Shown: one piece after another, positions 1-64,000 of the stretch | How positions within the stretch are numbered: the first letter of the stretch is position 1 | How the letters are laid out: the number at the start of each line of letters is the position of its first letter | Assembly (NCBI GenBank): GCA_965205365.1 | Contig: CBDBGT010000011.1 | Coordinates: 36,292-100,291, forward strand | Direction of reading: 5' to 3' | DNA length: 64,000 bases | Origin: Bdellovibrionales bacterium | GTDB lineage: Bacteria; Bdellovibrionota; Bdellovibrionia; Bdellovibrionales; UBA1609 | Notes under the pieces: model-generated | The model's input: the letters and a program-made list of their open reading frames with translations, nothing else | Told to the model about the DNA's origin: nothing | Database searches by the model: none | Program-made: the position numbers and the translations under genes

Positions 1-3000
1 GCTTTAGGCAGTGTTACGGTAACAGTGGGTGGAGTAAGTGAAAGCATTTCATGTAATGCTCCAGGAGTGTTTAGTGGCAATATTGATTTAACTAGTGTGA
101 ATTTAAATCCAGCAGAATTAAATGTAGCTCAAGGTGCACAAACAGTTCCTGCAAGTCCATTTCCAGTAAACGATCAAACCCCCATAGATACGGCTCCAAC
201 AATAGGAGATCAAAATTATAAAAGTGGATTGAGCACAACACTGGCTCTAAATTGTAACGAAGCAGGAGAGGTGGTGACGTTTACAAATGCGTTTTTAAAT
301 CCAACTGAACAAACCTACACTTGTTTAAACTCAGGGTCTGAAAATGTAACATTAACTTTTTCACCAGGAGAAGAAACTAGTGATCCAAATAGCGTAGACG
401 TAAGCTCTGTGGATGTAAATGGAAATCCAACAACAAATAACACTCAATTTAGTTTGCCAATAGATAATTTAGGACCAAGGGTGTCTGTAACAGCAGGTTT
501 AGGTGTCATTCAAGGGCAAACAGCAAGCTTTAGTGTTGCAGTTACTGACTTAAATATTTCAACACTGAGCTATACTGTAAACACTTCTGGTGTAGAGTCT
601 CTTTCTTATAATTGCAATACAAATCCATGTTTAATAACAACAGGGGTAATTCAATCACCAGGTGAACTTACTTTAACTGTAGGGGCTAACTCTGTGGGAG
701 ATGATCTTGGAAATATGGGAGACAGTGTTGTAAGATCAGACAGTCTTACAGTAAGCCCTGCAGGAGCTTTAGGTTTTAACAATCCACTTTCTACAATTAA
801 CACTCAAAACGCAAGTTCTTATCCTGTGGAAGGAGTCTGCGATGGTGCTTTAGGAAATGTTACCATAACAGTGGGTGGAGTAAGTGAAAGCATTTCATGT
901 AATGCTCCAGGAGTGTTTAGTAGCAATATTGATTTAACTAGTGTGAATTTAAATCCAGCAGAATTAAATGTAGCTCAAGGTGCACAAACAGTTCCTGCAA
1001 GTCCATTTCCAGTAAACGATCAAACCCCCATAGATACGGCTCCAACAATAGGAGATCAAAACTATAAAAGTGGATTGAGCACAACACTGGCTCTAAATTG
1101 TAATGAAGCCGGAGAGGTGGTGACGTTTACAAATGCGTTTTTAAATCCAACTGAACAAACCTACACTTGTTTAAACTCAGGGTCTGAAAATGTAACATTA
1201 ACTTTTTCACCAGGAGAAGAAATTAGTGATCCAAATAGCGTAGACGTAAGCTCTGTGGATATAAATGGAAACCCAACAATAAATAACACTCAATTTAGTT
1301 TGCCAATAGATAATTTAGGACCAAGGGTGTCTGTAACAGCAGGTTTAGGTGTCATTCAAGGGCAAACAGCAAGCTTTAGTGTTGCAGTTACTGACTTAAA
1401 TATTTCAACACTTAGTTATACCGTAAACACTTCTGGTGTAGAGTCTCTTTCTTATAATTGCAATACAAATCCATGTTTAATAACAACAGGGGTAATTCAA
1501 TCACCAGGTGAACTTACTTTAACTGTAGGAGCTAAGTCTGTGGGAGATGATCTTGGAAATATGGGAGACAGTGTTGTAAGATCAGACAGTCTTACAGTAA
1601 GCCCTGCAGGAGCTTTAGGTTTTAACAATCCACTTTCTACAATTAACACTCAAAACGCAAGTTCTTATCCTGTGGAAGGAGTCTGCGATGGTGCTTTAGG
1701 AAATGTTACCATAACAGTGGGTGGAGTAAGTGAAAGCATTTCATGTAATGCTCCAGGAGTGTTTAGTAGCAATATTGATTTAACTAGTGTGAATTTAAAT
1801 CCAGCAGAATTAAATGTAGCTCAAGGTGCACAAACAGTTCCTGCAAGTCCATTTCCAGTAAACGATCAGACTCCTATACTGAATGCTCCAACAATAGCGG
1901 ATCAAAATTATAAAAGTGGATTGAGCACAACACTGGCTCTAAATTGTAATGAAGCCGGAGAGGTGGTGACGTTTACAAATGCGTCTTTAAATCCAACTGA
2001 ACAAACCTACACTTGTTTAAACTCAGGGTCTGAAAATGTAACACTAACTTTTGCACCAGGGGAGGAAACTAGTGATCCAAATAACGTAGACGTAAGCTCT
2101 GTAGATATAAATGGAAATCCAACAATAAATAACACTCAATTTAGTTTGCCAATAGATAATGTGGCACCAACAGTGTCTGTAATAGCAGGAGCAAGTATTG
2201 TAGAAGGCAGTAGTGCAAGTTTTACAGTGACGGTAAGTGATGGAAATAGTTTTATACCATTTACACCTATAGTGAGCTCAGGAACAGTAAGTTTCGGTGC
2301 TTGTTCTCAAGCTCTATGTCAAGTAACTGTAACTGGAGCAGTTGCAGGTACGCTCACTTTAACAGTAGATGCAGGTGATGTGGTAGATGCAGCAGGGAAC
2401 GCAAATGCCGCACTTGTAAGTGATAATTTAATAGTGAGTGCTCCACAAATACTAGGGGCCATAGTGTCATCAAGTGATGGGGACAGTGATGCATGGTATG
2501 AGGATTTAGATACAGTTTCTATTCAAGTGCAATATGATGCTAATGTTGTGGTCAACACTTCCAGTGGAACACCAACTATTCAAGTTACCCTATCTAGTGG
2601 AATTAAAACAGCTATATATTCTCAAGGTTCAGGTTCTCAGAACTTAGATTTTACAATACCTGTTGTAAACAATGATTATCAATGTAATGGGATTTTAGCT
2701 TTAGGAGGCGTGGATTTAAATGGTGGTACAATTCAAGGCAGTCTAGGTGGAACTGTCAACAATTCTGGTTTACCGCCTTCTGTGAGTGGAGCAAAAATAG
2801 ATGCTAAGAACCCTACTGCTCCAAGTGGACTATCTAACGATCCAACTAATGCGTTTAACAATTTTTCAAGTGCGTTAAGTTGGACTCAAGGCACTGATGA
2901 GTGTGGGCTTTCAAATGTTGAATATGGATTTGGAACTAGTTTAGGAGGGTTGGACACTCAAAGCTATATAGATATAGGTTTAGTAGCGACCTACCAAGCA

Positions 3001-3876
3001 CAAAGTGGTAAGGATTTAGCTTTATTTAATTTAATGGCAAATGCTAATTATTATACATCAATTAGATCTGTAGATGATGCTGGAAATGTATCACAAGAAG
3101 AAAGTAGTTTAGCATGGAGCTTTATGTGTTCAGACCCATGGACGGGTATAAGTAGGCTTGTTGCTCTAGACAGTTCTAATGAAGAGTCTATTTTTGATAT
3201 AAATAACGTAGACGCATCAGATGCCAGTTTTGATGGTTTTGTTCATAGGTGGGAAGACCAAAGTGGAAGCAATAATCATCTAGAAGCACCTTCCCTTGGA
3301 GCAAGGCCAATTTATAACCATGACGGTTTAAGTTCAGGATTAGATTCCTATGTTCAAGGTGATGGAGAGGATGATACTTTAGTCAACGATATTGATGATG
3401 TTACATCAAGTTTTCAGTTTTATTATGTATTAAAATCTTTAGACCCTGCGCCCTCTAGTAGAGCAAGTTATTTTAGTAACAGTGATAACCATCTTTTAGC
3501 AGGATCTTTTCAGTTAGATTATGATGAGACTGGGGATTGTGCGGGTAAATTTAGAATCTTTATAAGAGATTTAGAGGGTGCGCCTGTTGTCTCCATCTGT
3601 GGCTCTGACTACAATACGAATCAACATGTGTTTATTATTAAATATAATGATAGTACGAAAATAATGTCGTTATCTGTAGATGGAATAGAAACTGGTTCGT
3701 ATACTTTTACAAACTCTCCAGCCTTTAGATGGTTGAGATTGTTTCAGAATAGAGCAGGACATCAGTTTCAACAGGCTCAGGCGCTAGAGTTAAACTTAGC
3801 AACTCAAAATTTAACTTCTACTCAAGAGGAAGCAATATCTGAGTACTTAGTTTGCAAATGGAATGTAATTTTATAA
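1..3876 (+). CDS. Giant repetitive surface protein/adhesin, 5'-truncated by the window; tandem Cys-containing Ig-like repeats, FN3-like region, C-terminal LamG/ConA-like domain
   Basis: Frame open from base 1. Thr/Ser/Val/Asn-rich 282-aa repeats. C-terminal WEDQSGSNNHL...RPIY...GDGEDD resembles LamG-like lectin modules. Confidence 0.8.
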   Translation, partial: ALGSVTVTVGGVSESISCNAPGVFSGNIDLTSVNLNPAELNVAQGAQTVPASPFPVNDQTPIDTAPTIGDQNYKSGLSTTLALNCNEAGEVVTFTNAFLNPTEQTYTCLNSGSENVTLTFSPGEETSDPNSVDVSSVDVNGNPTTNNTQFSLPIDNLGPRVSVTAGLGVIQGQTASFSVAVTDLNISTLSYTVNTSGVESLSYNCNTNPCLITTGVIQSPGELTLTVGANSVGDDLGNMGDSVVRSDSLTVSPAGALGFNNPLSTINTQNASSYPVEGVCDGALGNVTITVGGVSESISCNAPGVFSSNIDLTSVNLNPAELNVAQGAQTVPASPFPVNDQTPIDTAPTIGDQNYKSGLSTTLALNCNEAGEVVTFTNAFLNPTEQTYTCLNSGSENVTLTFSPGEEISDPNSVDVSSVDINGNPTINNTQFSLPIDNLGPRVSVTAGLGVIQGQTASFSVAVTDLNISTLSYTVNTSGVESLSYNCNTNPCLITTGVIQSPGELTLTVGAKSVGDDLGNMGDSVVRSDSLTVSPAGALGFNNPLSTINTQNASSYPVEGVCDGALGNVTITVGGVSESISCNAPGVFSSNIDLTSVNLNPAELNVAQGAQTVPASPFPVNDQTPILNAPTIADQNYKSGLSTTLALNCNEAGEVVTFTNASLNPTEQTYTCLNSGSENVTLTFAPGEETSDPNNVDVSSVDINGNPTINNTQFSLPIDNVAPTVSVIAGASIVEGSSASFTVTVSDGNSFIPFTPIVSSGTVSFGACSQALCQVTVTGAVAGTLTLTVDAGDVVDAAGNANAALVSDNLIVSAPQILGAIVSSSDGDSDAWYEDLDTVSIQVQYDANVVVNTSSGTPTIQVTLSSGIKTAIYSQGSGSQNLDFTIPVVNNDYQCNGILALGGVDLNGGTIQGSLGGTVNNSGLPPSVSGAKIDAKNPTAPSGLSNDPTNAFNNFSSALSWTQGTDECGLSNVEYGFGTSLGGLDTQSYIDIGLVATYQAQSGKDLALFNLMANANYYTSIRSVDDAGNVSQEESSLAWSFMCSDPWTGISRLVALDSSNEESIFDINNVDASDASFDGFVHRWEDQSGSNNHLEAPSLGARPIYNHDGLSSGLDSYVQGDGEDDTLVNDIDDVTSSFQFYYVLKSLDPAPSSRASYFSNSDNHLLAGSFQLDYDETGDCAGKFRIFIRDLEGAPVVSICGSDYNTNQHVFIIKYNDSTKIMSLSVDGIETGSYTFTNSPAFRWLRLFQNRAGHQFQQAQALELNLATQNLTSTQEEAISEYLVCKWNVIL
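25..2160 (+). repeat. Near-identical 846-bp tandem repeats (about 2.5 units in window)
   Basis: gtgggtggagtaagtgaaagc recurs at 25, 871 and 1717; units differ by a few substitutions. Confidence 0.95.
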
Positions 3877-4044
3877 CCCTGATATTTGTCTGGCAGGCTT
3901 TTTTGTCCATGTCTTCATGTATAGTTGATAAATTATATCGGTTGTGTTGTAAGAGACAAGTAGACCTTTTTTTTGTTTTTCTACATTCGCTGATGAAATC
4001 AAATCTTTGCACTGGAGTTTTGGTGGTTGACTCTAATCTAGGAA

Positions 4045-4659
4045 AGGCCTTATGATGAAAAATATCCAGTTTTATCATTTGATGAGCGCCCTTGCCAGTT
4101 GTTAGAAGACGTACTGGTTGGGACTTTGCCGCAGGCAGGAAAAACCAAAAGAGAGGATTACCATTATAAAAGAAATGGAACCTGTTGTGTTTTAATGGCT
4201 ATAGAGCCATTGACGGGGAAAAGAATAATTGAAGTTAAAGAAAGGAGAACCAAAAAAGAATATAAAGAGTTTTTTGAAAAGATATCTAAGGCGTATCCCA
4301 AAGCAAAGAAAATTACAGTGATTCAAGATAATCTCAACACTCATAATCCATCTTCATTTTACGAGAACATGGAGGCAACGGATGCCTTCAGGCTAACTGA
4401 GAGATTTGAAATGGTTTACACTCCCAAGAAAGCGAGCTCTGGTTAAATGTGATTGAAATTGAATTTTCAGCTTTATCAAAACAATGTCTAGACCGTCGAA
4501 TTGGTGAACTTTCCAAGTTGAAAAAAGAAACCTTAAAGTGGGCAAAAAAGCGATCTAGCGATAGAGTTAAAATAAAATGGCAATTCACGAAAGATAAAGC
4601 ACGCAAAAAGTTTGACCGACTTTATTGCGATATTAAGAATACATGAGACGGTACTACTA
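4045..4659 (+). mobile_element. IS630-family transposase remnant, 5'-truncated and frameshifted
   Basis: RPYDEKYPVLSFDERP...DNLNTH...YTPKKAS|WLNVIEIEFS DDE motifs; frameshift near 4438-4440; end-like sequence ...gagacggtactac-TA. Confidence 0.85.
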
Positions 4660-4856
4660 GGTTGAGTAAAAAAATCTTATGCTTAACCCTGGTCAAAGTT
4701 GGGAAATATTTTTTTTACTTCCTTCTTCATAGTGCATTTTTTTGATATTTTTTGAAATAATTTCATAAAGGTTTTAAGGCGGTTGCAATATGGAGAAAAG
4801 CCTTGTACTCTTCTGTTCGTAAAGATAAGGAAATAACAAACAAAGGAGATTTTTTT

Positions 4857-5756
4857 ATGAAAACATTAATTTTACTAATAGGATTTTTACTGCCCTTTAT
4901 AAGTTTTGCCATGGGTGATGGTACTAATTCCGCTAAGGATTGTGAACTTATATTATTTAGCAATAGGGCTAAAGCCATTGAGTACTTTGTCAGTAAAAGA
5001 TCTGGCTGCTTAAAATTTATAAATAATCAAGACAACACAGGCAACACGTTTCTACATACGGCTGTAAAGATAAATTACGAAACCATTTTAAAAGTGCTTA
5101 TTAAAGCTGGAGCAGATTTAGATATTCAAGATAACAGGAGTCTCACAGCTTTAATGATGGCTGTAACCCTTGGTGACGCAGCCACTACAAGTATACTCGT
5201 TAATGCTGGGGCAGATTTAGATATTAGAGATAACAGTGGCAGGACAGCTTTAATGGTGGCTGCAGTCTCTAATAACACAGCCGTTACAAGTATACTCGTT
5301 AATGCTGGGGCAGATTTAGATATTAGAGATGAAAGTCGCATGACAGCTTTAATGGTGGCTGTAGGCCTTGATCACACAGCTGTTACAAGTATACTCGTTA
5401 ATGCTGGGGCAGATTTAGATATTAGAGATAACAGTGGCAGGACAGCTTTAATGAGGGCTGTAGGCCTTGATCACACAGCCGTTATAAATATACTCGTTAA
5501 TGCTGGGGCAGATTTAGATATTAGAGATGAAAGTCGCATGACAGCTTTAATGCTAGCTGCATACTGGGGTCACGCAGCCACTGCAAGTATACTCATTAAT
5601 GCTGGGGCAGATTTAGATATTAGAGATGAAGTTCGCATGACAGCTTTACGATGGGCTAAAAGAAAGATAAGAGAAGCTAATAAAGCAGGGATTAAGGCTC
5701 CTGGTCATCGGTCTGTTGTAAGACTTATAGAAAAAGCAGCAAAAAGAAAAAAGTAA
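4857..5756 (+). CDS. Secreted ankyrin-repeat protein (about 6-7 repeats)
   Basis: AAGGAG RBS before ATG 4857, signal peptide MKTLILLIGFLLPFISFA, 99-bp repeats encoding TALMxA...LVNAGADLDIRD. Confidence 0.9.
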   Translation: MKTLILLIGFLLPFISFAMGDGTNSAKDCELILFSNRAKAIEYFVSKRSGCLKFINNQDNTGNTFLHTAVKINYETILKVLIKAGADLDIQDNRSLTALMMAVTLGDAATTSILVNAGADLDIRDNSGRTALMVAAVSNNTAVTSILVNAGADLDIRDESRMTALMVAVGLDHTAVTSILVNAGADLDIRDNSGRTALMRAVGLDHTAVINILVNAGADLDIRDESRMTALMLAAYWGHAATASILINAGADLDIRDEVRMTALRWAKRKIREANKAGIKAPGHRSVVRLIEKAAKRKK

Positions 5757-5832
5757 TGCCCTACAAGGAGGCTATTGGTTATTACAAAGAAAGTAATTAA
5801 TTTAATAGCTTTTCCTTTAAATTGTTTTCCAT

Positions 5833-5862
5833 AGATTTACCTCTTATTTTTGAGGTAAATCT
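5833..5862 (+). terminator. Hairpin, probable terminator of the ankyrin gene
   Basis: agatttacctc-8nt-gaggtaaatct, a perfect 11-bp stem. Confidence 0.5.
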
Positions 5863-5894
5863 TTAATAATATAATAAGATTGATATACAAACTC

Positions 5895-6094
5895 AAAGAG
5901 ACGCAGGATAAGCACATCAACCTCTGAAACAGCCATGCATTGTTTTAAGAGTATTTTTAAAGGAACTTTAAGTTCTAGGGAGTTTAAGAGTCAGTTTAAT
6001 AAAGCTGCCATTAAATGTAAGATTTTAAACAAATTTTTATGCCCATTTGTAAAATTTAAATCACAGAACCAATGGCTTCATGTGCAACAACGTC
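5895..6094 (+). mobile_element. IS5-family (IS903 group) 3' relic with terminal IR
   Basis: Translates RRR...SETAMHCFKSIFKGTLSSREFKSQFNKAAIKCKILNKF, like the IS903-group C-terminus. Ends ...tgcaacaacgtc; related ends at 7100 and 53371. Confidence 0.75.
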
Positions 6095-6250
6095 TTAAAG
6101 AGCTATAGTAAAATTTATTTTTTTTTGAAGGTAGAAAAAAATTATTATAAATATATATTAAGAGTAGGAAAGTTCTTTTAAGAATGAGTTTATAGATTTT
6201 ATAATGAGGCTTGAATATTTTATGTTCTTAAATAAGTGTTTTATTTATTG

Positions 6251-7057
6251 CTATTGTATTTTCCATGAAAATACAATATTAAAAGTATCGTTAATATTTT
6301 CTCCTCTAACAAAATCAGCGTTTTGATTTTGTTTTTGTTGAATGGTAGACACTGTATAAGAAGGAATTAAGCGTCCTCTCCAAGGGAGTATTGGAAAAAA
6401 ACTGCTTAAAGAGTAATTAATATGGCCTAGTCCACTCACGCCTTCAGGTCCATAGGCGTATTTATTGGAAGCTTTATCTCCAATGCCAAACTCTACTTTA
6501 AAGGTCACATATTTAAAAATACCAGTACTAAAACCTACAGCAATATAGTTGTCTGATTGGCCCTTGATATTTTTATGGTAATCTAAAGAAAAATCAAAGA
6601 GCCTTTTATACTTATATGTGTATCTAATGCTGGCATCCCAAGTTCCACGCCGTGCATTTCTATAGCTTTTTTCTTCCTGGTTTTTTAGCAAGATTACAGG
6701 ACCCTTTGGGGGCTCATCGTTAAAGTAATAGATAGAGGTTGAAAGTTTATGCCTTTTTTTAAAGCTTTCTGTGTAAACAAAACCCCTGCCCTTAAATTCA
6801 AGTTTATTAAAAAGAATAATTCGAGGACCAACAAAAATCAGTGGAGCATCATAAGTTAAAGCTCCACGATAACTAGTATTGCTTATAAGGATGAAGCCAA
6901 AACTAAGTTTAAGATTCTTTTTAGATTTGTGTGTATTTATTTTTACATCACTTTGAGGTGACTTTGAAGGAAGATTGTTTGTGTTTTGAGCCATTTTATC
7001 ATGAGCTGTCCTCGTAATAGTAAAAATAGTGAGTATTAAAAAACTGGATAATTTCAT
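6251..7057 (-). CDS. MipA/OmpV-like outer-membrane beta-barrel protein
   Basis: Signal-like N-terminus from ATG 7057; Y-x-G motif, YAYG motif, C-terminal aromatic beta-strand. Confidence 0.55.
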   Translation of the reverse strand: MKLSSFLILTIFTITRTAHDKMAQNTNNLPSKSPQSDVKINTHKSKKNLKLSFGFILISNTSYRGALTYDAPLIFVGPRIILFNKLEFKGRGFVYTESFKKRHKLSTSIYYFNDEPPKGPVILLKNQEEKSYRNARRGTWDASIRYTYKYKRLFDFSLDYHKNIKGQSDNYIAVGFSTGIFKYVTFKVEFGIGDKASNKYAYGPEGVSGLGHINYSLSSFFPILPWRGRLIPSYTVSTIQQKQNQNADFVRGENINDTFNIVFSWKIQ

Positions 7058-7137
7058 ATTTATAAATTTTTTATTGTGTTTACTAAATTTTCTCCTAATG
7101 GCGTTGTTGCCCATGAGCACTCAACTTAGGCTAACAA

Positions 7138-7810
7138 GAGGCTGTTGCAAAAGCGAGTATAAATTTTTTTAGTGTGCCCTAAGGGATTTGAAATCGAGCA
7201 GTTTTTATATAACATTCAACATAGTTGTTGTTTTCAAACTCTATATTTACGATTTAAGGGCTGTTTTTCTACCAAAAGTCAGGTTTTAACCGCTCTTTCT
7301 TTGTAAACTTCCACTAAAAACTTAAATTAAACGCACTTATCCTTAGGACCCGTTTTAAGTTTTGAACTGTATCCTCCATCAAAGCTTGGAACTCTACTTT
7401 CTCCAAGTCTTCATAATGGCAGCGCTTATTCACTTTTGAACAAGTACTTTCAAATGGCATATGAACTGAAGACCTCCAATGATCTAAATCTCTATTTTTA
7501 CGCTTGTGATTTCTCTTTCTAATTGTTTCATTTGTGCACATCTTAGTTTTTATCTGCTCATCCACAACACCACTATCATAGCTCTTATCTAAAAACACCA
7601 TTCCACTTTTAGGGCACAGGTCTTTTTTAACAAAGGCTTTAGTGTTGGTAACATTAGCACCTGTGATTTTTAAATCTGTTACAAGGCCTTGACTCATATC
7701 TACTTGGTGATGTTTCTTCTACCCTAGCCAACACTTGTTCTTCCCCCTACAACCAAACCAAGCATCTGAAGAGTATTTTTTCACATTCTCATTGCTCATC
7801 TTCGGATTAT
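7138..7810 (-). mobile_element. IS5-family transposase pseudogene
   Basis: DAWFGCRG...G*KKHHQVD...LDKSYD...FES motifs with an internal stop; gaggctgttgcaaaa-type end at 7138. Confidence 0.75.
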
Positions 7811-7816
7811 CGTTAT

Positions 7817-7861
7817 TTTGAGAAACTTGAGTTTAATCTTAGAAAGCTTTGGGCAGATTAA
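7817..7861 (+). pseudogene. 3' remnant of a second Uma2 gene
   Basis: FEKLEFNLRKLWAD* plus about 30 bp downstream match the end of 8145..8714 (FEDLEFNLGELWAD*). Confidence 0.75.
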
Positions 7862-8144
7862 AAATCCCTAAGTTCACATTAAAAAAAACAACATATAGCA
7901 AAATAAATAATTTTGAGAATATACTAAAACTAAAGATTCATTAAAAATGGTTTTAGACGGGGAGGAGAGCTGGACTTTTATCTTAAGCCTATTTAGTTAA
8001 TTCAAATTTCAACTTAAAAAAGGCTAAAGATAAGCTTTTGTCCAAAATTAAAGCTTAAGGAAGAGTTCTTGTTGGGTTATTTATTGTTTTAATTTCAAAT
8101 TAAATTTATAATTTAAAATATAACACAAAATTTAAGGTCAAATT

Positions 8145-8714
8145 ATGAGTGAAGCACTGAAGAAAAAAACATTTAAAGATTTGTATGAAGATTTATGTGC
8201 TCTTCCTGAAAATGTTGTTGGTGAAATTATAAACGAAGAGCTTGTTGTGAGCCCAAGGCCTGGGTTTGAACATGCTAATGCAAGTTCGGCAATAGGATCT
8301 ATTTTTTTTGCACCTTATCAACTAGGAAAAAATGGTCCTGGAGGATGGTGGATTTTAGACGAACCAGAAATTCATTTAAAAGATCAAGTTGTTGTTCCTG
8401 ACGTAGCAGGCTGGAAAAGAGAAAGGCTTCCTAAGCCTGCAGGAACAACATATTTTTCTCTAGCTCCTGATTGGGCTTGTGAAGTCTTGTCTCCCTCAAC
8501 AGTTCGTTATGATAGAATATCTAAGTTAAAAATTTATGCTGAAAATAAGGTTCCTTATTACTGGATTGTTGATCCACTAAATAGGGTGTTAGAAGTTTTA
8601 ATTTTAGATGGAAAAGGCTATAAAGCAGACCTTGCCTTTGGAAAAGATGATTTGGTTAAAGCTCCTCCATTTGAGGACCTTGAGTTTAATCTTGGGGAGC
8701 TTTGGGCAGATTAA
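8145..8714 (+). CDS. Uma2 (DUF820) family PD-(D/E)xK endonuclease-like protein
   Basis: EIINEEL..SPRP, VPDVAGW, APDWACEVLSPST, YWIVDP motifs. Confidence 0.92.
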   Translation: MSEALKKKTFKDLYEDLCALPENVVGEIINEELVVSPRPGFEHANASSAIGSIFFAPYQLGKNGPGGWWILDEPEIHLKDQVVVPDVAGWKRERLPKPAGTTYFSLAPDWACEVLSPSTVRYDRISKLKIYAENKVPYYWIVDPLNRVLEVLILDGKGYKADLAFGKDDLVKAPPFEDLEFNLGELWAD

Positions 8715-9075
8715 AAATCCCTAAGTTTATACTAAAAAAACAAAATTAATATTCTTGAAAAAAGATAAAGTGAGAGTCCTGGAGAAACTTAATTTATTTT
8801 TAGCAAAAGAAAAAAATTAATAATAAGAGGAGAAAAAATAAAGCAGAAAGCTATTGAATCTTTATTTAATAGTTTAATAAAGCTTGGTGATATAGATGCA
8901 GAGACAACTTTGGGTGACTTTGAAGAGAGGGTTGTTCTAACTTTGGTGTTTTAGAATATCAAAAAGGAAATATAAAAAGAGGGCAAGATATTTTGAATAA
9001 AGTTTGTGATAAAGGTAATAATTGGTCTTGTAAAAAAACTGATCTTATGAATATTAGAGTTTTTTAAACCTTTCT

Positions 9076-11223
9076 TTTTTTTAAATAATTAAAGAGCTTA
9101 AGACCTTAATTTTTTTTTACTACTTTTGTATCAAAATAAGAAAAAAACAGTTCTTTGAAAACACTAAGTTAAAAATAAAGCTAAAAACCCACACTTATTA
9201 CGCCTTAATATTAAATTAAGAAAATCACTTAATTTACTCAAGTTTTTAAGCCCTTTATCCGATACATAGAGTATAAAATATAAGAATTTATATAGGATAT
9301 AACATGAAAGCTTTAACTTTATTTACAGTTTTATTATGGACGTTTTCTTCCTTGGCTGTGCCAAGTTCTTTTGTCTTTCAAGGTCAAATTATAAAGCCCA
9401 ATGGAGAAGCCCTAGAAGACAATAATGTTAACTTTATTCTTAAAATCCTATCTCCCCTAAACCACTGCCTCCTCTATGAAGAAACCTTCACCCTTAATAT
9501 GACAGACTCAAAGGGAGTGTTTAACCTAAGTGTTGGGTCTGGCACAACCACAGGAAATGGTGGCTTAACAAGTTTATCTAAAGCCCTAGACAATTCCTTA
9601 AACAACATCACAGGGCTTAACTGTGACTCTGGTTCCTCATACAGTCCAAGCCTCACTGACACAAGAAAACTTAGAATGACTTTTGATGACGGCAGTGGTC
9701 CCCTTACTCTAACAAATGACCACACAATTGAAAGTGTGCCCTATGCTCAGTATGCTCATAAACTTGGCGGAAAAACACTTCATGACTTTATTCAAGTCAA
9801 CAGTGGTGTGACACAAAGTAATTTAGAAACTGTGTTTGATAACGGTGTAAACCAAAGAGAGTTTATGGCTTTAATTGAGGGCCGTTCTAACCAATACTCT
9901 CCATTAAGCACTAGTGGAGCTAGTTCTTTACCGAGCTTTTCAAATCCTCCCCTTAACTCTAAGGCAGGAGATGTTTGGTACAACTCTACAACCAATGAAA
10001 TCATGTACCACAATGGATCAGTAAACACCGTTGTTGGCCAAGGGAGTGGAACTGTGACCAGTATCACCACAGGAAGTGGTCTAAGTGGTGGAATCATTAC
10101 AAACAGCGGTACAATTTCAATTGCCACAGGGGGTGTATTAAACAGTCACCTTCAAGGTGGTATCCATGGAAGTAAAATCACAGGAGGAGTTTTACCAGCC
10201 TCAGTGGTTCCAACAGGAACTGATGATACAAAGCTTTCTCTTCAAGGAGGAAGTTTATTAGGTGATCTTAACCTTAATGGAAATGAGGTTTTAAACACAG
10301 GTCATATTATGCAAAACCCGAGGAGTACAATGACCCTAGGTTCTTATGGGAATTTAGAAGAGGCTAGTCTTTTAGGTTCTTTGAGTGCGGGGAATGCTGG
10401 AGCCACTTGGTACAATAGTGATTCTAGTGTGCTTAAGTACTGGGATGGTAGTGGTGTAGAAGTTTTAACCACAGTGAGTGTAGGTGTATCAAGTGTTTTA
10501 GTGAGTCCCCCGTTAACTTCTTCAGGTGGTAATGATCCAAGACTAGGCATAAGCCTTGGTAGGGGTTTATACAACAAGAGTGGAAGTGTGGAGATAGATT
10601 TAGACTCTCTTAGTGGTTTAGACTTTAATGGAAGTAAGTTAAAGGTAAAGGCAGGAAGTGGTATAAGACTAACAGGAAGTGGTATAGAGGCAGATACGGG
10701 AACGAGTTTAGGTCAGTTAATGAGAGTAGACAGTCTTCCTGTGTGCACAAGTGGGGAAAAGATTCAAAGAAACTCTGGAGCCACAGTGACTTATTCTTGT
10801 GTGGCTGATGTAGATGAAGACACAAGTCTTTTAGGAAAATCAGCAGGAGGAGACCTTAGTGGAACTTATCCAAACCCCATTTTAACATCAACAGGGGTGA
10901 GTGAGGGAATCTACTTAAAAGTTAGAGTGGACACTAAGGGAAGGGTAAGAGAGGGTTTAAGTTTAGTAGAAAGTGATATACCAAACTTAAGTGGAAATAA
11001 AATCACTTCAGGAACCATTAATACAAATAGATTAAACACAGGAACAGGGAGTAATGACCTTGTTAAGCTTGATGGTTTATCAAGGTTACCAAGTGTAGAT
11101 GGGAGTCAGCTTATAAACTTACCAAGTAGTGCTGACAATATGGGAAATGGTGAGGCGCAAGAGAATATACATCTTAATGGAAATTATTTAAGTGGAGACG
11201 GTGATAATGAGGGAATTAGTGTA
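9076..11223 (+). repeat. About 2.1-kb direct repeat (upstream region plus fibre shaft); second copy at about 27786-29934
   Basis: About 230 bp of upstream DNA and about 640 codons are nearly identical between the two fibre genes. Confidence 0.95.
9238..9265 (+). promoter_or_regulatory. Putative sigma28 (FliA) promoter of fibre gene 1
   Basis: tcaagttt-ttaagcccttta-tccgatac about 40 bp before the ATG; resembles TAAAGTTT-N11-GCCGATAA. Confidence 0.55.
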
Positions 11224-12084
11224 AACAGTGATGGCGATGTTTCTGCAACAGGGTCTATTAGTGCATCTAGTGTTGTGCTTTTAAATGGAATAAAAATTGG
11301 AACAGAGACAACAACTTGTAGCAGTGTAAATGAGGGAACTTTAAGGTATAGTACTTTAGAAAAGAAAATGGAGTTTTGTAATGGAACAGTGTGGAGTGTT
11401 TTAGGTGTTGAGCCTGATCCATGTCTTGTGTCTTCTTCACCCCCCCCCCCCCCCCCCTCAGGAACCGTGTGTAAAGGTGGAGCAATTTATCTTGGAAGTC
11501 TTAGCCCAGGTGCTACTAGTGGAAGTGGAACAGATCACTATATGACCACCCCTGGGGGTTGTGAGGACATTCCATCAGGAAGTGTTTCAGGAGGTTCGGG
11601 GACAAATTCCTATGCATTAAATGATTTTACAGTGATTTGTTCTGGTACGGATAGCTTACATAAAGATTGGAATGATAGTTTAACTAATTACTACGATATT
11701 CCAGGGCTAGTAAACTACATATCAACTCCTGGAACTGGTCATGGTGAAAGTAACATAGATTTAAATTACGGTTCAGCTAATACAGATGCAATTGCTGCCA
11801 TCACTTTACCGCTTCAAGGGGGTTATCATGCCGCAGCAAGGTATTGTCATAAGCTTGTTTATGGTGGTTATGATGATTGGCATTTACCTAATCGTTATGA
11901 GCTTAATTTAATGTACACAAACCGCTCTGTTATTCGAGGTTTAGATCAAAATGGTTCATATTATTGGTCGTCTACGGAGGACGATCATTACTATGCGTGG
12001 GTCCAGAGATTCTCAGATGGATTCCAGCATAATTATGACGGCAAGGCCAACGATTTTTTGATTCGGTGTGTGCGGCGGTTTTGA
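9304..12084 (+). CDS. MAT-like (mosaic adhesive trimer) fibre adhesin 1 with C-terminal DUF1566/Lcl C-type-lectin domain
   Basis: Signal peptide; FQGQIIKPNG..LE...CLLYEE...GVFNLSVGSG and SVPYA N-terminal motifs; Gly-rich tail-fibre shaft; GYDDWHLPNRYEL...YWSSTE...AW...RCVRRF tip. Confidence 0.85.
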   Translation: MKALTLFTVLLWTFSSLAVPSSFVFQGQIIKPNGEALEDNNVNFILKILSPLNHCLLYEETFTLNMTDSKGVFNLSVGSGTTTGNGGLTSLSKALDNSLNNITGLNCDSGSSYSPSLTDTRKLRMTFDDGSGPLTLTNDHTIESVPYAQYAHKLGGKTLHDFIQVNSGVTQSNLETVFDNGVNQREFMALIEGRSNQYSPLSTSGASSLPSFSNPPLNSKAGDVWYNSTTNEIMYHNGSVNTVVGQGSGTVTSITTGSGLSGGIITNSGTISIATGGVLNSHLQGGIHGSKITGGVLPASVVPTGTDDTKLSLQGGSLLGDLNLNGNEVLNTGHIMQNPRSTMTLGSYGNLEEASLLGSLSAGNAGATWYNSDSSVLKYWDGSGVEVLTTVSVGVSSVLVSPPLTSSGGNDPRLGISLGRGLYNKSGSVEIDLDSLSGLDFNGSKLKVKAGSGIRLTGSGIEADTGTSLGQLMRVDSLPVCTSGEKIQRNSGATVTYSCVADVDEDTSLLGKSAGGDLSGTYPNPILTSTGVSEGIYLKVRVDTKGRVREGLSLVESDIPNLSGNKITSGTINTNRLNTGTGSNDLVKLDGLSRLPSVDGSQLINLPSSADNMGNGEAQENIHLNGNYLSGDGDNEGISVNSDGDVSATGSISASSVVLLNGIKIGTETTTCSSVNEGTLRYSTLEKKMEFCNGTVWSVLGVEPDPCLVSSSPPPPPPSGTVCKGGAIYLGSLSPGATSGSGTDHYMTTPGGCEDIPSGSVSGGSGTNSYALNDFTVICSGTDSLHKDWNDSLTNYYDIPGLVNYISTPGTGHGESNIDLNYGSANTDAIAAITLPLQGGYHAAARYCHKLVYGGYDDWHLPNRYELNLMYTNRSVIRGLDQNGSYYWSSTEDDHYYAWVQRFSDGFQHNYDGKANDFLIRCVRRF
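11440..11457 (+). repeat. C18 homopolymer, in frame (Pro6)
   Basis: 18 consecutive C between shaft and lectin tip; the paralogue has only C5 here. Confidence 0.9.
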
Positions 12085-12245
12085 GGCTTAAAAGGGCTCA
12101 TTATGATTTTTAAATTAGTTAAAACTGCAGCTAAGGTAGCAACGCTCAAAGAACCCGAGATTAAACTTAAACCCTAAGCTTAGTTTTGTGTTTTTACTTT
12201 TTAAGTTCATATTTAATATTTTTTAGGCTGTACAGTCTATGGCAT

Positions 12246-13728
12246 GGTTCACCGTTATCTAGAAGGGTGTGATCCATGCCAACAAGCCTAAAGTCCTGAA
12301 AAAGATAAACAAGCTCCCTCCACACAATTAAAATTTGGTTACTAAATAAACTAAATTGTCGGAGGATTAAATGGAGCTATTTGAAAAGTTAATCGTAAAA
12401 TCACTAGGTCTTCAAGGTGTAAAATTAGAAAACTGGGAGGCTTGTGATAAAGAGTTAAAACTAGTCCTTTACGCAAAACAAGATCGTGAAAATGTAGGCT
12501 GTAATCAATGTGGCTGCCAAATATCTCATGTCCATGAGTGGAAGCTTCGAAAAATTAAAGCTTCTCCAATAGGCTCATATGAAGAGGTGTGGATTTACTT
12601 AAAACAGCTTCGAGGGCACTGCTTAATGTGTGATGATAAAGTCAGATCAGCTGGTGTTGATTTTACTCACCCTAATTTTGAAAACTTAACTTACTCACTT
12701 GTAGAAAAAGCAGGACGTCTTTGTGAAGAGATGACTTGTGAGTCAGTTGCTAGAATTTTAAGAATGAACCCCAAGACTGTGTGGAATTTGGATCAGTACC
12801 GGATGAAGCAAATAAAACCTCTTTTAAGCTATGCTGAAAGAAAGTTAGATTTAGAGCAGATGTCATCTGATGAGGTGCACTTTAGAACTATTTTTGGAAA
12901 GAAGTCTTGTGACAAGAATACGATTAAGTTCATCACAAATTTAGTCTGTACGAAGATGAGAAAGGTGCTCTCAAATGCAATGGGCAGAAAGGGTTCAAGC
13001 TTACTTAATTGTTTAAAGGTATTAACAAAAGAGCAGCTAGATAAGATCAAGTTTTTTGCAGTTGATATGCATGATGCTTTTATTGAGGCTGTGATAGGTA
13101 AATGTGAGAATGCTAAGGTCTGTGTTGATAGGTTCCATGTTGCAGAAGGGCTAAATAATTTTTTTGATGATGTGAGAAAATTTGAGTTTAAAAAAGCTAA
13201 AGAAAATGAAGATAAGTTTTTAATGGATGTGCTAGCACCTCATAAAAGATATATTTTAGTGGAGCGTGAGAAGAATTTATCTAAAGGAGATTTTACTAAA
13301 TTAGAGAGGCTTTTAGATGTGAATAAGAACATTTTTAAAGCTTCAGTTTTAGTTGAGCACTTCCATAAAGTTTTAGATCAAAAGAATGTAAAAGACTTTA
13401 GAAAAGCTCTGGTTCTTTGGTACCGATATGCAAGAGAGTCAAAATTAAAGCCCTTTTTGAAATTTGCAAAAACCTTAAGAAAGTACAGAGGTTACATTGA
13501 AGGATATATTATGTCTGGGCTCACAACAGCAGTAAGTGAAGGCTTAAACAACAAGATTAAAGTGCTTAGAAGGATGGGCTATGGTTACACAAACCCAGAG
13601 TCATTTATGCACAAAATACTGCAGCGATGTGGACTTTTAAACTCAAATTACATCAATACTTCAAGTTGGTACTGGCCACCTCAAATGAGATTGGCACAAA
13701 CTACACCCTTCTAGATAACGGAGAGGCC
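12246..13728 (+). mobile_element. Intact ISL3-family element
   Basis: Terminal IRs share the core ccgttatctagaagggtgt; 8-bp target duplication tatggcat at 12238-12245 and 13729-13736. Confidence 0.95.
12371..13714 (+). CDS. ISL3 transposase
   Basis: CNQC/CLMC zinc finger, DEVH, VDMH, DRFHV, SEGLNNKIK..R.GYG motifs. Confidence 0.95.
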   Translation: MELFEKLIVKSLGLQGVKLENWEACDKELKLVLYAKQDRENVGCNQCGCQISHVHEWKLRKIKASPIGSYEEVWIYLKQLRGHCLMCDDKVRSAGVDFTHPNFENLTYSLVEKAGRLCEEMTCESVARILRMNPKTVWNLDQYRMKQIKPLLSYAERKLDLEQMSSDEVHFRTIFGKKSCDKNTIKFITNLVCTKMRKVLSNAMGRKGSSLLNCLKVLTKEQLDKIKFFAVDMHDAFIEAVIGKCENAKVCVDRFHVAEGLNNFFDDVRKFEFKKAKENEDKFLMDVLAPHKRYILVEREKNLSKGDFTKLERLLDVNKNIFKASVLVEHFHKVLDQKNVKDFRKALVLWYRYARESKLKPFLKFAKTLRKYRGYIEGYIMSGLTTAVSEGLNNKIKVLRRMGYGYTNPESFMHKILQRCGLLNSNYINTSSWYWPPQMRLAQTTPF

Positions 13729-13894
13729 TATGGCATCACCCCTAAAGGTGTTTATGCGGGTAACCTTATTAATTTAAAAAGATATCTTGACAAACTGTAT
13801 GTTATGTTTGATATGAAGCAACTTTGGGGCAAACTATTTAACTTGCTGGGGAAGCTGTTCTTTTCCAGCTGATTATATAAGGATAAGGTTTTTT

Positions 13895-14710
13895 ATGCAA
13901 CGACTACACACTACAATAACCGCAGTCACAGTTGCTATAGCAATCACTGTGGGCACTAGTCCGGCTAAAGCGGATAAACTAGATGATGTAATTAATAAAG
14001 GTATACTTCGTTGTGGAGTGGTTCTTGATTTCCCACCCATTGGATATCGCGATAGGGACAATAAACCAGCAGGTTTTGATGTGGAATATTGCAAAGATAT
14101 GGCAAAAGCTCTGGAGGTTAAGTTTGAAATTCTACCTTTGGTTTGGGCTGAAAGGTTGCCTTTTATTATCACTAATCGTGCTGATGTTGTCTTCGGGGGA
14201 ACTTCTGATTCTTTAGAACGCGCTAAGACTGTGGGCTTTTCCATTCCCTATGCAGTGTATTACGCTCAGGCTGTTGTTGGCAAAAACTCTGGTATCAAGA
14301 CTTTTGAAGATATGAAAGGTAAGCGAGTTGCTGCTGCCATCAGTACGGTGCAAGAGGTGGAGTTTCTTAAATATGCAAGAAAATGGGGAACAGAGAACCT
14401 TTATCAAGGGTATGAAAGTGAAAATGAAGTGTTCCTAGCTGTTGCTCAAGGTAGGGCGGATGCGGGGATCACCACAAGCACCGCTGTAAAACCCATTGTG
14501 GCTAAATATGACACCATCATTGTCGGCCCTAGAATGGCATGGGGAACGGATTATACATCGATTATTGGTCCAAGAAAGGACTTTGGCTGGCTTAATTATC
14601 TGAACCTGTTTGTAACCCATCAGGTTCGGTCTGGACGTTACCAAGAGCTTTGGGAGAAATTCGTAGGCGGCAAAGCGCCAGAATTACGCATTCCAGGGGT
14701 TATGTACTAG
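13895..14710 (+). CDS. Polar amino-acid ABC transporter substrate-binding protein (SBP family 3), orphan
   Basis: Signal peptide; LRCGV..DFPPIG.RD...GFDVE and ERAKTVGFSIPY motifs. Confidence 0.9.
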   Translation: MQRLHTTITAVTVAIAITVGTSPAKADKLDDVINKGILRCGVVLDFPPIGYRDRDNKPAGFDVEYCKDMAKALEVKFEILPLVWAERLPFIITNRADVVFGGTSDSLERAKTVGFSIPYAVYYAQAVVGKNSGIKTFEDMKGKRVAAAISTVQEVEFLKYARKWGTENLYQGYESENEVFLAVAQGRADAGITTSTAVKPIVAKYDTIIVGPRMAWGTDYTSIIGPRKDFGWLNYLNLFVTHQVRSGRYQELWEKFVGGKAPELRIPGVMY

Positions 14711-14785
14711 ATTGAATTTGGCTTTTATTATGTATTAAAGCCGGTAAGAGGAATCTGTGCGTTTATTCTAATATAAGGCTAGATT

Positions 14786-16015
14786 CTAATCAATACTCAT
14801 ATGAACTATTAAGGGCCTTCCTTTAGGAGGTGGGGAATCTTTTTTTTCTGATGAGGTGTTTGAATCTTCTTGACTAGAATTCTTTGAATGAGAAGAAGCA
14901 CTCTTGTCTAATTGTTCAATGAAAATTTCTTTTAAAGCATTTGCATCTAAAACGTAGGCTGTAATAGTTGTTGTTATGTTTCCTGTAATGCCAGATGATG
15001 TGACTAAAAAAGTGGAAAGAGGAGAGTAGAGAATGGGTATGCCATTTGAATGAATTTCTTCAATGTTAGAGAAGTTAAGCTCACTTAAAAGGTTGTCAAA
15101 ACTATTTTCATCAAGGCTTCCACCTTCAGCTTGTATCTCATCTCTGCGCATTAAAAAGTCTTTGGTTGCTTCTTCAGTAAACTGAGGGTCTATACTCATT
15201 AAGACATTTTTTTCAGCAGTGTTTACATTGATCCCAAAAGTGCCATGAATAGTAATAAGATTTTTTAAATGTTTGAATATAAGGTCATCCATTTTATCTA
15301 CAAGCATCAATTCAGATAAAGTCATAAAGGAGGAGTTTCTTGGGTAACCTTTTTGCTCTTCAAAAGTGTAAAAACTTGATTCACTGCCTCCGTTTCGAGA
15401 CTCTTCATCTTTGTCCACCCAATCAGCTACGTTATTTAAAACTTCTTTTATAGAATCTATTGAGTGTTTTTTTGATAAAGCATGGTCTGTGTCTAGAAGC
15501 TGGTTAAATGTACGTAGTAGGGTTTCTAGTGTTTTATTAGAAATAGTTTTTACAGGAGAGCCTAAGCTGTTTAAATCTATTTTTTCACCAGCATCTTGGA
15601 TTTGATGGAAAAAAGTAATATTACTAATTAAAGATTTTTTTAAAATGGTTTTGGTTTCATCTTTTGAAATTAGTCCTGCATTTTCTGGGATTTCTATGGG
15701 CCATGGTAGAGGGAACTGCCAAATCATTGCAAGCTGCTGGCTAAAGTTTATATTTTGATTTCCTACGGCTTTACTAATTGAGGCTTTTGCGTGTTGAAAA
15801 GCTTTGATTCTTAGTAATGCCATTTCTAAACCTGCTTTTGCAGAATATTTAGATTTTAATTTTTTCAACTCTCTACTTGCAAGAGTAGACTCAGTAAGTG
15901 TTTCTGTAGAAAGTTGAGTAACAATGAAGCCAGCAATGGTGAAAAAGAAAAGAGCCATCATCAACGCAGCACCGGTTTCATTTTTTTTATTTACAATCTC
16001 TTCTTTATCACACAT
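14786..16015 (-). CDS. gspK: Type II secretion minor pseudopilin GspK
   Basis: GAALMMAL prepilin-like N-terminus, KIDLN, DWVD.D, INVNTA motifs; last gene of the HIJK operon. Confidence 0.88.
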   Translation of the reverse strand: MCDKEEIVNKKNETGAALMMALFFFTIAGFIVTQLSTETLTESTLASRELKKLKSKYSAKAGLEMALLRIKAFQHAKASISKAVGNQNINFSQQLAMIWQFPLPWPIEIPENAGLISKDETKTILKKSLISNITFFHQIQDAGEKIDLNSLGSPVKTISNKTLETLLRTFNQLLDTDHALSKKHSIDSIKEVLNNVADWVDKDEESRNGGSESSFYTFEEQKGYPRNSSFMTLSELMLVDKMDDLIFKHLKNLITIHGTFGINVNTAEKNVLMSIDPQFTEEATKDFLMRRDEIQAEGGSLDENSFDNLLSELNFSNIEEIHSNGIPILYSPLSTFLVTSSGITGNITTTITAYVLDANALKEIFIEQLDKSASSHSKNSSQEDSNTSSEKKDSPPPKGRPLIVHMSID

Positions 16016-16030
16016 TAATAAATGAGTCTC

Positions 16031-16969
16031 CTAGAGTTGATTTACGTTGCTTGTAGGTTTTAAGGCTTGAGAGTCTTTGATTTTTTTAAAAGGGTTGTTG
16101 TTTGCAAAATCAGTTTGAAAAACACCAGTTAAGTATTCTTTTTTAAATTTTTTTTTGTTTTTTTTATCAGGGATTTTTATTTCTAAAAATAAGGAAACTG
16201 CGGCTGGAAAGTTATTTCCAGTACGCTGATCACTTTTATTTCGGCTATCCCAAGACTCAACCCAATCAGCAGTTTCTTTTGAAATATCTTCATCCTGAAA
16301 GCTTAAGTATTTAAACTCCGCTTTTTCAATATTTTCAATTAAAACAGACTCTTTTCCACCTTTGGTTACATCCTCATCAAGGTTATATGAAACAGATCTC
16401 CACAGACACTTTGATTCTTGATCTTTATATTTTCGACTTTTACAAGTTCTAATAAAGTATCCAATTTCAACTAAATCAGAAATTTTATCAGCAGACCTAA
16501 ACCGCACCCCTGAAGAAGATGTGAAATAAGCTTTCTCATTATCGGCAATGAAATGAGTATAGATTGTTTCTTTAATAGGTGCAATTGGACTTGGGCGAGG
16601 TTGAATATTCATACTTTTTTTTAACTCTTCGGTTAATGTTGCTACAGTTACAAAAGGTCGGGGGTTTTCTTTCTTATTGTATTCTTCAATTTTTTTCTTA
16701 ACATTAGCATCATATCTTTTTACTCGCTCTTTTTGAGCCTCAGTATATAAGAATAAATTTAGATCACGAAAGTTAATTGCTTTTCCAATATCTTTTTTAA
16801 TTATATTCATCGAGGCTCTTAGTTGATTGATATTGTCTATACCAGCTGTGATCCGCTTAGTTTGTACAGTAGATTTTCTAAGCATTTGTGTAGTTGTGAT
16901 GCTTAGAATAGACATAAGAGATATGGCTATGAGTAGTTCTAAAAGGGTGAAGGCTTTTTGGTTTGTCAT
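16031..16969 (-). CDS. gspJ: Type II secretion pseudopilin GspJ
   Basis: AFTLLELLIA cleavage motif, C-terminal W...P.AV, operon position. Confidence 0.8.
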   Translation of the reverse strand: MTNQKAFTLLELLIAISLMSILSITTTQMLRKSTVQTKRITAGIDNINQLRASMNIIKKDIGKAINFRDLNLFLYTEAQKERVKRYDANVKKKIEEYNKKENPRPFVTVATLTEELKKSMNIQPRPSPIAPIKETIYTHFIADNEKAYFTSSSGVRFRSADKISDLVEIGYFIRTCKSRKYKDQESKCLWRSVSYNLDEDVTKGGKESVLIENIEKAEFKYLSFQDEDISKETADWVESWDSRNKSDQRTGNNFPAAVSLFLEIKIPDKKNKKKFKKEYLTGVFQTDFANNNPFKKIKDSQALKPTSNVNQL

Positions 16970-17496
16970 AGGTTACTAACCCCTGAGGGAAGGTTTCCTA
17001 AACCTAGGTCTAAAGGTGTGTCGTAATCTACTAAAATTGTTGCAATGGAGAAGCGGTATTTTTCAGCTTTCGAGGAGGATTTATAAATTATTGTAACTTT
17101 TACTTCTTTAATAGAATCTTCAAGGTGCTTTTTCATTTGAGTAATGACCTTATGTTTCATCTCATCAAGAATACCTTCTTTTTGTGTGAGAAGGCGAGCT
17201 ATATCAGGCATTTTAAACTCAGCACTTTCCCATTCCCATGTGTATGCAGAAAGGCTTTTGTCTTTAAAAGTTCCTGTTTGAATATCCTTGGGAAGTTTTT
17301 TTACATCATTTTTATACATAATTTGAATTTCTGTTATTTTTTTTTCCAAAAGATAAACAGCTTGAGTTTTTGCTTTTGATTTTTTAACTCTTCTTAAATT
17401 TCCTTTCCAACTAGATGTGAGTAGGATCATTATGGAAGCTAAGATAGATAAAGCTATAATGACTTCTAAAAGAGTAAACCCTTTTTTAGTTTTCAT
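16966..17496 (-). CDS. gspI: Type II secretion pseudopilin GspI
   Basis: GFTLLEVIIAL motif; operon position. Confidence 0.78.
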   Translation of the reverse strand: MKTKKGFTLLEVIIALSILASIMILLTSSWKGNLRRVKKSKAKTQAVYLLEKKITEIQIMYKNDVKKLPKDIQTGTFKDKSLSAYTWEWESAEFKMPDIARLLTQKEGILDEMKHKVITQMKKHLEDSIKEVKVTIIYKSSSKAEKYRFSIATILVDYDTPLDLGLGNLPSGVSNL

Positions 17497-18125
17497 CGAT
17501 CTTGAAGCTCCTCTAAACTTTTATGGTCTTTAACTGTATAAAGTTCACCACTAATGCTATCTGAAATCATAGTGATTTTATAAGAGCCGTCTAGGTTTGT
17601 AAATTGTATAGATGTTTCCTCAACAAGGCCATGGGGGAAGTAGTGAAAAACTCCAAGCCCTTCACGAATAGGGTAGTCAATCCCTGAAATTTCAATTTGA
17701 TTGATTTTTAAATTTTTCGGCATTTTTAATTTTTGAAAACTAAATTTTCTAGCTTTTTTAAAGCCCTCATTGTTTTTTATTTTATTATTACCTTTGTTTT
17801 TTTCCTTGTTTTGAAAGTTTTTAAGTAGTTCTTTAAACTTTTCCCTAGATTCTTTCTCTGTTCCTAGAAGAATGGGCCTAGGTGTTTTTTCCACCCAGAT
17901 TTTAGGAGCCTCTTTATCGTTTAGTAGAAAAACTATTCTATATGTTGAGTTCTCTAATAAAGCTTGGTTTCTTATTTTTTTTGACATTAAAGAAAAGCGC
18001 CTAAAAAAACGTTGAAACTCTTTTTGAGGATTTTTAGGTGGCCTTACTGCAAATACAGCTAGGGTCCCTAAAATACCTAGCACTATAAGAATCTCAATAA
18101 GAGAAAATCCATTTTTTTTTGTCAT
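17493..18125 (-). CDS. gspH: Type II secretion pseudopilin GspH
   Basis: GFSLIEILIV motif; C-terminal FPHG...SG. Confidence 0.75.
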   Translation of the reverse strand: MTKKNGFSLIEILIVLGILGTLAVFAVRPPKNPQKEFQRFFRRFSLMSKKIRNQALLENSTYRIVFLLNDKEAPKIWVEKTPRPILLGTEKESREKFKELLKNFQNKEKNKGNNKIKNNEGFKKARKFSFQKLKMPKNLKINQIEISGIDYPIREGLGVFHYFPHGLVEETSIQFTNLDGSYKITMISDSISGELYTVKDHKSLEELQDR

Positions 18126-18195
18126 AATTTATTGTAAAGTGTAATTGATTGAGGTGGAAGGTAAATTTTTATATACCCTCATTCATTAAAAGTTT

Positions 18196-19020
18196 TTAGT
18201 TTAATAAAAGAACGTGTGCTCTTAGGCCCTCATGAATAAGGTTTAATGCTTTTTCAATTTTTTTTGAAATTTCAGAAAAAGCTTGAGTGTTTAATTCTTT
18301 AGTTTTCTCATTCATATATATTGATCTATTCATTTCTATTTGGATAGTATGCCGGCCTTTAAAAGGGTTGCCATAAGTTTGGGTTATGCGACCACCCTTA
18401 TAAGGCCAGTTCACCTTTACTTCAAAACCAGCTTTCTCATAAGAAAAAACAACAAGATCTTTAAATTTAGGATCGCAGCTTCTTCCATCTTCATCGCTAA
18501 TTACTATTTCAGCTCTAGTCTCTCCAGGGTCTCTGTGAATTGATGTTCCTTTAGACGGCATGCTGTGAACATCAATATGAAAAATACGCTTGTGACCTTG
18601 TAATTTAAAATATTCAAACTGTGCTTTAATAGCGTTGTGGAAAGGCTCATAATAAGATTTTACTAAAATAGCGTGAAGTTCTTTTGATATAGGCTTTTTC
18701 ATAAGAGTCTCACCAATGCTTGTTTTAACCCAATGAAGACCGCTTGAAAAAGTGCCAGAAGAGTTTGTTGATTTTTGAACACTGTCGCTGTCCACATCTA
18801 TATTTAACCTGTTTAAATCAATAGCATACCTGGACCATGGAGTGTATATAAATGGAAAGCCGTTTTTTTTTGCTAAGGGCCTATAAAAGGTGTCTATAAA
18901 ACGATCAACATCTCGTAATAGAGTAATAGGATTGAGTTCTTGTAGCCAGTTTGCTTCCATGGGAATTTTTTCACCAGAGTGTGGGCATGATATAAATATA
19001 GGTAAGTTTGATTGTTTCAT
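18196..19020 (-). CDS. N-formylglutamate amidohydrolase
   Basis: SCPHSG, D.FID, SRYAIDLNR, DVHSMPS, PYKGG, IQIEMNR motifs. Confidence 0.9.
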   Translation of the reverse strand: MKQSNLPIFISCPHSGEKIPMEANWLQELNPITLLRDVDRFIDTFYRPLAKKNGFPFIYTPWSRYAIDLNRLNIDVDSDSVQKSTNSSGTFSSGLHWVKTSIGETLMKKPISKELHAILVKSYYEPFHNAIKAQFEYFKLQGHKRIFHIDVHSMPSKGTSIHRDPGETRAEIVISDEDGRSCDPKFKDLVVFSYEKAGFEVKVNWPYKGGRITQTYGNPFKGRHTIQIEMNRSIYMNEKTKELNTQAFSEISKKIEKALNLIHEGLRAHVLLLN

Positions 19021-19098
19021 AAGAGTTATTTTAACATGTTTTTTACAACTTTAAAATATGTGTTTATGAGTTTTAGTTTATAAGTTAGTCTATTTTAT

Positions 19099-19650
19099 AT
19101 GAAAATTTATACTAAGACAGGGGACGCTGGGCAGACAAGTCTATTCTCAGGGGAGAGGGTTTCAAAAGCCCATAAATTAGTGGAGTCTTTTGGGTTTTTG
19201 GATGAGCTTAATACTGGTGTAGGTGTTCTTATTTGTAGTTTAAGGGCGGAGGAATTAGTAGAGTTTAATAAATCTATTGAGTTTTTTGAAAATCTACAGA
19301 GTCAAATTTTTTCTGTGGGAAGTTATTTGGCCTCAGAGTGTAAGGATCAAAAATATATTTTAAATATTTCAAAATGGGTGGCTTTACAAGAGTCTTATAT
19401 AGACAAACTAGATAGTGAATTAAAAGTGCTTAAAAACTTCATCCTTCCAGGAGGAGTGAGCTCTGCTTGCAATGCCCACTGTTGTAGGGTTTTAACCCGT
19501 AAAGCAGAACGGTGTGTTGTTGGTATAGGGCTTGATTTGGAAACAAGCCCTGTGATTCTTTATTTAAATAGATTATCAGATTTGTTTTTTGTTTTTGCAA
19601 GGTGGATAAATCATATTAAAAATATTAAGGAACCTATTTGGAAAAGTTAA
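19099..19650 (+). CDS. PduO-type cob(I)alamin adenosyltransferase
   Basis: MKIYTKTGD.G.T, FILPGG, RKAER, YLNRLSDLFF motifs. Confidence 0.92.
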   Translation: MKIYTKTGDAGQTSLFSGERVSKAHKLVESFGFLDELNTGVGVLICSLRAEELVEFNKSIEFFENLQSQIFSVGSYLASECKDQKYILNISKWVALQESYIDKLDSELKVLKNFILPGGVSSACNAHCCRVLTRKAERCVVGIGLDLETSPVILYLNRLSDLFFVFARWINHIKNIKEPIWKS

Positions 19651-20786
19651 ATTGTCTAAGCCGAATGGTTAAAAATTTAGATAAAGAAAAGTTTGAGGAA
19701 ATGGGGCCAAGCTTGAGTGGATCTTTTATGGACCTCTCTTTTAAAGAGGGGTCTGGAGCATATTATGCTCAGTTTGGAGAGAATGTAGAGAAAAGGTATT
19801 TAATAGGTAGCAATGGTAAGGTAAAATCAGAATTTACAGCATTTACAAGAGATTTATATCAAAAAGATAAAAATAGTCTTGTAAAAGTTCTTTTTATTGT
19901 AAACGCAAGAACTGTAAACACTAGAGAATCTTTAGTGGGCTGGTCTGAAAAATTATTTCCTGAGATTTTAAAGTTAAAAAAAGAGTTTTCATGTAGCCAC
20001 GCCCTTTTCTTTTTATCTAGAAGAGAAAAATGGTTGTTTGACTTTTTTATTCGCCCAAGAAAAAAAAGAGAAGACCAAATAAAGTTTAGTCATGTACGTG
20101 GAGCAAGTATACAAATTGTTCAGGGAACAAAGTTTTCTGCACAAGCCCCACTTAAGTATGTTAAAATAAGACGTGCTAAGGAAGAAGATCTTCAAAAATT
20201 AAGTGGATATATAAAGCAAGCATCTATGTATGCACCACTTTCAAGAAATGTAGGTGAGGAGCAGGTTTTAAAAGAGTTTAAGACGGTAAAAAATTTTTCC
20301 CCTGATGATGTGGCCCTAGCTTTTAATTCAAACGGTGAAATTGTAGGGTCTTTAGGTGCTGTAGATATGGCAAATCATGCAGACATTAAATTTAAATTTA
20401 ATGATTTATTTGAGCCTACCTTTAATGTCCTCCAAGGGTATCTAAGATTAGCATCCTGGGTTGCGGACTTAAGACCGGTTTTAGAAAAAAAAATACAAAA
20501 TGTAAGGATTTTTACACATATGTATTTTAACAATCATGATATTTTTTATTCTTTAATTTATTGGTGGATTGAGCAAACAAAACATATTTCTAAAAAAGAA
20601 AGGCCTGTGTTTTTGTATCCTTTTTATATGGGAGATTTAAAGGCAGCAGCGCCAGAATCTCTTTTTATCAGTAGCTTTAAGGGCGATATTTATTTAATTC
20701 AGGATGAAGGAGAGCTGCCATCTGAACTTTTAAAGCCAGTACTTTTTTCTCAACCTTTAGACATAGATTTAACATATTTAATTTAA
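19638..20786 (+). CDS. Hypothetical protein, possibly degenerate GNAT-like
   Basis: 382-aa ORF overlapping the preceding stop; no clear motif. Confidence 0.6.
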   Translation: MEKLNCLSRMVKNLDKEKFEEMGPSLSGSFMDLSFKEGSGAYYAQFGENVEKRYLIGSNGKVKSEFTAFTRDLYQKDKNSLVKVLFIVNARTVNTRESLVGWSEKLFPEILKLKKEFSCSHALFFLSRREKWLFDFFIRPRKKREDQIKFSHVRGASIQIVQGTKFSAQAPLKYVKIRRAKEEDLQKLSGYIKQASMYAPLSRNVGEEQVLKEFKTVKNFSPDDVALAFNSNGEIVGSLGAVDMANHADIKFKFNDLFEPTFNVLQGYLRLASWVADLRPVLEKKIQNVRIFTHMYFNNHDIFYSLIYWWIEQTKHISKKERPVFLYPFYMGDLKAAAPESLFISSFKGDIYLIQDEGELPSELLKPVLFSQPLDIDLTYLI

Positions 20787-20912
20787 TGAAAACATAGCTT
20801 ACATATAACTTTTAGGTTTTCTATGAGAACTGCCTAGACGATTTACTTGCAGGTTATCCCACAAAGAGGGAAACTGTTATATAGTATGTTTAAGTCTTTT
20901 TGGTGGGAATAA

Positions 20913-21863
20913 ATGAGTAGCAATTATTTTGAGAATAAAAAAATAAAAAGTGCTTTAGTTTATCTCTTTTTGCTATACTTAGCATATCTTGTAGTTGATA
21001 TATGTGTGCTTAAATTTATTAAGCCTAAATTCTTAGTTGAAGTATTGAGAAAAGATAAAGGCCCTAAGGTTAACACCTTTGAATCTCAAACAGGAAGTTT
21101 TGAAATTGCTGAGTTAGGAGAGAGAGGGACTTTTACTGACGAAATAATAGAGCGTAATATATTTAATTCAAAACAAATGCCTAAGCCTATTGCAAGCCTT
21201 GAAGGTAGAGATAGAACTGAGGAGCTTGAAGATGGGGAACCTGTGTTGTCAGCTTTACAACTTATATTAGCAGGAACTGCTGTTCATAGAAATCCATTTA
21301 GATCTCTTGCAACAATTACAAATTCAGGAAGTACTGTGAGTTATACAGTTGGTGATCAGGTGGCAAACCTTGCTGAAATTATTAGTGTCATTCGTAAAAA
21401 AGTTATTATTAGAAATTTAACAACAAAAAGACTTGAATATATTGAGATTTCTAAAGGCCAAGTTCCTGTGGAAGCACCTGTAGCTAGAAATAAATTTAAA
21501 CCTATTAAAAAAAAATCTAATGATTTAATCAAAAGAGATGGTAATAAGTTTATTGCTAAAAGGGCTGATGTGGATGCTCAAATAGCAAATATTTCATCCC
21601 TAGCTAGGCAGGCAAAAAGTAGGCTTGCTAGAGACCCTGCAACAGGTGAAATTTTAGGCTATGAAATTTTTGATATTAAACCAGGTTTGTTACAAAATTT
21701 AGGCATTCAAGATAATGACATTATTACTGAGGTCAATGGAAGGCCAATTAAGAATCCAATTCAAGCAACTAGTGCGTTTTCAAAACTTAAAGGTGTTAAT
21801 GAAATTAGAACCACAATAAATCGTGGTGGTCGAATTATTCAATTAGATTATATAATTGAATAA
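20913..21863 (+). CDS. gspC: Type II secretion protein GspC (with PDZ domain)
   Basis: N-terminal TM helix, RNIF, L.GT, PDZ motif LGIQDNDIITEVNG; precedes gspD. Confidence 0.85.
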   Translation: MSSNYFENKKIKSALVYLFLLYLAYLVVDICVLKFIKPKFLVEVLRKDKGPKVNTFESQTGSFEIAELGERGTFTDEIIERNIFNSKQMPKPIASLEGRDRTEELEDGEPVLSALQLILAGTAVHRNPFRSLATITNSGSTVSYTVGDQVANLAEIISVIRKKVIIRNLTTKRLEYIEISKGQVPVEAPVARNKFKPIKKKSNDLIKRDGNKFIAKRADVDAQIANISSLARQAKSRLARDPATGEILGYEIFDIKPGLLQNLGIQDNDIITEVNGRPIKNPIQATSAFSKLKGVNEIRTTINRGGRIIQLDYIIE

Positions 21864-21887
21864 GGATTTTGAAGAAAAGGGGATATT

Positions 21888-24122
21888 ATGAATAAAATAA
21901 AAGTGATATTTACAGTATTTTTTGTAATTATAAGTGTTCCTTTAAGTGGACTCTATGCTCAAACTAAAGAAACATATAAAGTAAAAGGGGCTAAAGGGTA
22001 TTCAACAGATGAAATTGCAGGACCTAAGTCAAAAGCAGGTGTTAAATTCAGTGATGCTTATCCTGAAGAGATAAATGAAAAAAATTATCCAGATATGATT
22101 GATACTTTTGATTACCCAAGTATTGAGATTAAGGATCTTATAAATGTTATTGCTGAATTAACAGGTAAGAGGTTTATCACTTCAGAAAAAATTAGTGGCA
22201 AAGTAACAATCAATTCAAAAGAACCCATTTCTGTTGCTGAAGCTTATAAAGTCTTCTTATCGGCTTTACAAATGAATGACTTGACAGTTGTTCCTTCAGG
22301 AAAATTTTTAAAGATCATTAAAACAAGAGATGCAATTAAACTCTCCATTGAAACTTATACAGGAAAGTATTTTCCTGATTCTGATCAAATGATTATTAAA
22401 ACTGTTAAGTTAAAGTATATTCCTGCAGCTCAATTGGTTAAATCTTTAAGATCATTATATTCTAAAGATGGTGATATTAAAGAGTATGAACCTACAAACT
22501 CTCTTATTATATCTGATTGGGGTTCAAATGTAGAAAAAATTGTTGGTATCATTAGAGAATTAGATGTACCAGGGTTTGAAGAAAAAATGGAAGTGATTCC
22601 TATAAAATATGCTTTGGCTAAAGATATTGCTGAATTGATTAACAATATTATTAATAAAGGTCAAAAAAGATCAAGTTCAATTCCTAGGTTTAGAAGGTCT
22701 AGGAAGGGAGACATTTCAGGAAAAAGTTCAGTTAATTTGTCATATGTTACTGACGATACAAGAACCAATTCAATTATTGCCTTGGGCAACTCTGGAGGGA
22801 TTAAGAAGGCTAGAGAGCTTGTGAGCATTCTTGACTCTAAGCGTGACGGGGAAGAAGAAGGTGGTGTTCATGTTTATTATGTTAGGCATAATGATGCTGA
22901 AGAAATGGCAAAAACATTGGGTGGTATTGCTAATGATTCTAAAAAAGCTCAGACAGGTGGAAAGAGTGGCAGAAATTCTTCAGTGAATTTGCCGAACACA
23001 GCAAAGCCTAAGACACCAGCACAAATTTTTGGAAGTGAAGTAGCGGTTAAGGCTGATAAAAATATAAATGCTCTTTTGATAACAGCAAGTGCGTCTGATT
23101 ATCAAAAAGTAAAAAGAATTCTATCTAAAATAGATATTCCAAGGGATCAGGTTTTTGTTGAGACTATTATTATGGAGATCACATCTGATAATCAAAGGGA
23201 TGTGGGGATAGACATTGCTAAAGTTGATACAGCAGGTGCAACTAGTGTAACTAATCCTGCAACAAGCTTTGCTGTTCAAGGTATGTTTGGGAATGAAAAT
23301 GGTGGTTTGAAAGATTTCTTAACAAATCCCATAGCAGCTTTAAGTGGTGGTATATTGTCTTTTGGTACAGGGGAGGAGAAGCACTTAAGTATAGGTGGTG
23401 TAACAACTACGGTAAATTCTGTAATGGGTTTAGTAAAATTAATTCAAAGCTATAAAGTTGGAAATATTTTGTCTACTCCTACCATTATGGCAATGGACAA
23501 TGAGGAAGCAGAATTAGAAGTTGGAAAGGAAGTTGTTGTGGGGCAACAACAGGTTTCAAATGCTGCTGGAGCAACGGTTTCCACTAAAAGAGCCGATGTG
23601 AACACAAGTTTAAAGATTACTCCATCTATTAGTCCAGAGTCTAATGCTGTTAGGCTTAAAATAGATCAAAAAGTTAAAGATGTTGTTCAAGCCGGAGACC
23701 CTAATACTGATATCAACACAAAATCTTTAATTACAAACATTACTGTTCCAAATGGTGATACTGCAGTTTTAGGTGGTTTAGTGAGTGAGAAGGTTTCAAG
23801 TACAGTAAGTAAGGTTCCTTTATTAGGAGATATTCCAATTCTAGGGTGGCTGTTTCGGTCTAAGAAGAAAGATGTTAGGAAATCAAATTTAATGCTTTTT
23901 ATAACACCTAAAATCATTAGAAACCCTTTACAGAATCAAAAGTTATTAAAGGTAGAAATTGATAAGCGGTTACGCTTTATTAAAAAGAATATGAATGGTG
24001 TAGATCCTTTTGGTAATAAGGTTGATGAAATCTCTAAAATAAATCGTTCTAATAATAGTTCTAGTTGGGATGAGGAAACTCCTGAGGAGCTAAAAGAATA
24101 TCCAGTGATTGAGACAGAATAA
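21888..24122 (+). CDS. gspD: Type II secretion secretin GspD
   Basis: N-domain repeats, QVFVETIIME, KVPLLGDIPILGWLF, LFITPKII. Confidence 0.95.
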   Translation: MNKIKVIFTVFFVIISVPLSGLYAQTKETYKVKGAKGYSTDEIAGPKSKAGVKFSDAYPEEINEKNYPDMIDTFDYPSIEIKDLINVIAELTGKRFITSEKISGKVTINSKEPISVAEAYKVFLSALQMNDLTVVPSGKFLKIIKTRDAIKLSIETYTGKYFPDSDQMIIKTVKLKYIPAAQLVKSLRSLYSKDGDIKEYEPTNSLIISDWGSNVEKIVGIIRELDVPGFEEKMEVIPIKYALAKDIAELINNIINKGQKRSSSIPRFRRSRKGDISGKSSVNLSYVTDDTRTNSIIALGNSGGIKKARELVSILDSKRDGEEEGGVHVYYVRHNDAEEMAKTLGGIANDSKKAQTGGKSGRNSSVNLPNTAKPKTPAQIFGSEVAVKADKNINALLITASASDYQKVKRILSKIDIPRDQVFVETIIMEITSDNQRDVGIDIAKVDTAGATSVTNPATSFAVQGMFGNENGGLKDFLTNPIAALSGGILSFGTGEEKHLSIGGVTTTVNSVMGLVKLIQSYKVGNILSTPTIMAMDNEEAELEVGKEVVVGQQQVSNAAGATVSTKRADVNTSLKITPSISPESNAVRLKIDQKVKDVVQAGDPNTDINTKSLITNITVPNGDTAVLGGLVSEKVSSTVSKVPLLGDIPILGWLFRSKKKDVRKSNLMLFITPKIIRNPLQNQKLLKVEIDKRLRFIKKNMNGVDPFGNKVDEISKINRSNNSSSWDEETPEELKEYPVIETE

Positions 24123-24124
24123 AT

Positions 24125-25819
24125 ATGACAACACCTTTAAAAGCTTCTTTAGATTCAATTTTACTTAAAGGCACCTCCTTTTCAAAGGAAGAGTTAGGCT
24201 CCTTATTTTCAACGTATTTGTCATCTGGTGAAACAGTGGAACAGGTTTTAAGAGAGAAATCTTTTAAAACTTCTAGTGAAGCGGTAAAAAATTTGTCTCA
24301 CCTTATAGGTGTTGATTTCATGGAGGATGTTCCTTTTGGTGAAATTTCTGGAGACTTAGTAAGAAATATACCAATCAACTATGCTAAAACAAATGAAATC
24401 ATACCTTATAAAGAAGAAAAAGAAGAGCTTTTTGTATTCTCTTCAAATCCTTTAAATTTTAATGTTTTAGATGACTTAAGGGTTCTTTTTAATAAAAAAA
24501 TAACACCAATTATGTCAACAAGCTTGGTTATTCAAGAGGCTATTAATAAGGTTTATGAAAAGAGTACGTCAGGTTTAGATGGTTTTGATGAAGTTAGTGG
24601 TGAAGAATATGATTTAGAAGACCCTGTTATAGATTTATTAGAAGCTGGTGAAGATGATGCTCCAGTAATTAAACTTGTAAACTCTTTATTATTTAGAGCT
24701 GTAAAAGAAAAAGCTTCAGATGTTCATTTAGAGCCTTATGAAAGAGATATGGTGGTAAGATTTAGAATCGATGGAGTTTTATTTGATATTTTTAAACCAC
24801 CTAAGAAGTTACAAAATGCAATTACTTCTAGAATTAAGGTTATGGCAAATTTAAATATTGCTGAAAAAAGGCTTCCACAAGATGGAAGGATTCCTTTAAA
24901 ACTTGCAGGTAAGGATATTGATGTACGTTTGTCCACTGTTCCAACAGCGTTTGGTGAGCGAGTAGTTATGCGTCTTCAAGATAGATCTAATATTATTTTA
25001 GATCTTTATCAGTTGGGTTTTTCAGCTAAATCTTTAGTTCAAATCAATCATATTTTAGAAAAAACCTACGGTATTTTATTGGTAACAGGTCCTACAGGTA
25101 GTGGTAAATCAACTACACTTTATTCTTGTATATCTAAAATAAACACCATTGATAGAAATATTGTAACTGTTGAAAATCCTGTGGAGCAAAGGATACATGG
25201 AATTGGACAGATTCAAACTAATGAAAGAATTGGTCTTACTTTTGGGACTGCGTTAAGAGCTATTTTAAGACAAGACCCTAATGTCATTATGATAGGAGAG
25301 ATTAGGGATTTAGAAACAGCTGAGATTGCTATTAATGCGTCGTTAACTGGTCACTTAGTCTTATCTACTATTCATACCAATGATTCATCAGGAGTTTTTC
25401 CAAGGTTGATTGATATGGGGTGTGAGCCTTTTTTAATTGCAACATCTTTACTTGGTGTAATTGCTCAAAGACTTGTAAGGGTTTTGTGTGATCATTGTAA
25501 AGCTCCCTATACACCTTCAGATATTGAAATAAAAGCGTTAGGTTTAACGGTAGAACAGATAAACAGTGCTAGTATTCATAAGCCTGTTGGCTGTAGTGAA
25601 TGTAACCATAAGGGTTATATTGGACGAACTTTGATTATGGAGCTTTTAGTTTTAGATGATGAGGTGCGATCTTTAATTATGCAAAGAGTAGACAGTGGAA
25701 CAATTAAAAAAATTGCTGAAAAAAATGGAATGAAGACTTTTAGAGACCATGGAGTTTCTAAGGTTTTAAATGGAATTACATCTATTGAAGAAGTGATTAC
25801 AAACACACAAGTGGATTAG
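24125..25819 (+). CDS. gspE: Type II secretion ATPase GspE
   Basis: ASDVHLEP, GPTGSGKSTT, LRQDP, TGHLVLSTIH, CxxC pairs. Confidence 0.95.
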   Translation: MTTPLKASLDSILLKGTSFSKEELGSLFSTYLSSGETVEQVLREKSFKTSSEAVKNLSHLIGVDFMEDVPFGEISGDLVRNIPINYAKTNEIIPYKEEKEELFVFSSNPLNFNVLDDLRVLFNKKITPIMSTSLVIQEAINKVYEKSTSGLDGFDEVSGEEYDLEDPVIDLLEAGEDDAPVIKLVNSLLFRAVKEKASDVHLEPYERDMVVRFRIDGVLFDIFKPPKKLQNAITSRIKVMANLNIAEKRLPQDGRIPLKLAGKDIDVRLSTVPTAFGERVVMRLQDRSNIILDLYQLGFSAKSLVQINHILEKTYGILLVTGPTGSGKSTTLYSCISKINTIDRNIVTVENPVEQRIHGIGQIQTNERIGLTFGTALRAILRQDPNVIMIGEIRDLETAEIAINASLTGHLVLSTIHTNDSSGVFPRLIDMGCEPFLIATSLLGVIAQRLVRVLCDHCKAPYTPSDIEIKALGLTVEQINSASIHKPVGCSECNHKGYIGRTLIMELLVLDDEVRSLIMQRVDSGTIKKIAEKNGMKTFRDHGVSKVLNGITSIEEVITNTQVD

Positions 25820-25822
25820 TAA

Positions 25823-27037
25823 ATGCCTTTATATGAATATAAAGCCTTAAATAGGCAAGGGAAAAAAGTTAAGGGAGTTGTTGATTCTGATAACTCTAAG
25901 GCAGCTCGTGTGGAGCTTAAGAAAAAGGGTCTTTATGTAACAGATGTATATAATAAATCTCAAAGGCAAGGGAAAGCAAAAAGTGGTATAAGCTCTAGCG
26001 CAAGAGTAAGAATTGATGATTTATCTCTTGCAACTAGGCAATTAGCAACACTTCTTAAAGCTAATATTCCCTTAGTAGAAGCTTTGGCAATATCTGCAAG
26101 CCAGTCAGACAATGTAGTTTTAAAGGAAGCTTTCTCAGACATTAGGAATGAAGTTAATGAAGGTGGAACTCTTAATAAAGCATTATTAAAATACCCTGGA
26201 ATATTTAATAAAGTTTATATTTCAATGTGTGAGGCTGGTGAAACATCAGGAACCCTTGATGTTATTCTTGTTAGGCTTGCTGAGTTTACAGAGAGCCAAA
26301 GTGAACTTCAAGCCAAGTTAAAATCAGCAATGACTTACCCTATGATTATGCTTTCTTTTATGACTTTATTAGTGGGCGGATTGTTTATTTTTATGATTCC
26401 TCAGATGAAACAAATTTTTGAGGATAATGAAGACTTAGAACTTCCAGTATTGTCGCAAATTGTTTTTGCAACAAGTGATTTTTTATTAGAATACTGGGTT
26501 CTTATTATAGCAAGTTTTTTGTTCTCTGTATTTTTATTTCAAATTTGGAAAAAATCTCCTTCAGGGAGTAATGTTTGGGACGCAATTAAGTTAAAATTTC
26601 CAGTTTTTGGAAACTTAATCAGAATGGTTGCTGTTGCAAGGTTTACAAGAACGTTGGCAACATTATTAGATGGTGGTGTTCCTATGCTTCATGCTATGTC
26701 TATTGTTAGAAATGTTGTAGATAATGAAGTGTTGGCAATAGCTTTAGATGAAGCTAGGGATAATATTAGTGAAGGAGAGTCCATTGCAGGTCCCCTTAAA
26801 AAATCTGGAGAATTTCCACCAATTGTAATTCATATGATAAGTACTGGTGAAAAAACAGGCGAACTTGAAAATATGCTTACACAAGTGAGTGATTCTTACG
26901 ATTTTCAGGTAAGAAATAAGGTAGATAGTTTTACATCTATTTTAGAACCAGTTATGTTAGTCTTAATGGGGCTTATTGTGGCAGTGATTGTGTTTGCAGT
27001 AGTCTTGCCAATGCTTGCAATGCAGGGGACTGTTTAA
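25823..27037 (+). CDS. gspF: Type II secretion inner-membrane protein GspF
   Basis: RQLATLL, GETSGTLD, AMTYP, GEKTGELE, ILEP motifs. Confidence 0.95.
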   Translation: MPLYEYKALNRQGKKVKGVVDSDNSKAARVELKKKGLYVTDVYNKSQRQGKAKSGISSSARVRIDDLSLATRQLATLLKANIPLVEALAISASQSDNVVLKEAFSDIRNEVNEGGTLNKALLKYPGIFNKVYISMCEAGETSGTLDVILVRLAEFTESQSELQAKLKSAMTYPMIMLSFMTLLVGGLFIFMIPQMKQIFEDNEDLELPVLSQIVFATSDFLLEYWVLIIASFLFSVFLFQIWKKSPSGSNVWDAIKLKFPVFGNLIRMVAVARFTRTLATLLDGGVPMLHAMSIVRNVVDNEVLAIALDEARDNISEGESIAGPLKKSGEFPPIVIHMISTGEKTGELENMLTQVSDSYDFQVRNKVDSFTSILEPVMLVLMGLIVAVIVFAVVLPMLAMQGTV

Positions 27038-27088
27038 AGATTTAAATTTAAAAAAGGTTTAGCATTTCTAAAGTAGAAGGAGAAAAAA

Positions 27089-27508
27089 ATGATAAGAGTA
27101 AATAACCAAAAAGGTATGAGTTTAGTTGAGATATTAGTTGTTTTGGCTATTATTGGTGTTATTGGAACAACAATTGCCAGTAATGTCATAGGCAGGAATA
27201 AAAAGGCTAAATATGATACTGCAAAAATTCAAATATCTAAAATTACTAATGCAATTAATGAATTTTATAGTGATTGTGATCAAATTCCAGATTCTTTAGG
27301 TCAGCTTATTGACCAGCCAAGTGAGGATGTTTGTGAATCTTGGGGATTAGGTGGAGCATACGCTAAAAAGCGAGATCTTTTAGATCCATGGAAGCAAGAA
27401 TTTATATATGAAGTAAAAGGTAGTGATTTTGTTATTATAAGTTATGGGGCTGATAAGTCTCAAGGTGGAGAAGGCTTAGGGAAAGATATTTCAAGTGAGG
27501 ACTTATAA
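27089..27508 (+). CDS. gspG: Type II secretion major pseudopilin GspG
   Basis: GMSLVEILVV, DPW...Y, SYGAD..GGEG...DI motifs. Confidence 0.92.
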   Translation: MIRVNNQKGMSLVEILVVLAIIGVIGTTIASNVIGRNKKAKYDTAKIQISKITNAINEFYSDCDQIPDSLGQLIDQPSEDVCESWGLGGAYAKKRDLLDPWKQEFIYEVKGSDFVIISYGADKSQGGEGLGKDISSEDL

Positions 27509-27948
27509 TTTCTTGTCGGATTCTTCACTGTCTTATGCTTAAGAATTTAGAGTAAAATTTATTATTTTAAGTAAAGATATTTTTTACTTAAATAAGACAT
27601 CTTTAAAATTTTTATTCCACAATACTTAGTACACCGTGGCATTAATTTTTAGGTTAATAAATTTGAGGTATCAAAAGGCTTTCCCTGATATAGCGTTTAG
27701 CTTTGATTATAGCTTTCTCATAAAAGAAAAAAAGACGAAGATAAAGATAAAGAGTAAGTGGTGGAGCTTAGAAAATATTTTATCATTTTTTTAAATAATT
27801 AAAGAGCTTAAGACCTTAATTTTTTTTTACTACTTTTGTATCAAAATAAGAAAAAAACATTTCTTTAAAAACACTAAGTTAAAAACACAGCCTAAAAAGC
27901 TACACCCATTAAGCCTTAATATTAAATTAAGAAAATCACTTAATTTAC

Positions 27949-27976
27949 TCAAGTTTTTAAGCCCTTTATCCGATAC
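27949..27976 (+). promoter_or_regulatory. Putative sigma28 (FliA) promoter of fibre gene 2
   Basis: Identical to the motif at 9238-9265. Confidence 0.55.
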
Positions 27977-28014
27977 ATAGAGTATAAAATATAAGAATTT
28001 ATATAGGATATAAC

Positions 28015-31000
28015 ATGAAAGCTTTAACTTTATTTACAGTTTTATTATGGACGTTTTCTTCCTTGGCTGTGCCAAGGTCTTTTGTCTTTCAAGGTCAAAT
28101 TATAAAACCTAATGGGGAAGCCTTAGAAGATAATAATGTTAACTTTATTCTTAAAATCCTATCTCCCCTAAACCACTGCCTCCTCTATGAAGAAACCTTC
28201 ACCCTTAATATGACAGACTCAAAGGGAGTGTTTAACCTAAGTGTTGGGTCTGGCACAACCACAGGAAATGGTGGCTTAACAAGTTTATCTAAAGCCCTAG
28301 ACAATTCCTTAAACAACATCACAGGGCTTAACTGTGACTCTGGTTCTTCATACAGTCCAAACCTCACTGACACAAGAAAACTTAGAATGACTTTTGATGA
28401 CGGTGGTGGTCCCCTTACTCTAACAAATGACCACACAATTCAAAGTGTGCCCTACGCTCAGTATGCTCATAAACTTGGCGGAAAAACACTTCATGACTTT
28501 ATTCAAGTCAACAGTGGTGTGACACAAAGTAATTTAGAAACTGTGTTTGATAACGGTGTAAACCAAAGAGAGCTTATGGCTTTAATTGAGGGCCATTCTA
28601 ATCAATACTCTCCATTAAGCACTAGTGGAGCTAGTTCTTTACCTAGCTTTTCAAATCCTCCCCTTAACTCTAAGGCAGGAGATGTTTGGTACAACTCTAC
28701 AACCAATGAAATCATGTACCACAATGGATCAGTAAACACCGTTGTTGGCCAAGGGAGTGGAACTGTGACCAGTATCACCACAGGAAGTGGTCTAAGTGGT
28801 GGAATCATTACAAATAGCGGTACAATTTCAATTGCACCAGGGGGTGTATTAAACAGTCACCTTCAAGGTGGTATCCATGGAAGTAAAATCACAGGAGGAG
28901 TTTTACCAGCCTCAGTGGTTCCAACAGGAACTGATGACACAAAGCTTTCTCTTCAAGGGGGAAGTTTATTAGGTGATCTTAACCTTAATGGAAATGAGGT
29001 TTTAAACACAGGTCATATTATGCAAAACCCGAGGAGTACAATGACCCTAGGTTCTTATGGGAATTTAGAAGAGGCTAGTCTTTTAGGTTCTTTGAGTGCG
29101 GGGAATGCTGGAGCCACTTGGTACAATAGTGATTCTAGGGTGCTTAAATACTGGGACGGTAGTGGTGTAGAAGTGTTAACCACAGTGAGTGTAGGTGTAT
29201 CAAGTGTTTTAGTGAGTCCCCCGTTAACTTCTTCAGGTGGTAATGATCCAAGAATAGGCATAAGCCTTGGTAGGGGTTTATACAACAAGAGTGGAAGTGT
29301 GGAGATAGATTTAGACTCTCTTAGTGGTTTAGACTTTAATGGAAATAGGTTAAGAGTAAAAGCAGGAAGTGGTTTAAGACTAACAGGAAGTGGTATAGAG
29401 GCAGATACGGGAACGAGTTTAGGTCAGTTAATGAGAGTAGACAGTCTTCCTGTGTGCACAAGTGGGGAAAAGATTCAAAGAAACTCTGGAGCCACAGTGA
29501 CTTATTCTTGTGTGGCTGATGTAGATGAAGACACAAGTCTTTTAGGAAAATCAGCAGGAGGAGATCTTAGTGGAACTTATCCAAACCCCATTTTAACATC
29601 AACAGGGGTGAGTGAGGGAATTTATTCAAAAGTTAGAGTGGACACTAAGGGAAGGGTAAGAGAGGGTTTAAGTTTAGTAGAAAGTGATATACCAAATTTA
29701 AGTGGAAGTAAAATCACTTCAGGAACCATTAATACAAATAGATTAAACACAGGAACAGGGAGTAATGACCTTGTTAAGCTTGATGGTTTATCAAGGTTAC
29801 CAAGTGTAGATGGAAGTCAGCTTATAAATTTACCAAGTAGTGCTGACAATATGGGAAATGGTGAGGCTCAAGAGAATATACATCTTAATGAGCATTATTT
29901 AAGTGGAGACGGTGATAATGAGGGAATTAGTGTAGATGCATTAGGAAGGGTTGGAGTGGGTAAAAGGAATCCTCAAGCATTATTAGATGTTGCTGGAAAA
30001 GTAAGGGCAACAGAGATTTGTGATGAAAGAGGTGGAAACTGTAAGGATGTGTCAACAGGTTGGGATAGAGGGAGTGTAGGAGCAAACCAAGTGACCAACG
30101 TTCCTTTTGGAAATGTTTTAGGCACAGATGTTCAGACTGCAATTAATGAGCTTGATTCTAAAAAAGTTCCAATAACTAGAGAAATTGCAACAGTTTTAAA
30201 TAGTGGATTAAGTGGAGGGGGAGACTTATCCACCAACAAGAATTTAAGTGTGGATATTCATGGAACTGTAGAAGAAAGTATAGTGAGTGGTTTAGACAGT
30301 GTTTTAATTCACGATGTATCCCAAAATAGTTTAAAAAAAATAACACAGTCAAATTTTTTAAATGATTATTTTAAAGGATCTTTAGGAACGAGTTTAGGTG
30401 ATGCAATGGATGCTGGAGGTGTGCCTAGTTGTGGAGTGGATGAGAAGCTTAGAATGAGTCAAGGTCCTGTTTATTTATGGTCATGTGTGGTGGATGAAGA
30501 CACAAGTCTTTTAGGAAAATCAGCAGGAGGGGATCTTAGTGGAACTTATCCAAACCCCATTTTAACACCAACAGGGGTGAGTGAAGGAATCTACTTAAAA
30601 GTTAGAGTGGACACTAAGGGAAGAGTGACAGAGGGTTTAAGTTTATCAGAAAGTGATATACCAAATTTAAGTGGAAGTAAAATCACTTCAGGAACCATTA
30701 ATACAAATAGATTAAACACAGGAACAGGGAGTAATGACCTTGTTAAGCTTGATGGTTTATCAAGGTTACCCAGTGTAGATGGAAGTCAGCTTACAAACTT
30801 ACCAAGTAGTGCTGACAATATGGGAAATGGTGAGGCTCAAGAGAATATACATCTTAATGGAAATTATTTAAGTGGAGACGGTGATAATGAGGGAATTAGT
30901 GTAAACAGTGATGGTGATGTTTTTGCTTCTAGAAATATTGCTGCTGTGGGGTCTATTAGTGGATCTAGTGTTGTACTTTTAAATGGAATAAAAATAGGAA

Positions 31001-31764
31001 CAGAGGAAACAACTTGCAATACTTTAAACGAGGGAACTTTAAGGTATAGTGAAAAGAAAATGGAGTTTTGTAACGGAAGTGTGTGGAGTGTTTTAGGTGT
31101 TGATGATCCATGTCTTAGTTCTTCCCCCTTGCCAGGTGCTGTGTGTAAAGGTGGAGCAATTTATCTTGGAAGTCTTAGCCCAGGTGCTACCAGTGGTAGT
31201 GGAACAGATCACTACATGACCACCCCTGGGGGTTGTGGAGATATTCCATCAGGAAGTGTTTCAGGGGGTTCGGGGACAAATTCTTATGCATTAAATGATT
31301 TTACAGTGACTTGTTCTGGTACTGATAGTTTATTTAAAGATTGGAATAATAATACAAGTAATTGGTATAATATTCCAGGGCTAGCAAATTACACATCAAC
31401 TTTGGGAATTGGTCATGGTGAAAATAACATAGATTTAAATTACGGTTCAGCGAATACAGATGTAATTGTTGCCATTACTTTAGAGTCTCAAGGGGGCTAT
31501 CATGCCGCAGCAAGGTATTGTCATAAGCTTGTTTATGGTGGTTATGATGATTGGCATTTACCTAACCGCTATGAGCTTAATTTAATGTACACAAATCGTT
31601 CTGCTCTTCCAGGTTTGGTTCAAGGTTCAAATGCTTGGTATTGGTCGTCTACGGAGTACAATTTTACAATGCGTGGATCCAGCGGTTTTCTGATGGCTAT
31701 CAGAATGGCGGCAGTAAGAGCGATTCTCGGCGTGTTCGTTGTGTACGGAGGTTTTGAGGCCTGA
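28015..31764 (+). CDS. MAT-like fibre adhesin 2 with DUF1566-type tip; 1-nt frameshift in the last about 30 codons (homologous stop at 31755-31757)
   Basis: Paralogue of 9304..12084 with a 323-aa insertion. The homologous NAWIQRFSDG...RCVRRF* lies in another frame after the T4 run at 31662-31665. Confidence 0.85.
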   Translation: MKALTLFTVLLWTFSSLAVPRSFVFQGQIIKPNGEALEDNNVNFILKILSPLNHCLLYEETFTLNMTDSKGVFNLSVGSGTTTGNGGLTSLSKALDNSLNNITGLNCDSGSSYSPNLTDTRKLRMTFDDGGGPLTLTNDHTIQSVPYAQYAHKLGGKTLHDFIQVNSGVTQSNLETVFDNGVNQRELMALIEGHSNQYSPLSTSGASSLPSFSNPPLNSKAGDVWYNSTTNEIMYHNGSVNTVVGQGSGTVTSITTGSGLSGGIITNSGTISIAPGGVLNSHLQGGIHGSKITGGVLPASVVPTGTDDTKLSLQGGSLLGDLNLNGNEVLNTGHIMQNPRSTMTLGSYGNLEEASLLGSLSAGNAGATWYNSDSRVLKYWDGSGVEVLTTVSVGVSSVLVSPPLTSSGGNDPRIGISLGRGLYNKSGSVEIDLDSLSGLDFNGNRLRVKAGSGLRLTGSGIEADTGTSLGQLMRVDSLPVCTSGEKIQRNSGATVTYSCVADVDEDTSLLGKSAGGDLSGTYPNPILTSTGVSEGIYSKVRVDTKGRVREGLSLVESDIPNLSGSKITSGTINTNRLNTGTGSNDLVKLDGLSRLPSVDGSQLINLPSSADNMGNGEAQENIHLNEHYLSGDGDNEGISVDALGRVGVGKRNPQALLDVAGKVRATEICDERGGNCKDVSTGWDRGSVGANQVTNVPFGNVLGTDVQTAINELDSKKVPITREIATVLNSGLSGGGDLSTNKNLSVDIHGTVEESIVSGLDSVLIHDVSQNSLKKITQSNFLNDYFKGSLGTSLGDAMDAGGVPSCGVDEKLRMSQGPVYLWSCVVDEDTSLLGKSAGGDLSGTYPNPILTPTGVSEGIYLKVRVDTKGRVTEGLSLSESDIPNLSGSKITSGTINTNRLNTGTGSNDLVKLDGLSRLPSVDGSQLTNLPSSADNMGNGEAQENIHLNGNYLSGDGDNEGISVNSDGDVFASRNIAAVGSISGSSVVLLNGIKIGTEETTCNTLNEGTLRYSEKKMEFCNGSVWSVLGVDDPCLSSSPLPGAVCKGGAIYLGSLSPGATSGSGTDHYMTTPGGCGDIPSGSVSGGSGTNSYALNDFTVTCSGTDSLFKDWNNNTSNWYNIPGLANYTSTLGIGHGENNIDLNYGSANTDVIVAITLESQGGYHAAARYCHKLVYGGYDDWHLPNRYELNLMYTNRSALPGLVQGSNAWYWSSTEYNFTMRGSSGFLMAIRMAAVRAILGVFVVYGGFEA
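29524..30903 (+). repeat. Internal 411-bp (137-aa) module duplicated at 29524-29934 and 30493-30903; single copy in fibre 1 (10813-11223)
   Basis: DEDTSLLGKSAGGDLSGTYPNP...GDNEGISV occurs twice. Confidence 0.95.
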
Positions 31765-31796
31765 AAGGGCTCATGAGCTCTTTAGCCCTTTAGTTC

Positions 31797-31835
31797 TTTT
31801 ATCTTAAGGAGGCTTTAAGCCTCCTTAAGATAAAA
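31797..31835. terminator. Perfect 19-bp inverted repeat (terminator or cruciform)
   Basis: ttttatcttaaggaggctt-t-aagcctccttaagataaaa. Confidence 0.7.
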
Positions 31836-32098
31836 TTATTTAATTTTAGAAATGTACTTAATGAATTTATTCAAGCGGGATTTTTTATTTTTTTTTCATA
31901 CCGCCCTCCATGGCCTTATAAAATCATAAAATCAAGAGATTGCAAAAATTGTTGATCTTTTGTTGAAAATTAATGGTACGGTGTACTAGTGGATATTTTG
32001 AAGTTAAACCTTTTATTTAAATATTTAATTTTTATCACCAGTAATATGTTAAAAATATTTTTCTTTAAGTAATAATGACTAATTACTATAAAATATAT

Positions 32099-32689
32099 TT
32101 AAAAAGATTTTTTAAATCCCTTTTTTTCTAATTCCTTTAAAAGTTGGATTAAAGGAAGACCTTTAATAGATGTTTCATCTGTAGTTTGAATTGATGTAAA
32201 TAAGGACTGTCCATTTTTTTCAAATTTAAAACTCCCAGCACAATCATAGGGTTTATCTAAGAGAAGGTATTTTGTAATTTCATTGTCTGAGAGCTTTTTA
32301 AAGTTTAATTGAGTATTGCATTCAAAAAAAATATCATTACCGTTAGTATCATGTAAGTAGGTAGCGGTTACTAATAGGGCAGATTTTCCAGATATAGAAG
32401 AGAGTTGTTTAAAAGATCCATTAAAGTCTTTACCTTTTCCTAAGGCTATGTTGTTAAAAATTAAGGCTTGATCAGAACTGATGATTATAGAGTTGGGGTG
32501 GTTTTTTGAAAGTGATAGGGCTTTGTGTTTTGCTAAAAACATACAAAGTTCATGTGAGAGGCCTTTAAAGTTATGCTTTAGAAGGTTTTCATTGCAAAGA
32601 GGCTTTTGGGTTATAAAGTTAATATTTAAACTTTTAAGCAGAGCTTTTCTATAAGGGCTTGTACTTCCAAGAATTAAATTTTTCTTCAT
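32099..32689 (-). CDS. maf: Maf-family nucleoside-triphosphate pyrophosphatase
   Basis: LILGSTSPYR, SSDQ, LGK, DCAGSF..E, GLPL motifs. Confidence 0.88.
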   Translation of the reverse strand: MKKNLILGSTSPYRKALLKSLNINFITQKPLCNENLLKHNFKGLSHELCMFLAKHKALSLSKNHPNSIIISSDQALIFNNIALGKGKDFNGSFKQLSSISGKSALLVTATYLHDTNGNDIFFECNTQLNFKKLSDNEITKYLLLDKPYDCAGSFKFEKNGQSLFTSIQTTDETSIKGLPLIQLLKELEKKGFKKSF

Positions 32690-32743
32690 CTTTATAACCC
32701 CATTATCTTTGACTTTTTATATAATGCTTTAGACACTTTGTGT

Positions 32744-33805
32744 ATGGAAAATTATATACATCAATTGAGTCCTATAGCTTTACCTATTTATGAAAATATT
32801 GCCATACGTTGGTATGGGTTAGCTTATCTGGGAGGTTTATTATTGGGCTTGTTGCTCATGAGAAAAATGAGTCAAAGAGGAGGTAATCTTTTAGATTTTG
32901 AACAGCTCTCAGATTTTGTGACATGGATGGCTTTAGGAGTTATGGTTGGAGGAAGGCTTGGATATTGTTTATTTTATTCTCCTGATCTTTTAACTGATTT
33001 TTCTGTAAGTTTTCCTTTTTGGGGGGTTTTAAAAGTATGGGAAGGTGGAATGTCTAGCCATGGGGGAGCTTTAGGTGTTCTTTTTGCTTCCTACTTTTTT
33101 GGTAGAAAACATAAAGTCTGTTGGATGCATATTAGCGATCTTAGTGTTTTAGGTGCTAGTCTTGGGTTTTTCTTTGGAAGAATTGCTAATTTTATAAACG
33201 GTGAGCTTTATGGAAGAGTTGTTGAAAAACCAATTTCATGGGCAGTAAAATTCCCTCAAGAACTAACACAGTGGATTCATTATAGTCAAAATAAGCTAAT
33301 GACTTTAGAGCCACTTGCTCAAAAATTTGCAGGAACTATAGGTGTGCCAGAGGGGCTAACAGCTTATAATTGGACAGAGCTTGTTTCTAGATATGCTTTA
33401 GAATCTAAAGCAAAGGGTATTGTTAAGGGTTTTGTTTCATGGATTCAAAATCAATGTATGGAAAAAAATCAATTAGTGGTAGAAGCTTTACAAACAGTTT
33501 TACCAGCAAGGTATCCTTCACAACTTATTCAAGCTTTATGTGAAGGGTTACTGGTGTTTATTATATTAAATATTATTTGGTTAAAGCCTAGAAAACCTGG
33601 TGTGTTAACAGCATGGTTTGGTATTTTGTATGCCACTGCAAGAATTATTGGAGAGCAGTTTAGAATGCCAGATGTGCAGATAGGATTTCAGGCCTTTGGG
33701 TTAACAAGAGGTCAGTGGTTAAGTGTAGGGATGTTGGTAGTGGGACTTGTACTTTTAATCTACTGCTTAAGACGTGATGTTGAAAAAATAAAAGGCTGGT
33801 CTTAA
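32744..33805 (+). CDS. lgt: Prolipoprotein diacylglyceryl transferase
   Basis: IRWYGLAY, GGRLGY, GGMSSHGG, GRIANFINGELYGR, YPSQL, EQFR.PD, GQWLS. Confidence 0.95.
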   Translation: MENYIHQLSPIALPIYENIAIRWYGLAYLGGLLLGLLLMRKMSQRGGNLLDFEQLSDFVTWMALGVMVGGRLGYCLFYSPDLLTDFSVSFPFWGVLKVWEGGMSSHGGALGVLFASYFFGRKHKVCWMHISDLSVLGASLGFFFGRIANFINGELYGRVVEKPISWAVKFPQELTQWIHYSQNKLMTLEPLAQKFAGTIGVPEGLTAYNWTELVSRYALESKAKGIVKGFVSWIQNQCMEKNQLVVEALQTVLPARYPSQLIQALCEGLLVFIILNIIWLKPRKPGVLTAWFGILYATARIIGEQFRMPDVQIGFQAFGLTRGQWLSVGMLVVGLVLLIYCLRRDVEKIKGWS

Positions 33806-34107
33806 ATTTAGATAAAAAATTAGTTTTAATTAAAAGTTTAGTGTTATATATTATTCATCTATTTTTAAAGAAAAGCTAATTTCTTAGTAGAACTTATTTT
33901 TTGGAAAGGTTAAGCAACAGGCCCATGAGAATTAAAAGAGAAGAATTTTACTTCAGTTTGAGACTATTTCCATATTTATAGTCTAGTTTTCCTAAAAAAA
34001 TCTCATGGGTAACCTCTGATCGAAGTCTAGAAAAAATTGGAAAAATTATACACAATAAAAACTACGGCTATACTTTAATTTTATTTGCTTAACGAAAGGA
34101 TCTAAGT

Positions 34108-34590
34108 ATGAAAACTCTACTTTTCCTCCTGCTACTGCTTCCATCTTTTGCCTTTTCCTGGTTTTTAGACTCTGGGGGTTTAGATGGTAAAGACTGGGAC
34201 TCCTCCATTATGGAAGGAAAGTCTTATGTTTTATTCTACGTCAGCCCTAAATATAAAGACTTAAACAATGATGCTTCAGAAAGACTACGAGCTGAAAAAT
34301 TTGAAGATAGTGTTTTCGGTTCAGTAGCTGTCATTGATTTTAAAAGCTCTTGGGTTCCTAATGGGTTTATAAAAAGAGCGCTTAAAAAGAAGCAAAGAAA
34401 ATACCCAAGAACAATTTATTTAAAAGATAAAAAACGCTATCTGCATAAATCTTTAAATTTTAAACCCTCTGGAAATGATATTTTTGCATTTGATAAAAAT
34501 GGTAATGAAATATTTAGACAATCTGGAAAACTCAATAAAGAGGATATAGTTAAACTCATTAAAGTTTTAAGGGTTTCAATTAAATACTGA
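34108..34590 (+). CDS. YtfJ-like exported thioredoxin-fold protein
   Basis: Signal peptide; WDSS...GK..VLFYV.P..KDLN; DKNG...F...GKL. Confidence 0.7.
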   Translation: MKTLLFLLLLLPSFAFSWFLDSGGLDGKDWDSSIMEGKSYVLFYVSPKYKDLNNDASERLRAEKFEDSVFGSVAVIDFKSSWVPNGFIKRALKKKQRKYPRTIYLKDKKRYLHKSLNFKPSGNDIFAFDKNGNEIFRQSGKLNKEDIVKLIKVLRVSIKY

Positions 34591-34676
34591 TGTTACCCAT
34601 TTTCATAAATTTTGAACCTGAAATCTCATCAGAATAATTTTTTAAGTTCATATTGAGCATGCTATTACACCGTACT

Positions 34677-35285
34677 TTATTCAAAAGGAACCTCTAAAAT
34701 ACCTTCTGCAAGCTCAATGGTTTTAAATTTATTATTTTTAATTTTAAAAACTCCAAGGTTTGTAATGACTTTTGAAATACAGCCAACCCCTGTTAGGGGG
34801 AGTGTACATTTTTTTAAAAGTTTTGAGTTTCCCTTTTTATCTGTATGTTGCATAACTACGATTACTTGTTTTGATGAAGCAACTAAATCCATGGCACCTC
34901 CCATGCCCTTAACCATTTTTCCAGGAATCATCCAGTTAGCAATATCACCATTTTCTGAAACTTCCATGGCACCTAAAATAGTTAAATTTACATGTTGACC
35001 TCTAATCATTGCAAAGCTTTCTGCTGAATCAAAAAATGAAGCTCCCGGCACAGTTGTCACTGTTTGTTTTCCTGCATTAATAAGGTCGGCGTCAACATCT
35101 TCATTTTTTGGAAAAGATCCCATTCCGAGCAAGCCATTTTCGCTTTGTAAAAGAACAGATTTTGTTTTTGGAATAAAGTTTGAGACTAGAGTAGGGATAC
35201 CAATTCCTAGATTCACTGTGAACCCATCTTTAATCTCTTCAGCAGCTTTCATTGCCATTTGATTTCTTGTCCACCCTTGAGTCAT
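34677..35285 (-). CDS. scoB: 3-oxoacid CoA-transferase subunit B
   Basis: [38 protein letters not shown]. Confidence 0.93.
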
Positions 35286-35980
35286 GAGTCACTCCTTACA
35301 GTTCTTTGCTCTATTCGCTTTTCAAATTTTTCACCCTTAATGACTCTTTGAACATAGATCCCGGGCACATGTACTTGATTAGGGTCTATTGAACCAATAG
35401 GCACAATCTCCTCAACTTCTGCAACAGTGATCTTTCCAGCTTTTGCCATAATGGGGTTAAAGTTAGCAGCGGTTTTATTAAACACTAAATTTCCATATGC
35501 ATCAGCTTTTTGAGCTTTTATGAAGGCAAAGTCAGCGTGAAGAGCTTCCTCTAAAATATAAGTTTGTCCATTAAAGTTTTTATGTTCTTTGCCCTCAGCT
35601 ACTTTTGTTCCAACACCGGTTGCGGTGTAAAAGCCTGGAATTCCAGCCCCACCAGCTCTTATCTTTTCAGCTAGAGTTCCTTGTGGAGTAAGCTCTACTT
35701 CTAAAACTCCAGATAAAAACTGTTCTGCAAAAAGTTTATTTTCTCCTACATAACTTGAGATCATTTTTTTTATCTGCCTTGTTTCTAATAAAAGACCTAA
35801 ACCAAAACCATCAACACCAGCATTATTTGATATGCAAGTTAAGTCTTTTACTCCAGATCTTTTAAGTGCAGCTATAGCATTTTCTGGAATGCCACAAAGG
35901 CCAAACCCTCCAACCATAAAAGTCATGTTGTTTTCCACACCTTTTATGGCTTCTTTAACTGAATTTACAATTTTATTCAT
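35282..35980 (-). CDS. scoA: 3-oxoacid CoA-transferase subunit A
   Basis: [36 protein letters not shown]. Confidence 0.93.
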
Positions 35981-35988
35981 ACTTTCTC

Positions 35989-37164
35989 CTATACTCTCTC
36001 AACTAAAACAGCTACAGCCTCTCCGCCACCAATGCAAATGCTGGCTATTCCAAATTGTTTGTCTTGAGTATGTAATGCGTGTACAAGGGTTGTAAAAATT
36101 CTTGCACCACTTGCTCCAATGGGATGGCCAAGTGACACAGCTCCACCGTGAACATTTATTTTCTCATTTGGAATGGCGAGTTCTTTTTGAGCTGCCATTG
36201 TGACTACAGCAAAAGCTTCGTTTATTTCAAAAAGGTCTATATCAGAAACTGTTTTGTTAGCTTTTTTTAAAAGGCTTTTCATTGCAAAAATAGGCGCTGT
36301 GGTAAACCACTTAGGGTCTTGTGCAAAAGTCGTATAATTAATAATTTTAGCTAAGGGTTTTACTAAAGTTTCCTGTGAAAGGCTATTCCTTGCTAGAATG
36401 AGTGCAGAGGCACCGTCATTGATTTTACTCGCATTTGCGGCAGTTATTGTACCACCTTCTTCAAAGGCAGGTTTTAAGTTTAGCATTTTATCAAATTGAG
36501 CTTTTCTAGGTTCATCATCTACTGTTATAACCTTTAACCCTTTGCGGTCTTTGACTTCAACTGGAATAAGCTCATTGTTAAAAAAACCTTTTTCTTGAGA
36601 TTTTTGTGATTTTTTATAACTGTTTACTGCAAATTCATCTTGTTCTTCACGGGTAAATGAGTATTCTTTAACGCAAAGTTCAGCTGCATTTCCCATGTGC
36701 CAATTGTTATTAGGATCCCAAAGGCCATCTTTAAGCATAGTGTCTTCAATTTTAACATGACCCATACGGTATCCTGTTCGTGAATTTGGTAAAATATGAG
36801 GAGTTAAAGACATGTTCTCCATTCCTCCAACAATTGTAGCTTGAGAATGCCCAAGCTTTATGGAATCAGCCCCTAACATCAAGGCTTTTAGACCTGAGCC
36901 GCAAACTTTGTTAATAGTCATGGATGCGATGCTTTTTGGAAGACCTGCTGCAATAACAGCTTGTCTTCCAGGAGCTTGGCCTAAACCGGCTGTAAGAACG
37001 TTACCCATTATACATTCTTCAAGAAGAGAAGGGCTAAAACCACTTGCTAAAACAGCTTCTTTAATGGCTACAGCTCCAAGTTCTGTAGCTGGTACAGTAG
37101 AAAGAGAGCCTCTAAATGCTCCAATAGGTGTTCTTTTTGCTGAAAAAACAAGTATATCTGACAT
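35989..37164 (-). CDS. atoB: Acetyl-CoA C-acetyltransferase (thiolase)
   Basis: [28 protein letters not shown]. Confidence 0.9.
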
Positions 37165-37305
37165 ATTTAGCTCCTGTGGTAAATCTTTTTAAGAGGGTTC
37201 ATGCTTGCGACCAGGAAAGAATCCTGTCATATTCATCGATATATTTAAAGTTAAAACATATTAAATTTAATAAAATCTAGAGTTTAATAATAACTTAGAG
37301 GGCAG

Positions 37306-38247
37306 ATGGCTAATAAAAAGAAAATAAAAAAGAAAAAAACTACCGTAAAAAAGAAAACTGCAGTTAAAACAGTGAAAAAAAAGAAGGCAGTAAAGAAAGT
37401 AGCTGTGAAAAAAAAAGCTGCTGGAAAGAAGAAAGCTACTAAGAAAGTATCTGTAAGAAAAAAGACTAGTGGAAAGAAGAAAGTTACTAAGAAAGTATCT
37501 GTAAGAAAAAAGACTAGTGGAAAGAAGAAAGCCACTAAGAAAGTATCTGTAAGAAAAAAGACTGCTGGAAAGAAGAAAATCGCTAAAAAAGTTCTTGCTA
37601 AGAAGAAAGCTTTAGGGAAAAAGCTTGTTAAAAAAACAGCACTTAAAAAACTTACAGGTAAGAAAAAAGCTACAACTAAAAAAGTTGTTGCAAAAAAGAA
37701 AATAGCTAAAAAAGTTAAAAAATCTACCCTAGCTAAATCGGCCTCTAAGTTAGTAAAAAAGCTTAGTTCAAAAGTTGAGAAGGTTTTAAAATCTAAGATA
37801 TTAAAAAAAGCTGAAGAAGTGGTTAAGCCTGTTAAAACTTTAGAGGAAGCTAAGGCTATAACACAGGGAAAGATTACAGCGGCACTGGCTAACATAGCAA
37901 GCGCTAAAAGTACAGGAGTGGTGTCTATTACAGATGCTGAAGGTCGTGTTTTGTGTAGATCTGTAAATTGCGATCAAGTTACAGTAGTTGAAGGGTATTG
38001 TCGATATCACTATTTATTGTATTGGAAGAAAATTCAGCTTAGAAGAAAAATTCTTTCAGAAGGAAAATTAGAAAAGTATGTTCAAGAGCTTACAGCAAGG
38101 TATCCAGATAAGTACTTAGATATTTTATTAAAAGATTTAGCTTCAGAGAAAAGCTTTCAACAAACTTGCCAGGAATTAGGTATTGGTGGCAGTGAGAATG
38201 AGATAGATCCTGATGATGAGGATAATGATAATGATCCTAATTTTTAA
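37306..38247 (+). CDS. Histone H1-like Lys-rich protein with C-terminal Cys/His domain and acidic tail
   Basis: About 190 aa of K/A/T/V low complexity, then C-x4-C...GYCRYH, ending DPDDEDNDNDPNF. Confidence 0.8.
   Translation: MANKKKIKKKKTTVKKKTAVKTVKKKKAVKKVAVKKKAAGKKKATKKVSVRKKTSGKKKVTKKVSVRKKTSGKKKATKKVSVRKKTAGKKKIAKKVLAKKKALGKKLVKKTALKKLTGKKKATTKKVVAKKKIAKKVKKSTLAKSASKLVKKLSSKVEKVLKSKILKKAEEVVKPVKTLEEAKAITQGKITAALANIASAKSTGVVSITDAEGRVLCRSVNCDQVTVVEGYCRYHYLLYWKKIQLRRKILSEGKLEKYVQELTARYPDKYLDILLKDLASEKSFQQTCQELGIGGSENEIDPDDEDNDNDPNF
37423..37578 (+). repeat. 48-bp tandem repeat (GKKKxTKKVSVRKKTx), about 3.3 copies
   Basis: ggaaagaagaaa at 37423, 37471, 37519 and 37567. Confidence 0.9.
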
Positions 38248-38284
38248 TATTTGAACCTGATAGTTTTTTAAAAAAGTATTTGAC

Positions 38285-38830
38285 TTACTTAAAAGCAAAT
38301 TCAGAGTTTTCAAGAGTTTTAACAATTTTTTCAATTTCATCTGAATCTGATGATAAATCTCCAATAATGAGGTTTTCTTTAGATGAAGGTGTTTTCTCCT
38401 CACCTAAAAGTATATTAGCTTGAAGCTCTAATTCTGTGTTTGTACTATGGAATTTATAAAAAACATTAGATTTTTCGTTTATTAGGTTCCAATGGTAGGA
38501 AAAGTGCTCAAGGTTATTGTTTTTAAAATAATCAATAAAAAGCTCTTTAGTGCTAAAAACTAAACTTTCTAAAGACTCTATTACACTGAGTTTAGAGTTA
38601 ATGGTTTGAATAGAGGTGTCAAAATTTATTTGCATTAGACTGTTTTTTTTAACATAGCCTATGCGAAGTATAATTTCTCCTTGGTAAACCCGTCCAAAGG
38701 TGAAAAATGAACCTTTATTTCCATGTTTTTCAAAGTCCTCTTTAAAATTGTTTTTAATGGCCGTAAGCAGTTCTGTAGGTAAGGGAGTATAGGCGGTATT
38801 TCTTTTATTTTTTGGAGTAATCATAGTCAC
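38285..38830 (-). CDS. Conserved-looking hypothetical protein
   Basis: 181-aa ORF; TPLP.E, GRVY..E...RIG and NTELE.QA..LLG motifs. Confidence 0.65.
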   Translation of the reverse strand: MTMITPKNKRNTAYTPLPTELLTAIKNNFKEDFEKHGNKGSFFTFGRVYQGEIILRIGYVKKNSLMQINFDTSIQTINSKLSVIESLESLVFSTKELFIDYFKNNNLEHFSYHWNLINEKSNVFYKFHSTNTELELQANILLGEEKTPSSKENLIIGDLSSDSDEIEKIVKTLENSEFAFK

Positions 38831-38948
38831 TATTGATGCTTTGCGTTAGCAAAAAGTTTTTCATAGAAATACTTTTAGGGATCTCGGATAAAGAGTCAAG
38901 ACATTGATCTTATAAACTCTTAGATTTAGTCTTTATGGAGGCTTTTTA

Positions 38949-40376
38949 GTGAGCAGAGAAATCATTAGATATAAATCTATTGGTGAGCCAGTAATTCCAA
39001 GTTTATTGACGAATTTAGAAAAAGGTTTAGAACCACAGGGTCTTTTTATATCTACTTATGGTTGTCAGATGAATGATAATGATAGTGAGCGTATAATTTT
39101 TCTTTTAGAGTTTATGAACTATACCCAAGTTTCAACTCCTGATCAGGCATCTTTAATCATTATAAATTCATGTTCAGTAAGAGAAAAACCTGTTCATAAG
39201 GTTCAATCTGAAGTTGGTCGATATAAAAAATTAAAAGATAAAAATCCTAATTTAAGAATTGGAGTTGCTGGCTGTGTGGCTCAACAGGAAAAAGATAAAT
39301 TATTAAAAGATTTGCCTCTTTTAGATTTTGTCTTAGGTCCAGATAATATAGATTCTCTTCCTAAAATTATATCAGATATGAACAAGGCAGGGAATAACTA
39401 TAGTAGAATAAATGCAGCTCAATTTAAGCATCAAGAACCTTATCATATTGAAACTTTAGTGAGAAGTACTGGGGTATCCACTTTTGTGAATATAACTAAA
39501 GGTTGTGATAATTTTTGTACTTTTTGTGTGGTTCCTTATACAAGGGGGCGTGAACGTAGTAGACCTTATGTTCATTTGGTTGATGATATTAATGGTCTTG
39601 TTCAAAAAGGTGTTAAAGAGGTTACGTTGCTTGGTCAGAATGTAAACTCATATAAATGTGAAACTGGAGTGAATTTTGCAAATCTTTTAAAAGGATTGTC
39701 AGAAGATACAGATATTAAGCGCATTAGGTATACAACAAGTCATCCTAAGGATTTTTCAGATGAACTTATTCAAGTTTTAAAAAAGTATAAAGATAAAGTC
39801 CCTGAATATGTTCACTTACCTTTGCAATCAGGAAGCTCTGGGGTTTTAGAGCGTATGAATAGAGGCTATACGAGAGAGCACTATTTAAATATTGTTAAAA
39901 AAATTAGAAAAGAAATTCCTAGTGTTTCTTTTTCCACAGATATAATTGCAGGTTTTCCTGGAGAAACTGAGGAGCAGTTTGAAGAAACCTTGTCTTTGTT
40001 AAAAGAGGTTGGGTTTGAAGGAGTTTATGCTTTTAAGTATAGCTCAAGGCCTTTTACTAAAGCGGCAAAGTTTAATGATCAAGTCCCTGAAAATATTCAA
40101 AACAAAAGACTTCAAAGGCTTTTTACCCTTCAAAGCCTTATAGCGGAGAAGGTCTGTAAAAGATATTCAAATCAAATAGTTAGTGTGTTAGTAGAAGGGA
40201 AGGATTTAGAAACGGGTATTTACAAAGGTAAAAATCCACAGAATAAAATGGTTTACTTCAAGCCCTTAAAAAATTGTTTAGATACTGATTTAACAGGACA
40301 AACAGTTTTGGTTAAAATTATAGAAGTTATGAGATCTACACTTAAAGGTGAAATGGTATTTGGGGAAATGAACTGA
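38949..40376 (+). CDS. miaB: tRNA methylthiotransferase MiaB
   Basis: TYGCQMN..DSE, CSVREK, GCVAQ, CDNFCTFC, TTSHP, TRAM domain. Confidence 0.93.
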   Translation: MSREIIRYKSIGEPVIPSLLTNLEKGLEPQGLFISTYGCQMNDNDSERIIFLLEFMNYTQVSTPDQASLIIINSCSVREKPVHKVQSEVGRYKKLKDKNPNLRIGVAGCVAQQEKDKLLKDLPLLDFVLGPDNIDSLPKIISDMNKAGNNYSRINAAQFKHQEPYHIETLVRSTGVSTFVNITKGCDNFCTFCVVPYTRGRERSRPYVHLVDDINGLVQKGVKEVTLLGQNVNSYKCETGVNFANLLKGLSEDTDIKRIRYTTSHPKDFSDELIQVLKKYKDKVPEYVHLPLQSGSSGVLERMNRGYTREHYLNIVKKIRKEIPSVSFSTDIIAGFPGETEEQFEETLSLLKEVGFEGVYAFKYSSRPFTKAAKFNDQVPENIQNKRLQRLFTLQSLIAEKVCKRYSNQIVSVLVEGKDLETGIYKGKNPQNKMVYFKPLKNCLDTDLTGQTVLVKIIEVMRSTLKGEMVFGEMN

Positions 40377-40852
40377 TGATTAAGCAAGTAAAAATTATAC
40401 CTCAAACTTTTGCTCTTGATGAAAAAACTCAGCAGGGATTGGTTATATTTGAAACTGTTGAAGAGAAAACTAAATTTTCTGTTTATTTAAGTGAAAGTAT
40501 TGAAGTAGGCTTGTTTTTAAAAGAATCTTTTAAAAGACAAGAATCAGGGTTTGCTCTTTCTAAAAAAATTTTTGAATCTCTAGGGTATAGATTAGATAAA
40601 GGTGTTATAAATGAACTTGATGGAGAGCAAGAAAAAAGTATTATGGTGTTAAGAGATGTTGATGATTTTTTAAAGAAAATTCAAGTGAGTATGCTAGAGC
40701 TACTAGGGATGTGGACATTAGAAAATTTCCCCATATTTGCAAGTATACAGTTTATTGAAAATTGTAGAGATATTAAGGCTAAACTTAAAGAAACAGGAAA
40801 GCCTTTAAAAATAGATTTATACAAGAGATATGGTCAGAAATATTTAATGTAG
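40376..40852 (+). CDS. Hypothetical protein, possibly a divergent bifunctional-nuclease (DUF151) domain
   Basis: Follows miaB; weak resemblance only (PIFAS). Confidence 0.5.
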   Translation: MIKQVKIIPQTFALDEKTQQGLVIFETVEEKTKFSVYLSESIEVGLFLKESFKRQESGFALSKKIFESLGYRLDKGVINELDGEQEKSIMVLRDVDDFLKKIQVSMLELLGMWTLENFPIFASIQFIENCRDIKAKLKETGKPLKIDLYKRYGQKYLM

Positions 40853-40871
40853 AAGGGAAGAGGGGTGTAAT

Positions 40872-41399
40872 TTGTTGCATTTAACAAAAAAGCCAGAAAT
40901 TAAAAAATCTTGCTTTATTGCACCTTCAGCAGATCTTTATGGTGCTGTAACTTTAGGGGAGAACTCTTCAGTTTGGTTTCAGTGTGTTTTAAGAGCAGAT
41001 GTAATGCCTATTACAGTAGGTGACAATACTAATATTCAGGATGGATCAATTGTTCACGGGAGTCTTAATAAAGCTCAAACAGTTATTGGCAATGGTGTGA
41101 CCATTGGGCACAAAACAATACTTCATGGCTGTAAAATTAAAAATGATTGTCTTATTGGTATGGGATCTATAATCATGGACAATGCTATTATTTCTAAAAA
41201 CTGTATTGTTGGTGCTGGAGCTTTAGTTACTGAAAATGCTACTTTTAAAGAAGGTATGCTTATTCTTGGTGCGCCAGCAAAACAAGTTAGAAAACTTACA
41301 GAAAATGAGCTTTGTTGGATTAAATCAAATGCTACTCATTATATACGTTATTCAAAATCGTATATGACAGGAGTTAATGGGGGAAGAAATGAAAATTAA
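40872..41399 (+). CDS. Gamma carbonic anhydrase family protein
   Basis: Hexapeptide repeats; SVWF..VLRAD, NIQD...H, TIGH...LHGC. Confidence 0.92.
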   Translation: MLHLTKKPEIKKSCFIAPSADLYGAVTLGENSSVWFQCVLRADVMPITVGDNTNIQDGSIVHGSLNKAQTVIGNGVTIGHKTILHGCKIKNDCLIGMGSIIMDNAIISKNCIVGAGALVTENATFKEGMLILGAPAKQVRKLTENELCWIKSNATHYIRYSKSYMTGVNGGRNEN

Positions 41400-42843
41400 A
41401 AAAGCATTAACATTTGATGATATACTTTTAGTGCCACAGTACTCAGAGTCTGTTCCAATGTCTATTAATCCTTGCACTTATTTTGCAAGAGATATTTATT
41501 TAAATATTCCATTAATTTCAGCGGCTATGGACACAGTAACTGAAAGTAGAGTTGCACAAGTTATGGCTCAAATGGGAGGGTTAGGAATTATTCATAAAAA
41601 TCTTTCCATTGAATCTCAAGCTTTTGAAGTTGAAAGAGTGAAGAAATATGAAAGTGGTATGATTCAAGAGCCCATAACTCTTGCTCCAGATATGTTGGTG
41701 AGTGATGCACTTATGGTTATGAAAAAATACGCCATTAGTGGAGTTCCTATAACAGTAGATAAAAAACTTGTAGGAATTTTAACAAATAGAGATTTAAGAT
41801 TTGAAACTAATATAGAGCAGCCTATTTCTCAGGTAATGACCAAAGAAAACGTAGTGACAGCAAAAGAAGGAACAACCTTAGAGGAGGCGAAAAAAGTTTT
41901 ACAAAAGCATAGAATTGAAAAACTGCCTGTTGTTGATGGTGCTGGAAAATTATGCGGCCTTATTACCATTAAAGATATTGAAAAATCTATTACATACCCA
42001 AATGCAACAAAAGACTCTTATGGAAGGTTGTTAGTGGGGGCTGCTTCAGATATTAGTCATGCTGGCATTGAAAGAGCAGAAGCTTTAATGGAATCAGGCT
42101 GTGATGTTATAGTGATAGATACAGCTCATGGGCATTCTAAAAATGTTTTAAGTGTTGTAAAAGAAATGAGGGGAAAATTTAAAGATTTAACAATAGTAGC
42201 GGGAAATGTTGTAACTCCTGAAGCTACACAAGCTTTAATTAATGCAGGTGCTGATGTGGTTAAAGTTGGTGTGGGCTCGGGAAGTATATGCACAACAAGA
42301 GTTATTTCTGGTGTGGGTCTTCCTCAGGTATCAGCTGTCTATGAGTGTGCAAAGATTGCAAAAAAATTAGGAAAAACTGTTGTTTCAGATGGTGGATCAA
42401 AATTTTCTGGAGATGTTGTAAAAGCTTTAGCAGTTGGTGCAAATACCGTGATGCTTGGTAGTATGCTTGCTGGTTGTGATGAAAGCCCTGGAGAAACTTT
42501 ATTGTATCAAGGACGTACTTATAAAGTTTATAGAGGTATGGGTAGTTTAGGGGCTATGAAACAAGGTTCTAAAAATCGTTATTTTCAAGAGTCTGTAAGT
42601 GATTTAGATAAACTTGTTCCAGAGGGAATAGAAGGTCGTGTTCCATATAAAGGATCTGTAAGCGGTATAATTCATCAAATTGTTGGTGGTATTAAATCAG
42701 GTATGGGTTATTGTGGTGCAAGTTCAGTATCAGATCTTCATAAGCATACTGAGTTTGTTGAAATTTCAGGAGCAGGGCTTAAAGAATCCCATGTTCATGA
42801 TGTTACAATTACTAAAGAAGCTCCTAACTATAGATTAGACTAA
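41377..42843 (+). CDS. guaB: IMP dehydrogenase
   Basis: LTFDD.LL.P, SAAMDTVT, CBS pair, GSGSICTTR, YRGMGS, VPEGIEG. Confidence 0.97.
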   Translation: MGEEMKIKKALTFDDILLVPQYSESVPMSINPCTYFARDIYLNIPLISAAMDTVTESRVAQVMAQMGGLGIIHKNLSIESQAFEVERVKKYESGMIQEPITLAPDMLVSDALMVMKKYAISGVPITVDKKLVGILTNRDLRFETNIEQPISQVMTKENVVTAKEGTTLEEAKKVLQKHRIEKLPVVDGAGKLCGLITIKDIEKSITYPNATKDSYGRLLVGAASDISHAGIERAEALMESGCDVIVIDTAHGHSKNVLSVVKEMRGKFKDLTIVAGNVVTPEATQALINAGADVVKVGVGSGSICTTRVISGVGLPQVSAVYECAKIAKKLGKTVVSDGGSKFSGDVVKALAVGANTVMLGSMLAGCDESPGETLLYQGRTYKVYRGMGSLGAMKQGSKNRYFQESVSDLDKLVPEGIEGRVPYKGSVSGIIHQIVGGIKSGMGYCGASSVSDLHKHTEFVEISGAGLKESHVHDVTITKEAPNYRLD

Positions 42844-42853
42844 GGTATATAAG

Positions 42854-44398
42854 TTGAAATTATTTGATGATGTTGTAAAAGAGAGTGTAGTCATTTTAGA
42901 TTTTGGCTCACAGTTTACTCAATTGATTGCAAGAAGATTAAGAGAGCTTAATGTTTATTCAGAGGCTATTCTTTTTTCTACGAGCTTAGAAGAGATTAAG
43001 GCTAGGGCTCCTAAAGCTATTATTTTAAGTGGAGGTCCTCATTCAGTTTATAATAAGAATTCACCAAATAGAGACATAAAACCGCTTTTACAAATAGCTC
43101 CAGTTTTAGGTGTTTGTTATGGAATGCAACTTTATTGTCATCAAATGGGTGGAAAAGTTGAACCTTGTGATGTTAGAGAGTATGGGAAAAGTACTATTAA
43201 GTGGAGTGAAGAGATTTTAAAGGGCAAGTCTGAACATTCTGTGTGGATGTCTCATGGAGATTTAGTTACAGCCCTTCCTTTAGGTGCTCAAGTCATTGCC
43301 ACATCTGTAAATGCTTGTCCGGCAGCTATTAAGGCAAGTGGTTTTATGGGGTATCAATTTCATCCAGAAGTTGCTCATACGGATTTTGGAAAGGAGTTGT
43401 TAGAGTATTTTTTATTTGATTTTGCAAATATTCAAAAAAATTGGTCTTCAAAAAAAGTTTTTCATCGTATTGAAGAAAAAATAAATAAAATTGTTAAACC
43501 TGATGATGTAGTTTTATGTGCTCTAAGTGGTGGCGTAGATTCAGCGGTTGTTGCAGTTTTGCTCACTCAGATTTTAGGAAGAGATAAGGTTAAGTGTATT
43601 TTTGTAGATACGGGTTTTCTTAGAAAAGGTGAATATGAAGAAGTGATGTTAAAAATGAAGTCTTTAGGGCTTGATATTAAAGGAACTGATGCTAGTAAGA
43701 TGTTTTTATCTGAATTAAATGGTGTACTGGATCCAGAAAAGAAGAGAAAGACTATTGGTTATGTTTTTATTGATGTTTTTAAAGAGGAAATAAAAACTTT
43801 AGGAAAGGTTGACTGGCTTGCTCAGGGAACACTTTATCCAGACGTTATAGAGAGTATTTCACCAAATGGTCAATCAGTTACAATAAAAAGTCATCATAAT
43901 GTAGGTGGTTTACCAGAAAACTTGGACTTAGCTTTTTTAGAGCCTGTTAGAGAACTTTTTAAAGATGAAGTTCGTGAATTAGGAAGGTATTTAAAAATGC
44001 CTGAAGAGGTTTTAAGAAGGCACCCATTTCCTGGTCCAGGACTTGCCATTAGAGTTTTAGGGGCTATAACTTTAGAAGATGTGGCTATTTTACAAGAGGC
44101 TGATGATATTTTTATATCCTCTTTAAAGGAAGAGGGGATATATAATGATATTTGGCAAGCTTTTTGTGTTCTTTTGCCTGTTAAAACAGTTGGAGTGCAA
44201 GGAGATGGAAGAACCTATGAAAAGGTTTTATCTCTTCGAGCTGTAAACTCAGTTGATGGAATGACAGCAGACTGGTTTGAGTTTGATTATAAATTTTTAA
44301 AAAAAGTTTCTAATAGAATTACAAATAAGGTTAAGGGTATAAATCGTGTGGTGTATGATATTACAAGTAAGCCTCCTAGTACAATTGAGTGGGAGTAG
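42854..44398 (+). CDS. guaA: GMP synthase
   Basis: LDFGSQ, GVCYGMQ, QFHPE, SGGVDS, KSHHNVGGLP, KPPSTIEWE. Confidence 0.97.
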   Translation: MKLFDDVVKESVVILDFGSQFTQLIARRLRELNVYSEAILFSTSLEEIKARAPKAIILSGGPHSVYNKNSPNRDIKPLLQIAPVLGVCYGMQLYCHQMGGKVEPCDVREYGKSTIKWSEEILKGKSEHSVWMSHGDLVTALPLGAQVIATSVNACPAAIKASGFMGYQFHPEVAHTDFGKELLEYFLFDFANIQKNWSSKKVFHRIEEKINKIVKPDDVVLCALSGGVDSAVVAVLLTQILGRDKVKCIFVDTGFLRKGEYEEVMLKMKSLGLDIKGTDASKMFLSELNGVLDPEKKRKTIGYVFIDVFKEEIKTLGKVDWLAQGTLYPDVIESISPNGQSVTIKSHHNVGGLPENLDLAFLEPVRELFKDEVRELGRYLKMPEEVLRRHPFPGPGLAIRVLGAITLEDVAILQEADDIFISSLKEEGIYNDIWQAFCVLLPVKTVGVQGDGRTYEKVLSLRAVNSVDGMTADWFEFDYKFLKKVSNRITNKVKGINRVVYDITSKPPSTIEWE

Positions 44399-44402
44399 GT
44401 AA

Positions 44403-47400
44403 ATGAGTTTTTGTCACCTTCACAGTCATTCCCACTACTCTCTTTTAAAGTGCTCAAGCTCTATTTCTGCTCTTGTTAAAAAGAATAAATCTTTGGGTTA
44501 TGAAGCACTGGCACTAACAGATATGAATAATATGTTTGGAGCTGTAGAGTTTTATTTTGCAGCTAAAAAAGAAGGGATTAAGCCTATTATTGGTTTAGAT
44601 GTTTCTTTATCTGGAAAATTTATCAAAAATTTTTCAGATACATATAATGTGGTTCTTTTAGCAATGAATTATACAGGTTATCAAGAGCTTAGTCGTATAG
44701 TGAGTTTTGCTCACAAGGAGAATAATTTTGATGGTGTGCCAAGAGCCACGATTCAAATCATAAAAGAAAATTCTAAAAATGTCATCGCCTTAACTGGTGG
44801 GTATGAAGGTATTTTGATTCAAAGTTTTTTAAAAGAAGGTAGAGATAAAGCTGAAGAAAGACTTCTTAATTTAAATAAAATTTTTTCTAATAGGCTTTAC
44901 ATTGAAATAAATAGGCATGGCTTAGACTATGAATCAGATTTTTTGTCTTTTGCAGTGAAGATGTCTAAGAAACATGGAATCGAATTGGTTGCTGCCAATG
45001 ATACAAGGTATACAGAAAGTAATGACTTAGTTACTCATAATGTCTTAATTGGAGTTGGGTTAAATAAGACTTTAGATGAAGTCACTAACCAATCATTAAT
45101 AAACAGTGAGTTTTATATAAAATCAAAAGAGTCTATGAAAGAGGTTTTTTCTGAGGATGGATTTGATAAAGCTTTAAACAATACAAAGGTGATTGTGGAC
45201 CGTTGTAATATTGAATTTACTTTATCAGACTCTAAAGGAAAGCCTATTTACCATTTACCAACATTTCCTACAAAAAAGGGTCGGTCATCAAAAGAAGAGA
45301 TTAGAGAAATTGCTTTCAAGGGTTTAGAAAAAAAACTTTCTTTTTTAGAAAGTCAAACAAAGAACAAGCTTAGTTTTGAGGAACATACTGTGTATAAACA
45401 GCGTTTAGAGTATGAGCTTAAGACAATTGATGCAACGGGTTTTAATGGTTATTTTTTAATTGTACAAGATTTTATAAACTGGTCTAAAAAAAAGAATATT
45501 CCTGTAGGGCCTGGTCGAGGATCTGGAGCAGGTTCACTGGTGGCTTATTGTTTAAATATTACAGATTTAAATCCTATTCCATATGCATTAATTTTTGAAA
45601 GATTTTTAAACCCTGAGCGTATAAGTATGCCAGATTTTGATATTGATTTTTGTCAAGAGCGAAGGGGTGAAGTTATTGATTATGTAACTCAAACTTACGG
45701 TGAACAGTCAGTGTCTCAGATTATTACCTATGGAAAGCTTCAAACTAGAGCAGCTCTTCGTGATGTGGGTAGAGTTTTGAGCTTTAGTTTCATGGAAGTA
45801 AATGATATAGCAAAACTCATTCCTGACATCTTAGGAATTAGCCTTCAAGAGGCCTTAGATCTAGAGCCTCGTTTAAAAGATATGATGCGTGAAAATCCTC
45901 AAGTACATAAATTAATAAGTCTTGCTATAAAAGTAGAAGGTTTAGTGAGGCATGCTGGAATTCATGCTGCTGGTGTTATTATTGCAAATGGTAATATTAT
46001 AGATCACGCTCCTGTAACCAAGGGTGCAGATGGTGAAAATGTTGTTCAGTTTGATATGAAAAACTCTGAAAAGATTGGACTTATTAAGTTTGATTTTTTA
46101 GGACTTAAAACACTGACACATATTCAGTATGTTCTAGGTTGTATTAAAAAAACTAAAGGTAAACAGATTAAGGTAGAGGATATCTTAATTGATGATCCAG
46201 GGATTTATGATCTTATGTCTAAGGGTGATAATGATGGAGTTTTTCAGTTTGAAGGTGAAGGGATTACAGATTTAACAATGAAAGCTAAACCTTCATGTTT
46301 TACTGATATTGTTGCATTAAATGCTTTATATAGACCAGGTCCTATGGAAATGATTCCTGACTACATTGAAAGAAAAAGTGGAAAGAAAAAATCTGAGTAT
46401 ATATTTCCAGAGCTTGAAGATATTTTAAAAGAAACTTATGGGATTATTGTTTACCAAGAACATGTACAGCTTATAGCCTCTAAAATTGCAAACTACACTC
46501 TTGGTGAAGCTGATATGCTTAGACGTGCTATGGGTAAGAAAATTGCAAAAGAAATGACTCAGCAGAAAACAAGGTTTTTAAAAGGGGCTTTAGAGAATAA
46601 ATTTGATCTTAAAAAATCTGAAGTTCTTTTTGATCTTATGGCAGAATTTGCAAAATATGGTTTTAATAAAAGTCATGCTGCTGCTTATTGTGTTGTGACA
46701 GCTCAAACAGCTTGGCTTAAGTATTATTATCCTGTTGAGTTTTTTGCTGGTCTTCTTACAACAGAAATTTCAAATATAGAGAATATTACAAAATATGTAA
46801 AAAATGCAAAAAAACATAAAATTAAAATTATTCCTCCCCATATAAATACTTCTAAGTATGTATTTGATACAGATGGAGAAAAGATTTTTTTCTCATTGGG
46901 TGCAATTAAAGGTGTTGGACAAAATATAGTGGAACTTATTGTTAAAGCTAGAGAGTCTCTTCCAAATAAAAAATTTGAATCATTAGAAGAGTTTTTCTTA
47001 ACTGTAGATACTAAAAAATTTAATAAAAGAGCAATTGAGAGTTTGGCAAAGGCTGGAGCTTTTGATGGTTATGGGTATACGAGAAGTGAGCTTTTTTCTG
47101 AAGGGTTTAAATTTTTGGATGCTGCAGAAAAGAAAAGAAAAGACTCTGAGATTGGCCAATTTAACCTTTTTGATACTACAGATTCAGACGAAGGTAGTTT
47201 TAATGTTAACCTTACTAAGAAACCTGAGTGGGACAATAGGGCAAAGTTTCAACTTGAAAAAGAAGTTTTAGGATTTTATTTAACAACTCATCCTTTAGAG
47301 GCTTATAGCTCACTTCGTTCATCGTTTAAATCAATTTCAATTGTAGATCTTAATAAAGAAAATCATAAAAAAGAAGTCATAGTTTTTGGTATTATTTCTA

Positions 47401-47882
47401 AAACAAAAGAGTTTATTACTAAAAAAGGAAGTCATATGGCCTTTGCAGAGGCTGAAGATGAAAATGGTTCAATTGAGCTTATTATTTTTCCAGATGTTTT
47501 TAAAGAAGTAAAAAGTGCCTTAACAGAAGAAAAACCTTTATTGATCTCTGGAACTTTTGAAATTCAAGAAGGCAAAGGTGGAAAAATTTTAGTTACTAAT
47601 ATTAAAGATCCTGTTGACCGACTTAAAAAAATAAAATCAGTATCTTTGTTTTTAGAAAATCCTGAAGAAATTGAAATGGATGAATTTTTTAAGTTTGCTG
47701 GATCAAAATCTGGTGGAGCAAAAATGTATTTAAATCTAGATTTAGCTTTACAAGGGTGTGAGTTGGGTTCAAGGGTTAAAATAGATGTGTTAGAGCCTGA
47801 AGGGGTTGAAATTGACTTTGATTTTTTAGATAGACTAGGTAAAATATTTAAAGGTTATCGTGGTTTAGAAGTGGGAGTATAA
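44403..47882 (+). CDS. dnaE: DNA polymerase III alpha subunit
   Basis: PHP domain, GRGSGAGS, MPDFDIDF, KFDFLGL, YGFNKSH. Confidence 0.97.
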   Translation: MSFCHLHSHSHYSLLKCSSSISALVKKNKSLGYEALALTDMNNMFGAVEFYFAAKKEGIKPIIGLDVSLSGKFIKNFSDTYNVVLLAMNYTGYQELSRIVSFAHKENNFDGVPRATIQIIKENSKNVIALTGGYEGILIQSFLKEGRDKAEERLLNLNKIFSNRLYIEINRHGLDYESDFLSFAVKMSKKHGIELVAANDTRYTESNDLVTHNVLIGVGLNKTLDEVTNQSLINSEFYIKSKESMKEVFSEDGFDKALNNTKVIVDRCNIEFTLSDSKGKPIYHLPTFPTKKGRSSKEEIREIAFKGLEKKLSFLESQTKNKLSFEEHTVYKQRLEYELKTIDATGFNGYFLIVQDFINWSKKKNIPVGPGRGSGAGSLVAYCLNITDLNPIPYALIFERFLNPERISMPDFDIDFCQERRGEVIDYVTQTYGEQSVSQIITYGKLQTRAALRDVGRVLSFSFMEVNDIAKLIPDILGISLQEALDLEPRLKDMMRENPQVHKLISLAIKVEGLVRHAGIHAAGVIIANGNIIDHAPVTKGADGENVVQFDMKNSEKIGLIKFDFLGLKTLTHIQYVLGCIKKTKGKQIKVEDILIDDPGIYDLMSKGDNDGVFQFEGEGITDLTMKAKPSCFTDIVALNALYRPGPMEMIPDYIERKSGKKKSEYIFPELEDILKETYGIIVYQEHVQLIASKIANYTLGEADMLRRAMGKKIAKEMTQQKTRFLKGALENKFDLKKSEVLFDLMAEFAKYGFNKSHAAAYCVVTAQTAWLKYYYPVEFFAGLLTTEISNIENITKYVKNAKKHKIKIIPPHINTSKYVFDTDGEKIFFSLGAIKGVGQNIVELIVKARESLPNKKFESLEEFFLTVDTKKFNKRAIESLAKAGAFDGYGYTRSELFSEGFKFLDAAEKKRKDSEIGQFNLFDTTDSDEGSFNVNLTKKPEWDNRAKFQLEKEVLGFYLTTHPLEAYSSLRSSFKSISIVDLNKENHKKEVIVFGIISKTKEFITKKGSHMAFAEAEDENGSIELIIFPDVFKEVKSALTEEKPLLISGTFEIQEGKGGKILVTNIKDPVDRLKKIKSVSLFLENPEEIEMDEFFKFAGSKSGGAKMYLNLDLALQGCELGSRVKIDVLEPEGVEIDFDFLDRLGKIFKGYRGLEVGV

Positions 47883-47886
47883 GAGA

Positions 47887-49044
47887 ATGAGAATTTTAAT
47901 TTTTTTATCAATAGTAGTTTTTAGTATTTACGTAAATGCAGTAGGTTTATCTACCATGAAAATTTATGAAACAAGTCAAATTAAGAATGAAAATATTGAT
48001 ATGTGGGATAAAAAAAATCATGCAATTAAAAATGCTAAAAAAAAAGCAACATTAAATCTAGCAAAAAAAGTTTTAAAACCAGAAACTTTTCAAAAAGCAA
48101 AAGAACGCTTAGAAAAAGAGGTGGTTCCCCATTCAAGTAGATATCTAATTAGCTTTGTTGTGAAGTCACATGGTGTGGAAGAATCTGGTGATTTTAAGGC
48201 ATACTATGTTAATGTAGAATTTAAGTATTCTTTAAAAAATTTTAGAAATTTTTTAAAAGATAAAGGATTTCAAACTAGTGATTTAAAAAAACACAAGATC
48301 ATAGCTTTTATTGAAATTTTAGATGCTACAGATGTGAAATCATATAGATGGTGGGAGAGTAAGAATTTAGATATACACCCAATTATGATGTCTTTTCAAA
48401 CTAAACTTTTAGAGTCTTTAAAAGGAGAAGGGTACGAACTTATTCCAGTTCAAAGATTAAAAATCTTTGATGGGTTAAAAAATATAGCAAGTAGAATGGG
48501 TGCTCAGTATTATATTAGCGGATCATTAAAAATTAAAAAGAAAAATAATATGTATAAAGTAAATAGTGGTATTTTTAATTTTTATGAGGTTTTTTCTCAA
48601 AAACTTGTTTCAACTATAGATTTAAATAAATTTGGATATTTATTGGCAGAAAAAGAAGGTGAAAATAAAGAAGTTGTAAATGTTAAACCAAAAGAAAAAG
48701 ATTTATTAAAAAAGGCTTTTGTAAATGCAGCAAGAAAAATAAAAGCCTCTGAGAATATGCAACATTTAATAAGTTTAGGGTTGACTGAGGTTAGTTTTCA
48801 AGGAGTAAAGTCACCTTTAGAGCTTAAAAATGTTAAAGCTTTAATTCGATCAAATCTAAAAGGCAATCTTTCATCTTTAATTGAAAGGCATATTGAAAAT
48901 GGTAAAGTCATTTTTTATGTAAGAACTGTACTTACTCCACAAAGACTATTATCAGTTATGAATTCAAGGGCTTTTGGTTTAAAGGCTTATAAAGGAGTAT
49001 TACAAAAGGATGGAAAATCTTTGTTGTTTAGAACCATTTATTAG
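47887..49044 (+). CDS. Hypothetical exported protein
   Basis: Signal peptide, 385 aa, co-oriented in the operon. Confidence 0.7.
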   Translation: MRILIFLSIVVFSIYVNAVGLSTMKIYETSQIKNENIDMWDKKNHAIKNAKKKATLNLAKKVLKPETFQKAKERLEKEVVPHSSRYLISFVVKSHGVEESGDFKAYYVNVEFKYSLKNFRNFLKDKGFQTSDLKKHKIIAFIEILDATDVKSYRWWESKNLDIHPIMMSFQTKLLESLKGEGYELIPVQRLKIFDGLKNIASRMGAQYYISGSLKIKKKNNMYKVNSGIFNFYEVFSQKLVSTIDLNKFGYLLAEKEGENKEVVNVKPKEKDLLKKAFVNAARKIKASENMQHLISLGLTEVSFQGVKSPLELKNVKALIRSNLKGNLSSLIERHIENGKVIFYVRTVLTPQRLLSVMNSRAFGLKAYKGVLQKDGKSLLFRTIY

Positions 49045-49663
49045 AAAAAATAGTTATAAAAAATATTTTGGTGAAGAATGGCCTTTTTTAAAAAGTTTTA
49101 AAAATCAGTTAGAAAAGATTAAGAATGTTAGAGAAAATGAAGAGAGTATTTATATTCTCTCAGGTGTTCATACTTCTGTTTTTACGCTAGGAAAGTCATT
49201 AGAAAATAAAAAATCTTTAGGTGATAATTTTATACAAACAGATAGAGGAGGGCGTGTTATGTATCACGGCCCGGGTCAACTAACACTGTATTTTATCTTT
49301 AAATATCAAAAATATTTTTCAGGGCCTAAGGAGTACATTAAATTTCTTTTTGATATGTGTATTAAGCATTTGAAAAAAAAGCATAAAATAAATGTTTACC
49401 ATAAGGATAATGGTCTCTGGAATGAAGAAAATAAAAAAATTGGGTTTGTGGGGTTAAGGATTAAAAATGGTGTGTCCTATCACGGTATTTCTTTAAATTA
49501 TAATATTGATTTAGGAGCATTTTTAAAACACAGTCCCTGTGATATATTAGGTGATGAGGTAGGGAATTTGTTTAATAAAGAGGCTTTAAAACCTTTATTT
49601 AAAACAGAGGCTAATATTCTAATGAATGATTTTCTTAGAGGATTGACTTTAAGAGAGGCTTAA
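49010..49663 (+). CDS. lipB: Lipoyl(octanoyl) transferase
   Basis: H..VFTLG, DRGG..YHGPGQL, KKIG..G, HGISLN, PC motifs. Confidence 0.85.
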   Translation: MENLCCLEPFIRKNSYKKYFGEEWPFLKSFKNQLEKIKNVRENEESIYILSGVHTSVFTLGKSLENKKSLGDNFIQTDRGGRVMYHGPGQLTLYFIFKYQKYFSGPKEYIKFLFDMCIKHLKKKHKINVYHKDNGLWNEENKKIGFVGLRIKNGVSYHGISLNYNIDLGAFLKHSPCDILGDEVGNLFNKEALKPLFKTEANILMNDFLRGLTLREA

Positions 49664-49687
49664 TTAGGATGAATTTTTTTATTAAAA

Positions 49688-49764
49688 GAGCCTGTAGCTC
49701 AGTTGGTTAGAGTGCTACGTTGACATCGTAGAGGTCAGCAGTTCGAATCTGCTCAGGCTCACCA
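49688..49764 (+). tRNA. tRNA-Val (GAC)
   Basis: Cloverleaf: acceptor GAGCCTG/CAGGCTC, anticodon arm CTACG-TTGACAT-CGTAG, T-loop TTCGAAT, encoded CCA. Confidence 0.97.
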
Positions 49765-49944
49765 GTGGTTTTTAGGGTATATTAAACTTAATTTAAATAC
49801 AGGCTCATGAGAGCTTTAAAATCCTTGTTTTATAGGGGTTTTTTAAATATTAGATTTTAATTGCTTGAATTTTTTAAATAATTATAGCATTAAAAATATG
49901 CAGTTTTTGAGAAAGAAAAAAATATTAACATTTAACTTGAGGAG

Positions 49945-50796
49945 ATGGGTTTGGGAATAAAACAAAAGCTAAATATTACTTTAAAAGAATTCGGTATAAA
50001 CTCATTGATTAAATTATTACAGCTTAGTTTATTTTTTTTTCTTGCTTACACCCCATGGGTTCATGCTTTTGACAATTTTGTTCTAAAAGAATTAGAAATA
50101 AGGACCTTTCAATCTTTTTCATCAATGTGTTATAATTATTCAAAAGATTTGCCTACTTCACCAGACACATTTAAGTGTCGACGAAGTTTTGATAGCCTTT
50201 ATGTTGATGGTCGTATTGAGGGTGTTATGCTAGATGAGATGGCTTTATGGGGAAGCTCTAAAGGGTATATTTTTCCAGGCCAGCTTCCCCTAAAAAAAAT
50301 CTATTTAAATTCTAAAGGTGGAGTGATGTTTAATCACAAGGGGAACTCCGTTACTACTGTAGACATTATTAAATTTATTAAAGAAAAAAAACTAGAAACC
50401 TATGCTGGAGCAGAATGTAAGAGTGCTTGTGTTCCAATATTTACGTCAGGTTTAGTTAGAAAGGCATCACCGAAGACAAGGTTTATGGTTCATAACCCAA
50501 GGCTTAGTGAGGCTCATCTTCTTTTTTTACAAAGTAAATGTGGAGATTTATTAGACTTAGAATCTTGTCGAGAAGAAATGGCTAAGATTCAAGCTATTCA
50601 GATTGTGGATATGGATTTATATTTTGATCTTCTTGAATATGACGGGGTGTCCATGACTTTAAGAAGAGATTATTTAGCTGGAAAAAAAGATAGCCAAGCT
50701 CCTTTAAAGGGTAATCTAATTGGAATTAGAGATTTATATTTTGATGGGCAAGCAGCATTAAATTACGGTGTGGCATTAGAGCTTTTTAAAGACTGA
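49945..50796 (+). CDS. Exported ClpP/crotonase-like hypothetical protein
   Basis: LNSKGG, ECKSAC...F.SG..R, FMVHNP motifs. Confidence 0.6.
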   Translation: MGLGIKQKLNITLKEFGINSLIKLLQLSLFFFLAYTPWVHAFDNFVLKELEIRTFQSFSSMCYNYSKDLPTSPDTFKCRRSFDSLYVDGRIEGVMLDEMALWGSSKGYIFPGQLPLKKIYLNSKGGVMFNHKGNSVTTVDIIKFIKEKKLETYAGAECKSACVPIFTSGLVRKASPKTRFMVHNPRLSEAHLLFLQSKCGDLLDLESCREEMAKIQAIQIVDMDLYFDLLEYDGVSMTLRRDYLAGKKDSQAPLKGNLIGIRDLYFDGQAALNYGVALELFKD

Positions 50797-50889
50797 TATT
50801 AAGCTACACTAAATAAAATTAATGGATTTTATGTTGGCAAATTGAGTCCTTTTGTTTAGAATATCGAAAGTATAACAAAGGGGAATAGT

Positions 50890-52386
50890 ATGTCTTTTAT
50901 TGAAGATTTAAGTAATCAATTTTTAATTTTTACAGAGGATCATATGATTAATATGGTTATTGCTCTAGTTTGTCTAGTTACTGGGATAGCTTTAATATGC
51001 GTAGCAGTATTGATATTAAAAAAGTTTATTTTCCCAATGTTAAAACTGAATCACTATTTTAGTAAACTTATGGGAAGAACTGAGCCATTATTTAATTTAG
51101 AGAAATTTTTAATAAGAATATTTTTTATAGTTTCTGCGCTTACTATTTTTGCGTTAGCAGCTCAATTTGCTCAAGTAGATTATTTTGTCGATCTTTTTGA
51201 TAATATTTTTGCTTGGATTGGGACATTGGCTGTTTTAGCTTTAAACGCATTAAGGCCCATAGCGTTAGCACTTATATTTTCTTACTTAGTTCGCGGGGGG
51301 ATTATCTGGTTTGGACAGAAGGTAAAATTAGATGATCTTTTAGGACAAAAACTTACTGGTGATGTTATTTCGTTTAGTTTAACAAAGAGTGTATCAGAAA
51401 TAGCCTACGGTGTTGTATTTTTATATTTTCTCCCTGAGATTCTTAAAGGGATTGGGTTGGAGCAGTTAAGTGGCCCGATTACAAAAATGTTTGAAGAAGT
51501 CGTGTCTTTTTTTCCAAGGCTTATTGTTGCAGGGATTATAGTTTTTCTTGGTTGGTTTGCTGCTAAACTTGTTAGGCAAACAGTTGAAAGTTTATTAGCT
51601 TCAATGGGTGTTGATGGTGCTGTTAAAAGGGTATTTGGTGATAATGTCTTAGGTGCTTTAAAAATTTCTAAAATTATACCTACAATTATATACGTATTTA
51701 TTATGGTTTTAGCGGTTATTCAGGCACTGGGAAAATTAAAACTTGAAACCTTAACCGCACCAATTGAAAAGCTTTTAAACTCTACAGTTCAAGGCTTGCC
51801 TACGGTAGTTTTTGCTGTGTTTTCAGTTTTAGGTGCTGTGTATATTGGAGGTGTTATTTCTAATTTTGTATCAGGGCTTTTAAGAGATATTGGTTTTGAC
51901 AATATTTACAAAAAACTTGGCCTGTCAGATATTAAAGCAGGTGCTAAAACTCCATCAGAAATTATTGGCTTCCTCGCTTCTGCAACTTTAGTGATTGTTA
52001 TCACCACACAGGCTTTAGGGAGTTTGGGGCTTAATAATTTATCCGAAATTTTAAATACACTTATATATAGATTTATTGATGTGATGATAGGTGTGCTGGT
52101 TTTTGGTATTGGCCTTTATGTGGCTAGGAATGTTTCTGCTTGGGTTGAGCAAGCTACTCAAGTACACTATGCTAAATTTTTAGCACTCATCTCTAAATTT
52201 GTAATTATTGTTATTTCTGGAGCTATGGCCCTTCAACAAATTGGAATTGCGGATGAGATTGTTAAAATAGCTTTTACTCTTGCTATGGGGTCTATTGCTT
52301 TAGGAGCTGCAATAGCAGTAGGATTAGGCTCTAAAGATGTAGCTGGTGAAATAGCAAGAGACTTTGTTTCTAAACTTAAAAAATAA
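50890..52386 (+). CDS. Multi-TM mechanosensitive-channel-associated (CmpX/TM_helix repeat) protein
   Basis: Repeated P.L..A..I...GW..A helices; ends ALGAAIAVGLGSKDVA. Confidence 0.75.
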   Translation: MSFIEDLSNQFLIFTEDHMINMVIALVCLVTGIALICVAVLILKKFIFPMLKLNHYFSKLMGRTEPLFNLEKFLIRIFFIVSALTIFALAAQFAQVDYFVDLFDNIFAWIGTLAVLALNALRPIALALIFSYLVRGGIIWFGQKVKLDDLLGQKLTGDVISFSLTKSVSEIAYGVVFLYFLPEILKGIGLEQLSGPITKMFEEVVSFFPRLIVAGIIVFLGWFAAKLVRQTVESLLASMGVDGAVKRVFGDNVLGALKISKIIPTIIYVFIMVLAVIQALGKLKLETLTAPIEKLLNSTVQGLPTVVFAVFSVLGAVYIGGVISNFVSGLLRDIGFDNIYKKLGLSDIKAGAKTPSEIIGFLASATLVIVITTQALGSLGLNNLSEILNTLIYRFIDVMIGVLVFGIGLYVARNVSAWVEQATQVHYAKFLALISKFVIIVISGAMALQQIGIADEIVKIAFTLAMGSIALGAAIAVGLGSKDVAGEIARDFVSKLKK

Positions 52387-52439
52387 AAAAGGTTAATAGT
52401 TTTTAATAGTTATAAAATTAAAAAATCGTAACCTAAAAG

Positions 52440-53192
52440 TTACGATTTTTTAATGAGTTCTTTAATAAAATCTTTTTGTTCTCTTAAATGATTAGGTATT
52501 TGATATCCTGGCTTAATTAAAGAAGTTATAAAATTCTTAGCTTTAACAAGCTTATTTTGAGCAATATATAAATCTACTAAAGCTTGAACTACAGTAGTTT
52601 GATATATTTCAGGATCATTTTTAATAAGTTTTAAAAAGACTTTCTCAGCATTGGCAAGGTTTTGAGTTTGGCTTAAAGATTTTCCATAGGAAAATAAAGT
52701 GACTTGGTCCTCTCCTCCACCTAGAAAATATTTTTTTAAATATGTTGTGCTATCAGCAAATCTTTTTTGTCTAAATAAAAGCATGCCCATTTTTTTATTT
52801 GCATCGATATTATCAGGATATTTTTTGAGAAAAATATCATACATTTCTGCAGCCTGAATGAAAAAATTCTTTTCAAAAGACATGTCACCTAAAGAGAGTG
52901 CCTGATCTGGAGAAATGGTTCCAAAGACTCTAGAGATTTCTAAAGGTGTGACTTTAATAGATTCTTTTCCCCATTTTGCTGTATGAATAAAGCTGGTTAT
53001 TAACAGAAGAGAAAAACCTATTATAGTATAGTTAGAGGCTTTGTTTTTTTTATACTCAAATTTAGTTCGAGACATACTTTTGGTATATCCACACGTACAA
53101 ACCACCATTTCTTCATCCATACGTTCTGCTGGTATCAGTATTTGACAATCAGGGCAAATTTCTTGTTGTAGCATAGTGTACTCCTTTGACAT
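52440..53192 (-). CDS. Zn-ribbon + TM + TPR protein
   Basis: CPDC...CTCG, one hydrophobic helix, TPR-like helices. Confidence 0.7.
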   Translation of the reverse strand: MSKEYTMLQQEICPDCQILIPAERMDEEMVVCTCGYTKSMSRTKFEYKKNKASNYTIIGFSLLLITSFIHTAKWGKESIKVTPLEISRVFGTISPDQALSLGDMSFEKNFFIQAAEMYDIFLKKYPDNIDANKKMGMLLFRQKRFADSTTYLKKYFLGGGEDQVTLFSYGKSLSQTQNLANAEKVFLKLIKNDPEIYQTTVVQALVDLYIAQNKLVKAKNFITSLIKPGYQIPNHLREQKDFIKELIKKS

Positions 53193-53370
53193 TTATTGTT
53201 TCTATACATTGTAAGGTAAAGCAAAATCGGGGCATGGCTGTAATACTGCTAGTTTTGAGTTGAACAGTGCTAGTATGAAGGTTTTTCAAAAATAGGTATA
53301 AAAAATGTTACTTATTTACCCTCTTCGTAAAAGATCAGGGTTTAGGCACATTGTTAAAATAGTTGTGCAG

Positions 53371-53410
53371 GGCGTTGTTGCACATGAAGCCACTGTTTTT
53401 GTGATTTAAA
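53371..53410. mobile_element. Isolated IS903-group terminal sequence
   Basis: ggcgttgttgcacatgaagccactgtttttgtgatttaaa closely matches the reverse complement of 6055-6094. Confidence 0.7.
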
Positions 53411-53589
53411 AGGGTTTAATTTCCCTCTACTCTTGGTAAAAAAAACCTTCAAAAACGAGAATGGTGGAGGAGAAACTTTATACTTGGTGTGTAGTGATTT
53501 AAGCCTTCATGGAGCCAAGACTTCTCTCAAACTTAAAAAACTCACCAGAAAGTTCATTTGTGGCATCATCAATGGCTACAATTAGACAA

Positions 53590-55658
53590 GGCTTCTCCTC
53601 AATTCTAACAACCCCACTTTATCCACTGGTATTGACAAACCAGCTTCAAAGCCTTTAAGGCAACCAGTGATGGCTTTAAAAGAAGTTAAAACTAGAAAAG
53701 CAAGAGCAATAAAAAGTCTAACTAAGAAGCTGTTTGAAAAGTCTAATTTGACTTGATTTAATAAGGCAAGAACTTCAAGGAAGAGGTAAAAATGTCTATT
53801 AAAAAAGGTTACGGAAGCGATTTAACAGATACTCAGTGGGAACAGCTCAAAAAATATTTACCAAAAGCAAAATCTGGAGGTCGACCAAGAGAAGTTGATC
53901 TTAGAGAAATAATGAACGCAATATTTTACATCAACAAAACAAGCTGTCCGTGGAGGTGGCTGCCAAAGGACTACCCACCGTGGCAAACAGTATATTCGTA
54001 TTTTAGAAGTTGGCGTCTTTCAGGGGCCTGGGAAAAAAATCAACTCCCAATTGAGCAAGTACTTGAGGAAAAAAGAGGGAAGAAATTCAACACCCTAAGG
54101 GGCCTGGCATGGACTTTCAGTCTGTGAAGACTACTTCTGTGGGAGGAATAAAGGGCTACGATGGTGGGAAAAAGGTGGTTGGCCGCAAACGCCACATTCT
54201 AGTGGATACTTTGGGGTTCATAATGACAGTGGTTGTACATGTAGCTGACATTCAAGATAGAGATGGTGGATTTTAGTTTTACAAAATATCATTTCAAGGT
54301 TTTCAAGTTTAAAATTGATTTAGGTAGATGGCGGTTACCGTGGGGACTTCATTCACTTTGCTAAAACTCTTTTCAGCCGTACCCTTGAGGTGGTTTTACG
54401 AACCGACAAGGATCCAGGATTTAAGGTTGTTAAAAAACGTTGGATTGTTGAACGAACTTTTGCATGGCTAGGAAATTATAGAAGGCATTCTAAAGATTAT
54501 AAAAGGCTGGCAGAATCAAGTGAAGCTATGATTTATATTTCTATGATTCATTTCATGGTCAGGAGAATTTAGACTTTTCAAACAGCTTCTAACATAACAC
54601 CAGAGCATGAGGAGGAAATAAATTGAACTATAAAAGATTTAGCAAGTTTTCGTATAAACCTTGATATAGCTAAAGTCGAGGGTCAGCAAGGGGCTCACTT
54701 AACAGCTTTAGAAGCCAACTTCACTCAAAAGCAAGAGGGGTTACTCCAGTATTTAGAACAACATAGAATTATGACACAGTCTGAATTAATGGAAAAAATA
54801 AGAAGCCATATTCGCCATATACAAAAAAATCAAACTACTGAGAAAAGATCAGAAGAAAGACGCCAAAAGAAACAAGAACAAAAAACCAAAGAAGCAATTA
54901 TTGATGGCAATCGTATGGTTTTTCACCCTATTAAGCCAGGTAAATTCACTATGGGTGATAAAGACACCTGGATGTTTGAAAGTGAAATCACTAAACCCTT
55001 TGATATGATGGCCACTAAAACCACACAAGTTATTTGGAGAAAAGTAACACAACTCGCTCAAAAAGAGTTTGGAGATAAATATAAAGAATTAATCTTAGAC
55101 CCATCGCGTTTTAAGGGAGATCTTAAGCCTGTAGAGGTGGCCTTTAGAGATGTTGACTTGTGGATCAGTGCTTTAAACGAACTGTCACAAAATGGTCATA
55201 CTGGTCTTAAAGGAGTTATTCTAAGCCATAAGCAGGGTCATACCTACAGGCTTCCCACAGAGCCTGAGTGGGAGTTTGTTGTTAAAGGGCGAGGACAGTA
55301 TAATGAAACCTACCATTTTGGTAGCAACAAGTCTGACTTAGTAGAATATGCTTGGTTTGCTGAAAATTCTTAAAAGCAAACCCATGAGGTTGCACAGAAA
55401 AAGCCTCTGGTTATTAATGGTAAAGAATTTTACGATATGTATGGAAATGTTTTGGAATTGACAGGAACCTGGCAGGATGATTATCCGACCTCACCACAGG
55501 TGAACTGGAATGGCCCTAGTAGTGGCTTCTTCCGTGTGGTGCGCGGCGGTAGCTGGTTCAACTTCGCTGAGAACGTGCGGTCGGCAAGTCGTGACTTCAG
55601 GTGGCCGAGTAATCGTGAAGATTGGATTGGGTTCCGCCTTGTGAGGACTGTCCATTAA
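53590..55658 (+). pseudogene. FGE-sulfatase (SUMF1/C-type-lectin fold) protein pseudogene, IS-interrupted with in-frame stops
   Basis: F.MG, YRLPTEPEWE, DMYGNV.E, RVVRGGSW, GFRLV motifs. The frame joins across the IS once the TAA duplication is removed. TGA near 54624; TAA at 55371. Confidence 0.85.
53726..54589 (+). mobile_element. IS5-family (IS1031/IS427-type) element with a degraded transposase
   Basis: Perfect IRs gaagctgtttgaaaagtctaa / ttagacttttcaaacagcttc; TAA duplication; Y.SDLTD.QW, WRWLP.DYP and RWIVERTFAW in broken frames. Confidence 0.93.
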
Positions 55659-55736
55659 CCATTATGTTAAGTTGTTCATTTAATATTTCATTCTTTTAAA
55701 ACACAATCGTATTTACTCCACATAACACTTTGCTCA

Positions 55737-55900
55737 ACATAAGCTCTCTGACACTGCTATTGTGAGCTTGGACTTAATGTAAGCTTTAATATTTATTTTG
55801 TATTTTTTAATAATTTTTGCAAATTTCGAAAATGAATTAAGTTTTGACCCTTAAACCAGTAAATACCACTTAACTAAAAGTTTTCTAAATTCTTTAATTA
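55737..55900 (-). mobile_element. Degenerate ISL3 transposase fragment
   Basis: IKEFRKLLVKWY..*GSKLNSFSKFAKIIKKY...YIKSKLTIAVSESL aligns with the intact ISL3 C-terminus in this window. Confidence 0.7.
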
Positions 55901-56015
55901 TTAACTTTTCATCCATTTTACTTCTTTCCTTCCAGGCCATTTTAAGTGCCTCCTTTCTAGGAAAGTGTAAACCATGTCTCGGGTATAAAATGTAAACTAT
56001 GTGTTAAGACGGACA
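55900..56015 (-). mobile_element. IS481-family left end; second copy at 58500-58615
   Basis: Minus strand begins TGTCC..., has internal gtttaca repeats, then RBS aaggagg and MAWKERSKMDEKL. Confidence 0.7.
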
Positions 56016-56085
56016 TTTCTGCTTGTTTATTCTGCTCCAAAAGTCTAATGAACATAGGCAACTAAACTAGACTTTAGGAGGTCAC

Positions 56086-57945
56086 ATGAAACAGTTTTTA
56101 ATTCTTGGTATGATTATTTTTTTTGGAGCTACACAAGGTTTTGCTCATATACCTGAAGTAGATGCAGATAAAATTACAGAATGTAGGAATATTTTAATAA
56201 CCTGAGTTCGGCGATCTAAGCTACTATCAGAGCGGTGTTTATCAATTTTTGTTCTTCTGCGCTCCAGTTGATTCTTGGTTTTTTTTCTTGAAATGTATAC
56301 GCTACAAGCCCTGCAATTATATTAACCATGGCGTTTGTAGGACTACGGTGTCTAGAGTGCTCTACTTGAGAAATATTTTTAAGCTGATCATTTATGGTCT
56401 CAATAACTGAGCGCTTTCGTAAAAGAATTTTATCCTCCATTTCCATCAACCTATTCTTCATGCCTTTTCTGACGGAAGTGATCAGTTTGACCCCATTTTC
56501 AAAAAGCTCATTAAATAACTTTTTTGAAATATAACCTTTATCAGCAAACAGCTTTCCCCATAAACCCTCTGCCAACTTAGGAACAGGTTTTCTGTCATCA
56601 ACATTGCCAGCTGTAATCTGTGCAGATAACAAATGGCCAAACTCATTGGTGACAATGTGAAGTTTAAATCCAAAAAACCAACCCATTGTAGACTTTCCAA
56701 CTGCAGCTATGTCTTTGAAAACTTTATTCCTTTTAATGCGTTTATTTCTACATACTCTCAGAGGTGTAGAGTCGATAAAATTGATTCCTGTTGACTTTAC
56801 AAACCGTGATTTTAAAAAAGAACAAAGAGGTATGAGTGCTGAGGGGATAAGCTCTACAAATCTTGTGTAGCTTACCAAATAAGGGAAGTCCCCTTTGTGA
56901 TAAGCTCTCAAGTGTAGATAGAATTGCTTGAAGGTTCTAAATCCACATGGGTGAAATAGAATTAAAATTGATATAACTTCACTTATTGCTAGATTTGAGG
57001 GCGTACCTCTAAAAGGCTTTCGATTTTCTAAGGCTTGTTTTTTATAAACATTTTCATAATGCATACAAAAATCATCGACAGCGCAAAAAACAGTGGTAAG
57101 CTTATCTTGAGTCATAAAATTCCTTTTTAAAATTGCCGTCATTGGCGTTTTTGTTTGAACTAAGGATTTTATGGCTTTTTTTGTTTTCTGGGATTGCAAG
57201 GGGCGTCAAAAACTTTAAACACTTATTTTATAAAGAATGTAACGCCGAACTCAGGTTAATAGATTCCATTACTCGCAATAATATAAAAGGCCTTGAATTA
57301 TTTTTCAGTGAACAAACTAATTGCAGCAATATCTTTAGTATTGATGCTGATATTGATGGTAAAACAGCTCTTATATGGGCTTCAGAGCATGGCTACACTC
57401 AACTTGTAAAAGCATTAATTGAAAATGGGGCTGATGTAAATATTCAAAATAAATATAAATACACAGCTCTTCTATGGGCTTCATTGGAGGGTCACACTAA
57501 AATTGCAAAAGCGTTAATTGACGCTGGGGCTGATGTAAATATTCAAAATAAATATAAATACACAGCTCTTCTATGGGCTTCATTGGAGGGTCACACTAAA
57601 ATTGCAAAAGCGTTAATTGACGCTGGGGCTGATGTAAATATTCAAAATAAATATAAAGAGACAGCTCTTATATTGGCTTCATGGAAGGGTCACACTAAAA
57701 TTGTAAAAGCGTTAATTGACGCTGGGGCTGATGTAAATATTCAAAATAAATATTATAAATACACAGCTCTTATATGGGCTTCATGGAAGGGCCACACTAA
57801 AATTGCAAAAGCGTTAATTGACGCTGGGGCTGATGTAAATATTCAAAATAAAAATAAAAACACAGCTCTTATATTGGCTTCATGGAGGGGTCACACTAAA
57901 ATTGTAAAAGCGTTAATTGACGCTGGGGCAGAGAGACAGGGGTAG
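56086..57945 (+). pseudogene. Secreted ankyrin-repeat gene (6 repeats) interrupted by IS982
   Basis: AGGAGG RBS, MKQFLILG signal peptide. Removing the IS and one taata restores ECRNILIDSITRNN in frame, matching the paralogue ECKNILTDSITHNN. Confidence 0.92.
56200..57256 (-). mobile_element. IS982-family element, apparently intact (transposase ORF 56216..57199, real start probably internal)
   Basis: IRs acctgagttcggcg / cgccgaactcaggt; 5-bp duplication taata; IDSTP, GWFFGFKLH, ADKGY, KRSVIET, EHSRHRS motifs. Confidence 0.95.
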
Positions 57946-57980
57946 ATTACTGTAAAAACAAAGAAATAAAAAACAACAGT

Positions 57981-58312
57981 TATGAAAGGTAGGAGTAATA
58001 CTTCTCATATTTTCACAAACTTCTTTTGCAAGTTACTATTGCGAGGCATTCTGCGGTGGACTCGATGATGTGAATGTTGATCAAGGTGGAACATTTTATT
58101 ATCGTATTTATAAAAGAGCTAAGTATATTGCTTACCCTATTTGGGGGGAGGGAGGAAGTAAAACCAAAGCCTTTCGCCAAATGAAAAAAGAATGTAGAGT
58201 TTATTCTAAAAGATATATTTTACATTATGGTTTTATTGGTGATTACACTTATGAGACACATACAGGTTTAATTGTTTCAGGTAATTTACGAGGAGCCTCT
58301 CCAGAGTTATAG
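57981..58312 (+). pseudogene. Small exported Cys-containing protein, frameshifted at its start
   Basis: The frame of ORF 58070..58312 extends upstream as VGVILLIFSQTSFASYYCEAFCGG; the nearest ATG is out of frame. Confidence 0.4.
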
Positions 58313-58426
58313 AAAACTCAATGCGTGTAGCTCCCACTCCCTACAAGGAAATAACGTCTAGAAAACGCTAAGTGTAGCTATGTGCATATGCTGGTACAAC
58401 AAAAATAGCCTTATATCATAGTCTTG

Positions 58427-58449
58427 GACAGTTTCCCTTGGTAATGACA
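58427..58449. repeat. 23-bp IS end, perfect inverted copy of 59786-59808
   Basis: gacagtttcccttggtaatgaca / tgtcattaccaagggaaactgtc. Confidence 0.85.
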
Positions 58450-58685
58450 TGGACAGTGAGCCTCCACTTACCCACAGATTTTACTGAAGAGGCATAAATA
58501 TTAACTTTTCATCCATTTTACTTCTTTCCTTCCAGGCCATTTTAAGTGCCTCCTTTCTAGGAAAGTGTAAACCATGTCTCGGGTATAAAATGTAAACTAT
58601 GTGTTAAGACGGACATTTCTGCTTGCTTATTCTGCTCCAAAAGTCTAATGAACATAGGCAACTAAACTAGACTTTAGGAGGTCAC

Positions 58686-59201
58686 ATGAAACAGTTTTTA
58701 ATTCTTGGTATGATTATTTTTTTTGGAGCTACACAAGGTTTTGCTCATATACCTGAAGTAGATGCAGATAAAATTACAGAATTTACAGAATGTAAAAATA
58801 TTTTAACAGATTCCATTACTCACAATAATATAAAAGGCCTTGAATTGTTTTTCAGTGAACAAACTAATTGCAGCAATATCTTTAGTATTGATATTATTGA
58901 TCCTGATATTGATGGTAAAACAGCTCTTATGCGGGCTTCAGAGCGTGGCTACACTAAAATTGCAAAAGCGTTAATTGACGCTGGGGCTGATCTGAATATT
59001 CAAGATGAAGATAAAAACACAGCTCTTATATGGGCTTCATGGCAGGGTCACATTCAACTTGCAAAAGCGTTAATTGACGCTGGGGCTGATGTAAATATTC
59101 AAGGTGAAGATAAATACACAGCTCTTGCACGGGCTTTAGTGGAGAACCACGATGAAATTGCAAAAATGTTAATTGACGCTGGGGCAGAGAGACAGGGGTA
59201 G
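58686..59201 (+). CDS. Secreted ankyrin-repeat protein (3 repeats)
   Basis: RBS aggagg, signal peptide, TAL..AS..G...IAKALIDAGAD repeats. Confidence 0.92.
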   Translation: MKQFLILGMIIFFGATQGFAHIPEVDADKITEFTECKNILTDSITHNNIKGLELFFSEQTNCSNIFSIDIIDPDIDGKTALMRASERGYTKIAKALIDAGADLNIQDEDKNTALIWASWQGHIQLAKALIDAGADVNIQGEDKYTALARALVENHDEIAKMLIDAGAERQG

Positions 59202-59411
59202 ATTACTGTAAAAACAAAGAAATAAAAAACAACAGTTATGAAAGGTAGGAGTAACACTTCTCATATTTTCACAAACTTCTTTTGCAAGTTACTATTGCGA
59301 GGCATTCTGCGGTGGACTCGATGATGTGAATGTTGATCAAGGTGGAACATTTTATTATCGTATTTATAAAAGAGCTAAGTATATTGCTTACCCTATTTGG
59401 GGGGAGGCTCA

Positions 59412-59760
59412 CTACCATTTTGGTAGCAAAGAGTCTGACTTAGGAGAATATGCTTGGTTTGCTGAAAATTCTTAAAAGCAAACCCATGAGGTTGCACAGA
59501 AAAAGCCTCTGGTTATTGATGGTAAAAAATTTTACGATATGTATGGAAATGTTTTGGAATGGACAGGAACCTGGTATGGCCCTTATCCGACCTCACCACA
59601 GGTGAACTGGAATGGCCCTAGTAGTGGCCGGGGCCGTGTGGCGCGCGGCAGTAGCTGGCTTAGCAGCGCTCAGTTTGTGCGGTCGACAAATTGTCGCTAC
59701 GAGTGGCCGGAGAATCGTAAGAGTCGTATGGGGTTCCGCCTTGTGAGGGTTGTCCATTAA
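59412..59760 (+). pseudogene. Duplicated 3' fragment of the FGE/C-type-lectin gene with a different variable region
   Basis: Colinear with 55310-55658, no indels; same TAA at 59473. Confidence 0.9.
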
Positions 59761-59785
59761 CCATTGTGTTAAGTTGTGAGCTTCC

Positions 59786-60550
59786 TGTCATTACCAAGGG
59801 AAACTGTCACCTTAATTACCAAGGGATTATGTCAGTATCGGTGGGTTAAAAAAAACACTTAACTTAACCAGCAATCTATGCAGCCTTTAAACTGCCTTTT
59901 GTGGGCCCATCCTTTTCCCTGGTTCTTAATGCAATAGTTTCAAGGTTGTTCCTCACCCATATATATCTAATCTTTCCCCTACTTAAGTTTAGGGAGAAAT
60001 ATTTTTTTATAAATTTTGAAACTTGAGCTTCTCCAAGATGAGGATTCTGTATAGAAAAATTAACAACAAGTTTTTCACCTGTCATCATCTTTTTATTTTT
60101 AGAATAAAACTCAGCTTTAAACGTTTTAATAAAATAAAACTCTCCCCTAGTCTCTATAACTTTTTTTACTCGATATATTTTTTGCCTAGAAATTTTTGTT
60201 ATTTGTGAGGCTTTACTAACACTATTTAATTCTTTAGAAAGCCTAACTGCCTTAACTATTTCTTTGGCCTCAGTTTCCCTAAAGGTTACAACTTTTGATC
60301 TTTTATTTTCAGATACATTTAAAATTTTATCTGCAAAATAAAAACCTACTTCTCCATTTAAATTTGTTCTAATTTCTACTCTGTAATTAACAAGAGAATT
60401 TTTTAATTTTGAAACTATAGAGTAGTCCCCTCCTTTATAACTAAAAGTATGGTCTTTATTTATTTTTCTATACTCTTTAATGTTAAATACGCTGGTTAGT
60501 TTCTTCTTATCTCTAACTTTAGTGTATTCACAGGTTGTTTCTACAGGCAT
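59786..60550 (-). mobile_element. ISNCY/IS1202-like transposase 3' remnant with TGTCA terminus
   Basis: F...EYRKINKDHTFSYKG..Y domain followed by an IS481-like HTH; the terminal IR has a subterminal ttaccaaggga repeat. Confidence 0.65.
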
Positions 60551-60664
60551 AACAGTTATTTTTTTATTCCAATATAATAAGTCGTCTCTAGATAAAGGCT
60601 TGAGGGATTTTGGGATTTTGCAAAGAGTCTAATAAAATACTCAGATGATAACAATACTATAAAT

Positions 60665-61696
60665 TTAGCCTGCGCCAATGGCTTTTTTAACATCTTTAAG
60701 TACCAGTCTTGTAACTTCTCGAGCTTTTAAAGCACCTTCTTTTAAAATGGTATTGAGCTCGTCTCTGTTTTCCATATAATGATTATATATTTCTCTAGGC
60801 CCTAGAAGCCTTTTATTCAAAACTTCAAAGAGCTCTTGTTTAGCCTCTCCCCAAGAAATTCCTTGGGCATATTTTTTTTCTAAACTTTGAATTTGTTCTC
60901 TATTTGCAAATTCAGAATAAAGTTGAAAAATCAAACTTGTCTTTGTTTCCTTAGGCTCTCCAGGAAGAGAGGAGTCCGTTGTAATCTTCATAATTGCTTT
61001 TCTAAGTTTTTTTTCAGGTAAAAAAACTGGAATATGATTATTATAAGAGGTGCTCATTTTCCGCCCATCTAGTCCAGGAAGAAGCTTTCCACCTTTTTTA
61101 ATCATAAGCTCAGGATAAACAAAAACATCATTTTGAAAAAGTCTATTAAACTTTCTAGCAACATCTCTTGCAATCTCTAGGTGTTGAGCATTGTCCTCTC
61201 CAACAGGAACTTTGTTTGCATTAAATGCTAAGATATCTGCTGTCATTAAAAGTGGATAGGTAAATAACCCCATATTTACATCATCATCTAAATCAAGTTT
61301 CCCTGCTTCTTTATTTGAAGCAGTTTTAGCTTTATACGCATGTGCTCTATTGAGTAAACCTTTTGGAGTCACTGTTGCTAAAATCACTGAGATTTCCATA
61401 ATTTCTGGAATATCAGACTGTTTATAAAAAACAACTTTTTTAGGGTCTAAACCCAGAGCAAGCCAAGTTGCTGCAACTTCTGCTGTGGTGTCGACTAAAG
61501 TTTTAACATCTTTAACAACATTTAATGCATGGTAATCTGCAATAAAAAAATATCCTACATCAACACTATCTTTAACCATATCTAACGCAGGCTCAATAGC
61601 GCCCACCCAATTGCCCAGATGAATACCTGTTGCTTTAATTCCTGTAAGTACTTTTCCCATATATCGTATTGTATCTTGTATATAAAATTTAAACAA
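60665..61696 (-). CDS. trpS: Tryptophanyl-tRNA synthetase (start probably internal, at MGKVLTG)
   Basis: TGIKATG.HLGN, ADYHA, YPLLM.ADIL, VPVGED..QH.E, KMSTS. Confidence 0.93.
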   Translation of the reverse strand: MFKFYIQDTIRYMGKVLTGIKATGIHLGNWVGAIEPALDMVKDSVDVGYFFIADYHALNVVKDVKTLVDTTAEVAATWLALGLDPKKVVFYKQSDIPEIMEISVILATVTPKGLLNRAHAYKAKTASNKEAGKLDLDDDVNMGLFTYPLLMTADILAFNANKVPVGEDNAQHLEIARDVARKFNRLFQNDVFVYPELMIKKGGKLLPGLDGRKMSTSYNNHIPVFLPEKKLRKAIMKITTDSSLPGEPKETKTSLIFQLYSEFANREQIQSLEKKYAQGISWGEAKQELFEVLNKRLLGPREIYNHYMENRDELNTILKEGALKAREVTRLVLKDVKKAIGAG

Positions 61697-61819
61697 GAAA
61701 ACCCATAATTAATACTGATTTTATTACACGCTACACATTTTATTTTAGCAATTTAGTTTTAAAAAGATTGAAGAATAAAATAGATTTAAATTTGATCATA
61801 GTTTCATACATCACCATGT

Positions 61820-62803
61820 TTAATTTCCATATTTTATTCTTTTTGCGTCCTGGTGAATGGCTTTTGTTTTGTGTCCGTGCTTAAAATGATGAGCACAATT
61901 TTTTGAACAGGTTTGATACTTTTTTTCTTTATTCCAACAAATTTTACAAACTCCGTAAGATTCTAAGTCACACTGAATACAGTTAAATTGATTTTTTTTA
62001 CAAGGTTGGCCACAATGTATACAAAGTACATATGTACTTGTGGATTCTAGATTTTGATTTACAGCAACTCTATGGTCGAAAACAAAACACTCACCAGTAA
62101 AGTGAGTATTGGGATATTCAGCTAGATAATTTAATATTCCACCATTTAGTTGATGTATTTGTTTATACCCTTGTTCAGCCATTTCCAAGGAGCCTTTTTC
62201 ACATCTAATCCCACCAGTGCAGAATAAGAGAACAGGTTTATTTTTTTTAAGATTAGATTTTTTAACTAGGTCTGGAAACTGGGTAAATTCATTCATATTC
62301 CAATTCTGTGCATGAGTAAAAGTCCCCATTTTAACTTCAAAGTCATTTCTAACATCAATTAACTGCACATCAGGGTTATGATTTAAAAACTCATGCCACT
62401 GTTTTGGTGATATATGTTTGATAGAATCTGGCTTTTTACTCTTTGGTGAGAGGTGTGTTTTACCAATGGTAACGATTTCTTCTCGAAGTTTTACTTTCAT
62501 TCGCCTAAATGGATTGAGTCCATAGGTAGAACTGTTTTTAAAAGTAATTTTTTTTCCAGAAAGTGTGTTTAAATGGCTTTTAAAAAAGTTTAAAGGGCTG
62601 TGTGAAGCCACCGTACCGTTAAAGCCTTCAGTTGAAATTATGATTAGGCCCTTAATATTATTATTATCGCACCATGTTTTTAGTAGAGCTCCATGTTTTT
62701 TAATGGAATGATTTTTAGGCCAGTTAAAAAACTTATAAAAAGTTGTAACATAATATTTCTTTTGTACTTTTTTATCTTTTGTCATAAAAAGAATTAATAA
62801 CAA
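61820..62803 (-). CDS. trhO: Rhodanese-domain tRNA uridine(34) hydroxylase (UPF0176)
   Basis: FYKF, EGFNGT, DVRN.FE..G.F, FCTGGIRCEK, GECFVFD.R. Confidence 0.88.
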   Translation of the reverse strand: MLLILFMTKDKKVQKKYYVTTFYKFFNWPKNHSIKKHGALLKTWCDNNNIKGLIIISTEGFNGTVASHSPLNFFKSHLNTLSGKKITFKNSSTYGLNPFRRMKVKLREEIVTIGKTHLSPKSKKPDSIKHISPKQWHEFLNHNPDVQLIDVRNDFEVKMGTFTHAQNWNMNEFTQFPDLVKKSNLKKNKPVLLFCTGGIRCEKGSLEMAEQGYKQIHQLNGGILNYLAEYPNTHFTGECFVFDHRVAVNQNLESTSTYVLCIHCGQPCKKNQFNCIQCDLESYGVCKICWNKEKKYQTCSKNCAHHFKHGHKTKAIHQDAKRIKYGN

Positions 62804-62830
62804 TTAATAAAGGGTCATTCAACAATTGAT

Positions 62831-63730
62831 ATGGAAAAACCTCTTGAAATAAAAAATGTAACAAAAAAGTATAATGATTTTGTTGCTGTAAATAACGTGA
62901 GCTTTGATTTAGAAAGTGGAGAAATTTTTGGACTTTTAGGGCCCAATGGTGCAGGGAAAACGACTTTAATCTCTTGTATGATAACCCTTGAACCAATGAC
63001 AAGAGGAGTGGTGAAAGTTTTAGGTTATGATATTTATCAGAACCCTAAAATCGCTAAAACTTTTTTAGGGTATGTGGCCCAAGAAGTTATCAATCATGGG
63101 TATTTTACTGTTAGAGAAATACTTCAATTTTATTCTGGTTACTTTGGCTTCTTACAAAACAATGAGAGAATAGAGTATTTATTAGAGAAACTTACATTAA
63201 GCGAGCACAAAGATAAGAACGTAAAACAATTAAGTGGTGGAATGAAAAAAAGACTTATGATTGCAAAAGCTTTGGTTCATAATCCTAAAGTTTTACTATT
63301 AGATGAGCCTACAGCTGGTGTAGATATAGAACTTCGAAATTCATTGTGGGAATTTGTATTAGAACTTAAAAAAGCAGGGACAACAGTTCTTTTAACCACA
63401 CATTACCTAGAAGAAGCTGAAAATCTTTGTGATAGAGTAGCAGTTATAGATCATGGAGAGATAAAAAAAATAGGAAAAACAGGGGATTTAATTTCAGAAT
63501 TAACGTTTAGAAAATTAGAGATTCAAACAAATTCAAGAGTAAAATTGAATGAGTCAGAGTATATAAAAGAACAAACTGACACAAGAATTTGTGTAGAGTT
63601 TCCATCAAAGTTTCAAGTAGGTGAGATTTTATTAAAGATAGGGCTGGATTTTGATAAAGTTATAGACTTACAGTTAAAAGAGGGGTCTTTAGAAGAAGCT
63701 TTTTTAAGAATTTTAGGAGGAAAATCATAA
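62831..63730 (+). CDS. ABC-2 type transporter ATP-binding protein (YadG-like)
   Basis: GPNGAGKTT, LSGGM, LLDEPTAGVD, TTHYLEEAE. Confidence 0.93.
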   Translation: MEKPLEIKNVTKKYNDFVAVNNVSFDLESGEIFGLLGPNGAGKTTLISCMITLEPMTRGVVKVLGYDIYQNPKIAKTFLGYVAQEVINHGYFTVREILQFYSGYFGFLQNNERIEYLLEKLTLSEHKDKNVKQLSGGMKKRLMIAKALVHNPKVLLLDEPTAGVDIELRNSLWEFVLELKKAGTTVLLTTHYLEEAENLCDRVAVIDHGEIKKIGKTGDLISELTFRKLEIQTNSRVKLNESEYIKEQTDTRICVEFPSKFQVGEILLKIGLDFDKVIDLQLKEGSLEEAFLRILGGKS

Positions 63731-64000
63731 TGTTTTCTAATAAACAAAATATTCGATTCAATCCGTTTTTAATGCTTTTTTGGAAAGAGATAAGAAGATT
63801 TTTTAAAGTAGCTGTTCAAACAGTGCTTACTCCATCAATCAATTCAAGTCTTTATCTTATTATATTTGGAGTAAGTCTTGGGGTTAGTATTGATACAGGA
63901 TTTGATATTCCATATTTGGCTTTTTTGATTTCAGGCCTTGTGATGATGTCGTGTTTAAATAATTCATTTCAAAATACATCTGCGTCCATTGTTAGTGGTA
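63730..64000 (+). CDS. ABC-2 type permease (YadH-like), 3'-truncated
   Basis: ATG overlaps the upstream stop; KEIRRF...QTVLTP...LYL.IFG...YLAFL..GL.MM. Confidence 0.85.
   Translation, partial: MFSNKQNIRFNPFLMLFWKEIRRFFKVAVQTVLTPSINSSLYLIIFGVSLGVSIDTGFDIPYLAFLISGLVMMSCLNNSFQNTSASIVSG

Follow-up and report, generated by a model that had tools for sequence, protein, structure and literature searches.

The systems closest to the locus analysed here are the DGR retroelements of three other organisms and the MAT fibres of Bdellovibrio bacteriovorus HD100. In the DGR of Bordetella phage BPP-1 (mtd-avd-TR-brt), the target gene is followed by Avd, the template (TR) and the reverse transcriptase (RT); the TR differs from the variable region (VR) specifically at adenines, and the VR makes up the final ~40 codons of the gene for a receptor-binding fibre protein, with an inverted repeat after it. 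The DGR of Treponema denticola employs one TR for several non-adjacent genes, namely TvpA and remote targets, and TvpA has a domain of the formylglycine-generating-enzyme type. In HD100, the MAT fibres owe the diversity of their tips to different domains on 21 or so genes. These MAT (mosaic adhesive trimer) fibres are trimeric, exposed on the predator surface and involved in prey recognition, and the accessible part of the paper that describes them reports no DGR, the term appearing there only in a reference title (PMC10769870). The DGR of Legionella pneumophila is cellular, not phage-borne, and its VR lies in the DUF1566-type C-terminal domain of LdtA. According to the accessible portion of a 2018 survey, LdtA is a surface lipoprotein, the DUF1566 or 'CLec2' class (category d, Wu et al. 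2018) accounts for 14% of 372 surveyed DGRs, the most non-adjacent targets of one element number seven, and distances above 100 kb between element and target occur only in non-phage DGRs (PMC5758913).

The window, the whole 64,000-nt stretch of DNA that we analysed, belongs to a 2.42-Mb genome assembled in 13 contigs, with an estimated completeness of 98.2%. In our assessment it is highly likely that the host, an uncultured member of the Bdellovibrionales, carries a chromosomal DGR that rewrites the tips of its MAT fibres, and under this full explanation the bacterium apparently diversifies its fibre tips in a way reminiscent of the tail fibres of some phages. The labels on related MAGs suggest that the host is a predator. 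As the initial annotation had it, the window contains two paralogous ORFs, gene A (9304..12084, + strand, 926 aa, intact) and gene B (28015..31764, + strand, 1249 aa as assembled), and their assignment to MAT fibres with DUF1566-type tips was borne out by profile searches. Bdello_MAT_N matches the N-termini of A (residues 9-166) and B with 160.8 and 159.7 bits, respectively (cut-off 60); the same profile (NF053851) has 15 matches in this genome vs 0 in 14 control genomes. The tip of gene A matches Lcl_C with 49.6 bits (cut-off 34.9) at residues 841-924 and, at the sequence level only, the profile of the solved chain 8q4e_A (2.1e-13); a look-up on the nature of this chain, 'HbP1', returned no result. 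In gene B as assembled, the Lcl_C match stops at a frame break and reaches 31.5 bits, below the cut-off, and in a six-frame scan of the genome the tip scores 35.4 bits, above it. The N-terminal MAT domain is thus held in common with the HD100 fibres, notably Bd2740, and, extrapolating from HD100 only, the fibres described here may serve in prey recognition. Unlike in HD100, a single tip type would here be hypermutated by a retroelement. The DUF1566-type domain and the cellular setting recall Legionella LdtA, but here the domain caps a MAT fibre of ~1250 aa, and many genes are targeted.

The initial annotation saw no RT, Avd or TR in the window, and all three indeed lie elsewhere in the genome, where the parts of the element can be observed directly. 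The genome-wide search that it proposed, for a non-coding TR near a DGR-type RT, yielded one 113-nt TR in three copies, each beside an RT, within three cassettes that are nearly identical and run, as in BPP-1, from the target (a MAT fibre gene) through Avd and TR to RT. Unlike the BPP-1 element, this one is chromosomal in a bacterium, exists in three cassettes and serves nine VRs, of which six lie apart from the cassettes, and the tip matches DUF1566/Lcl_C, not the Mtd type. Each of the three RT genes matches PF00078 with 65.7 bits; two copies are identical over 377 aa, the third matches them at residues 11-377 (99.7%), and in one of the three an insertion interrupts the gene after codon ~10. 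The protein contains IGNLTSQ at residue 207 and YVDD at 240, the motif [I/L/V]GxxxSQ being a mark of DGR RTs. Among solved structures, its closest relative is 8ub7_A ('Reverse transcriptase', 3.3e-29), which we take to be the BPP-1 RT, and group II intron and retron RTs match at 4.3e-8 or weaker. Judged by motif and profile, the RT belongs to the DGR clade, and among the NCBIfam RT models none matched it above its own cut-off. The Avd gene, a 135-aa ORF between target and TR, matches Pfam bAvd with 60.9 bits (cut-off 40) and NCBIfam DivGenRetAVD with 58.9 bits, under the cut-off of 80. The TR, with 36 adenines and 12 AAY codons in its 113 nt, lies in three identical 220-nt copies; an anchored pattern search of both strands of the genome found no second TR. 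Across the genome, the copies that are both intact and identical number two for RT, three for Avd and three for TR. Two further RT matches (C5:709050 and C13:484052) are C-terminal fragments that adjoin neither Avd nor TR, and Avd gene stubs follow two other, diverged fibre copies (C5:742842 and C5:562141).

Under the mechanism that we propose, RNA of the 113-nt TR would be reverse-transcribed with random misincorporation opposite adenines, and the cDNA would replace the homologous last ~113 nt, the VR, in genes with a matching 3' end, the targets being the DUF1566/Lcl_C (C-type-lectin-like) tips of nine MAT-family fibres. An adenine-specific pattern and its distribution across the genome are directly apparent. 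Of 28 VR-like copies that we aligned to the TR, nine showed 0-2 non-adenine and 8-15 adenine mismatches, and the remaining 19 had 3-23 non-adenine mismatches. All nine TR-matching VRs, three of them beside a cassette and six elsewhere, lie downstream of a Bdello_MAT_N domain (matched by coordinates). Cognate pairs within the genome differ by 8 and 14 adenine mismatches, with 0 non-adenine ones, and over seven distinct VRs (C5:535105+, with an extra codon, was left out of this tally), 81 of the 87 substitutions fall at TR adenines and the other six at T. Paralogues with zero mismatches over at least 1000 nt upstream, in flanks whose identity extends for 1000-4000 nt, nevertheless differ within the VR by 16 (16 at TR adenines), 13 (12), 14 (13) and 5 (5) substitutions. 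Because differences restricted to the VR beside identical flanks imply homing more recent than the event that duplicated or homogenised the respective genes, this pattern points to recent activity of the element, as far as can be judged from sequence comparison, and homing would probably continue at present.

Gene B bears the same signature. Its VR (31641..31752, + strand, 112 nt), homologous to the 113-nt TR at G000:C11:405972-406084, shows 13 adenine mismatches, one non-adenine mismatch (CTT>CGT) and a 1-nt gap; 13 of the 14 substitutions are at TR adenines (binomial p=3.4e-6, with adenine at 36 of the 113 TR positions), and 76/77 non-adenine positions of the framework are as in the TR. A TR-matched end with adenine-specific differences, located 338 kb from the nearest cassette, marks gene B as a remote DGR target, one of six, so far as its sequence can tell. 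The remote-target diversification of tips proposed by the initial annotation consequently stands for gene B; for gene A, with 17 non-adenine mismatches to the TR, it does not. In having one TR for several non-adjacent genes, the system resembles that of T. denticola, from which it differs in domain class, in organism and in that the targets are fibres; measured against the accessible part of the 2018 survey, it has six non-adjacent targets, with gene B at the distance given above (PMC5758913). It could be argued that no retroelement is involved in the divergence of A and B, which would reflect ordinary diversifying selection and recombination in a large paralogue family; A and B do differ at many non-adenine positions, gene A fits no TR, and 19/28 copies show the elevated non-adenine mismatches noted above. 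For gene B, this explanation is refuted by the concentration of substitutions at TR adenines and the near-perfect framework. Moreover, the AAY-equivalent codons have pyrimidine third positions in 69/72, 71/72 and 69/72 cases in three groups, which selection alone does not predict, and we regard the explanation as extremely improbable. The further argument that the TR had overwritten the framework of gene B was dropped, the single mismatch at 77 non-adenine positions comparing with ~3.7 expected from the 4.8% divergence across the 600 nt upstream of the VR.

The frame break in gene B lies within the VR, in a T-run (31662..31665, + strand) that is one base shorter than in the TR and every other copy, so that the frame is lost over the last ~33 codons. 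With this base absent, the ORF as assembled reads ...WSSTEYNFTMRGSSGF...GGFEA* and closes at 31764, whereas the alternative frame would finish ...NAWIQRFSDGYQNGGSKSDSRRVRCVRRF* at 31757. The initial annotation, which ran the divergent end of gene B to 31757, had overlooked this break. The missing base may be an assembly error. Two sequencing runs of one sample contain the locus (80-81% of words), both as contigs; over 30900-32300 these are pieces of ~100-300 nt in which all paralogues and the TR are mingled, so that the paralogues are inseparable. At 31661-31665, all run contigs are one base longer than the window (X1: 16.4+42.2+21 of 79.6; X2: 16.8+79.1 of 95.9); these longer versions fit other copies, and gene B's own version is absent among them. 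If the break is real, the tip of gene B would stay out of frame until a fresh homing event overwrites the VR.

Disruption is not confined to gene B. Among the nine TR-matching fibres, five are intact; the one beside the C11 cassette is interrupted upstream of the VR by a 1.28-kb IS, two more are interrupted upstream by split ORFs, and gene B is broken inside the VR. These four disrupted fibres, together with the split RT gene and the wealth of IS in the genome, would suit a fossil DGR, in which the VRs record past diversification, homing has ended and the end of gene B is a decaying pseudogene; the run contigs, in which paralogues are inseparable, could show no read-level variation. Such an element would hardly be expected to retain the intact, identical RT, Avd and TR copies listed above, or to leave zero differences over 1000-4000 nt upstream against 5-16 within the 113-nt VR, nearly all at TR adenines. 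We therefore consider a fossil state unlikely, and a working DGR remains our preferred reading.

DGR targets require a hairpin/cruciform after the VR (Guo 2011, PMC3240598), and candidate signals of this kind are present 3' of the VRs. DGRs are further marked by an IMH at the VR that differs from the IMH* of the TR. The 3'-terminal codon is AGG in all seven tallied VRs, vs AAG in the TR, and AGG also in the other two TR-matching copies. Directly after the VR of gene B, an imperfect inverted repeat spans the stop codon (31748..31780, + strand); as DNA it folds with -8.8 kcal/mol (z=-2.4), with 5/200 shuffles equal or better, and its sequence is kept in most copies. By analogy with known DGR targets, this repeat is a candidate for the required hairpin/cruciform and would guide homing to the VR. 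About 45 nt beyond this hairpin lies a perfect, terminator-like 18-bp inverted repeat (31797..31835, + strand) that also follows the cassette targets but not gene A. The segment 31745-31845 folds with -26.4 kcal/mol (z=-7.7), a value equalled in 0/200 shuffles.

Gene A is a diverged paralogue, and its history appears to be different. Its VR-like end, an orphan or fossil variable region of 116 nt (11964..12079, + strand), differs from the TR by 17 adenine and 17 non-adenine mismatches and 3 gap columns and carries one extra codon. All 14 of its variable codons are of the form NNY, compared with 527/926 codons gene-wide (p=3.7e-4), which we interpret, from the sequence pattern, as a probable old footprint of AAY codons. 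The framework agrees with that of any other copy at 64/74 positions (86%) at best and with the TR at 56/74; because it is no more than 86% like any other copy, gene A is apparently not a current DGR target and at best a former one. On this reading, gene A would be an older paralogue whose tip was marked by past AAY-templated diversification, whose framework no TR now fits, and whose tip would now be changing through ordinary mutation. Another view is that gene A is still live and served by a second TR outside the 13-contig assembly or on an unassembled element. Its end still shows WSSTE...RCVRRF and the NNY footprint, a weak form of the first hairpin is present, the genome contains the two Avd stubs and two truncated RT fragments, and estimated completeness falls short of 100%. 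Still, the anchored search of both strands yielded no second TR, the framework of gene A is common to no other copy while copies served by one TR are nearly identical in framework, and gene A lacks the 18-bp inverted repeat that follows the TR-matching copies. A live gene A thus appears very unlikely to us, and we retain its interpretation as, at best, a former target.

Downstream of gene A, the sequence diverges from that of the family at about 12104. An ISL3-family insertion sequence (12246..13727, + strand) begins 161 nt past the stop codon of gene A; its transposase ORF (12371..13714) matches DDE_Tnp_ISL3 with 163.5 bits, and elsewhere in the genome the element has 16 near-full-length copies (99.9-100% identity) and 6 partial ones. 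Insertion sequences are abundant throughout this genome. We rejected this insertion as the cause of the lost downstream repeat of gene A, given that the IS starts at 12246 and the divergence already at ~12104. A cluster of type II secretion genes (14786..27508; Pfam T2SSK, T2SSJ, T2SSC, secretin, T2SSE, T2SSF and T2SSG) separates gene A from gene B and is treated here as genomic context.

The direct comparison of A with B is less informative than the comparison of each with the TR. The near-identity of promoter and shaft put forward in the initial annotation applies to the promoter and the first 2.15 kb (97.4%; A 9073-11223 vs B 27783-29934, beginning 231 nt ahead of the start codon) and not to the last 1.3 kb (86%), and gene B holds an internal repeat that is missing from gene A. 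The sharp divergence of the last ~40 codons is evident, with 87/124 aligned columns identical (~70%) vs 351/406 in the preceding 400 nt. The framework WSSTE / AW / Q / SDG / RCVRRF is common to both genes, although in B it is visible only in the shifted frame. The silent changes aga/cgg, tca/tct and gga/ggc, in which A takes part, had been attributed to a template, but the TR has C, G or T at these sites, so that a DGR with that template is unable to produce them. Because these changes fall outside the TR adenines, the contrast between A and B, contrary to the earlier proposal, is not itself a DGR signature, which emerges only from setting each gene end against the TR.

Comparable elements occur in other Bdellovibrionales, and 22 genomes of this order are positive for the RT. 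We examined eight cassettes from seven other genomes, and in 5/8 a single ORF leads from MAT_N to a DUF1566 tip immediately upstream of Avd-TR-RT; one of the related fibres matches the NCBIfam MAT model with 105 bits. The related cognate TR/VR pairs show adenine/non-adenine mismatches of 12/0, 9/0, 7/0, 8/0, 11/1, 16/1 and 17/2. Small indels in AAY runs are frequent and break the frame in gene B and in 3/8 related cassettes. In four genomes of the same genus, no RT was found, which says little because three of the four are fragmented and also have no MAT_N match. A search of the genome contigs collection with the MAT N-terminus found no relative, and the RT search of the same collection retrieved only RTs of 31-40% identity from other phyla. 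In a literature search, DGRs were not linked with Bdellovibrio or MAT fibres, save for a structural remark on Mtd; the search did not extend to the supplementary tables of DGR surveys and of PMC10769870, which may list cases.

The current candidates for the means by which Bdellovibrio-like predators recognise their many kinds of prey are MAT fibres. The model strain owes its variety of fibres to numerous genes that differ in their tips; here, one template serves a whole fibre set, and its 12 AAY codons allow, in principle, about 1.3e14 forms per tip. Relative to the accessible part of the 2018 survey, the system adds a case of a DGR with many remote targets, six against a maximum of seven (PMC5758913). 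We tentatively suggest, granting the idea slightly less than an even chance, that the chromosomal DGR of this predator hypermutates up to nine MAT tips and, by altering the prey bound, switches or broadens prey range in a BPP-1-like manner; that this DGR lineage is present in at least three families of Bdellovibrionales; and that frame-breaking indels, since the next homing event would restore the frame, may act as reversible on/off switches of individual fibres. The system provides a concrete, testable link between DGRs and bacterial predation.

Both fibre genes proposed in the initial annotation proved real: gene A (9304..12084, + strand) is an open reading frame of 926 aa, and gene B (28015..31764, + strand) one of 1249 aa as assembled. 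The suggested identity as mosaic adhesive trimer (MAT) fibres with DUF1566 tips was borne out by HMM at the N-terminus of both, where Bdello_MAT_N, the domain by which NCBI names these fibres, scores 160.8 bits in A and 159.7 bits in B (cut-off 60). The C-terminal Pfam domain Lcl_C (DUF1566) reaches 49.6 bits in A (cut-off 34.9) and falls below that cut-off, at 31.5 bits, in B because the match is cut short. The near-identity claimed for promoter and shaft holds from 231 nt 5' of the start through 2.15 kb (97.4%) but not for the final 1.3 kb (86%), nor for an internal repeat found in B only (29935-30489). An A segment, 10810-11223, aligns twice in B, to 29521-29934 and from 30490 onward, and the repeat accounts for most of the extra ~320 residues of B. 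The sharp divergence over the final ~40 codons was confirmed, with 87 of 124 columns identical compared to 351 of 406 in the preceding 400 nt.

Genes A and B flank a type II secretion cluster that looks complete (C, D, E, F, G, J, K; 14786-27508). The proteins closest to its GspE belong to MAGs that bear the label Bdellovibrionales or Pseudobdellovibrionaceae. A 1,482-bp ISL3 element (12246-13727) starts 161 nt after gene A; the genome is IS-rich, with 16 more near-full-length copies of this element (99.9-100% identity) and 6 partial ones. The window ORF at 25-3876 (1283 aa) had no Pfam match at E<=1e-4.

The components of a diversity-generating retroelement (DGR) that the initial annotation had not seen, namely reverse transcriptase (RT), the accessory protein Avd and the template repeat (TR), are present in three cassettes elsewhere in the genome (2.42 Mb, 13 contigs; the window is G000:C11:36292-100291). 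The genome search with the gene end that it had proposed, run with the final 191 nt of gene A, returned ~28 full-length copies and three short matches of 57 nt. Each short match lies ~720 nt 3' of a full copy, is immediately adjoined by one of three RT genes, and marks the non-coding TR. The cassette on contig C11 (C11:404828-408511) consists, in order, of a fibre gene end (…WSSTE…RCVRRF*), a 135-aa ORF matching Pfam bAvd (60.9 bits, cut-off 40), the TR, which is an AAC/AAT-rich non-coding copy of the fibre end, and a 377-aa RT. The RT carries the motifs IGNLTSQ and YVDD, and its best solved relative is 8ub7_A (3.3e-29), group II intron and retron RTs scoring 4.3e-8 or weaker. The 220-nt TR region is identical across all three cassettes, and no further TR-like sequence turned up when both genome strands were searched with an anchored pattern. 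One cassette on contig C5 (~245-251 kb) is entirely intact; that on C11 has an intact RT and a fibre gene interrupted by a 1.28-kb IS (C11:401879-403157), present in several copies in the genome; in the second C5 cassette, the RT is split after ~codon 10. A 1.87-kb element following the RT (C11:407615-409485) occurs in more than 20 copies. Two truncated RT fragments, from the YxDD motif onward, lie at C5:708852-709373 and C13:484052-484291, neither with Avd or TR close by and one adjoining a transposase fragment. Two diverged DUF1566 gene ends, at C5:742842-743400 and C5:562141-562700, each lead into the opening ~45-60 nt of an Avd gene, beyond which the DNA is unrelated; they appear to be remnants of older DGR cassettes.

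Alignment of the 28 copies resembling a variable region (VR) to the TR core (113 nt, 36 adenines, 12 AAY codons) separates three groups. Nine copies fit the TR, with 0-2 non-adenine and 8-15 adenine mismatches; seven are intermediate (3-9 and 15-20, respectively), and twelve, one a degenerate fragment, are diverged (12-23 of each). Among the nine, 25 of 36 adenine columns vary compared to 4 of 77 others (p=1.1e-12), and the seven distinct VRs tallied contain 46 A>G, 21 A>T, 14 A>C, 5 T>G and 1 T>A changes. Gene B belongs here: it departs from the TR at 13 adenines, by one T>G and by a 1-nt gap, so that 13 of its 14 substitutions fall at TR adenines (binomial p=3.4e-6). The 13 include the 3'-terminal position, where the TR has AAG and all seven tallied VRs, as well as the other two TR-matching copies, have AGG, a change that may represent the IMH/IMH* difference rather than mutagenesis. 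The main inference of the initial annotation, that a DGR may diversify the fibre tips, was right: gene B is a remote DGR target, broken as assembled, and the closest TR on the contig is 338,040 nt away from it. The contrast between A and B that prompted this inference is, however, not itself the DGR signature. Gene A falls in the diverged group, with 17 adenine and 17 non-adenine mismatches to the TR and one extra codon.

In our reading, gene A is diverged and once served as a target for an older template that has since been lost; the gene is not diversified today. All 14 of its variable codons are NNY, compared to 527 of the 926 codons in the gene as a whole (p=3.7e-4), and the same footprint is found in both the intermediate (71/72) and the diverged group (69/72). 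Variable columns remain enriched at TR adenines, making up 28 of 36 versus 20 of 77 other positions in the intermediate group, and 28 of 36 versus 34 of 77 in the diverged group. At non-variable positions, gene A matches the TR in 56 of 74 cases and any other copy in at most 64 of 74, and the 18-bp inverted repeat located 3' of TR-matching copies is absent after it.

Paralogue pairs that are free of mismatches over 1000 nt 5' of the VR, the first one occurring at a distance of 1020 to 4032 nt, differ within the VR almost exclusively at TR adenines: 16 of 16 differences between C5a and the C11 cassette, 12 of 13 between C5a and C13:301595, 13 of 14 between the C11 cassette and C13:301595, and 5 of 5 between C11:524819 and C11:508635. 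Such VR-confined adenine variation is expected if mutagenic homing acts on several loci, and, judged from these sequences, the homing would be recent.

By coordinate matching, each of the nine TR-matching VRs forms the end of a MAT gene. Among these genes, five are single ORFs of 1251-1258 aa, three are interrupted upstream, and B is broken within the VR. The genome holds 15 MAT_N matches and, not counting the three TRs, 27 Lcl_C-matching gene ends, the diverged ends being located on four more MAT fibres (A included) and ~14 short DUF1566 ORFs. The latter (roughly 200-350 aa, without MAT; e.g. C10:109171, C10:126615, C5:284176) share the DUF1566 end and conserved 3' inverted repeats, show at least 3 non-adenine mismatches to the TR, and are possibly a second class of former targets.

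The break in gene B lies in a T-run (31662-31665) that, as assembled, is one base short of A and all other copies, causing the ORF to depart from the conserved frame and stop at 31764; the alternative frame would read ...AWIQRFSDGYQNGGSKSDSRRVRCVRRF*, with a stop at 31757. A mere assembly error may still account for the missing base, but is made less likely by the related cassettes, in which 5 of 8 cognate pairs carry small indels in AAY runs (+1, +9, +2, -5, -9 nt), three of which break the frame as in gene B. Small indels within VR AAY runs are frequent in this DGR lineage (cassettes L144, L147 and L148; window 31662-31665); they could arise from RT slips on the A-rich template and may serve as on/off switches.

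Of 384 genomes belonging to the order, 22, the source genome included, have an RT relative at E<=1e-40, and 11 RT loci outside the source genome show 55-61% identity. We compared 8 cassettes from 7 genomes, excluding G333, G143 and G326, whose contigs end near the RT. In five of the eight (G009, G338, G303, G243, G091), which span three GTDB families, a single ORF that starts like MAT_N and ends in a DUF1566 tip lies immediately 5' of Avd-TR-RT (tblastn with the first 170 aa of gene A, E 9e-10 to 8e-40; NCBIfam MAT_N 105 bits in G009). The target of a second G009 cassette lacks MAT_N, and the remaining two targets are truncated by contig ends. Cognate TR/VR pairs show adenine/non-adenine mismatches of 12/0, 9/0, 7/0, 8/0, 11/1, 16/1 and 17/2; one further pair, with a poor 3' alignment, shows 11/10. 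In G009 and G091, the sole match of the TR is its single neighbouring VR, so the expansion to nine targets is particular to the source genome. No RT or TR was found in four other genomes of the genus, three of them fragmented and without a MAT_N match, in which the repeats may be unassembled. Within this same-genus set, MAT_N occurs only in contiguous assemblies (15 in the source genome, 9 in G001; none in the three fragmented ones). Repeated fibre genes are probably dropped from short-read MAGs, and such loss would also conceal DGR targets in surveys.

PMC5758913 describes DUF1566-type VRs as an established DGR class, 'CLec2' (14% of 372 DGRs; type, Legionella LdtA), and reports remote targets, at most seven non-adjacent ones, in Treponema. 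In BPP-1, an IMH and a hairpin/cruciform after the VR are necessary and sufficient for targeting (PMC3240598). In the source genome, the VR is followed by an imperfect hairpin (z=-2.4) and, farther downstream, by a perfect 18-bp repeat (z=-7.7). The MAT fibre Bd2740 has a C-type-lectin tip resembling the DGR protein Mtd; the paper, in its available text, reports no DGR, and the term appears there only in a reference title (PMC10769870). Supplementary files apart, neither 'bdello' nor 'predat' occurs in the global DGR survey PMC8144416, and none of the literature searched ties DGRs to Bdellovibrio, Bdellovibrionota or MAT fibres. A paper that names both DGRs and predatory bacteria concerns, judged by its title, phage-host single-nucleotide variants in an anaerobic microbiome. 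This is a bona fide DGR, and the mechanism is therefore that of a known kind of system; what is new is the setting, in which the DGR acts on fibre tips in a Bdellovibrio-like bacterium and many of its targets are remote.

Follow-up and report, generated by a model that had tools for sequence, protein, structure and literature searches.

Poly-G or poly-C runs of at least about 8 nt are the classic slipped-strand switches of surface genes in Neisseria and Campylobacter (related literature: PMC5084427, PMC8437040, PMC5380846). Campylobacter phages are reported to have hypermutable polyG tracts in genes for receptor-binding proteins (Sorensen et al. 2021, Cell Rep 35:109214), and T-even phages to carry contingency loci (bioRxiv 10.1101/2025.10.21.683753); for the sortase-dependent pili of Bifidobacterium breve, an intragenic G-tract ON/OFF switch is reported (PMC9187656). 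In Bdellovibrio bacteriovorus, MAT (mosaic adhesive trimer) fibres were described by Caulton et al. 2024 (PMC10769870) as a prey-recognition repertoire, and one of them, Bd2740, ends in a C-type lectin fold. The main text there makes no mention of phase variation, homopolymer, frameshift or DUF1566, and a 2026 review (PMC13689555) makes none of phase variation, homopolymer, slipped or retroelement.

Here we describe an uninterrupted run of 18 C (C18) in a MAT-family fibre gene, fibre 1, of a relative of the Bdellovibrio predators. Our main reading, to which we assign a probability of about 0.7 from the sequence evidence given below, is that the run would act as a slipped-strand phase-variation switch of the fibre tip, that is, as a contingency locus. 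The DNA analysed was a stretch of 64 kb (C11:36292-100291), called the window; positions without a contig name refer to it, and all features located by them lie on the plus strand.

The locus resembles the contingency loci of Neisseria and Campylobacter in its pure G/C run within a surface ORF, in the frameshift caused by 1 nt, in the number of such loci and in the different frame states of the copies. It differs from them in organism and in gene family (MAT fibres), and in that OFF would remove one domain and not the whole protein. The tracts here measure 11-30 nt, whereas classical contingency tracts measure about 7-13 nt, and switching is here predicted from a genome sequence. As reported for the phage systems, homopolymer slippage would diversify target recognition in fibre or receptor-binding genes; unlike those, the family is chromosomal and bacterial, with 14 fibre-type paralogues. 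Replication slippage in a homopolymer would govern a surface appendage as reported for the pili of B. breve, while appendage type and phylum differ. With the Bdellovibrio MAT fibres the family shares the N-terminal domain after the signal peptide, the long shaft, the variable tip and the many paralogues with conserved N-termini; unlike them as described, it has Lcl_C-type tips, some of which are DGR targets, and four members carry a poly-C tract at the junction. The tip fold is also that of C-type-lectin/DUF1566 DGR targets, and members of the family in this genome are DGR-targeted; however, fibre 1 is not a clean target, and the tract would be a separate, frame-based mechanism.

If switching is true, a relative of Bdellovibrio predators would hedge over which of its fibres bear a ligand-binding head, and target recognition would be stochastic for each single cell. 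Poly-C gating would then stand beside retroelement mutagenesis and tip exchange in one gene family. With its very long G/C tracts, 20 in number and confined to surface-protein genes, the 2.4-Mb genome would offer a compact new phasome model apart from those of the classical pathogens. A practical side concerns annotation: gene callers will split or truncate tract-bearing genes and homopolymer miscalls flip the apparent state.

Fibre 1 and its junction tract

Fibre 1 is an ORF of 926 aa (9304..12084) with a hydrophobic, signal-like N-terminus, assigned as a secreted MAT-family fibre with a lectin-like tip. Its N-terminal domain (residues 9-166; 9328..9801) was recognized by NCBIfam NF053851 Bdello_MAT_N with 160.8 bits (cut-off 60, E 2.3e-47); 15 loci of the genome bear a MAT_N domain, fibre 1 among them. 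As in MAT fibres generally, the conserved beta-rich domain comes right after the signal peptide, and a diversified, independently folding C-terminal tip stands on a conserved body. Among the long MAT paralogues, the N-terminal 647 residues are 97-98% identical and the C-terminal parts, including the tips, 72-81%.

The tip module comprises residues 719-926 (11458..12081) and is C-type-lectin-like. The DUF1566-type domain that the original prediction placed downstream of the tract was found as Pfam Lcl_C (PF07603) at residues 841-924 (49.6 bits, cut-off 34.9). Among PDB structures, Foldseek ranked the C-terminal domain of Legionella Lcl (8q4e, E 6.8e-6) first for the tip and C-type lectins next, with Bd2740 (8oks) as a weak match among them; Phmmer against the PDB likewise returned 8q4e. 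The profile above its curated cut-off and the fold match thus agree on the Lcl_C / DUF1566 assignment.

Between shaft and tip, Cys707 and Cys723, both at least 90% conserved in an alignment of 38 sequences, enclose a junction loop (11422..11472) of 15 residues, compared with 9-10 in the tract-free paralogues and distant homologues inspected. The C18 tract (11440..11457) lies within this loop, flanked by tcttcttca (5') and tcaggaacc (3'), at 77% of the ORF and at the domain junction. It is read in frame as six CCC codons, Pro713-Pro718, the offset (11440-9304)/3 = 712 placing it at codons 713-718; letters and ORF thus bear out the predicted in-frame Pro6 in an AT-rich genome (GC 0.33-0.34; 0.28-0.41 in 2-kb bins of the window). 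C18 is the sole C or G run of at least 8 nt within the 64 kb and far exceeds the genome background of run lengths. Overlapping C8 matches in the window numbered 11 against 0.43 expected, and none of 100 shuffles reached 11.

Loss of 1 nt from C18 leads to a 28-residue out-of-frame tail (QEPCVKVEQF...ITI*), while gain of 1 nt gives LRNRV* with a stop 5 codons beyond the tract; the 208-residue tip is untranslated in both cases. A 3-nt change alters the proline count alone. By translation of the shifted frames, the predicted effects, a tipless fibre after a 1-nt change and an altered linker after a 3-nt change, both hold.

In the proposed mechanism, C18 would be a hypermutable repeat, seated in the short Cys-Cys loop between the MAT shaft and an independently folding tip, and slipped-strand mispairing at replication would add or remove C residues. 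Lengths of 18 ± 3n would give the whole fibre with 5, 6 or 7 linker prolines, and other lengths a shaft without its ligand-binding head, ending 5 or 28 codons beyond the tract; as assembled, fibre 1 would be ON. Since non-S74 MAT tips are reported to fold independently (Caulton et al. 2024, PMC10769870), a tipless shaft is plausible. In the AF2 model, residues 687-716 have low confidence (pLDDT 52-70), values exceed 90 from about residue 717 and the tip averages 92, so that the tract is predicted to lie in a poorly ordered linker before a well-folded tip. We infer a high, reversible slippage rate in living cells and selection for it. Against a switch, the in-frame loop exceeds the conserved 9-10 residues by 5-8, and even ON alleles might fold poorly.

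The same junction in paralogues

The survey of paralogues for similar tracts covered 26 shaft/tip-type junctions in the 2.42-Mb genome, from 14 fibre-type and 12 lipoprotein-type genes. A pure C run was found at the same site in five of them (4/14 fibre-type, 1/12 lipoprotein-type), namely C11 in a lipoprotein tip gene and C18, C19, C19 and C20 in fibre genes. None of the 21 other junctions has a C run longer than 6; 17 of these read SSPLPG or SSPTPG and the others have different short loops. In the tract-free MAT paralogue fibre 2 (1249 aa, 28015..31764), the homologous site holds no more than C5 (31124-31128), as had been noted before.

The sequences around the five tracts are closely similar. 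When the C18 copy is taken as reference, identity over the 50 nt upstream is 100% for each of the three other tract-bearing fibres and 77% for the C11 gene, where the sequence upstream of the tract is not shaft; over the 50 nt downstream, all four genes reach 94-100%. Near-identical flanks around runs of 11, 18, 19, 19 and 20 nt, compared as paralogues of one genome, indicate that tract length changed far faster than its surroundings.

The C11 and C20 copies are in frame, while both C19 copies (G000:C5:534574 and C13:21899) are out of frame. In each C19 copy the shaft frame is open for 1042-1048 codons upstream and then meets an early stop, and an intact tip ORF of 208-210 codons follows the tract in another frame. 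As judged from these reading frames, the pattern is that of a putative OFF state, not of a decayed pseudogene. The dN/dS of the C19 tips outside the VR, against their nearest relatives, is 0.24-0.58, a weak figure resting on 5-12 non-synonymous and 6-11 synonymous changes. With five junction tracts, cells would display different subsets of tipped fibres.

These values depend on assembled homopolymers, and a tract or stated length made unreal by assembly or consensus calling was considered. Consensus calling is error-prone in homopolymers of 18-30 nt, and the assembly includes seven small contigs (40 kb in total) that hold 15 G/C runs of at least 11 nt and A/T runs up to 77 nt; these contigs are probably foreign or low-quality sequence. 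Two public runs, from one sample of one study, contain the locus in fragmented Logan contigs, which over 10600-12350 are paralogue-family pieces of 81-405 nt; among the pieces listed none spans 11440-11457, and no indel was reported for them. Against such an artefact, five paralogues share the codon position of the run and are colinear with one another on either side of it; it replaces the ccc acc cca or ccccc ttg cca of tract-free copies, and the other 15 long tracts fall in four more families, with matching flanks within each multi-copy family. Differences of up to 9-15 nt between copies are beyond miscalling, and only 1-2 nt of uncertainty is realistic. We regard an artefact as highly improbable, while assembled tract lengths, and hence ON/OFF calls, could be off by one base, and a systematic miscall could account for the equal length of the two C19 runs. 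At 11442, a loose end with 255 foreign letters before a C run is absent from the genome and was discarded as what looks like a spurious poly-C alignment.

The intact ORFs downstream of the out-of-frame tracts would also be expected if such copies were partly expressed. RNA polymerase, and possibly ribosomes on the six slippery CCC codons, could slip on the tract at high frequency and give a mixture of tipped and tipless chains at any DNA length. The run well exceeds the RNA:DNA hybrid of 8-9 bp, and transcriptional slippage on A/T runs is reported for lengths far below the 18-30 nt of the tracts (PMC1088944). EF-P is present in the genome, so Pro6 should be translatable. On the other side, with equal rescue of all frames the frame state would be of no consequence; the data allow this but do not require it. 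Slippage is better documented for A/T runs than for G/C runs. Such recoding seems to us rather unlikely as the explanation, and it could coexist with slippage at the DNA level.

Derivation of the tract

The 39 full-tip homologues from other organisms read DPC-x-SPTPG-T-x-C at the junction, and none has four or more prolines in the loop. In a congener, the lipoprotein tip gene apparently orthologous to the C11 gene reads tct tct ccc acc cca. By these comparisons of sequence, the junction tract is derived and lineage-specific.

Codon usage was determined from 827 long ORFs, in which CCC makes up 12.4% of proline codons; from this usage, six consecutive CCC codons have a chance probability of about 4e-6. 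Outside the long C tracts there are seven other runs of at least four prolines, each of 4-5 Pro and written in mixed codons or CCT. A structural role as polyproline spacer, with selection acting on the protein, would agree with an in-frame Pro6 in a linker that is proline-rich (SPTPG) in all homologues. However, it was rejected on the exclusive use of a minor codon and on the 39 homologues; moreover, two of the four tract-bearing fibre copies are out of frame, and the PDPDPD linkers of the stand-alone tips are built from mixed codons. The homologues, the congener gene and the rarity of CCC together indicate that the protein itself has no need of the homopolymer.

No C/G run of 12 nt or more was found in the genomes of five relatives searched, so the trait is not conserved. 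Four congeners have 1-7 C/G runs of 9-11 nt each, none of them at their fibre junctions; at least two, in congener G001, immediately precede the start codons of genes whose products have signal-like N-termini. Two metagenome scans, which took as pattern the junction with a variable gap or C9 ahead of the GGAIYLG codons, gave 0 matches each, and a tip-protein scan of genome contigs gave only two weak, unrelated loci.

This restricted distribution (no such loop in the 39 homologues or in the apparent congener orthologue, no run of 12 nt or more in the five relatives) would also fit a microsatellite that expanded recently in a highly redundant family and is selectively neutral or mildly harmful, with the OFF copies as young pseudogenes and no regulation involved. 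With 14 fibre-type paralogues redundancy is high, and OFF copies could be tolerated damage. Fibre 2 and other copies carry other lesions (VR frameshift, IS insertions), and the tip may already suffer from the greater length of the Cys-Cys loop.

Long G/C tracts in the genome

On the six large contigs, G/C runs of at least 11 nt number 20, and all are within five surface-protein families, those of the fibre junction, the small lipoproteins, the pilin-like proteins, a large Ig/DUF285 lipoprotein and a VWA lipoprotein. They are placed just after lipoprotein signals, upstream of the start codon or at a domain junction; none of the 20 is in a housekeeping gene. Their lengths are 11-30 nt and every one shown is pure, whereas A/T runs on the large contigs end at 12 nt, which argues against general microsatellite instability. 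One of ten copies of the small lipoprotein family is in frame, and 160-227 open codons follow the tract in all ten.

A non-adaptive expansion is difficult to reconcile with the confinement of all 20 tracts to surface-protein genes at positions typical of switches, with the purity of the tracts beside short A/T runs, and with intact downstream ORFs in 2/2 OFF fibres and 9/9 OFF small lipoprotein genes. We consider it unlikely.

Loss of mismatch repair as the cause of the long tracts was rejected, because MutS1 (725 bits) and MutL (408 bits) are full-length and stop-free, as in 12/12 relatives searched. The same observation counts against a switch in so far as there is no general repair defect. 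Neisseria too retains MutS and MutL.

For the switch proposed originally, junction tracts of other lengths, long tracts across surface families and the lack of a need for polyproline thus speak in favour; the part that did not stand is the accompanying claim of a second layer of variation in fibre 1, which is treated below.

Possible tip exchange and DGR-type variation

The tips of the tract-bearing loci do not form one clade: they require 4 changes on the tree, at least 3 of them even when only well-supported branches count, and none of 200 bootstrap trees groups these tips together. The fibre 1 junction is 100/100/95% identical to those of the tract-bearing long fibres and 86/90/86% to that of its 92%-identical sister gene.

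G4 structures initiate pilin antigenic variation in Neisseria. By analogy, the G run on the opposite strand might serve as a G-quadruplex or fragile site promoting exchange of tip modules. Near-identical sequence surrounds the tract, yet the tips are not one clade; the fibre 1 junction is closer to the tract-bearing long fibres than to the sister gene; the same haplotype occurs in the lipoprotein tip gene; and an IS lies inside another poly-G tract (C13:434614-436144). The mosaic, however, needs only homologous recombination in conserved flanks, which tract-free junctions share, and repeated loss of an older tract fits the tree as well. There is also no consistent strand, the coding strand carrying C in some tract families and G in others. 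A role of this kind is very unlikely.

A broader and tentative proposal, which we hold to be possible but doubtful, makes the tract the core of a portable junction cassette of ~100 nt, gene-converted between lipoprotein tip genes and MAT fibres. Three diversity generators would then be stacked on one adhesin family: recombination would swap tips at the conserved DPC...GGAIYLG junction, DGRs would mutagenize the lectin pocket, and the poly-C tract would gate whether a given fibre bears a tip. Tracts of 18-30 nt would in addition slip during transcription; a single trimer could then combine tipped and tipless chains and in this way tune head valency.

The genome has three DGRs, whose RT genes adjoin fibres; RVT_1 matches were obtained at C5:245277, C5:418954 and C11:406328, together with two fragments. 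The VRs of the DGR-adjacent fibres show 8-14 mismatches at A sites and 0 at non-A sites. Fibre 1 has a region homologous to the template repeat (11964..12078), but by comparison with the genome's DGR template this is diverged and not a clean variable repeat, with mismatches at 15/34 A and 17/75 non-A positions, 3 gap columns and a diverged 3' end. On the non-A mismatches and the diverged 3' end, fibre 1 was rejected as a target of the present template. No reverse transcriptase is encoded in the window either, and the second layer of variation once proposed for this adhesin is therefore not upheld. The pairing of tract and DGR fits, on its sequence signature, one C19 paralogue (G000:C5:531456-535225), in which the tract occurs with a near-clean pattern of 15 A against 1 non-A mismatch.

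The DGR-type VR of fibre 2 (from 31641) has lost 1 nt, which shifts the last ~35 codons out of frame. Directly 3' of fibre 1 lies an ISL3-family transposase gene (12371..13714; Pfam DDE_Tnp_ISL3, E 1e-47), which is not a component of the proposed switch; an ORF of equal length (447 aa) with the same N- and C-terminal residues is present at G000:C10:335941-337284.

Results

The C18 tract and the reading frame of fibre 1

Fibre 1 (9304..12084, + strand, 926 aa) encloses 18 uninterrupted C at 11440-11457 (+). The first C falls on a codon boundary, and the six CCC codons encode Pro713-718 in the context ...EPDPC(707)LVSSS-PPPPPP-SGTVC(723)KGGAIYLG.... GC content was 28-41% in 2-kb bins of the window and 33-37% in the genome contigs. 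No second C/G run of at least 8 nt was present anywhere in the 64-kb window, and 11 overlapping C8 matches were observed against 0.43 expected, a number reached by none of 100 shuffles. At the homologous site, the paralogous fibre 2 (28015..31764) has only C5 (31124-31128, +). The original prediction had described the in-frame Pro6 tract, its AT-rich setting and the C5 counterpart correctly in every detail. Its claim that a change of 1 nt would give a tipless fibre and 3 nt would alter the linker was likewise borne out by the computed frames: loss of one C yields the shaft with a nonsense tail of 28 residues, gain of one C yields the shaft, Pro6 and LRNRV, the 208-residue tip is untranslated in both cases, and a 3-nt change adds or removes one proline. 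The tract is placed so that single-base slippage would uncouple the lectin head from the fibre.

The MAT N-terminal domain (NCBIfam NF053851) was matched at residues 9-166 with 160.8 bits (cut-off 60), and fits fibre 2 equally well. Pfam Lcl_C (DUF1566) scored above cut-off at the C-terminus, in agreement with the DUF1566-type domain predicted downstream of the tract. An AlphaFold2 model of residues 687-926, built from 38 aligned homologues, had a mean pLDDT of 92; low values (52-70) were restricted to the first ~30 modelled residues, including most of the tract, and pLDDT exceeded 90 from about residue 717 on. The top PDB fold match was the Legionella Lcl C-terminal domain (8q4e, E 6.8e-6), also recovered by phmmer against PDB, followed by many C-type lectins, including the MAT tip Bd2740 as a weak fold match. 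Since the N-terminus is MAT, the C-terminus Lcl_C and the fold model concordant, "shaft/tip junction" is an accurate name, and the tract lies directly upstream of a head modelled as lectin-like and independently folding. According to Caulton et al. 2024 (PMC10769870), MAT tips other than S74 are independent folding units, which may help tip swapping. Both cysteines flanking the tract loop (11422-11424 and 11470-11472, +) are nearly invariant (at least 90% conserved in the 38-sequence alignment). The Cys-Cys loop has 14-17 residues in in-frame tract alleles versus 9-10 normally, a lengthening that may or may not be tolerated.

Tracts at other junctions

In the whole genome (13 contigs, 2.42 Mb in total) we counted 15 MAT_N domains and 26 junctions of the shaft/tip type, 14 preceded by a fibre shaft and 12 in other contexts. 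Where the 5' ends of the non-fibre genes were read, they encode small lipoproteins with an LAACGSS signal, a PDPDPD-type linker and then the tip. Similar tracts do occur in paralogues: a pure C run occupies the identical position in 5/26 junctions, with lengths of 11, 18, 19, 19 and 20. As assembled, the window gene (contig C11:47731, C18), a fibre at C5:727186 (C20, context ...tcactca) and a lipoprotein tip at C10:126095 (run of 11 C) are in frame, while fibres at C5:534574 and C13:21899 (both C19) are out of frame; each length could be wrong by one base, and a systematic miscall might even account for the identical C19 values. Among public sequencing data, the locus was recovered in two runs of one sample, as short contigs; none of those listed was seen to span the tract, and no indels were reported for it. 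An error of one nucleotide is realistic, but that the tract itself is an artefact is scarcely credible. Both C19 genes have a shaft frame of 1042-1048 open codons before the tract, with a stop ~29 codons after it, and a tip frame of 208-210 open codons. Constitutive transcriptional or translational slippage, which is compatible with a DNA switch, is a rather unlikely account of such tracts.

SSPLPG or SSPTPG was found in 17 of the 21 junctions lacking a long tract and other short loops in the remaining 4, with no C run longer than 6. Compared with the window copy, identity over the 50 nt 5' of the tract is 100% in the other three tract fibres; it is 77% in the C11-run lipoprotein gene, where no shaft is encoded upstream. 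Over the 50 nt 3' of the tract, identity is 94-100% in all four genes. The run has thus changed in length at a much higher pace than its flanks have changed in sequence.

Long G/C homopolymers in the genome

G/C homopolymers become about five-fold rarer per extra base up to 9-10 nt, beyond which a separate tail extends from 11 to 30 nt. The six large contigs carry 20 G/C runs of at least 11 nt, all within five families: the fibre junction (5 tracts); small lipoproteins, ten copies of which have a run of 9-24 nt near codon 55; pilin-like genes with a run just 5' of ATG (21, 23 and 25 nt); a large Ig-like/DUF285-domain lipoprotein (14-28 nt); and a VWA lipoprotein (30 nt). Only one of the ten small lipoprotein copies is in frame, and all ten retain 160-227 open codons downstream. 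On the same contigs no A/T run exceeds 12 nt, so the tracts do not reflect general repeat instability; MutS1, MutL and EF-P are all intact. Non-adaptive expansion in a redundant family is improbable. We consider slipped-strand phase variation the best explanation (probability about 0.7), because of the frame states of the paralogues and the 20-tract set of the genome.

Hypermutable polyG tracts were reportedly found in Campylobacter phage receptor-binding genes by Sorensen et al. 2021. Published reports describe poly-G/C contingency loci of Neisseria and Campylobacter (PMC5084427, PMC8437040, PMC5380846) and for a Bifidobacterium pilus (PMC9187656), and contingency loci in T-even phages (bioRxiv 10.1101/2025.10.21.683753). 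The switch predicted here from sequence would be of the same kind, but with unusually long tracts in an unusual place, the junction of two domains; a known switch type would thus operate in fibres of a recently described family. In its main text, the MAT paper (PMC10769870) does not mention phase variation, homopolymer, frameshift or DUF1566, and a 2026 Bdellovibrio review (PMC13689555) does not mention phase variation, homopolymer, slipped or retroelement. A literature search on phase variation in Bdellovibrio/Bdellovibrionota gave nothing relevant among the matches listed.

The small lipoprotein genes (MNMKSKSILPVCLLFSFTACQ..., G9-G24) lie at C10:331931-346426, C5:217138-218801 and C5:795768-797147; the sole in-frame copy as assembled (C10:344866-345624, G19) has no Pfam match. 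An IS with a 458-aa transposase-like ORF (C13:434614-436144) lies inside the poly-G of the Ig/DUF285 lipoprotein gene and splits it into G14 and G27. Seven small contigs (C1, C3, C4, C6, C8, C9 and C12; 3.2-8.2 kb each, ~40 kb in total) are rich in long runs of every base (maximum 53 for A, 77 for T and 26 for G/C), among them 15 G/C runs of at least 11 nt. They do not look bacterial and are probably host/foreign or low-quality DNA binned along.

Origin and history of the tract

The tip has 15,517 homologues at E ≤0.001 among 1.84 billion representatives. Most of the 39 inspected homologues spanning the whole tip keep DPC-x-SPTPG-T-x-C-x-GGAIYLG; the loops counted have 9-10 residues from Cys to Cys, and none of the 39 has four or more consecutive Pro there. 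In the congener genome G001, a lipoprotein tip gene reads tct tct ccc acc cca at the junction; its N-terminus closely resembles that of the C11-bearing lipoprotein (C10:126095), of which we take it to be the orthologue. C/G runs of at least 12 nt were absent from all five relatives searched, and two pattern scans of metagenomes for the tract-type junction gave no match. CCC makes up 12.4% of Pro codons in the genome, and, apart from the long C tracts, stretches of at least four Pro are encoded by mixed codons or by CCT. The tract is real and derived, and these comparisons argue against any requirement for it at the protein level. Two G001 genes whose products begin with signal-like sequences (MKKLTPFIAIALFSISAF..., MIKTKILYILPILALSFF...; C1:127326 and C1:392890) have G9 directly 5' of the start codon, which hints at shorter homopolymer switches elsewhere in the genus.

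In a tip tree of 25 of the 26 junction loci (degenerate C11:262417 omitted), the five tract-bearing tips did not form one clade: four changes were needed, at least three forced by well-supported branches, and 0/200 bootstrap trees united them. Overall, fibre 1 and its sister gene C5:572984 share 92% identity; around the junction fibre 1 is closer to the tract-bearing long fibres (100/100/95%) than to this sister (86/90/86%). The motif ...ggaaccgtgtgt is common to the tract haplotype and SSPTPG-type lipoprotein tips, unlike the SSPLPGAVC type of 9/10 tract-free fibres. We infer that gene conversion carried a junction patch between fibres and lipoprotein tip genes; alternatively, the tract may have been lost repeatedly. 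A role of the tract itself in recombination is very unlikely.

Relation to DGRs

Three DGR RT genes with identical scores (C5:245277-245960, C5:418954-419637 and C11:406328-407011) each lie beside a MAT fibre, and their template repeats are identical across the ~210-nt stretches compared. The template repeat aligns with the final ~112 nt of the tip sequences; in the DGR-adjacent fibres, the mismatches to it comprise 8-14 A sites and no non-A site. Fibre 1 differs at 15/34 A sites and 17/75 non-A sites, its 3' end is altered and its alignment has 3 gap columns; on these grounds it was rejected as a clean current DGR target. The C19 fibre at C5:534611 is clean (15 A versus 1 non-A differences); dN/dS of its variable repeat (VR) against DGR-clade relatives was 4.4-4.8, and 0.24-0.58 for the rest of its tip (few substitutions). 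The proposed second layer of variation in the same adhesin thus holds in the family, where DGR and tract are stacked in this C19 copy, and is unsupported for the window gene.

In the fibre 2 VR (window 31641-31764), 13 A sites and 1 non-A site depart from the template. A 1-nt deletion puts its last ~35 codons out of frame, so that the end reads ...YWSSTEYNFTMRGSSGF... where ...AWIQRFSDG...VRCVRRF is expected; Lcl_C is below threshold in fibre 2 (31.5 vs 34.9 bits) because of this shift. An ankyrin-repeat protein with five repeats is encoded upstream of fibre 1 (window 4803-5756), and a complete-looking type II secretion cluster with pseudopilins and GspC/D/E/F/G lies between fibres 1 and 2 (window 14786-27508).

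Follow-up and report, generated by a model that had tools for sequence, protein, structure and literature searches.

Probable relic target tips of a decaying diversity-generating retroelement share a nonsense codon in a Bdellovibrionales genome

The 64,000-nucleotide window, by which we mean the whole stretch of Bdellovibrionales DNA that was analyzed, contains two 3' ends of one FGE/C-type-lectin gene family (copies a and b) which share a premature in-frame stop codon and carry very different tips. We conclude that both are very probably relic target tips of a diversity-generating retroelement (DGR). In DGRs, a reverse transcriptase (RT) makes cDNA from a template repeat (TR), misreading its adenines in the process, and this cDNA takes the place of a target gene's 3'-terminal variable region (VR). 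A fuller history, in which the end of a dead gene was duplicated and a tip was rewritten afterwards from a template that is now missing, has in our judgment close to, and somewhat short of, an even chance of being correct. Feature coordinates are collected in Table 1.

Table 1. Features of the window and of contig C5 (coordinates without a contig name refer to the window).
Feature	Position	Strand	Basis or remark
IS4/IS5-type element truncating copy a	53725..54590	+	32-nt inverted ends; DUF4096 ORF 53792-54127
Copy a, FGE/C-type-lectin DGR target pseudogene	54591..55661	+	translations, PF03781
In-frame TAA of copy a	55371..55373	+	CAA in C5:119162-120071 and C5:41156-41921
9-nt cluster	55473-55481	+	QDD in a, YGP in b; 6 differences; 42 nt upstream of the TR1-homologous stretch
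VR of copy a	55523..55629	+	alignment to TR1
IMH-like 3' end of copy a VR	55629..55650	+	same as TR1 through GTGAG, then G (VR) vs T (TR1)
1059-bp IS in ankyrin-repeat gene between the copies	56199..57257	-	DDE_Tnp_1_3 transposase 56216-57199
Two ankyrin-repeat paralogues with repeated flanks	57133-57945 and 58686-59201	+	part of the duplicated patchwork separating a and b
Copy b, 366-bp 3' fragment of the same gene as copy a	59412..59777	+	116 codons + 14 nt; TAA 59473-59475
VR of copy b	59625..59731	+	alignment with copy a and TR1
TR1, A-rich template repeat with AAC codons	C5:708707-708836	-	blastn and profile scan

Copy a matches the FGE-sulfatase family PF03781 over profile positions 8-255 of 255 (E=9.8e-25, TAA read as X). 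Its lesions are a 5' end cut by an insertion sequence (IS), a TGA at 54624-54626 and the in-frame TAA, at whose position homologues carry G, N, S, E or D. Similarity to paralogues on contig C5 begins at 54589, and the N-terminal region found in homologues of 368-513 aa is absent. The natural stop lies at 55659-55661 and is a TAA, as is that of copy b. Copy b, from which the initial two thirds of the gene are missing, matches PF03781 at profile positions 154-255 (E=5e-14). It is bordered on the left by the truncated 3' flank of an ankyrin gene, ending at 59406, and on the right by a repeat that starts at about 59777 and occurs in at least five other places. The 4.1 kb from a to b are filled by duplications and IS, including the 1059-bp IS, which forms a single unitig at about 9x the depth of unique sequence.

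Positions 55310-55675 and 59412-59777 align without gaps, as the initial annotation had proposed, with 49 of 366 positions unequal in an ungapped comparison. Homology stops at offset 366, beyond which identity is about 0.33-0.40. The other counts given there by eye were reproduced as well: all differences within the first 160 nt are the six at offsets 18, 19, 32, 106, 115 and 149, the in-frame TAA is present in both copies, and from codon 54 to the end 42 substitutions are spread over 24 codons. Across the whole frame 30 of 117 codons are unequal and none of these differences is synonymous. This absence of silent changes is less striking than was stated, because single-base differences are limited to 15 codons, for which the probability of seeing no silent change is about 0.02, assuming that 23% of random substitutions are synonymous. 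Synonymous differences towards other paralogues are present, for example CGC/CGT and GCA/GCG. Within the alignment, differences are concentrated in the VR (34/107) compared with the sequence upstream (12/213) and downstream (3/46; Fisher p=3.7e-10). This corresponds to 32% in the VR against 5.8% in the flanks (15/259), a 5-6-fold higher density, with the flanks of a and b diverging by about 3-6%. Separately, the 9-nt cluster of differences lies outside the stretch homologous to the template TR1 described below, which does not account for it.

Using unitigs from two runs of one sample, which are probably the source of the assembly and not independent of it, we compared the letters of both copies. 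No further run was found to contain the stretch, and a search for RNA runs likewise gave none. Positions 55152-55372, 55498-55928 and 59599-59811 were matched with no differences, and depths in the two runs were 21.7 and 25.9 for 55498-55928 and 13.8 and 18.7 for 59599-59811. Since the unitigs reproduce these stretches without a difference, both tips are real and each is attached to its own flank. An assembly collapse or chimera that produced the second copy or its TAA is exceedingly improbable given that each tip is joined to its own downstream flank at similar depth in the unitigs of both runs, even though the region is rich in repeats and the TAA of copy b sits inside a 73-nt block identical in a and b, where unitigs cannot separate the two. 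The sole unitig contig with C at 59473 has the letters of the paralogue C5:41156-41921. VR variants were absent from the unitigs of the two runs, and unitigs drop rare variants.

The closest solved structure to copy a is Treponema denticola variable protein 1 (TvpA, 2y3c; E=1.9e-19, residues 153-291), with true FGEs matching far more weakly (E of about 1e-6 to 1e-7). Together with the Pfam assignment to FGE-sulfatase, this supports the earlier proposal for the stretch from GGSW to GFR, which, judged from these matches, is the DGR variable region at the C-terminus of a C-type-lectin/FGE fold. The subfamily to which a and b belong has five copies in the genome. All five are broken, each in another way, and four of them retain a VR (a, b and two others, c and d). 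An intact, expressed copy is accordingly missing from the subfamily; the only clearly intact FGE target in the genome, C5:593133-596261, belongs to another subfamily (subfamily 1). A DNA search of 40 relatives, four of them from the same genus, returned no gene-length match to the a/b subfamily; it gave short VR-like matches in two genomes, and a third had a single match of 34 nt. When three conserved VR blocks were used as exact patterns, there were 0 hits in metagenome contigs and 0 in genome contigs; variants would escape such a search.

These findings bear on two readings in which the copies would still serve a function. The first, raised in the initial annotation, is that they are silent cassettes, donors feeding an expressed lectin gene in the manner of pilS/pilE or vls. 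Copy b would suit this role in being promoterless and in holding little beyond a variable tip and conserved flanks. However, we found no subfamily copy that is intact, the intact subfamily-1 gene follows TR1 at non-adenine sites, unlike a and b, and no related copies appeared in the DNA search of the 40 relatives. Further, copy b is delimited by an IS boundary at one end and by a deletion junction at the other, with no designed border. The cassette reading thus lacks support and we consider it highly improbable. The second is that the TAA is read through or recoded and the genes are alive, for which the shared position of the codon, and nothing else, speaks. Recoding has practically no chance of being correct: it is ruled out by the TGA and the IS-truncated 5' end of copy a and by the loss of the first two thirds of copy b, and it is further disfavored by CAA in the paralogues and by the use of TAA as terminal stop in the genes themselves.

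A locus combining TR and RT was located on contig C5, where the template TR1 directly follows an RT fragment. It is confirmed that neither copy is itself the template, as had been suggested; TR1 is A-rich and has AAC codons. TR1 is the sole FGE-type template found in the genome by blastn and by a profile scan (nhmmer --max), the latter yielding 10 matches, namely eight VRs or TRs of this kind and two from a third FGE family inside ORFs; no second FGE-type template was detected by these searches in the 98%-complete assembly. The RT fragment of this system (DGR-A) carries the IGNLTSQ and YMDDF motifs, in which the DGR-clade features SQ (motif 4) and YxDD are seen, and scores 41.1 bits on RVT_1. 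Only its C-terminal 189 aa are left, aligning to residues 197-367 of the RT of a second DGR in the genome, and the place of the N-terminal half is taken by the remnant of an IS, 97-99% identical to other copies of that IS. Its best solved match is 8ub7_A, deposited as 'Reverse transcriptase' (E=3e-18), which we take to be the Bordetella phage enzyme. No NCBIfam model was passed by the RTs of the genome, all matches lying under the cut-off. In a genome search with PF05635, no Avd was found near C5:708-711 kb and the weak matches below the cut-off (17.3 bits) were all beside the second DGR; the Avd of DGR-A may have been lost together with the N-terminus of the RT. The cognate target of DGR-A is split by another IS.

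A relative of the same order (G034) encodes an intact orthologue of this system. Its RT is a 342-aa open frame, 76% identical to the RT fragment, its TR is 84% identical to TR1 and the order RT-TR-HTH is the same; compared with this RT, the fragment has lost the N-terminal ~150 residues. The VR of its FGE-type target differs from its own TR at 12/28 adenines but at only 1/79 other sites. Likewise, variation in the three VRs of subfamily 1 falls on 25/31 TR1 adenines versus 4/76 other sites. Judged on the subfamily-1 VRs and on G034, the behavior of DGR-A is canonical.

In case of copies a and b, the pattern is less clean. Differences between the two fall on 18/31 TR1 adenines versus 16/76 non-adenine sites (OR 5.2, p=4e-4). 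The expectation that variable sites would map to template adenines therefore held as an enrichment, but not as a rule, given the 16 non-adenine sites. For twelve of these 16, the codon also contains a TR1 adenine. Relative to TR1 and with flanks included, mismatches at adenines number 20/36 in copy a and 21/36 in copy b, and those at other sites 18/98 and 21/98, respectively, while agreement at non-adenine sites of the VR proper is 62/76 for a and 60/76 for b. Copy b has six private non-adenine changes, all transitions, and two extra changes at 59749-59750, after the VR end common to TR1. This VR 3' end, GGGTTCCGCCTTGTGAG, is common to TR1, a and b, and the next base is G in the VRs and T in TR1. 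Downstream of the VR there is only a 5-bp AT-rich stem (TTAAC/GTTAA), which is no better than in shuffled sequences (z=0.59 and 0.89). Ordinary divergence of paralogues or relaxed decay, operating without any targeted process, would accommodate the variation at non-adenine sites and has a parallel in the plain decay changes of other copies (Leu in place of the Trp of GGSW; 3 nt inserted in C5:41156-41921). We nevertheless regard it as improbable in view of the excess of differences in the VR over the flanks and of their enrichment at template adenines.

At three synonymous sites all four VR-bearing copies have T, G and T where TR1 has C, T and C, and the G034 template has the TR1 bases at these sites. 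Because the four copies share fixed non-adenine states and the G034 TR agrees with TR1, the comparison indicates that the present TR1 did not write the VRs of the four copies since their common ancestor. An older version of TR1 was considered as template and ruled out, since the G034 template carries TR1 bases at sites where the four copies differ. With none of the VRs rewritten from TR1, a second template must therefore be postulated.

In the history that we favor, a and b are decayed members of a family of secreted lectin-type paralogues that DGR-A used as remote targets. An ancestral copy would have been killed by a CAA-to-TAA mutation, and the 3' end of the dead copy would then have been duplicated to give a and b. 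Their descent from one dead copy is suggested by what they have in common, namely the TAA, further derived states in the flanks and the 14 nt that follow the stop. Mutagenic retrohoming, which would need only the VR 3' end and no open frame, would later have rewritten one VR or both, and the template would have been a second TR that is no longer in the assembly. The high identity of the IS remnant in the RT, set against flanks of a and b that differ by several percent, would leave time for homing after the duplication. DGR-A would since have been disabled by an IS, with no diversification now. In the Bordetella phage system, the sequence upstream of the VR was reported to be dispensable, and a truncated, non-functional resistance gene proved a good recipient (PMC3240598). 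Targeted mutagenesis acting on dead copies, as suggested by the initial annotation, remains a proposal, if the most economical one. Both copies are dead and differences are enriched at template adenines; what does not fit is the non-adenine variation and the exclusion of TR1 as the writer. Slightly more tentative than this history is the view that the DGR kept rewriting the tips of dead duplicated fragments from a lost template, in which case the tips would be a record free of selection, one in which non-adenine changes are common and tend to fall in codons containing an adenine.

The main rival is a recombination mosaic. Here, the DGR would have diversified the tips in live genes, and later recombination or gene conversion among paralogues, some of them since lost, would have joined the TAA-bearing 5' segment to different old tips or carried the TAA from one old paralogue to the other; in either form, no dead gene would have been mutagenized. 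The flanks separate a and b from c and d (upstream at 55368, 55371 and 55453, downstream at 55642 and 55665-55675) and site patterns inside the VR conflict with this tree, with 55569-55574 grouping a with d and b with c, and with b, c and d agreeing at 12 sites. Copies b, c and d also share non-template states at five TR1-adenine sites, which points to common descent of VR parts and favors one ancestral VR over fully independent rewriting. In addition, the copies are separated by 4.1 kb of mixed duplicated segments and IS, and no identical block in the 5' flank is longer than the one containing the TAA (73 nt, 55343-55415), although such a gap is not unusual given 6 differences in ~163 nt (~0.2, a rough estimate). 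On the other hand, states specific to a and b lie close to the VR on both sides, at 55453 upstream and at 55642, 13 nt downstream. Conversion of the VR alone would thus have had no more than 13 nt of 3' homology to work with; a donor of the a/b type would avoid this limit but would again require VR-specific change within this clade. Searches of the genome by blastn and profile scan found nothing that could have donated the states private to a or to b. On balance, we consider recombination rather unlikely.

Several features are shared with known systems. As in T. denticola TvpA, the VR is located at the C-terminus of an FGE-sulfatase-type fold, and as in the Treponema DGR, there is more than one target gene remote from the RT; for Treponema, a DGR survey reports seven targets that are non-adjacent (PMC5758913). 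Unlike in Treponema, the RT is truncated here, no Avd was found and the whole a/b subfamily consists of pseudogenes. The most non-adenine mismatches reported for one target in that survey were 11, whereas the VRs of a and b have 14-16 mismatches to TR1 at 76 non-adenine sites. The DGR of Bordetella phage BPP-1 (Mtd, Brt, Avd, TR/VR, IMH) likewise has AAC codons in its TR, and the 3' end of its VR equals the TR before a diverging IMH. It differs from the present system, in which the order is RT-TR-HTH, the targets are elsewhere and no GC-rich hairpin follows the VR; GC-rich inverted repeats are mentioned in a section heading of the survey (PMC5758913). The G034 DGR, as an intact and canonical orthologue, shows what DGR-A has lost, namely the N-terminal part of the RT. 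Earlier surveys also cover degenerate DGRs and VRs that lie outside genes (DiGReF, PMC3521204; Wu et al., PMC5758913). A limited full-text literature search returned no described duplicated pseudogene pair with a shared nonsense codon and differently written tips, and survey supplements may list some.

In conclusion, copies a and b look like debris of a decaying DGR system of a known kind rather than a new mechanism. The locus offers a picture of how a DGR and its target family decay in an IS-ridden genome, with the RT cut, the cognate target split and the remote targets dead one by one. For annotation, hypervariable VR-like ends that show many non-adenine mismatches and have no intact RT in their vicinity are better labelled relics than active targets. 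If the tips were indeed rewritten after gene death, they would be a natural demonstration that retrohoming ignores target function, and relic tips of this kind could be used to follow the mutational spectrum in its raw form, unfiltered by selection.

Pairwise comparison of the two 3' ends of an FGE/C-type-lectin gene in the window (copies a and b) gave an ungapped match from 55310/59412 to 55675/59777, past which identity was at chance level. Both copies carry an in-frame TAA, at 55371 in copy a and at 59473 in copy b. Across the match 49 of 366 nt differ, with 6 differences in the first 160 nt, 6 in a 9-nt cluster at 55473-55481, 34 in 55523-55629 and 3 further downstream. This clustering is far beyond chance (34/107 in 55523-55629 versus 15/259 outside, p=3.7e-10). 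Thirty of 117 codons differ, none synonymously; because 2-3 changes sit in most of these codons, the lack of silent changes departs only mildly from expectation (chance of ca. 0.02 for zero among 15 single-change codons). The initial annotation had described the gapless alignment, the common stop, about 6 differences in the first 160 bp or so and the lack of silent changes, all in agreement with our counts, and its figure of 42 substitutions in 24 codons for the last part was exact.

With X in place of the TAA, copy a encodes an FGE-sulfatase-type domain (PF03781, E=9.8e-25), of which copy b holds the final 116 codons. The best solved relative of copy a is Treponema denticola variable protein 1 (2y3c, E=1.9e-19), with true formylglycine-generating enzymes ranking behind it (E ca. 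1e-6 to 1e-7). Metagenomic homologues (40-52% identity) span 368-513 aa, including a signal-like region at the N-terminus. Two of them, P0002 and P0005, share ca. 90 identical residues and then differ in the tip alone, the same family behaviour beyond this genome. At the TAA position, homologues have G, N, S, E or D while the genome's own paralogues have CAA, indicating that the TAA is probably a C-to-T change within a variable loop.

Searching the genome (13 contigs, 98% complete) yielded five copies of this subfamily, a to e, all of which are broken; the intact expressed copy that the initial annotation had proposed to look for is not among them (0/5). The right neighbour of copy b is a repeat occurring in at least 5 other places. 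The genome's load of insertion elements (IS) is very heavy: one IS of 1.87 kb occurs at least 25 times with an identity of 99.5% or higher. A single unitig, at ca. 9x unique depth, represents the 1059-bp IS of the window. Some contigs join 56193 to 57256 and 53721 to 54589 without the IS, which may reflect either empty sites or loci that are paralogous.

Coordinates of the copies, the template and further features (C5, C11 and C13 are contigs of the assembly)
Feature	Location	Details
Copy a	window 54591-55661	5' end cut at 54590 by IS4/5-type element; TGA 54624-54626; TAA
Copy b	window 59412-59777	fragment; left, ankyrin-gene flank truncated at 59406
Copy c	C5:119162-120071	2-nt insertion, 10-nt deletion
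Copy d	C5:41156-41921	5'-truncated; TAA at different codon; 3-nt tip insertion; GGSW Trp to Leu
Copy e	C5:92130-92730	3' third lost
Template TR1	C5:708707-708836 (-)	A-rich, AAC codons
Inverted repeat beginning in stop codon	window 55659-55675; C5:710137 region (subfamily 1)	stems TTAAC/GTTAA and TTAGT/ACTAA, respectively
IS sites	window 56199-57257, 53725-54590, 59777 onward	
Second DGR and targets	window 28015-31764 (+); C11:405130-407266; C5:245022-247158; C5:416730-419892	VR 31641-31752 (window)
926-aa ORF	window 9304-12084 (+)	template match 11964-12020
Third FGE-type family	C13:203541-204410 (-); C13:339517-340935 (+)	open frames of 290 aa and 473 aa
Tryptophanyl-tRNA synthetase	window 60665-61696 (-)	

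A template repeat and adjoining reverse transcriptase (RT), a locus that the initial annotation had suggested seeking, were found on C5. The template, TR1, matches every tip (variable region, VR) and directly follows an ORF with the motifs IGNLTSQ and YMDDF typical of diversity-generating retroelements (DGRs). Of a full RT, this ORF retains just the C-terminal 189-190 aa; it aligns with residues 197-367 of the RT in the genome's other DGR and is 76% identical to the C-terminal portion of a 342-aa RT that is intact in G034, a genome of the same order. An IS remnant lies upstream, with 97-99% identity to its other copies. Neither the N-terminal RT half elsewhere in the genome nor the accessory protein Avd at the locus was found. 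The tips following TR1 in a second group of targets, subfamily 1 (large proteins, open frames of 954-1043 aa), vary at 25/31 TR1 adenines versus 4/76 other sites; one of these genes is IS-split beside the template, one is without its N-terminus and one is seemingly intact with a 9-nt tip insertion. G034 has the same RT-TR-HTH order with an 84% identical template, and its target tip departs from that template at 12/28 adenines and at 1/79 of the remaining positions, which shows cleanly, as a positive control, how an active element of this lineage looks. The position of a small inverted repeat at the stop codon is conserved in both subfamilies; its stability is no better than that of shuffles.

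Tips a and b follow the template partly. The initial annotation had proposed testing whether variable sites map to A: between a and b, differences are enriched at template adenines, with 18/31 of these and 16/76 of the remaining positions changed (OR 5.2, p=4e-4); by eye, 12 of the 16 non-adenine differences fall in codons holding a TR1 adenine. At the 76 non-adenine sites, a agrees with TR1 at 62 and b at 60. Given that the subfamilies are only 58% identical upstream of the tip (173/300) and that the subfamily-2 (a to e) consensus differs from TR1 at only 9/76 non-adenine tip sites, these tips are far closer to the template than the genes are to each other. Further, at three synonymous sites all four tips have T, G and T while TR1 and the G034 template have C, T and C; TR1 as it now stands has therefore overwritten none of the four since they diverged from their common ancestor. 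The tips as a record of an older TR1 state were considered and rejected, as the G034 template has TR1's bases there. A second, diverged template would account for the tip states; none of FGE type is present in the assembly. Since the genome's other DGR is present in three copies, a lost second copy of the TR1 element is not far-fetched. The 9-nt cluster (59575-59583 in copy b; QDD versus YGP), with its own sequence in each of four copies, corresponds to a variable loop ('WYGD') in homologues. As 42 nt separate it from the template-homologous stretch downstream, it is not explained by TR1.

Flank sites on both sides of the tip, including the TAA and sites only 13 nt downstream, group a and b against c and d. 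The tip itself gives mixed signals: 12 states are private to a and ca. 10 to b (6 of the latter being non-adenine transitions), b, c and d have common non-template bases at five adenine sites, and one 6-nt block unites a and d on one side, b and c on the other. This pattern points to one ancestral tip, later altered in a templated, tip-restricted manner. In the most economical order, the TAA would have arisen first, the TAA-bearing gene end would then have been duplicated, and one or both tips would have been rewritten afterwards. A dead frame would be no obstacle: in the Bordetella phage DGR, according to PMC3240598, the sequence preceding the VR can be dispensed with, and a truncated gene without function can serve as recipient. 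As a possible alternative, the copies may have recombined with paralogues since lost, or the TAA may have spread by conversion, but this would call for just as many missing pieces and for a tract having next to no homology on its 3' side. A chimeric assembly is disfavoured, as unitigs from two runs of one sample (probably the source data of the assembly) join each tip to its own flank at similar depth; they contain no tip variants, rare ones being lost in unitigs, and have no bearing on activity.

The second DGR looks intact. Its template is rich in AAC/AAT codons (DUF1566-like 'WSSTE...VRCVR' tip), and it comes with a 383-aa RT and a weak Avd-like ORF; of its three copies, one has an IS in the RT start. 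Non-adenine mismatches number 0-2 in 9 of 25 VR-like hits and grade up to 16 in the others. A 1249-aa ORF in the window carries such a VR (13/36 adenines and 1 other site changed), with a 1-nt gap shifting the frame inside it. The 926-aa ORF belongs to the same DUF1566-type target family, and its match to the second DGR's template is only partial and more diverged (6/15 adenines, 4/42 other sites). Tips of a third FGE-type family show weak likeness to the VR profile (E ca. 1e-11) and have no template; the 473-aa member has an internal duplication in its domain. The tryptophanyl-tRNA synthetase has best matches of at most 82% identity and its first named relatives, at 55-60%, in Bdellovibrionaceae, Pseudobdellovibrionaceae and Halobacteriovorax, so the host is probably a poorly described lineage near Bdellovibrio-like bacteria.

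Precedents are documented in PMC3521204 and PMC5758913: transposons that truncate RTs, VRs lying outside any recognisable gene, targets at a distance, and substitutions other than A-to-N at up to 11 positions in a single target. A full-text literature search, with supplementary tables outside it, returned no description of duplicated dead fragments with differing tips. Copies a and b add a well-resolved case to the known decaying DGRs; what is less ordinary here is the pair of duplicated dead fragments whose tips were written differently.
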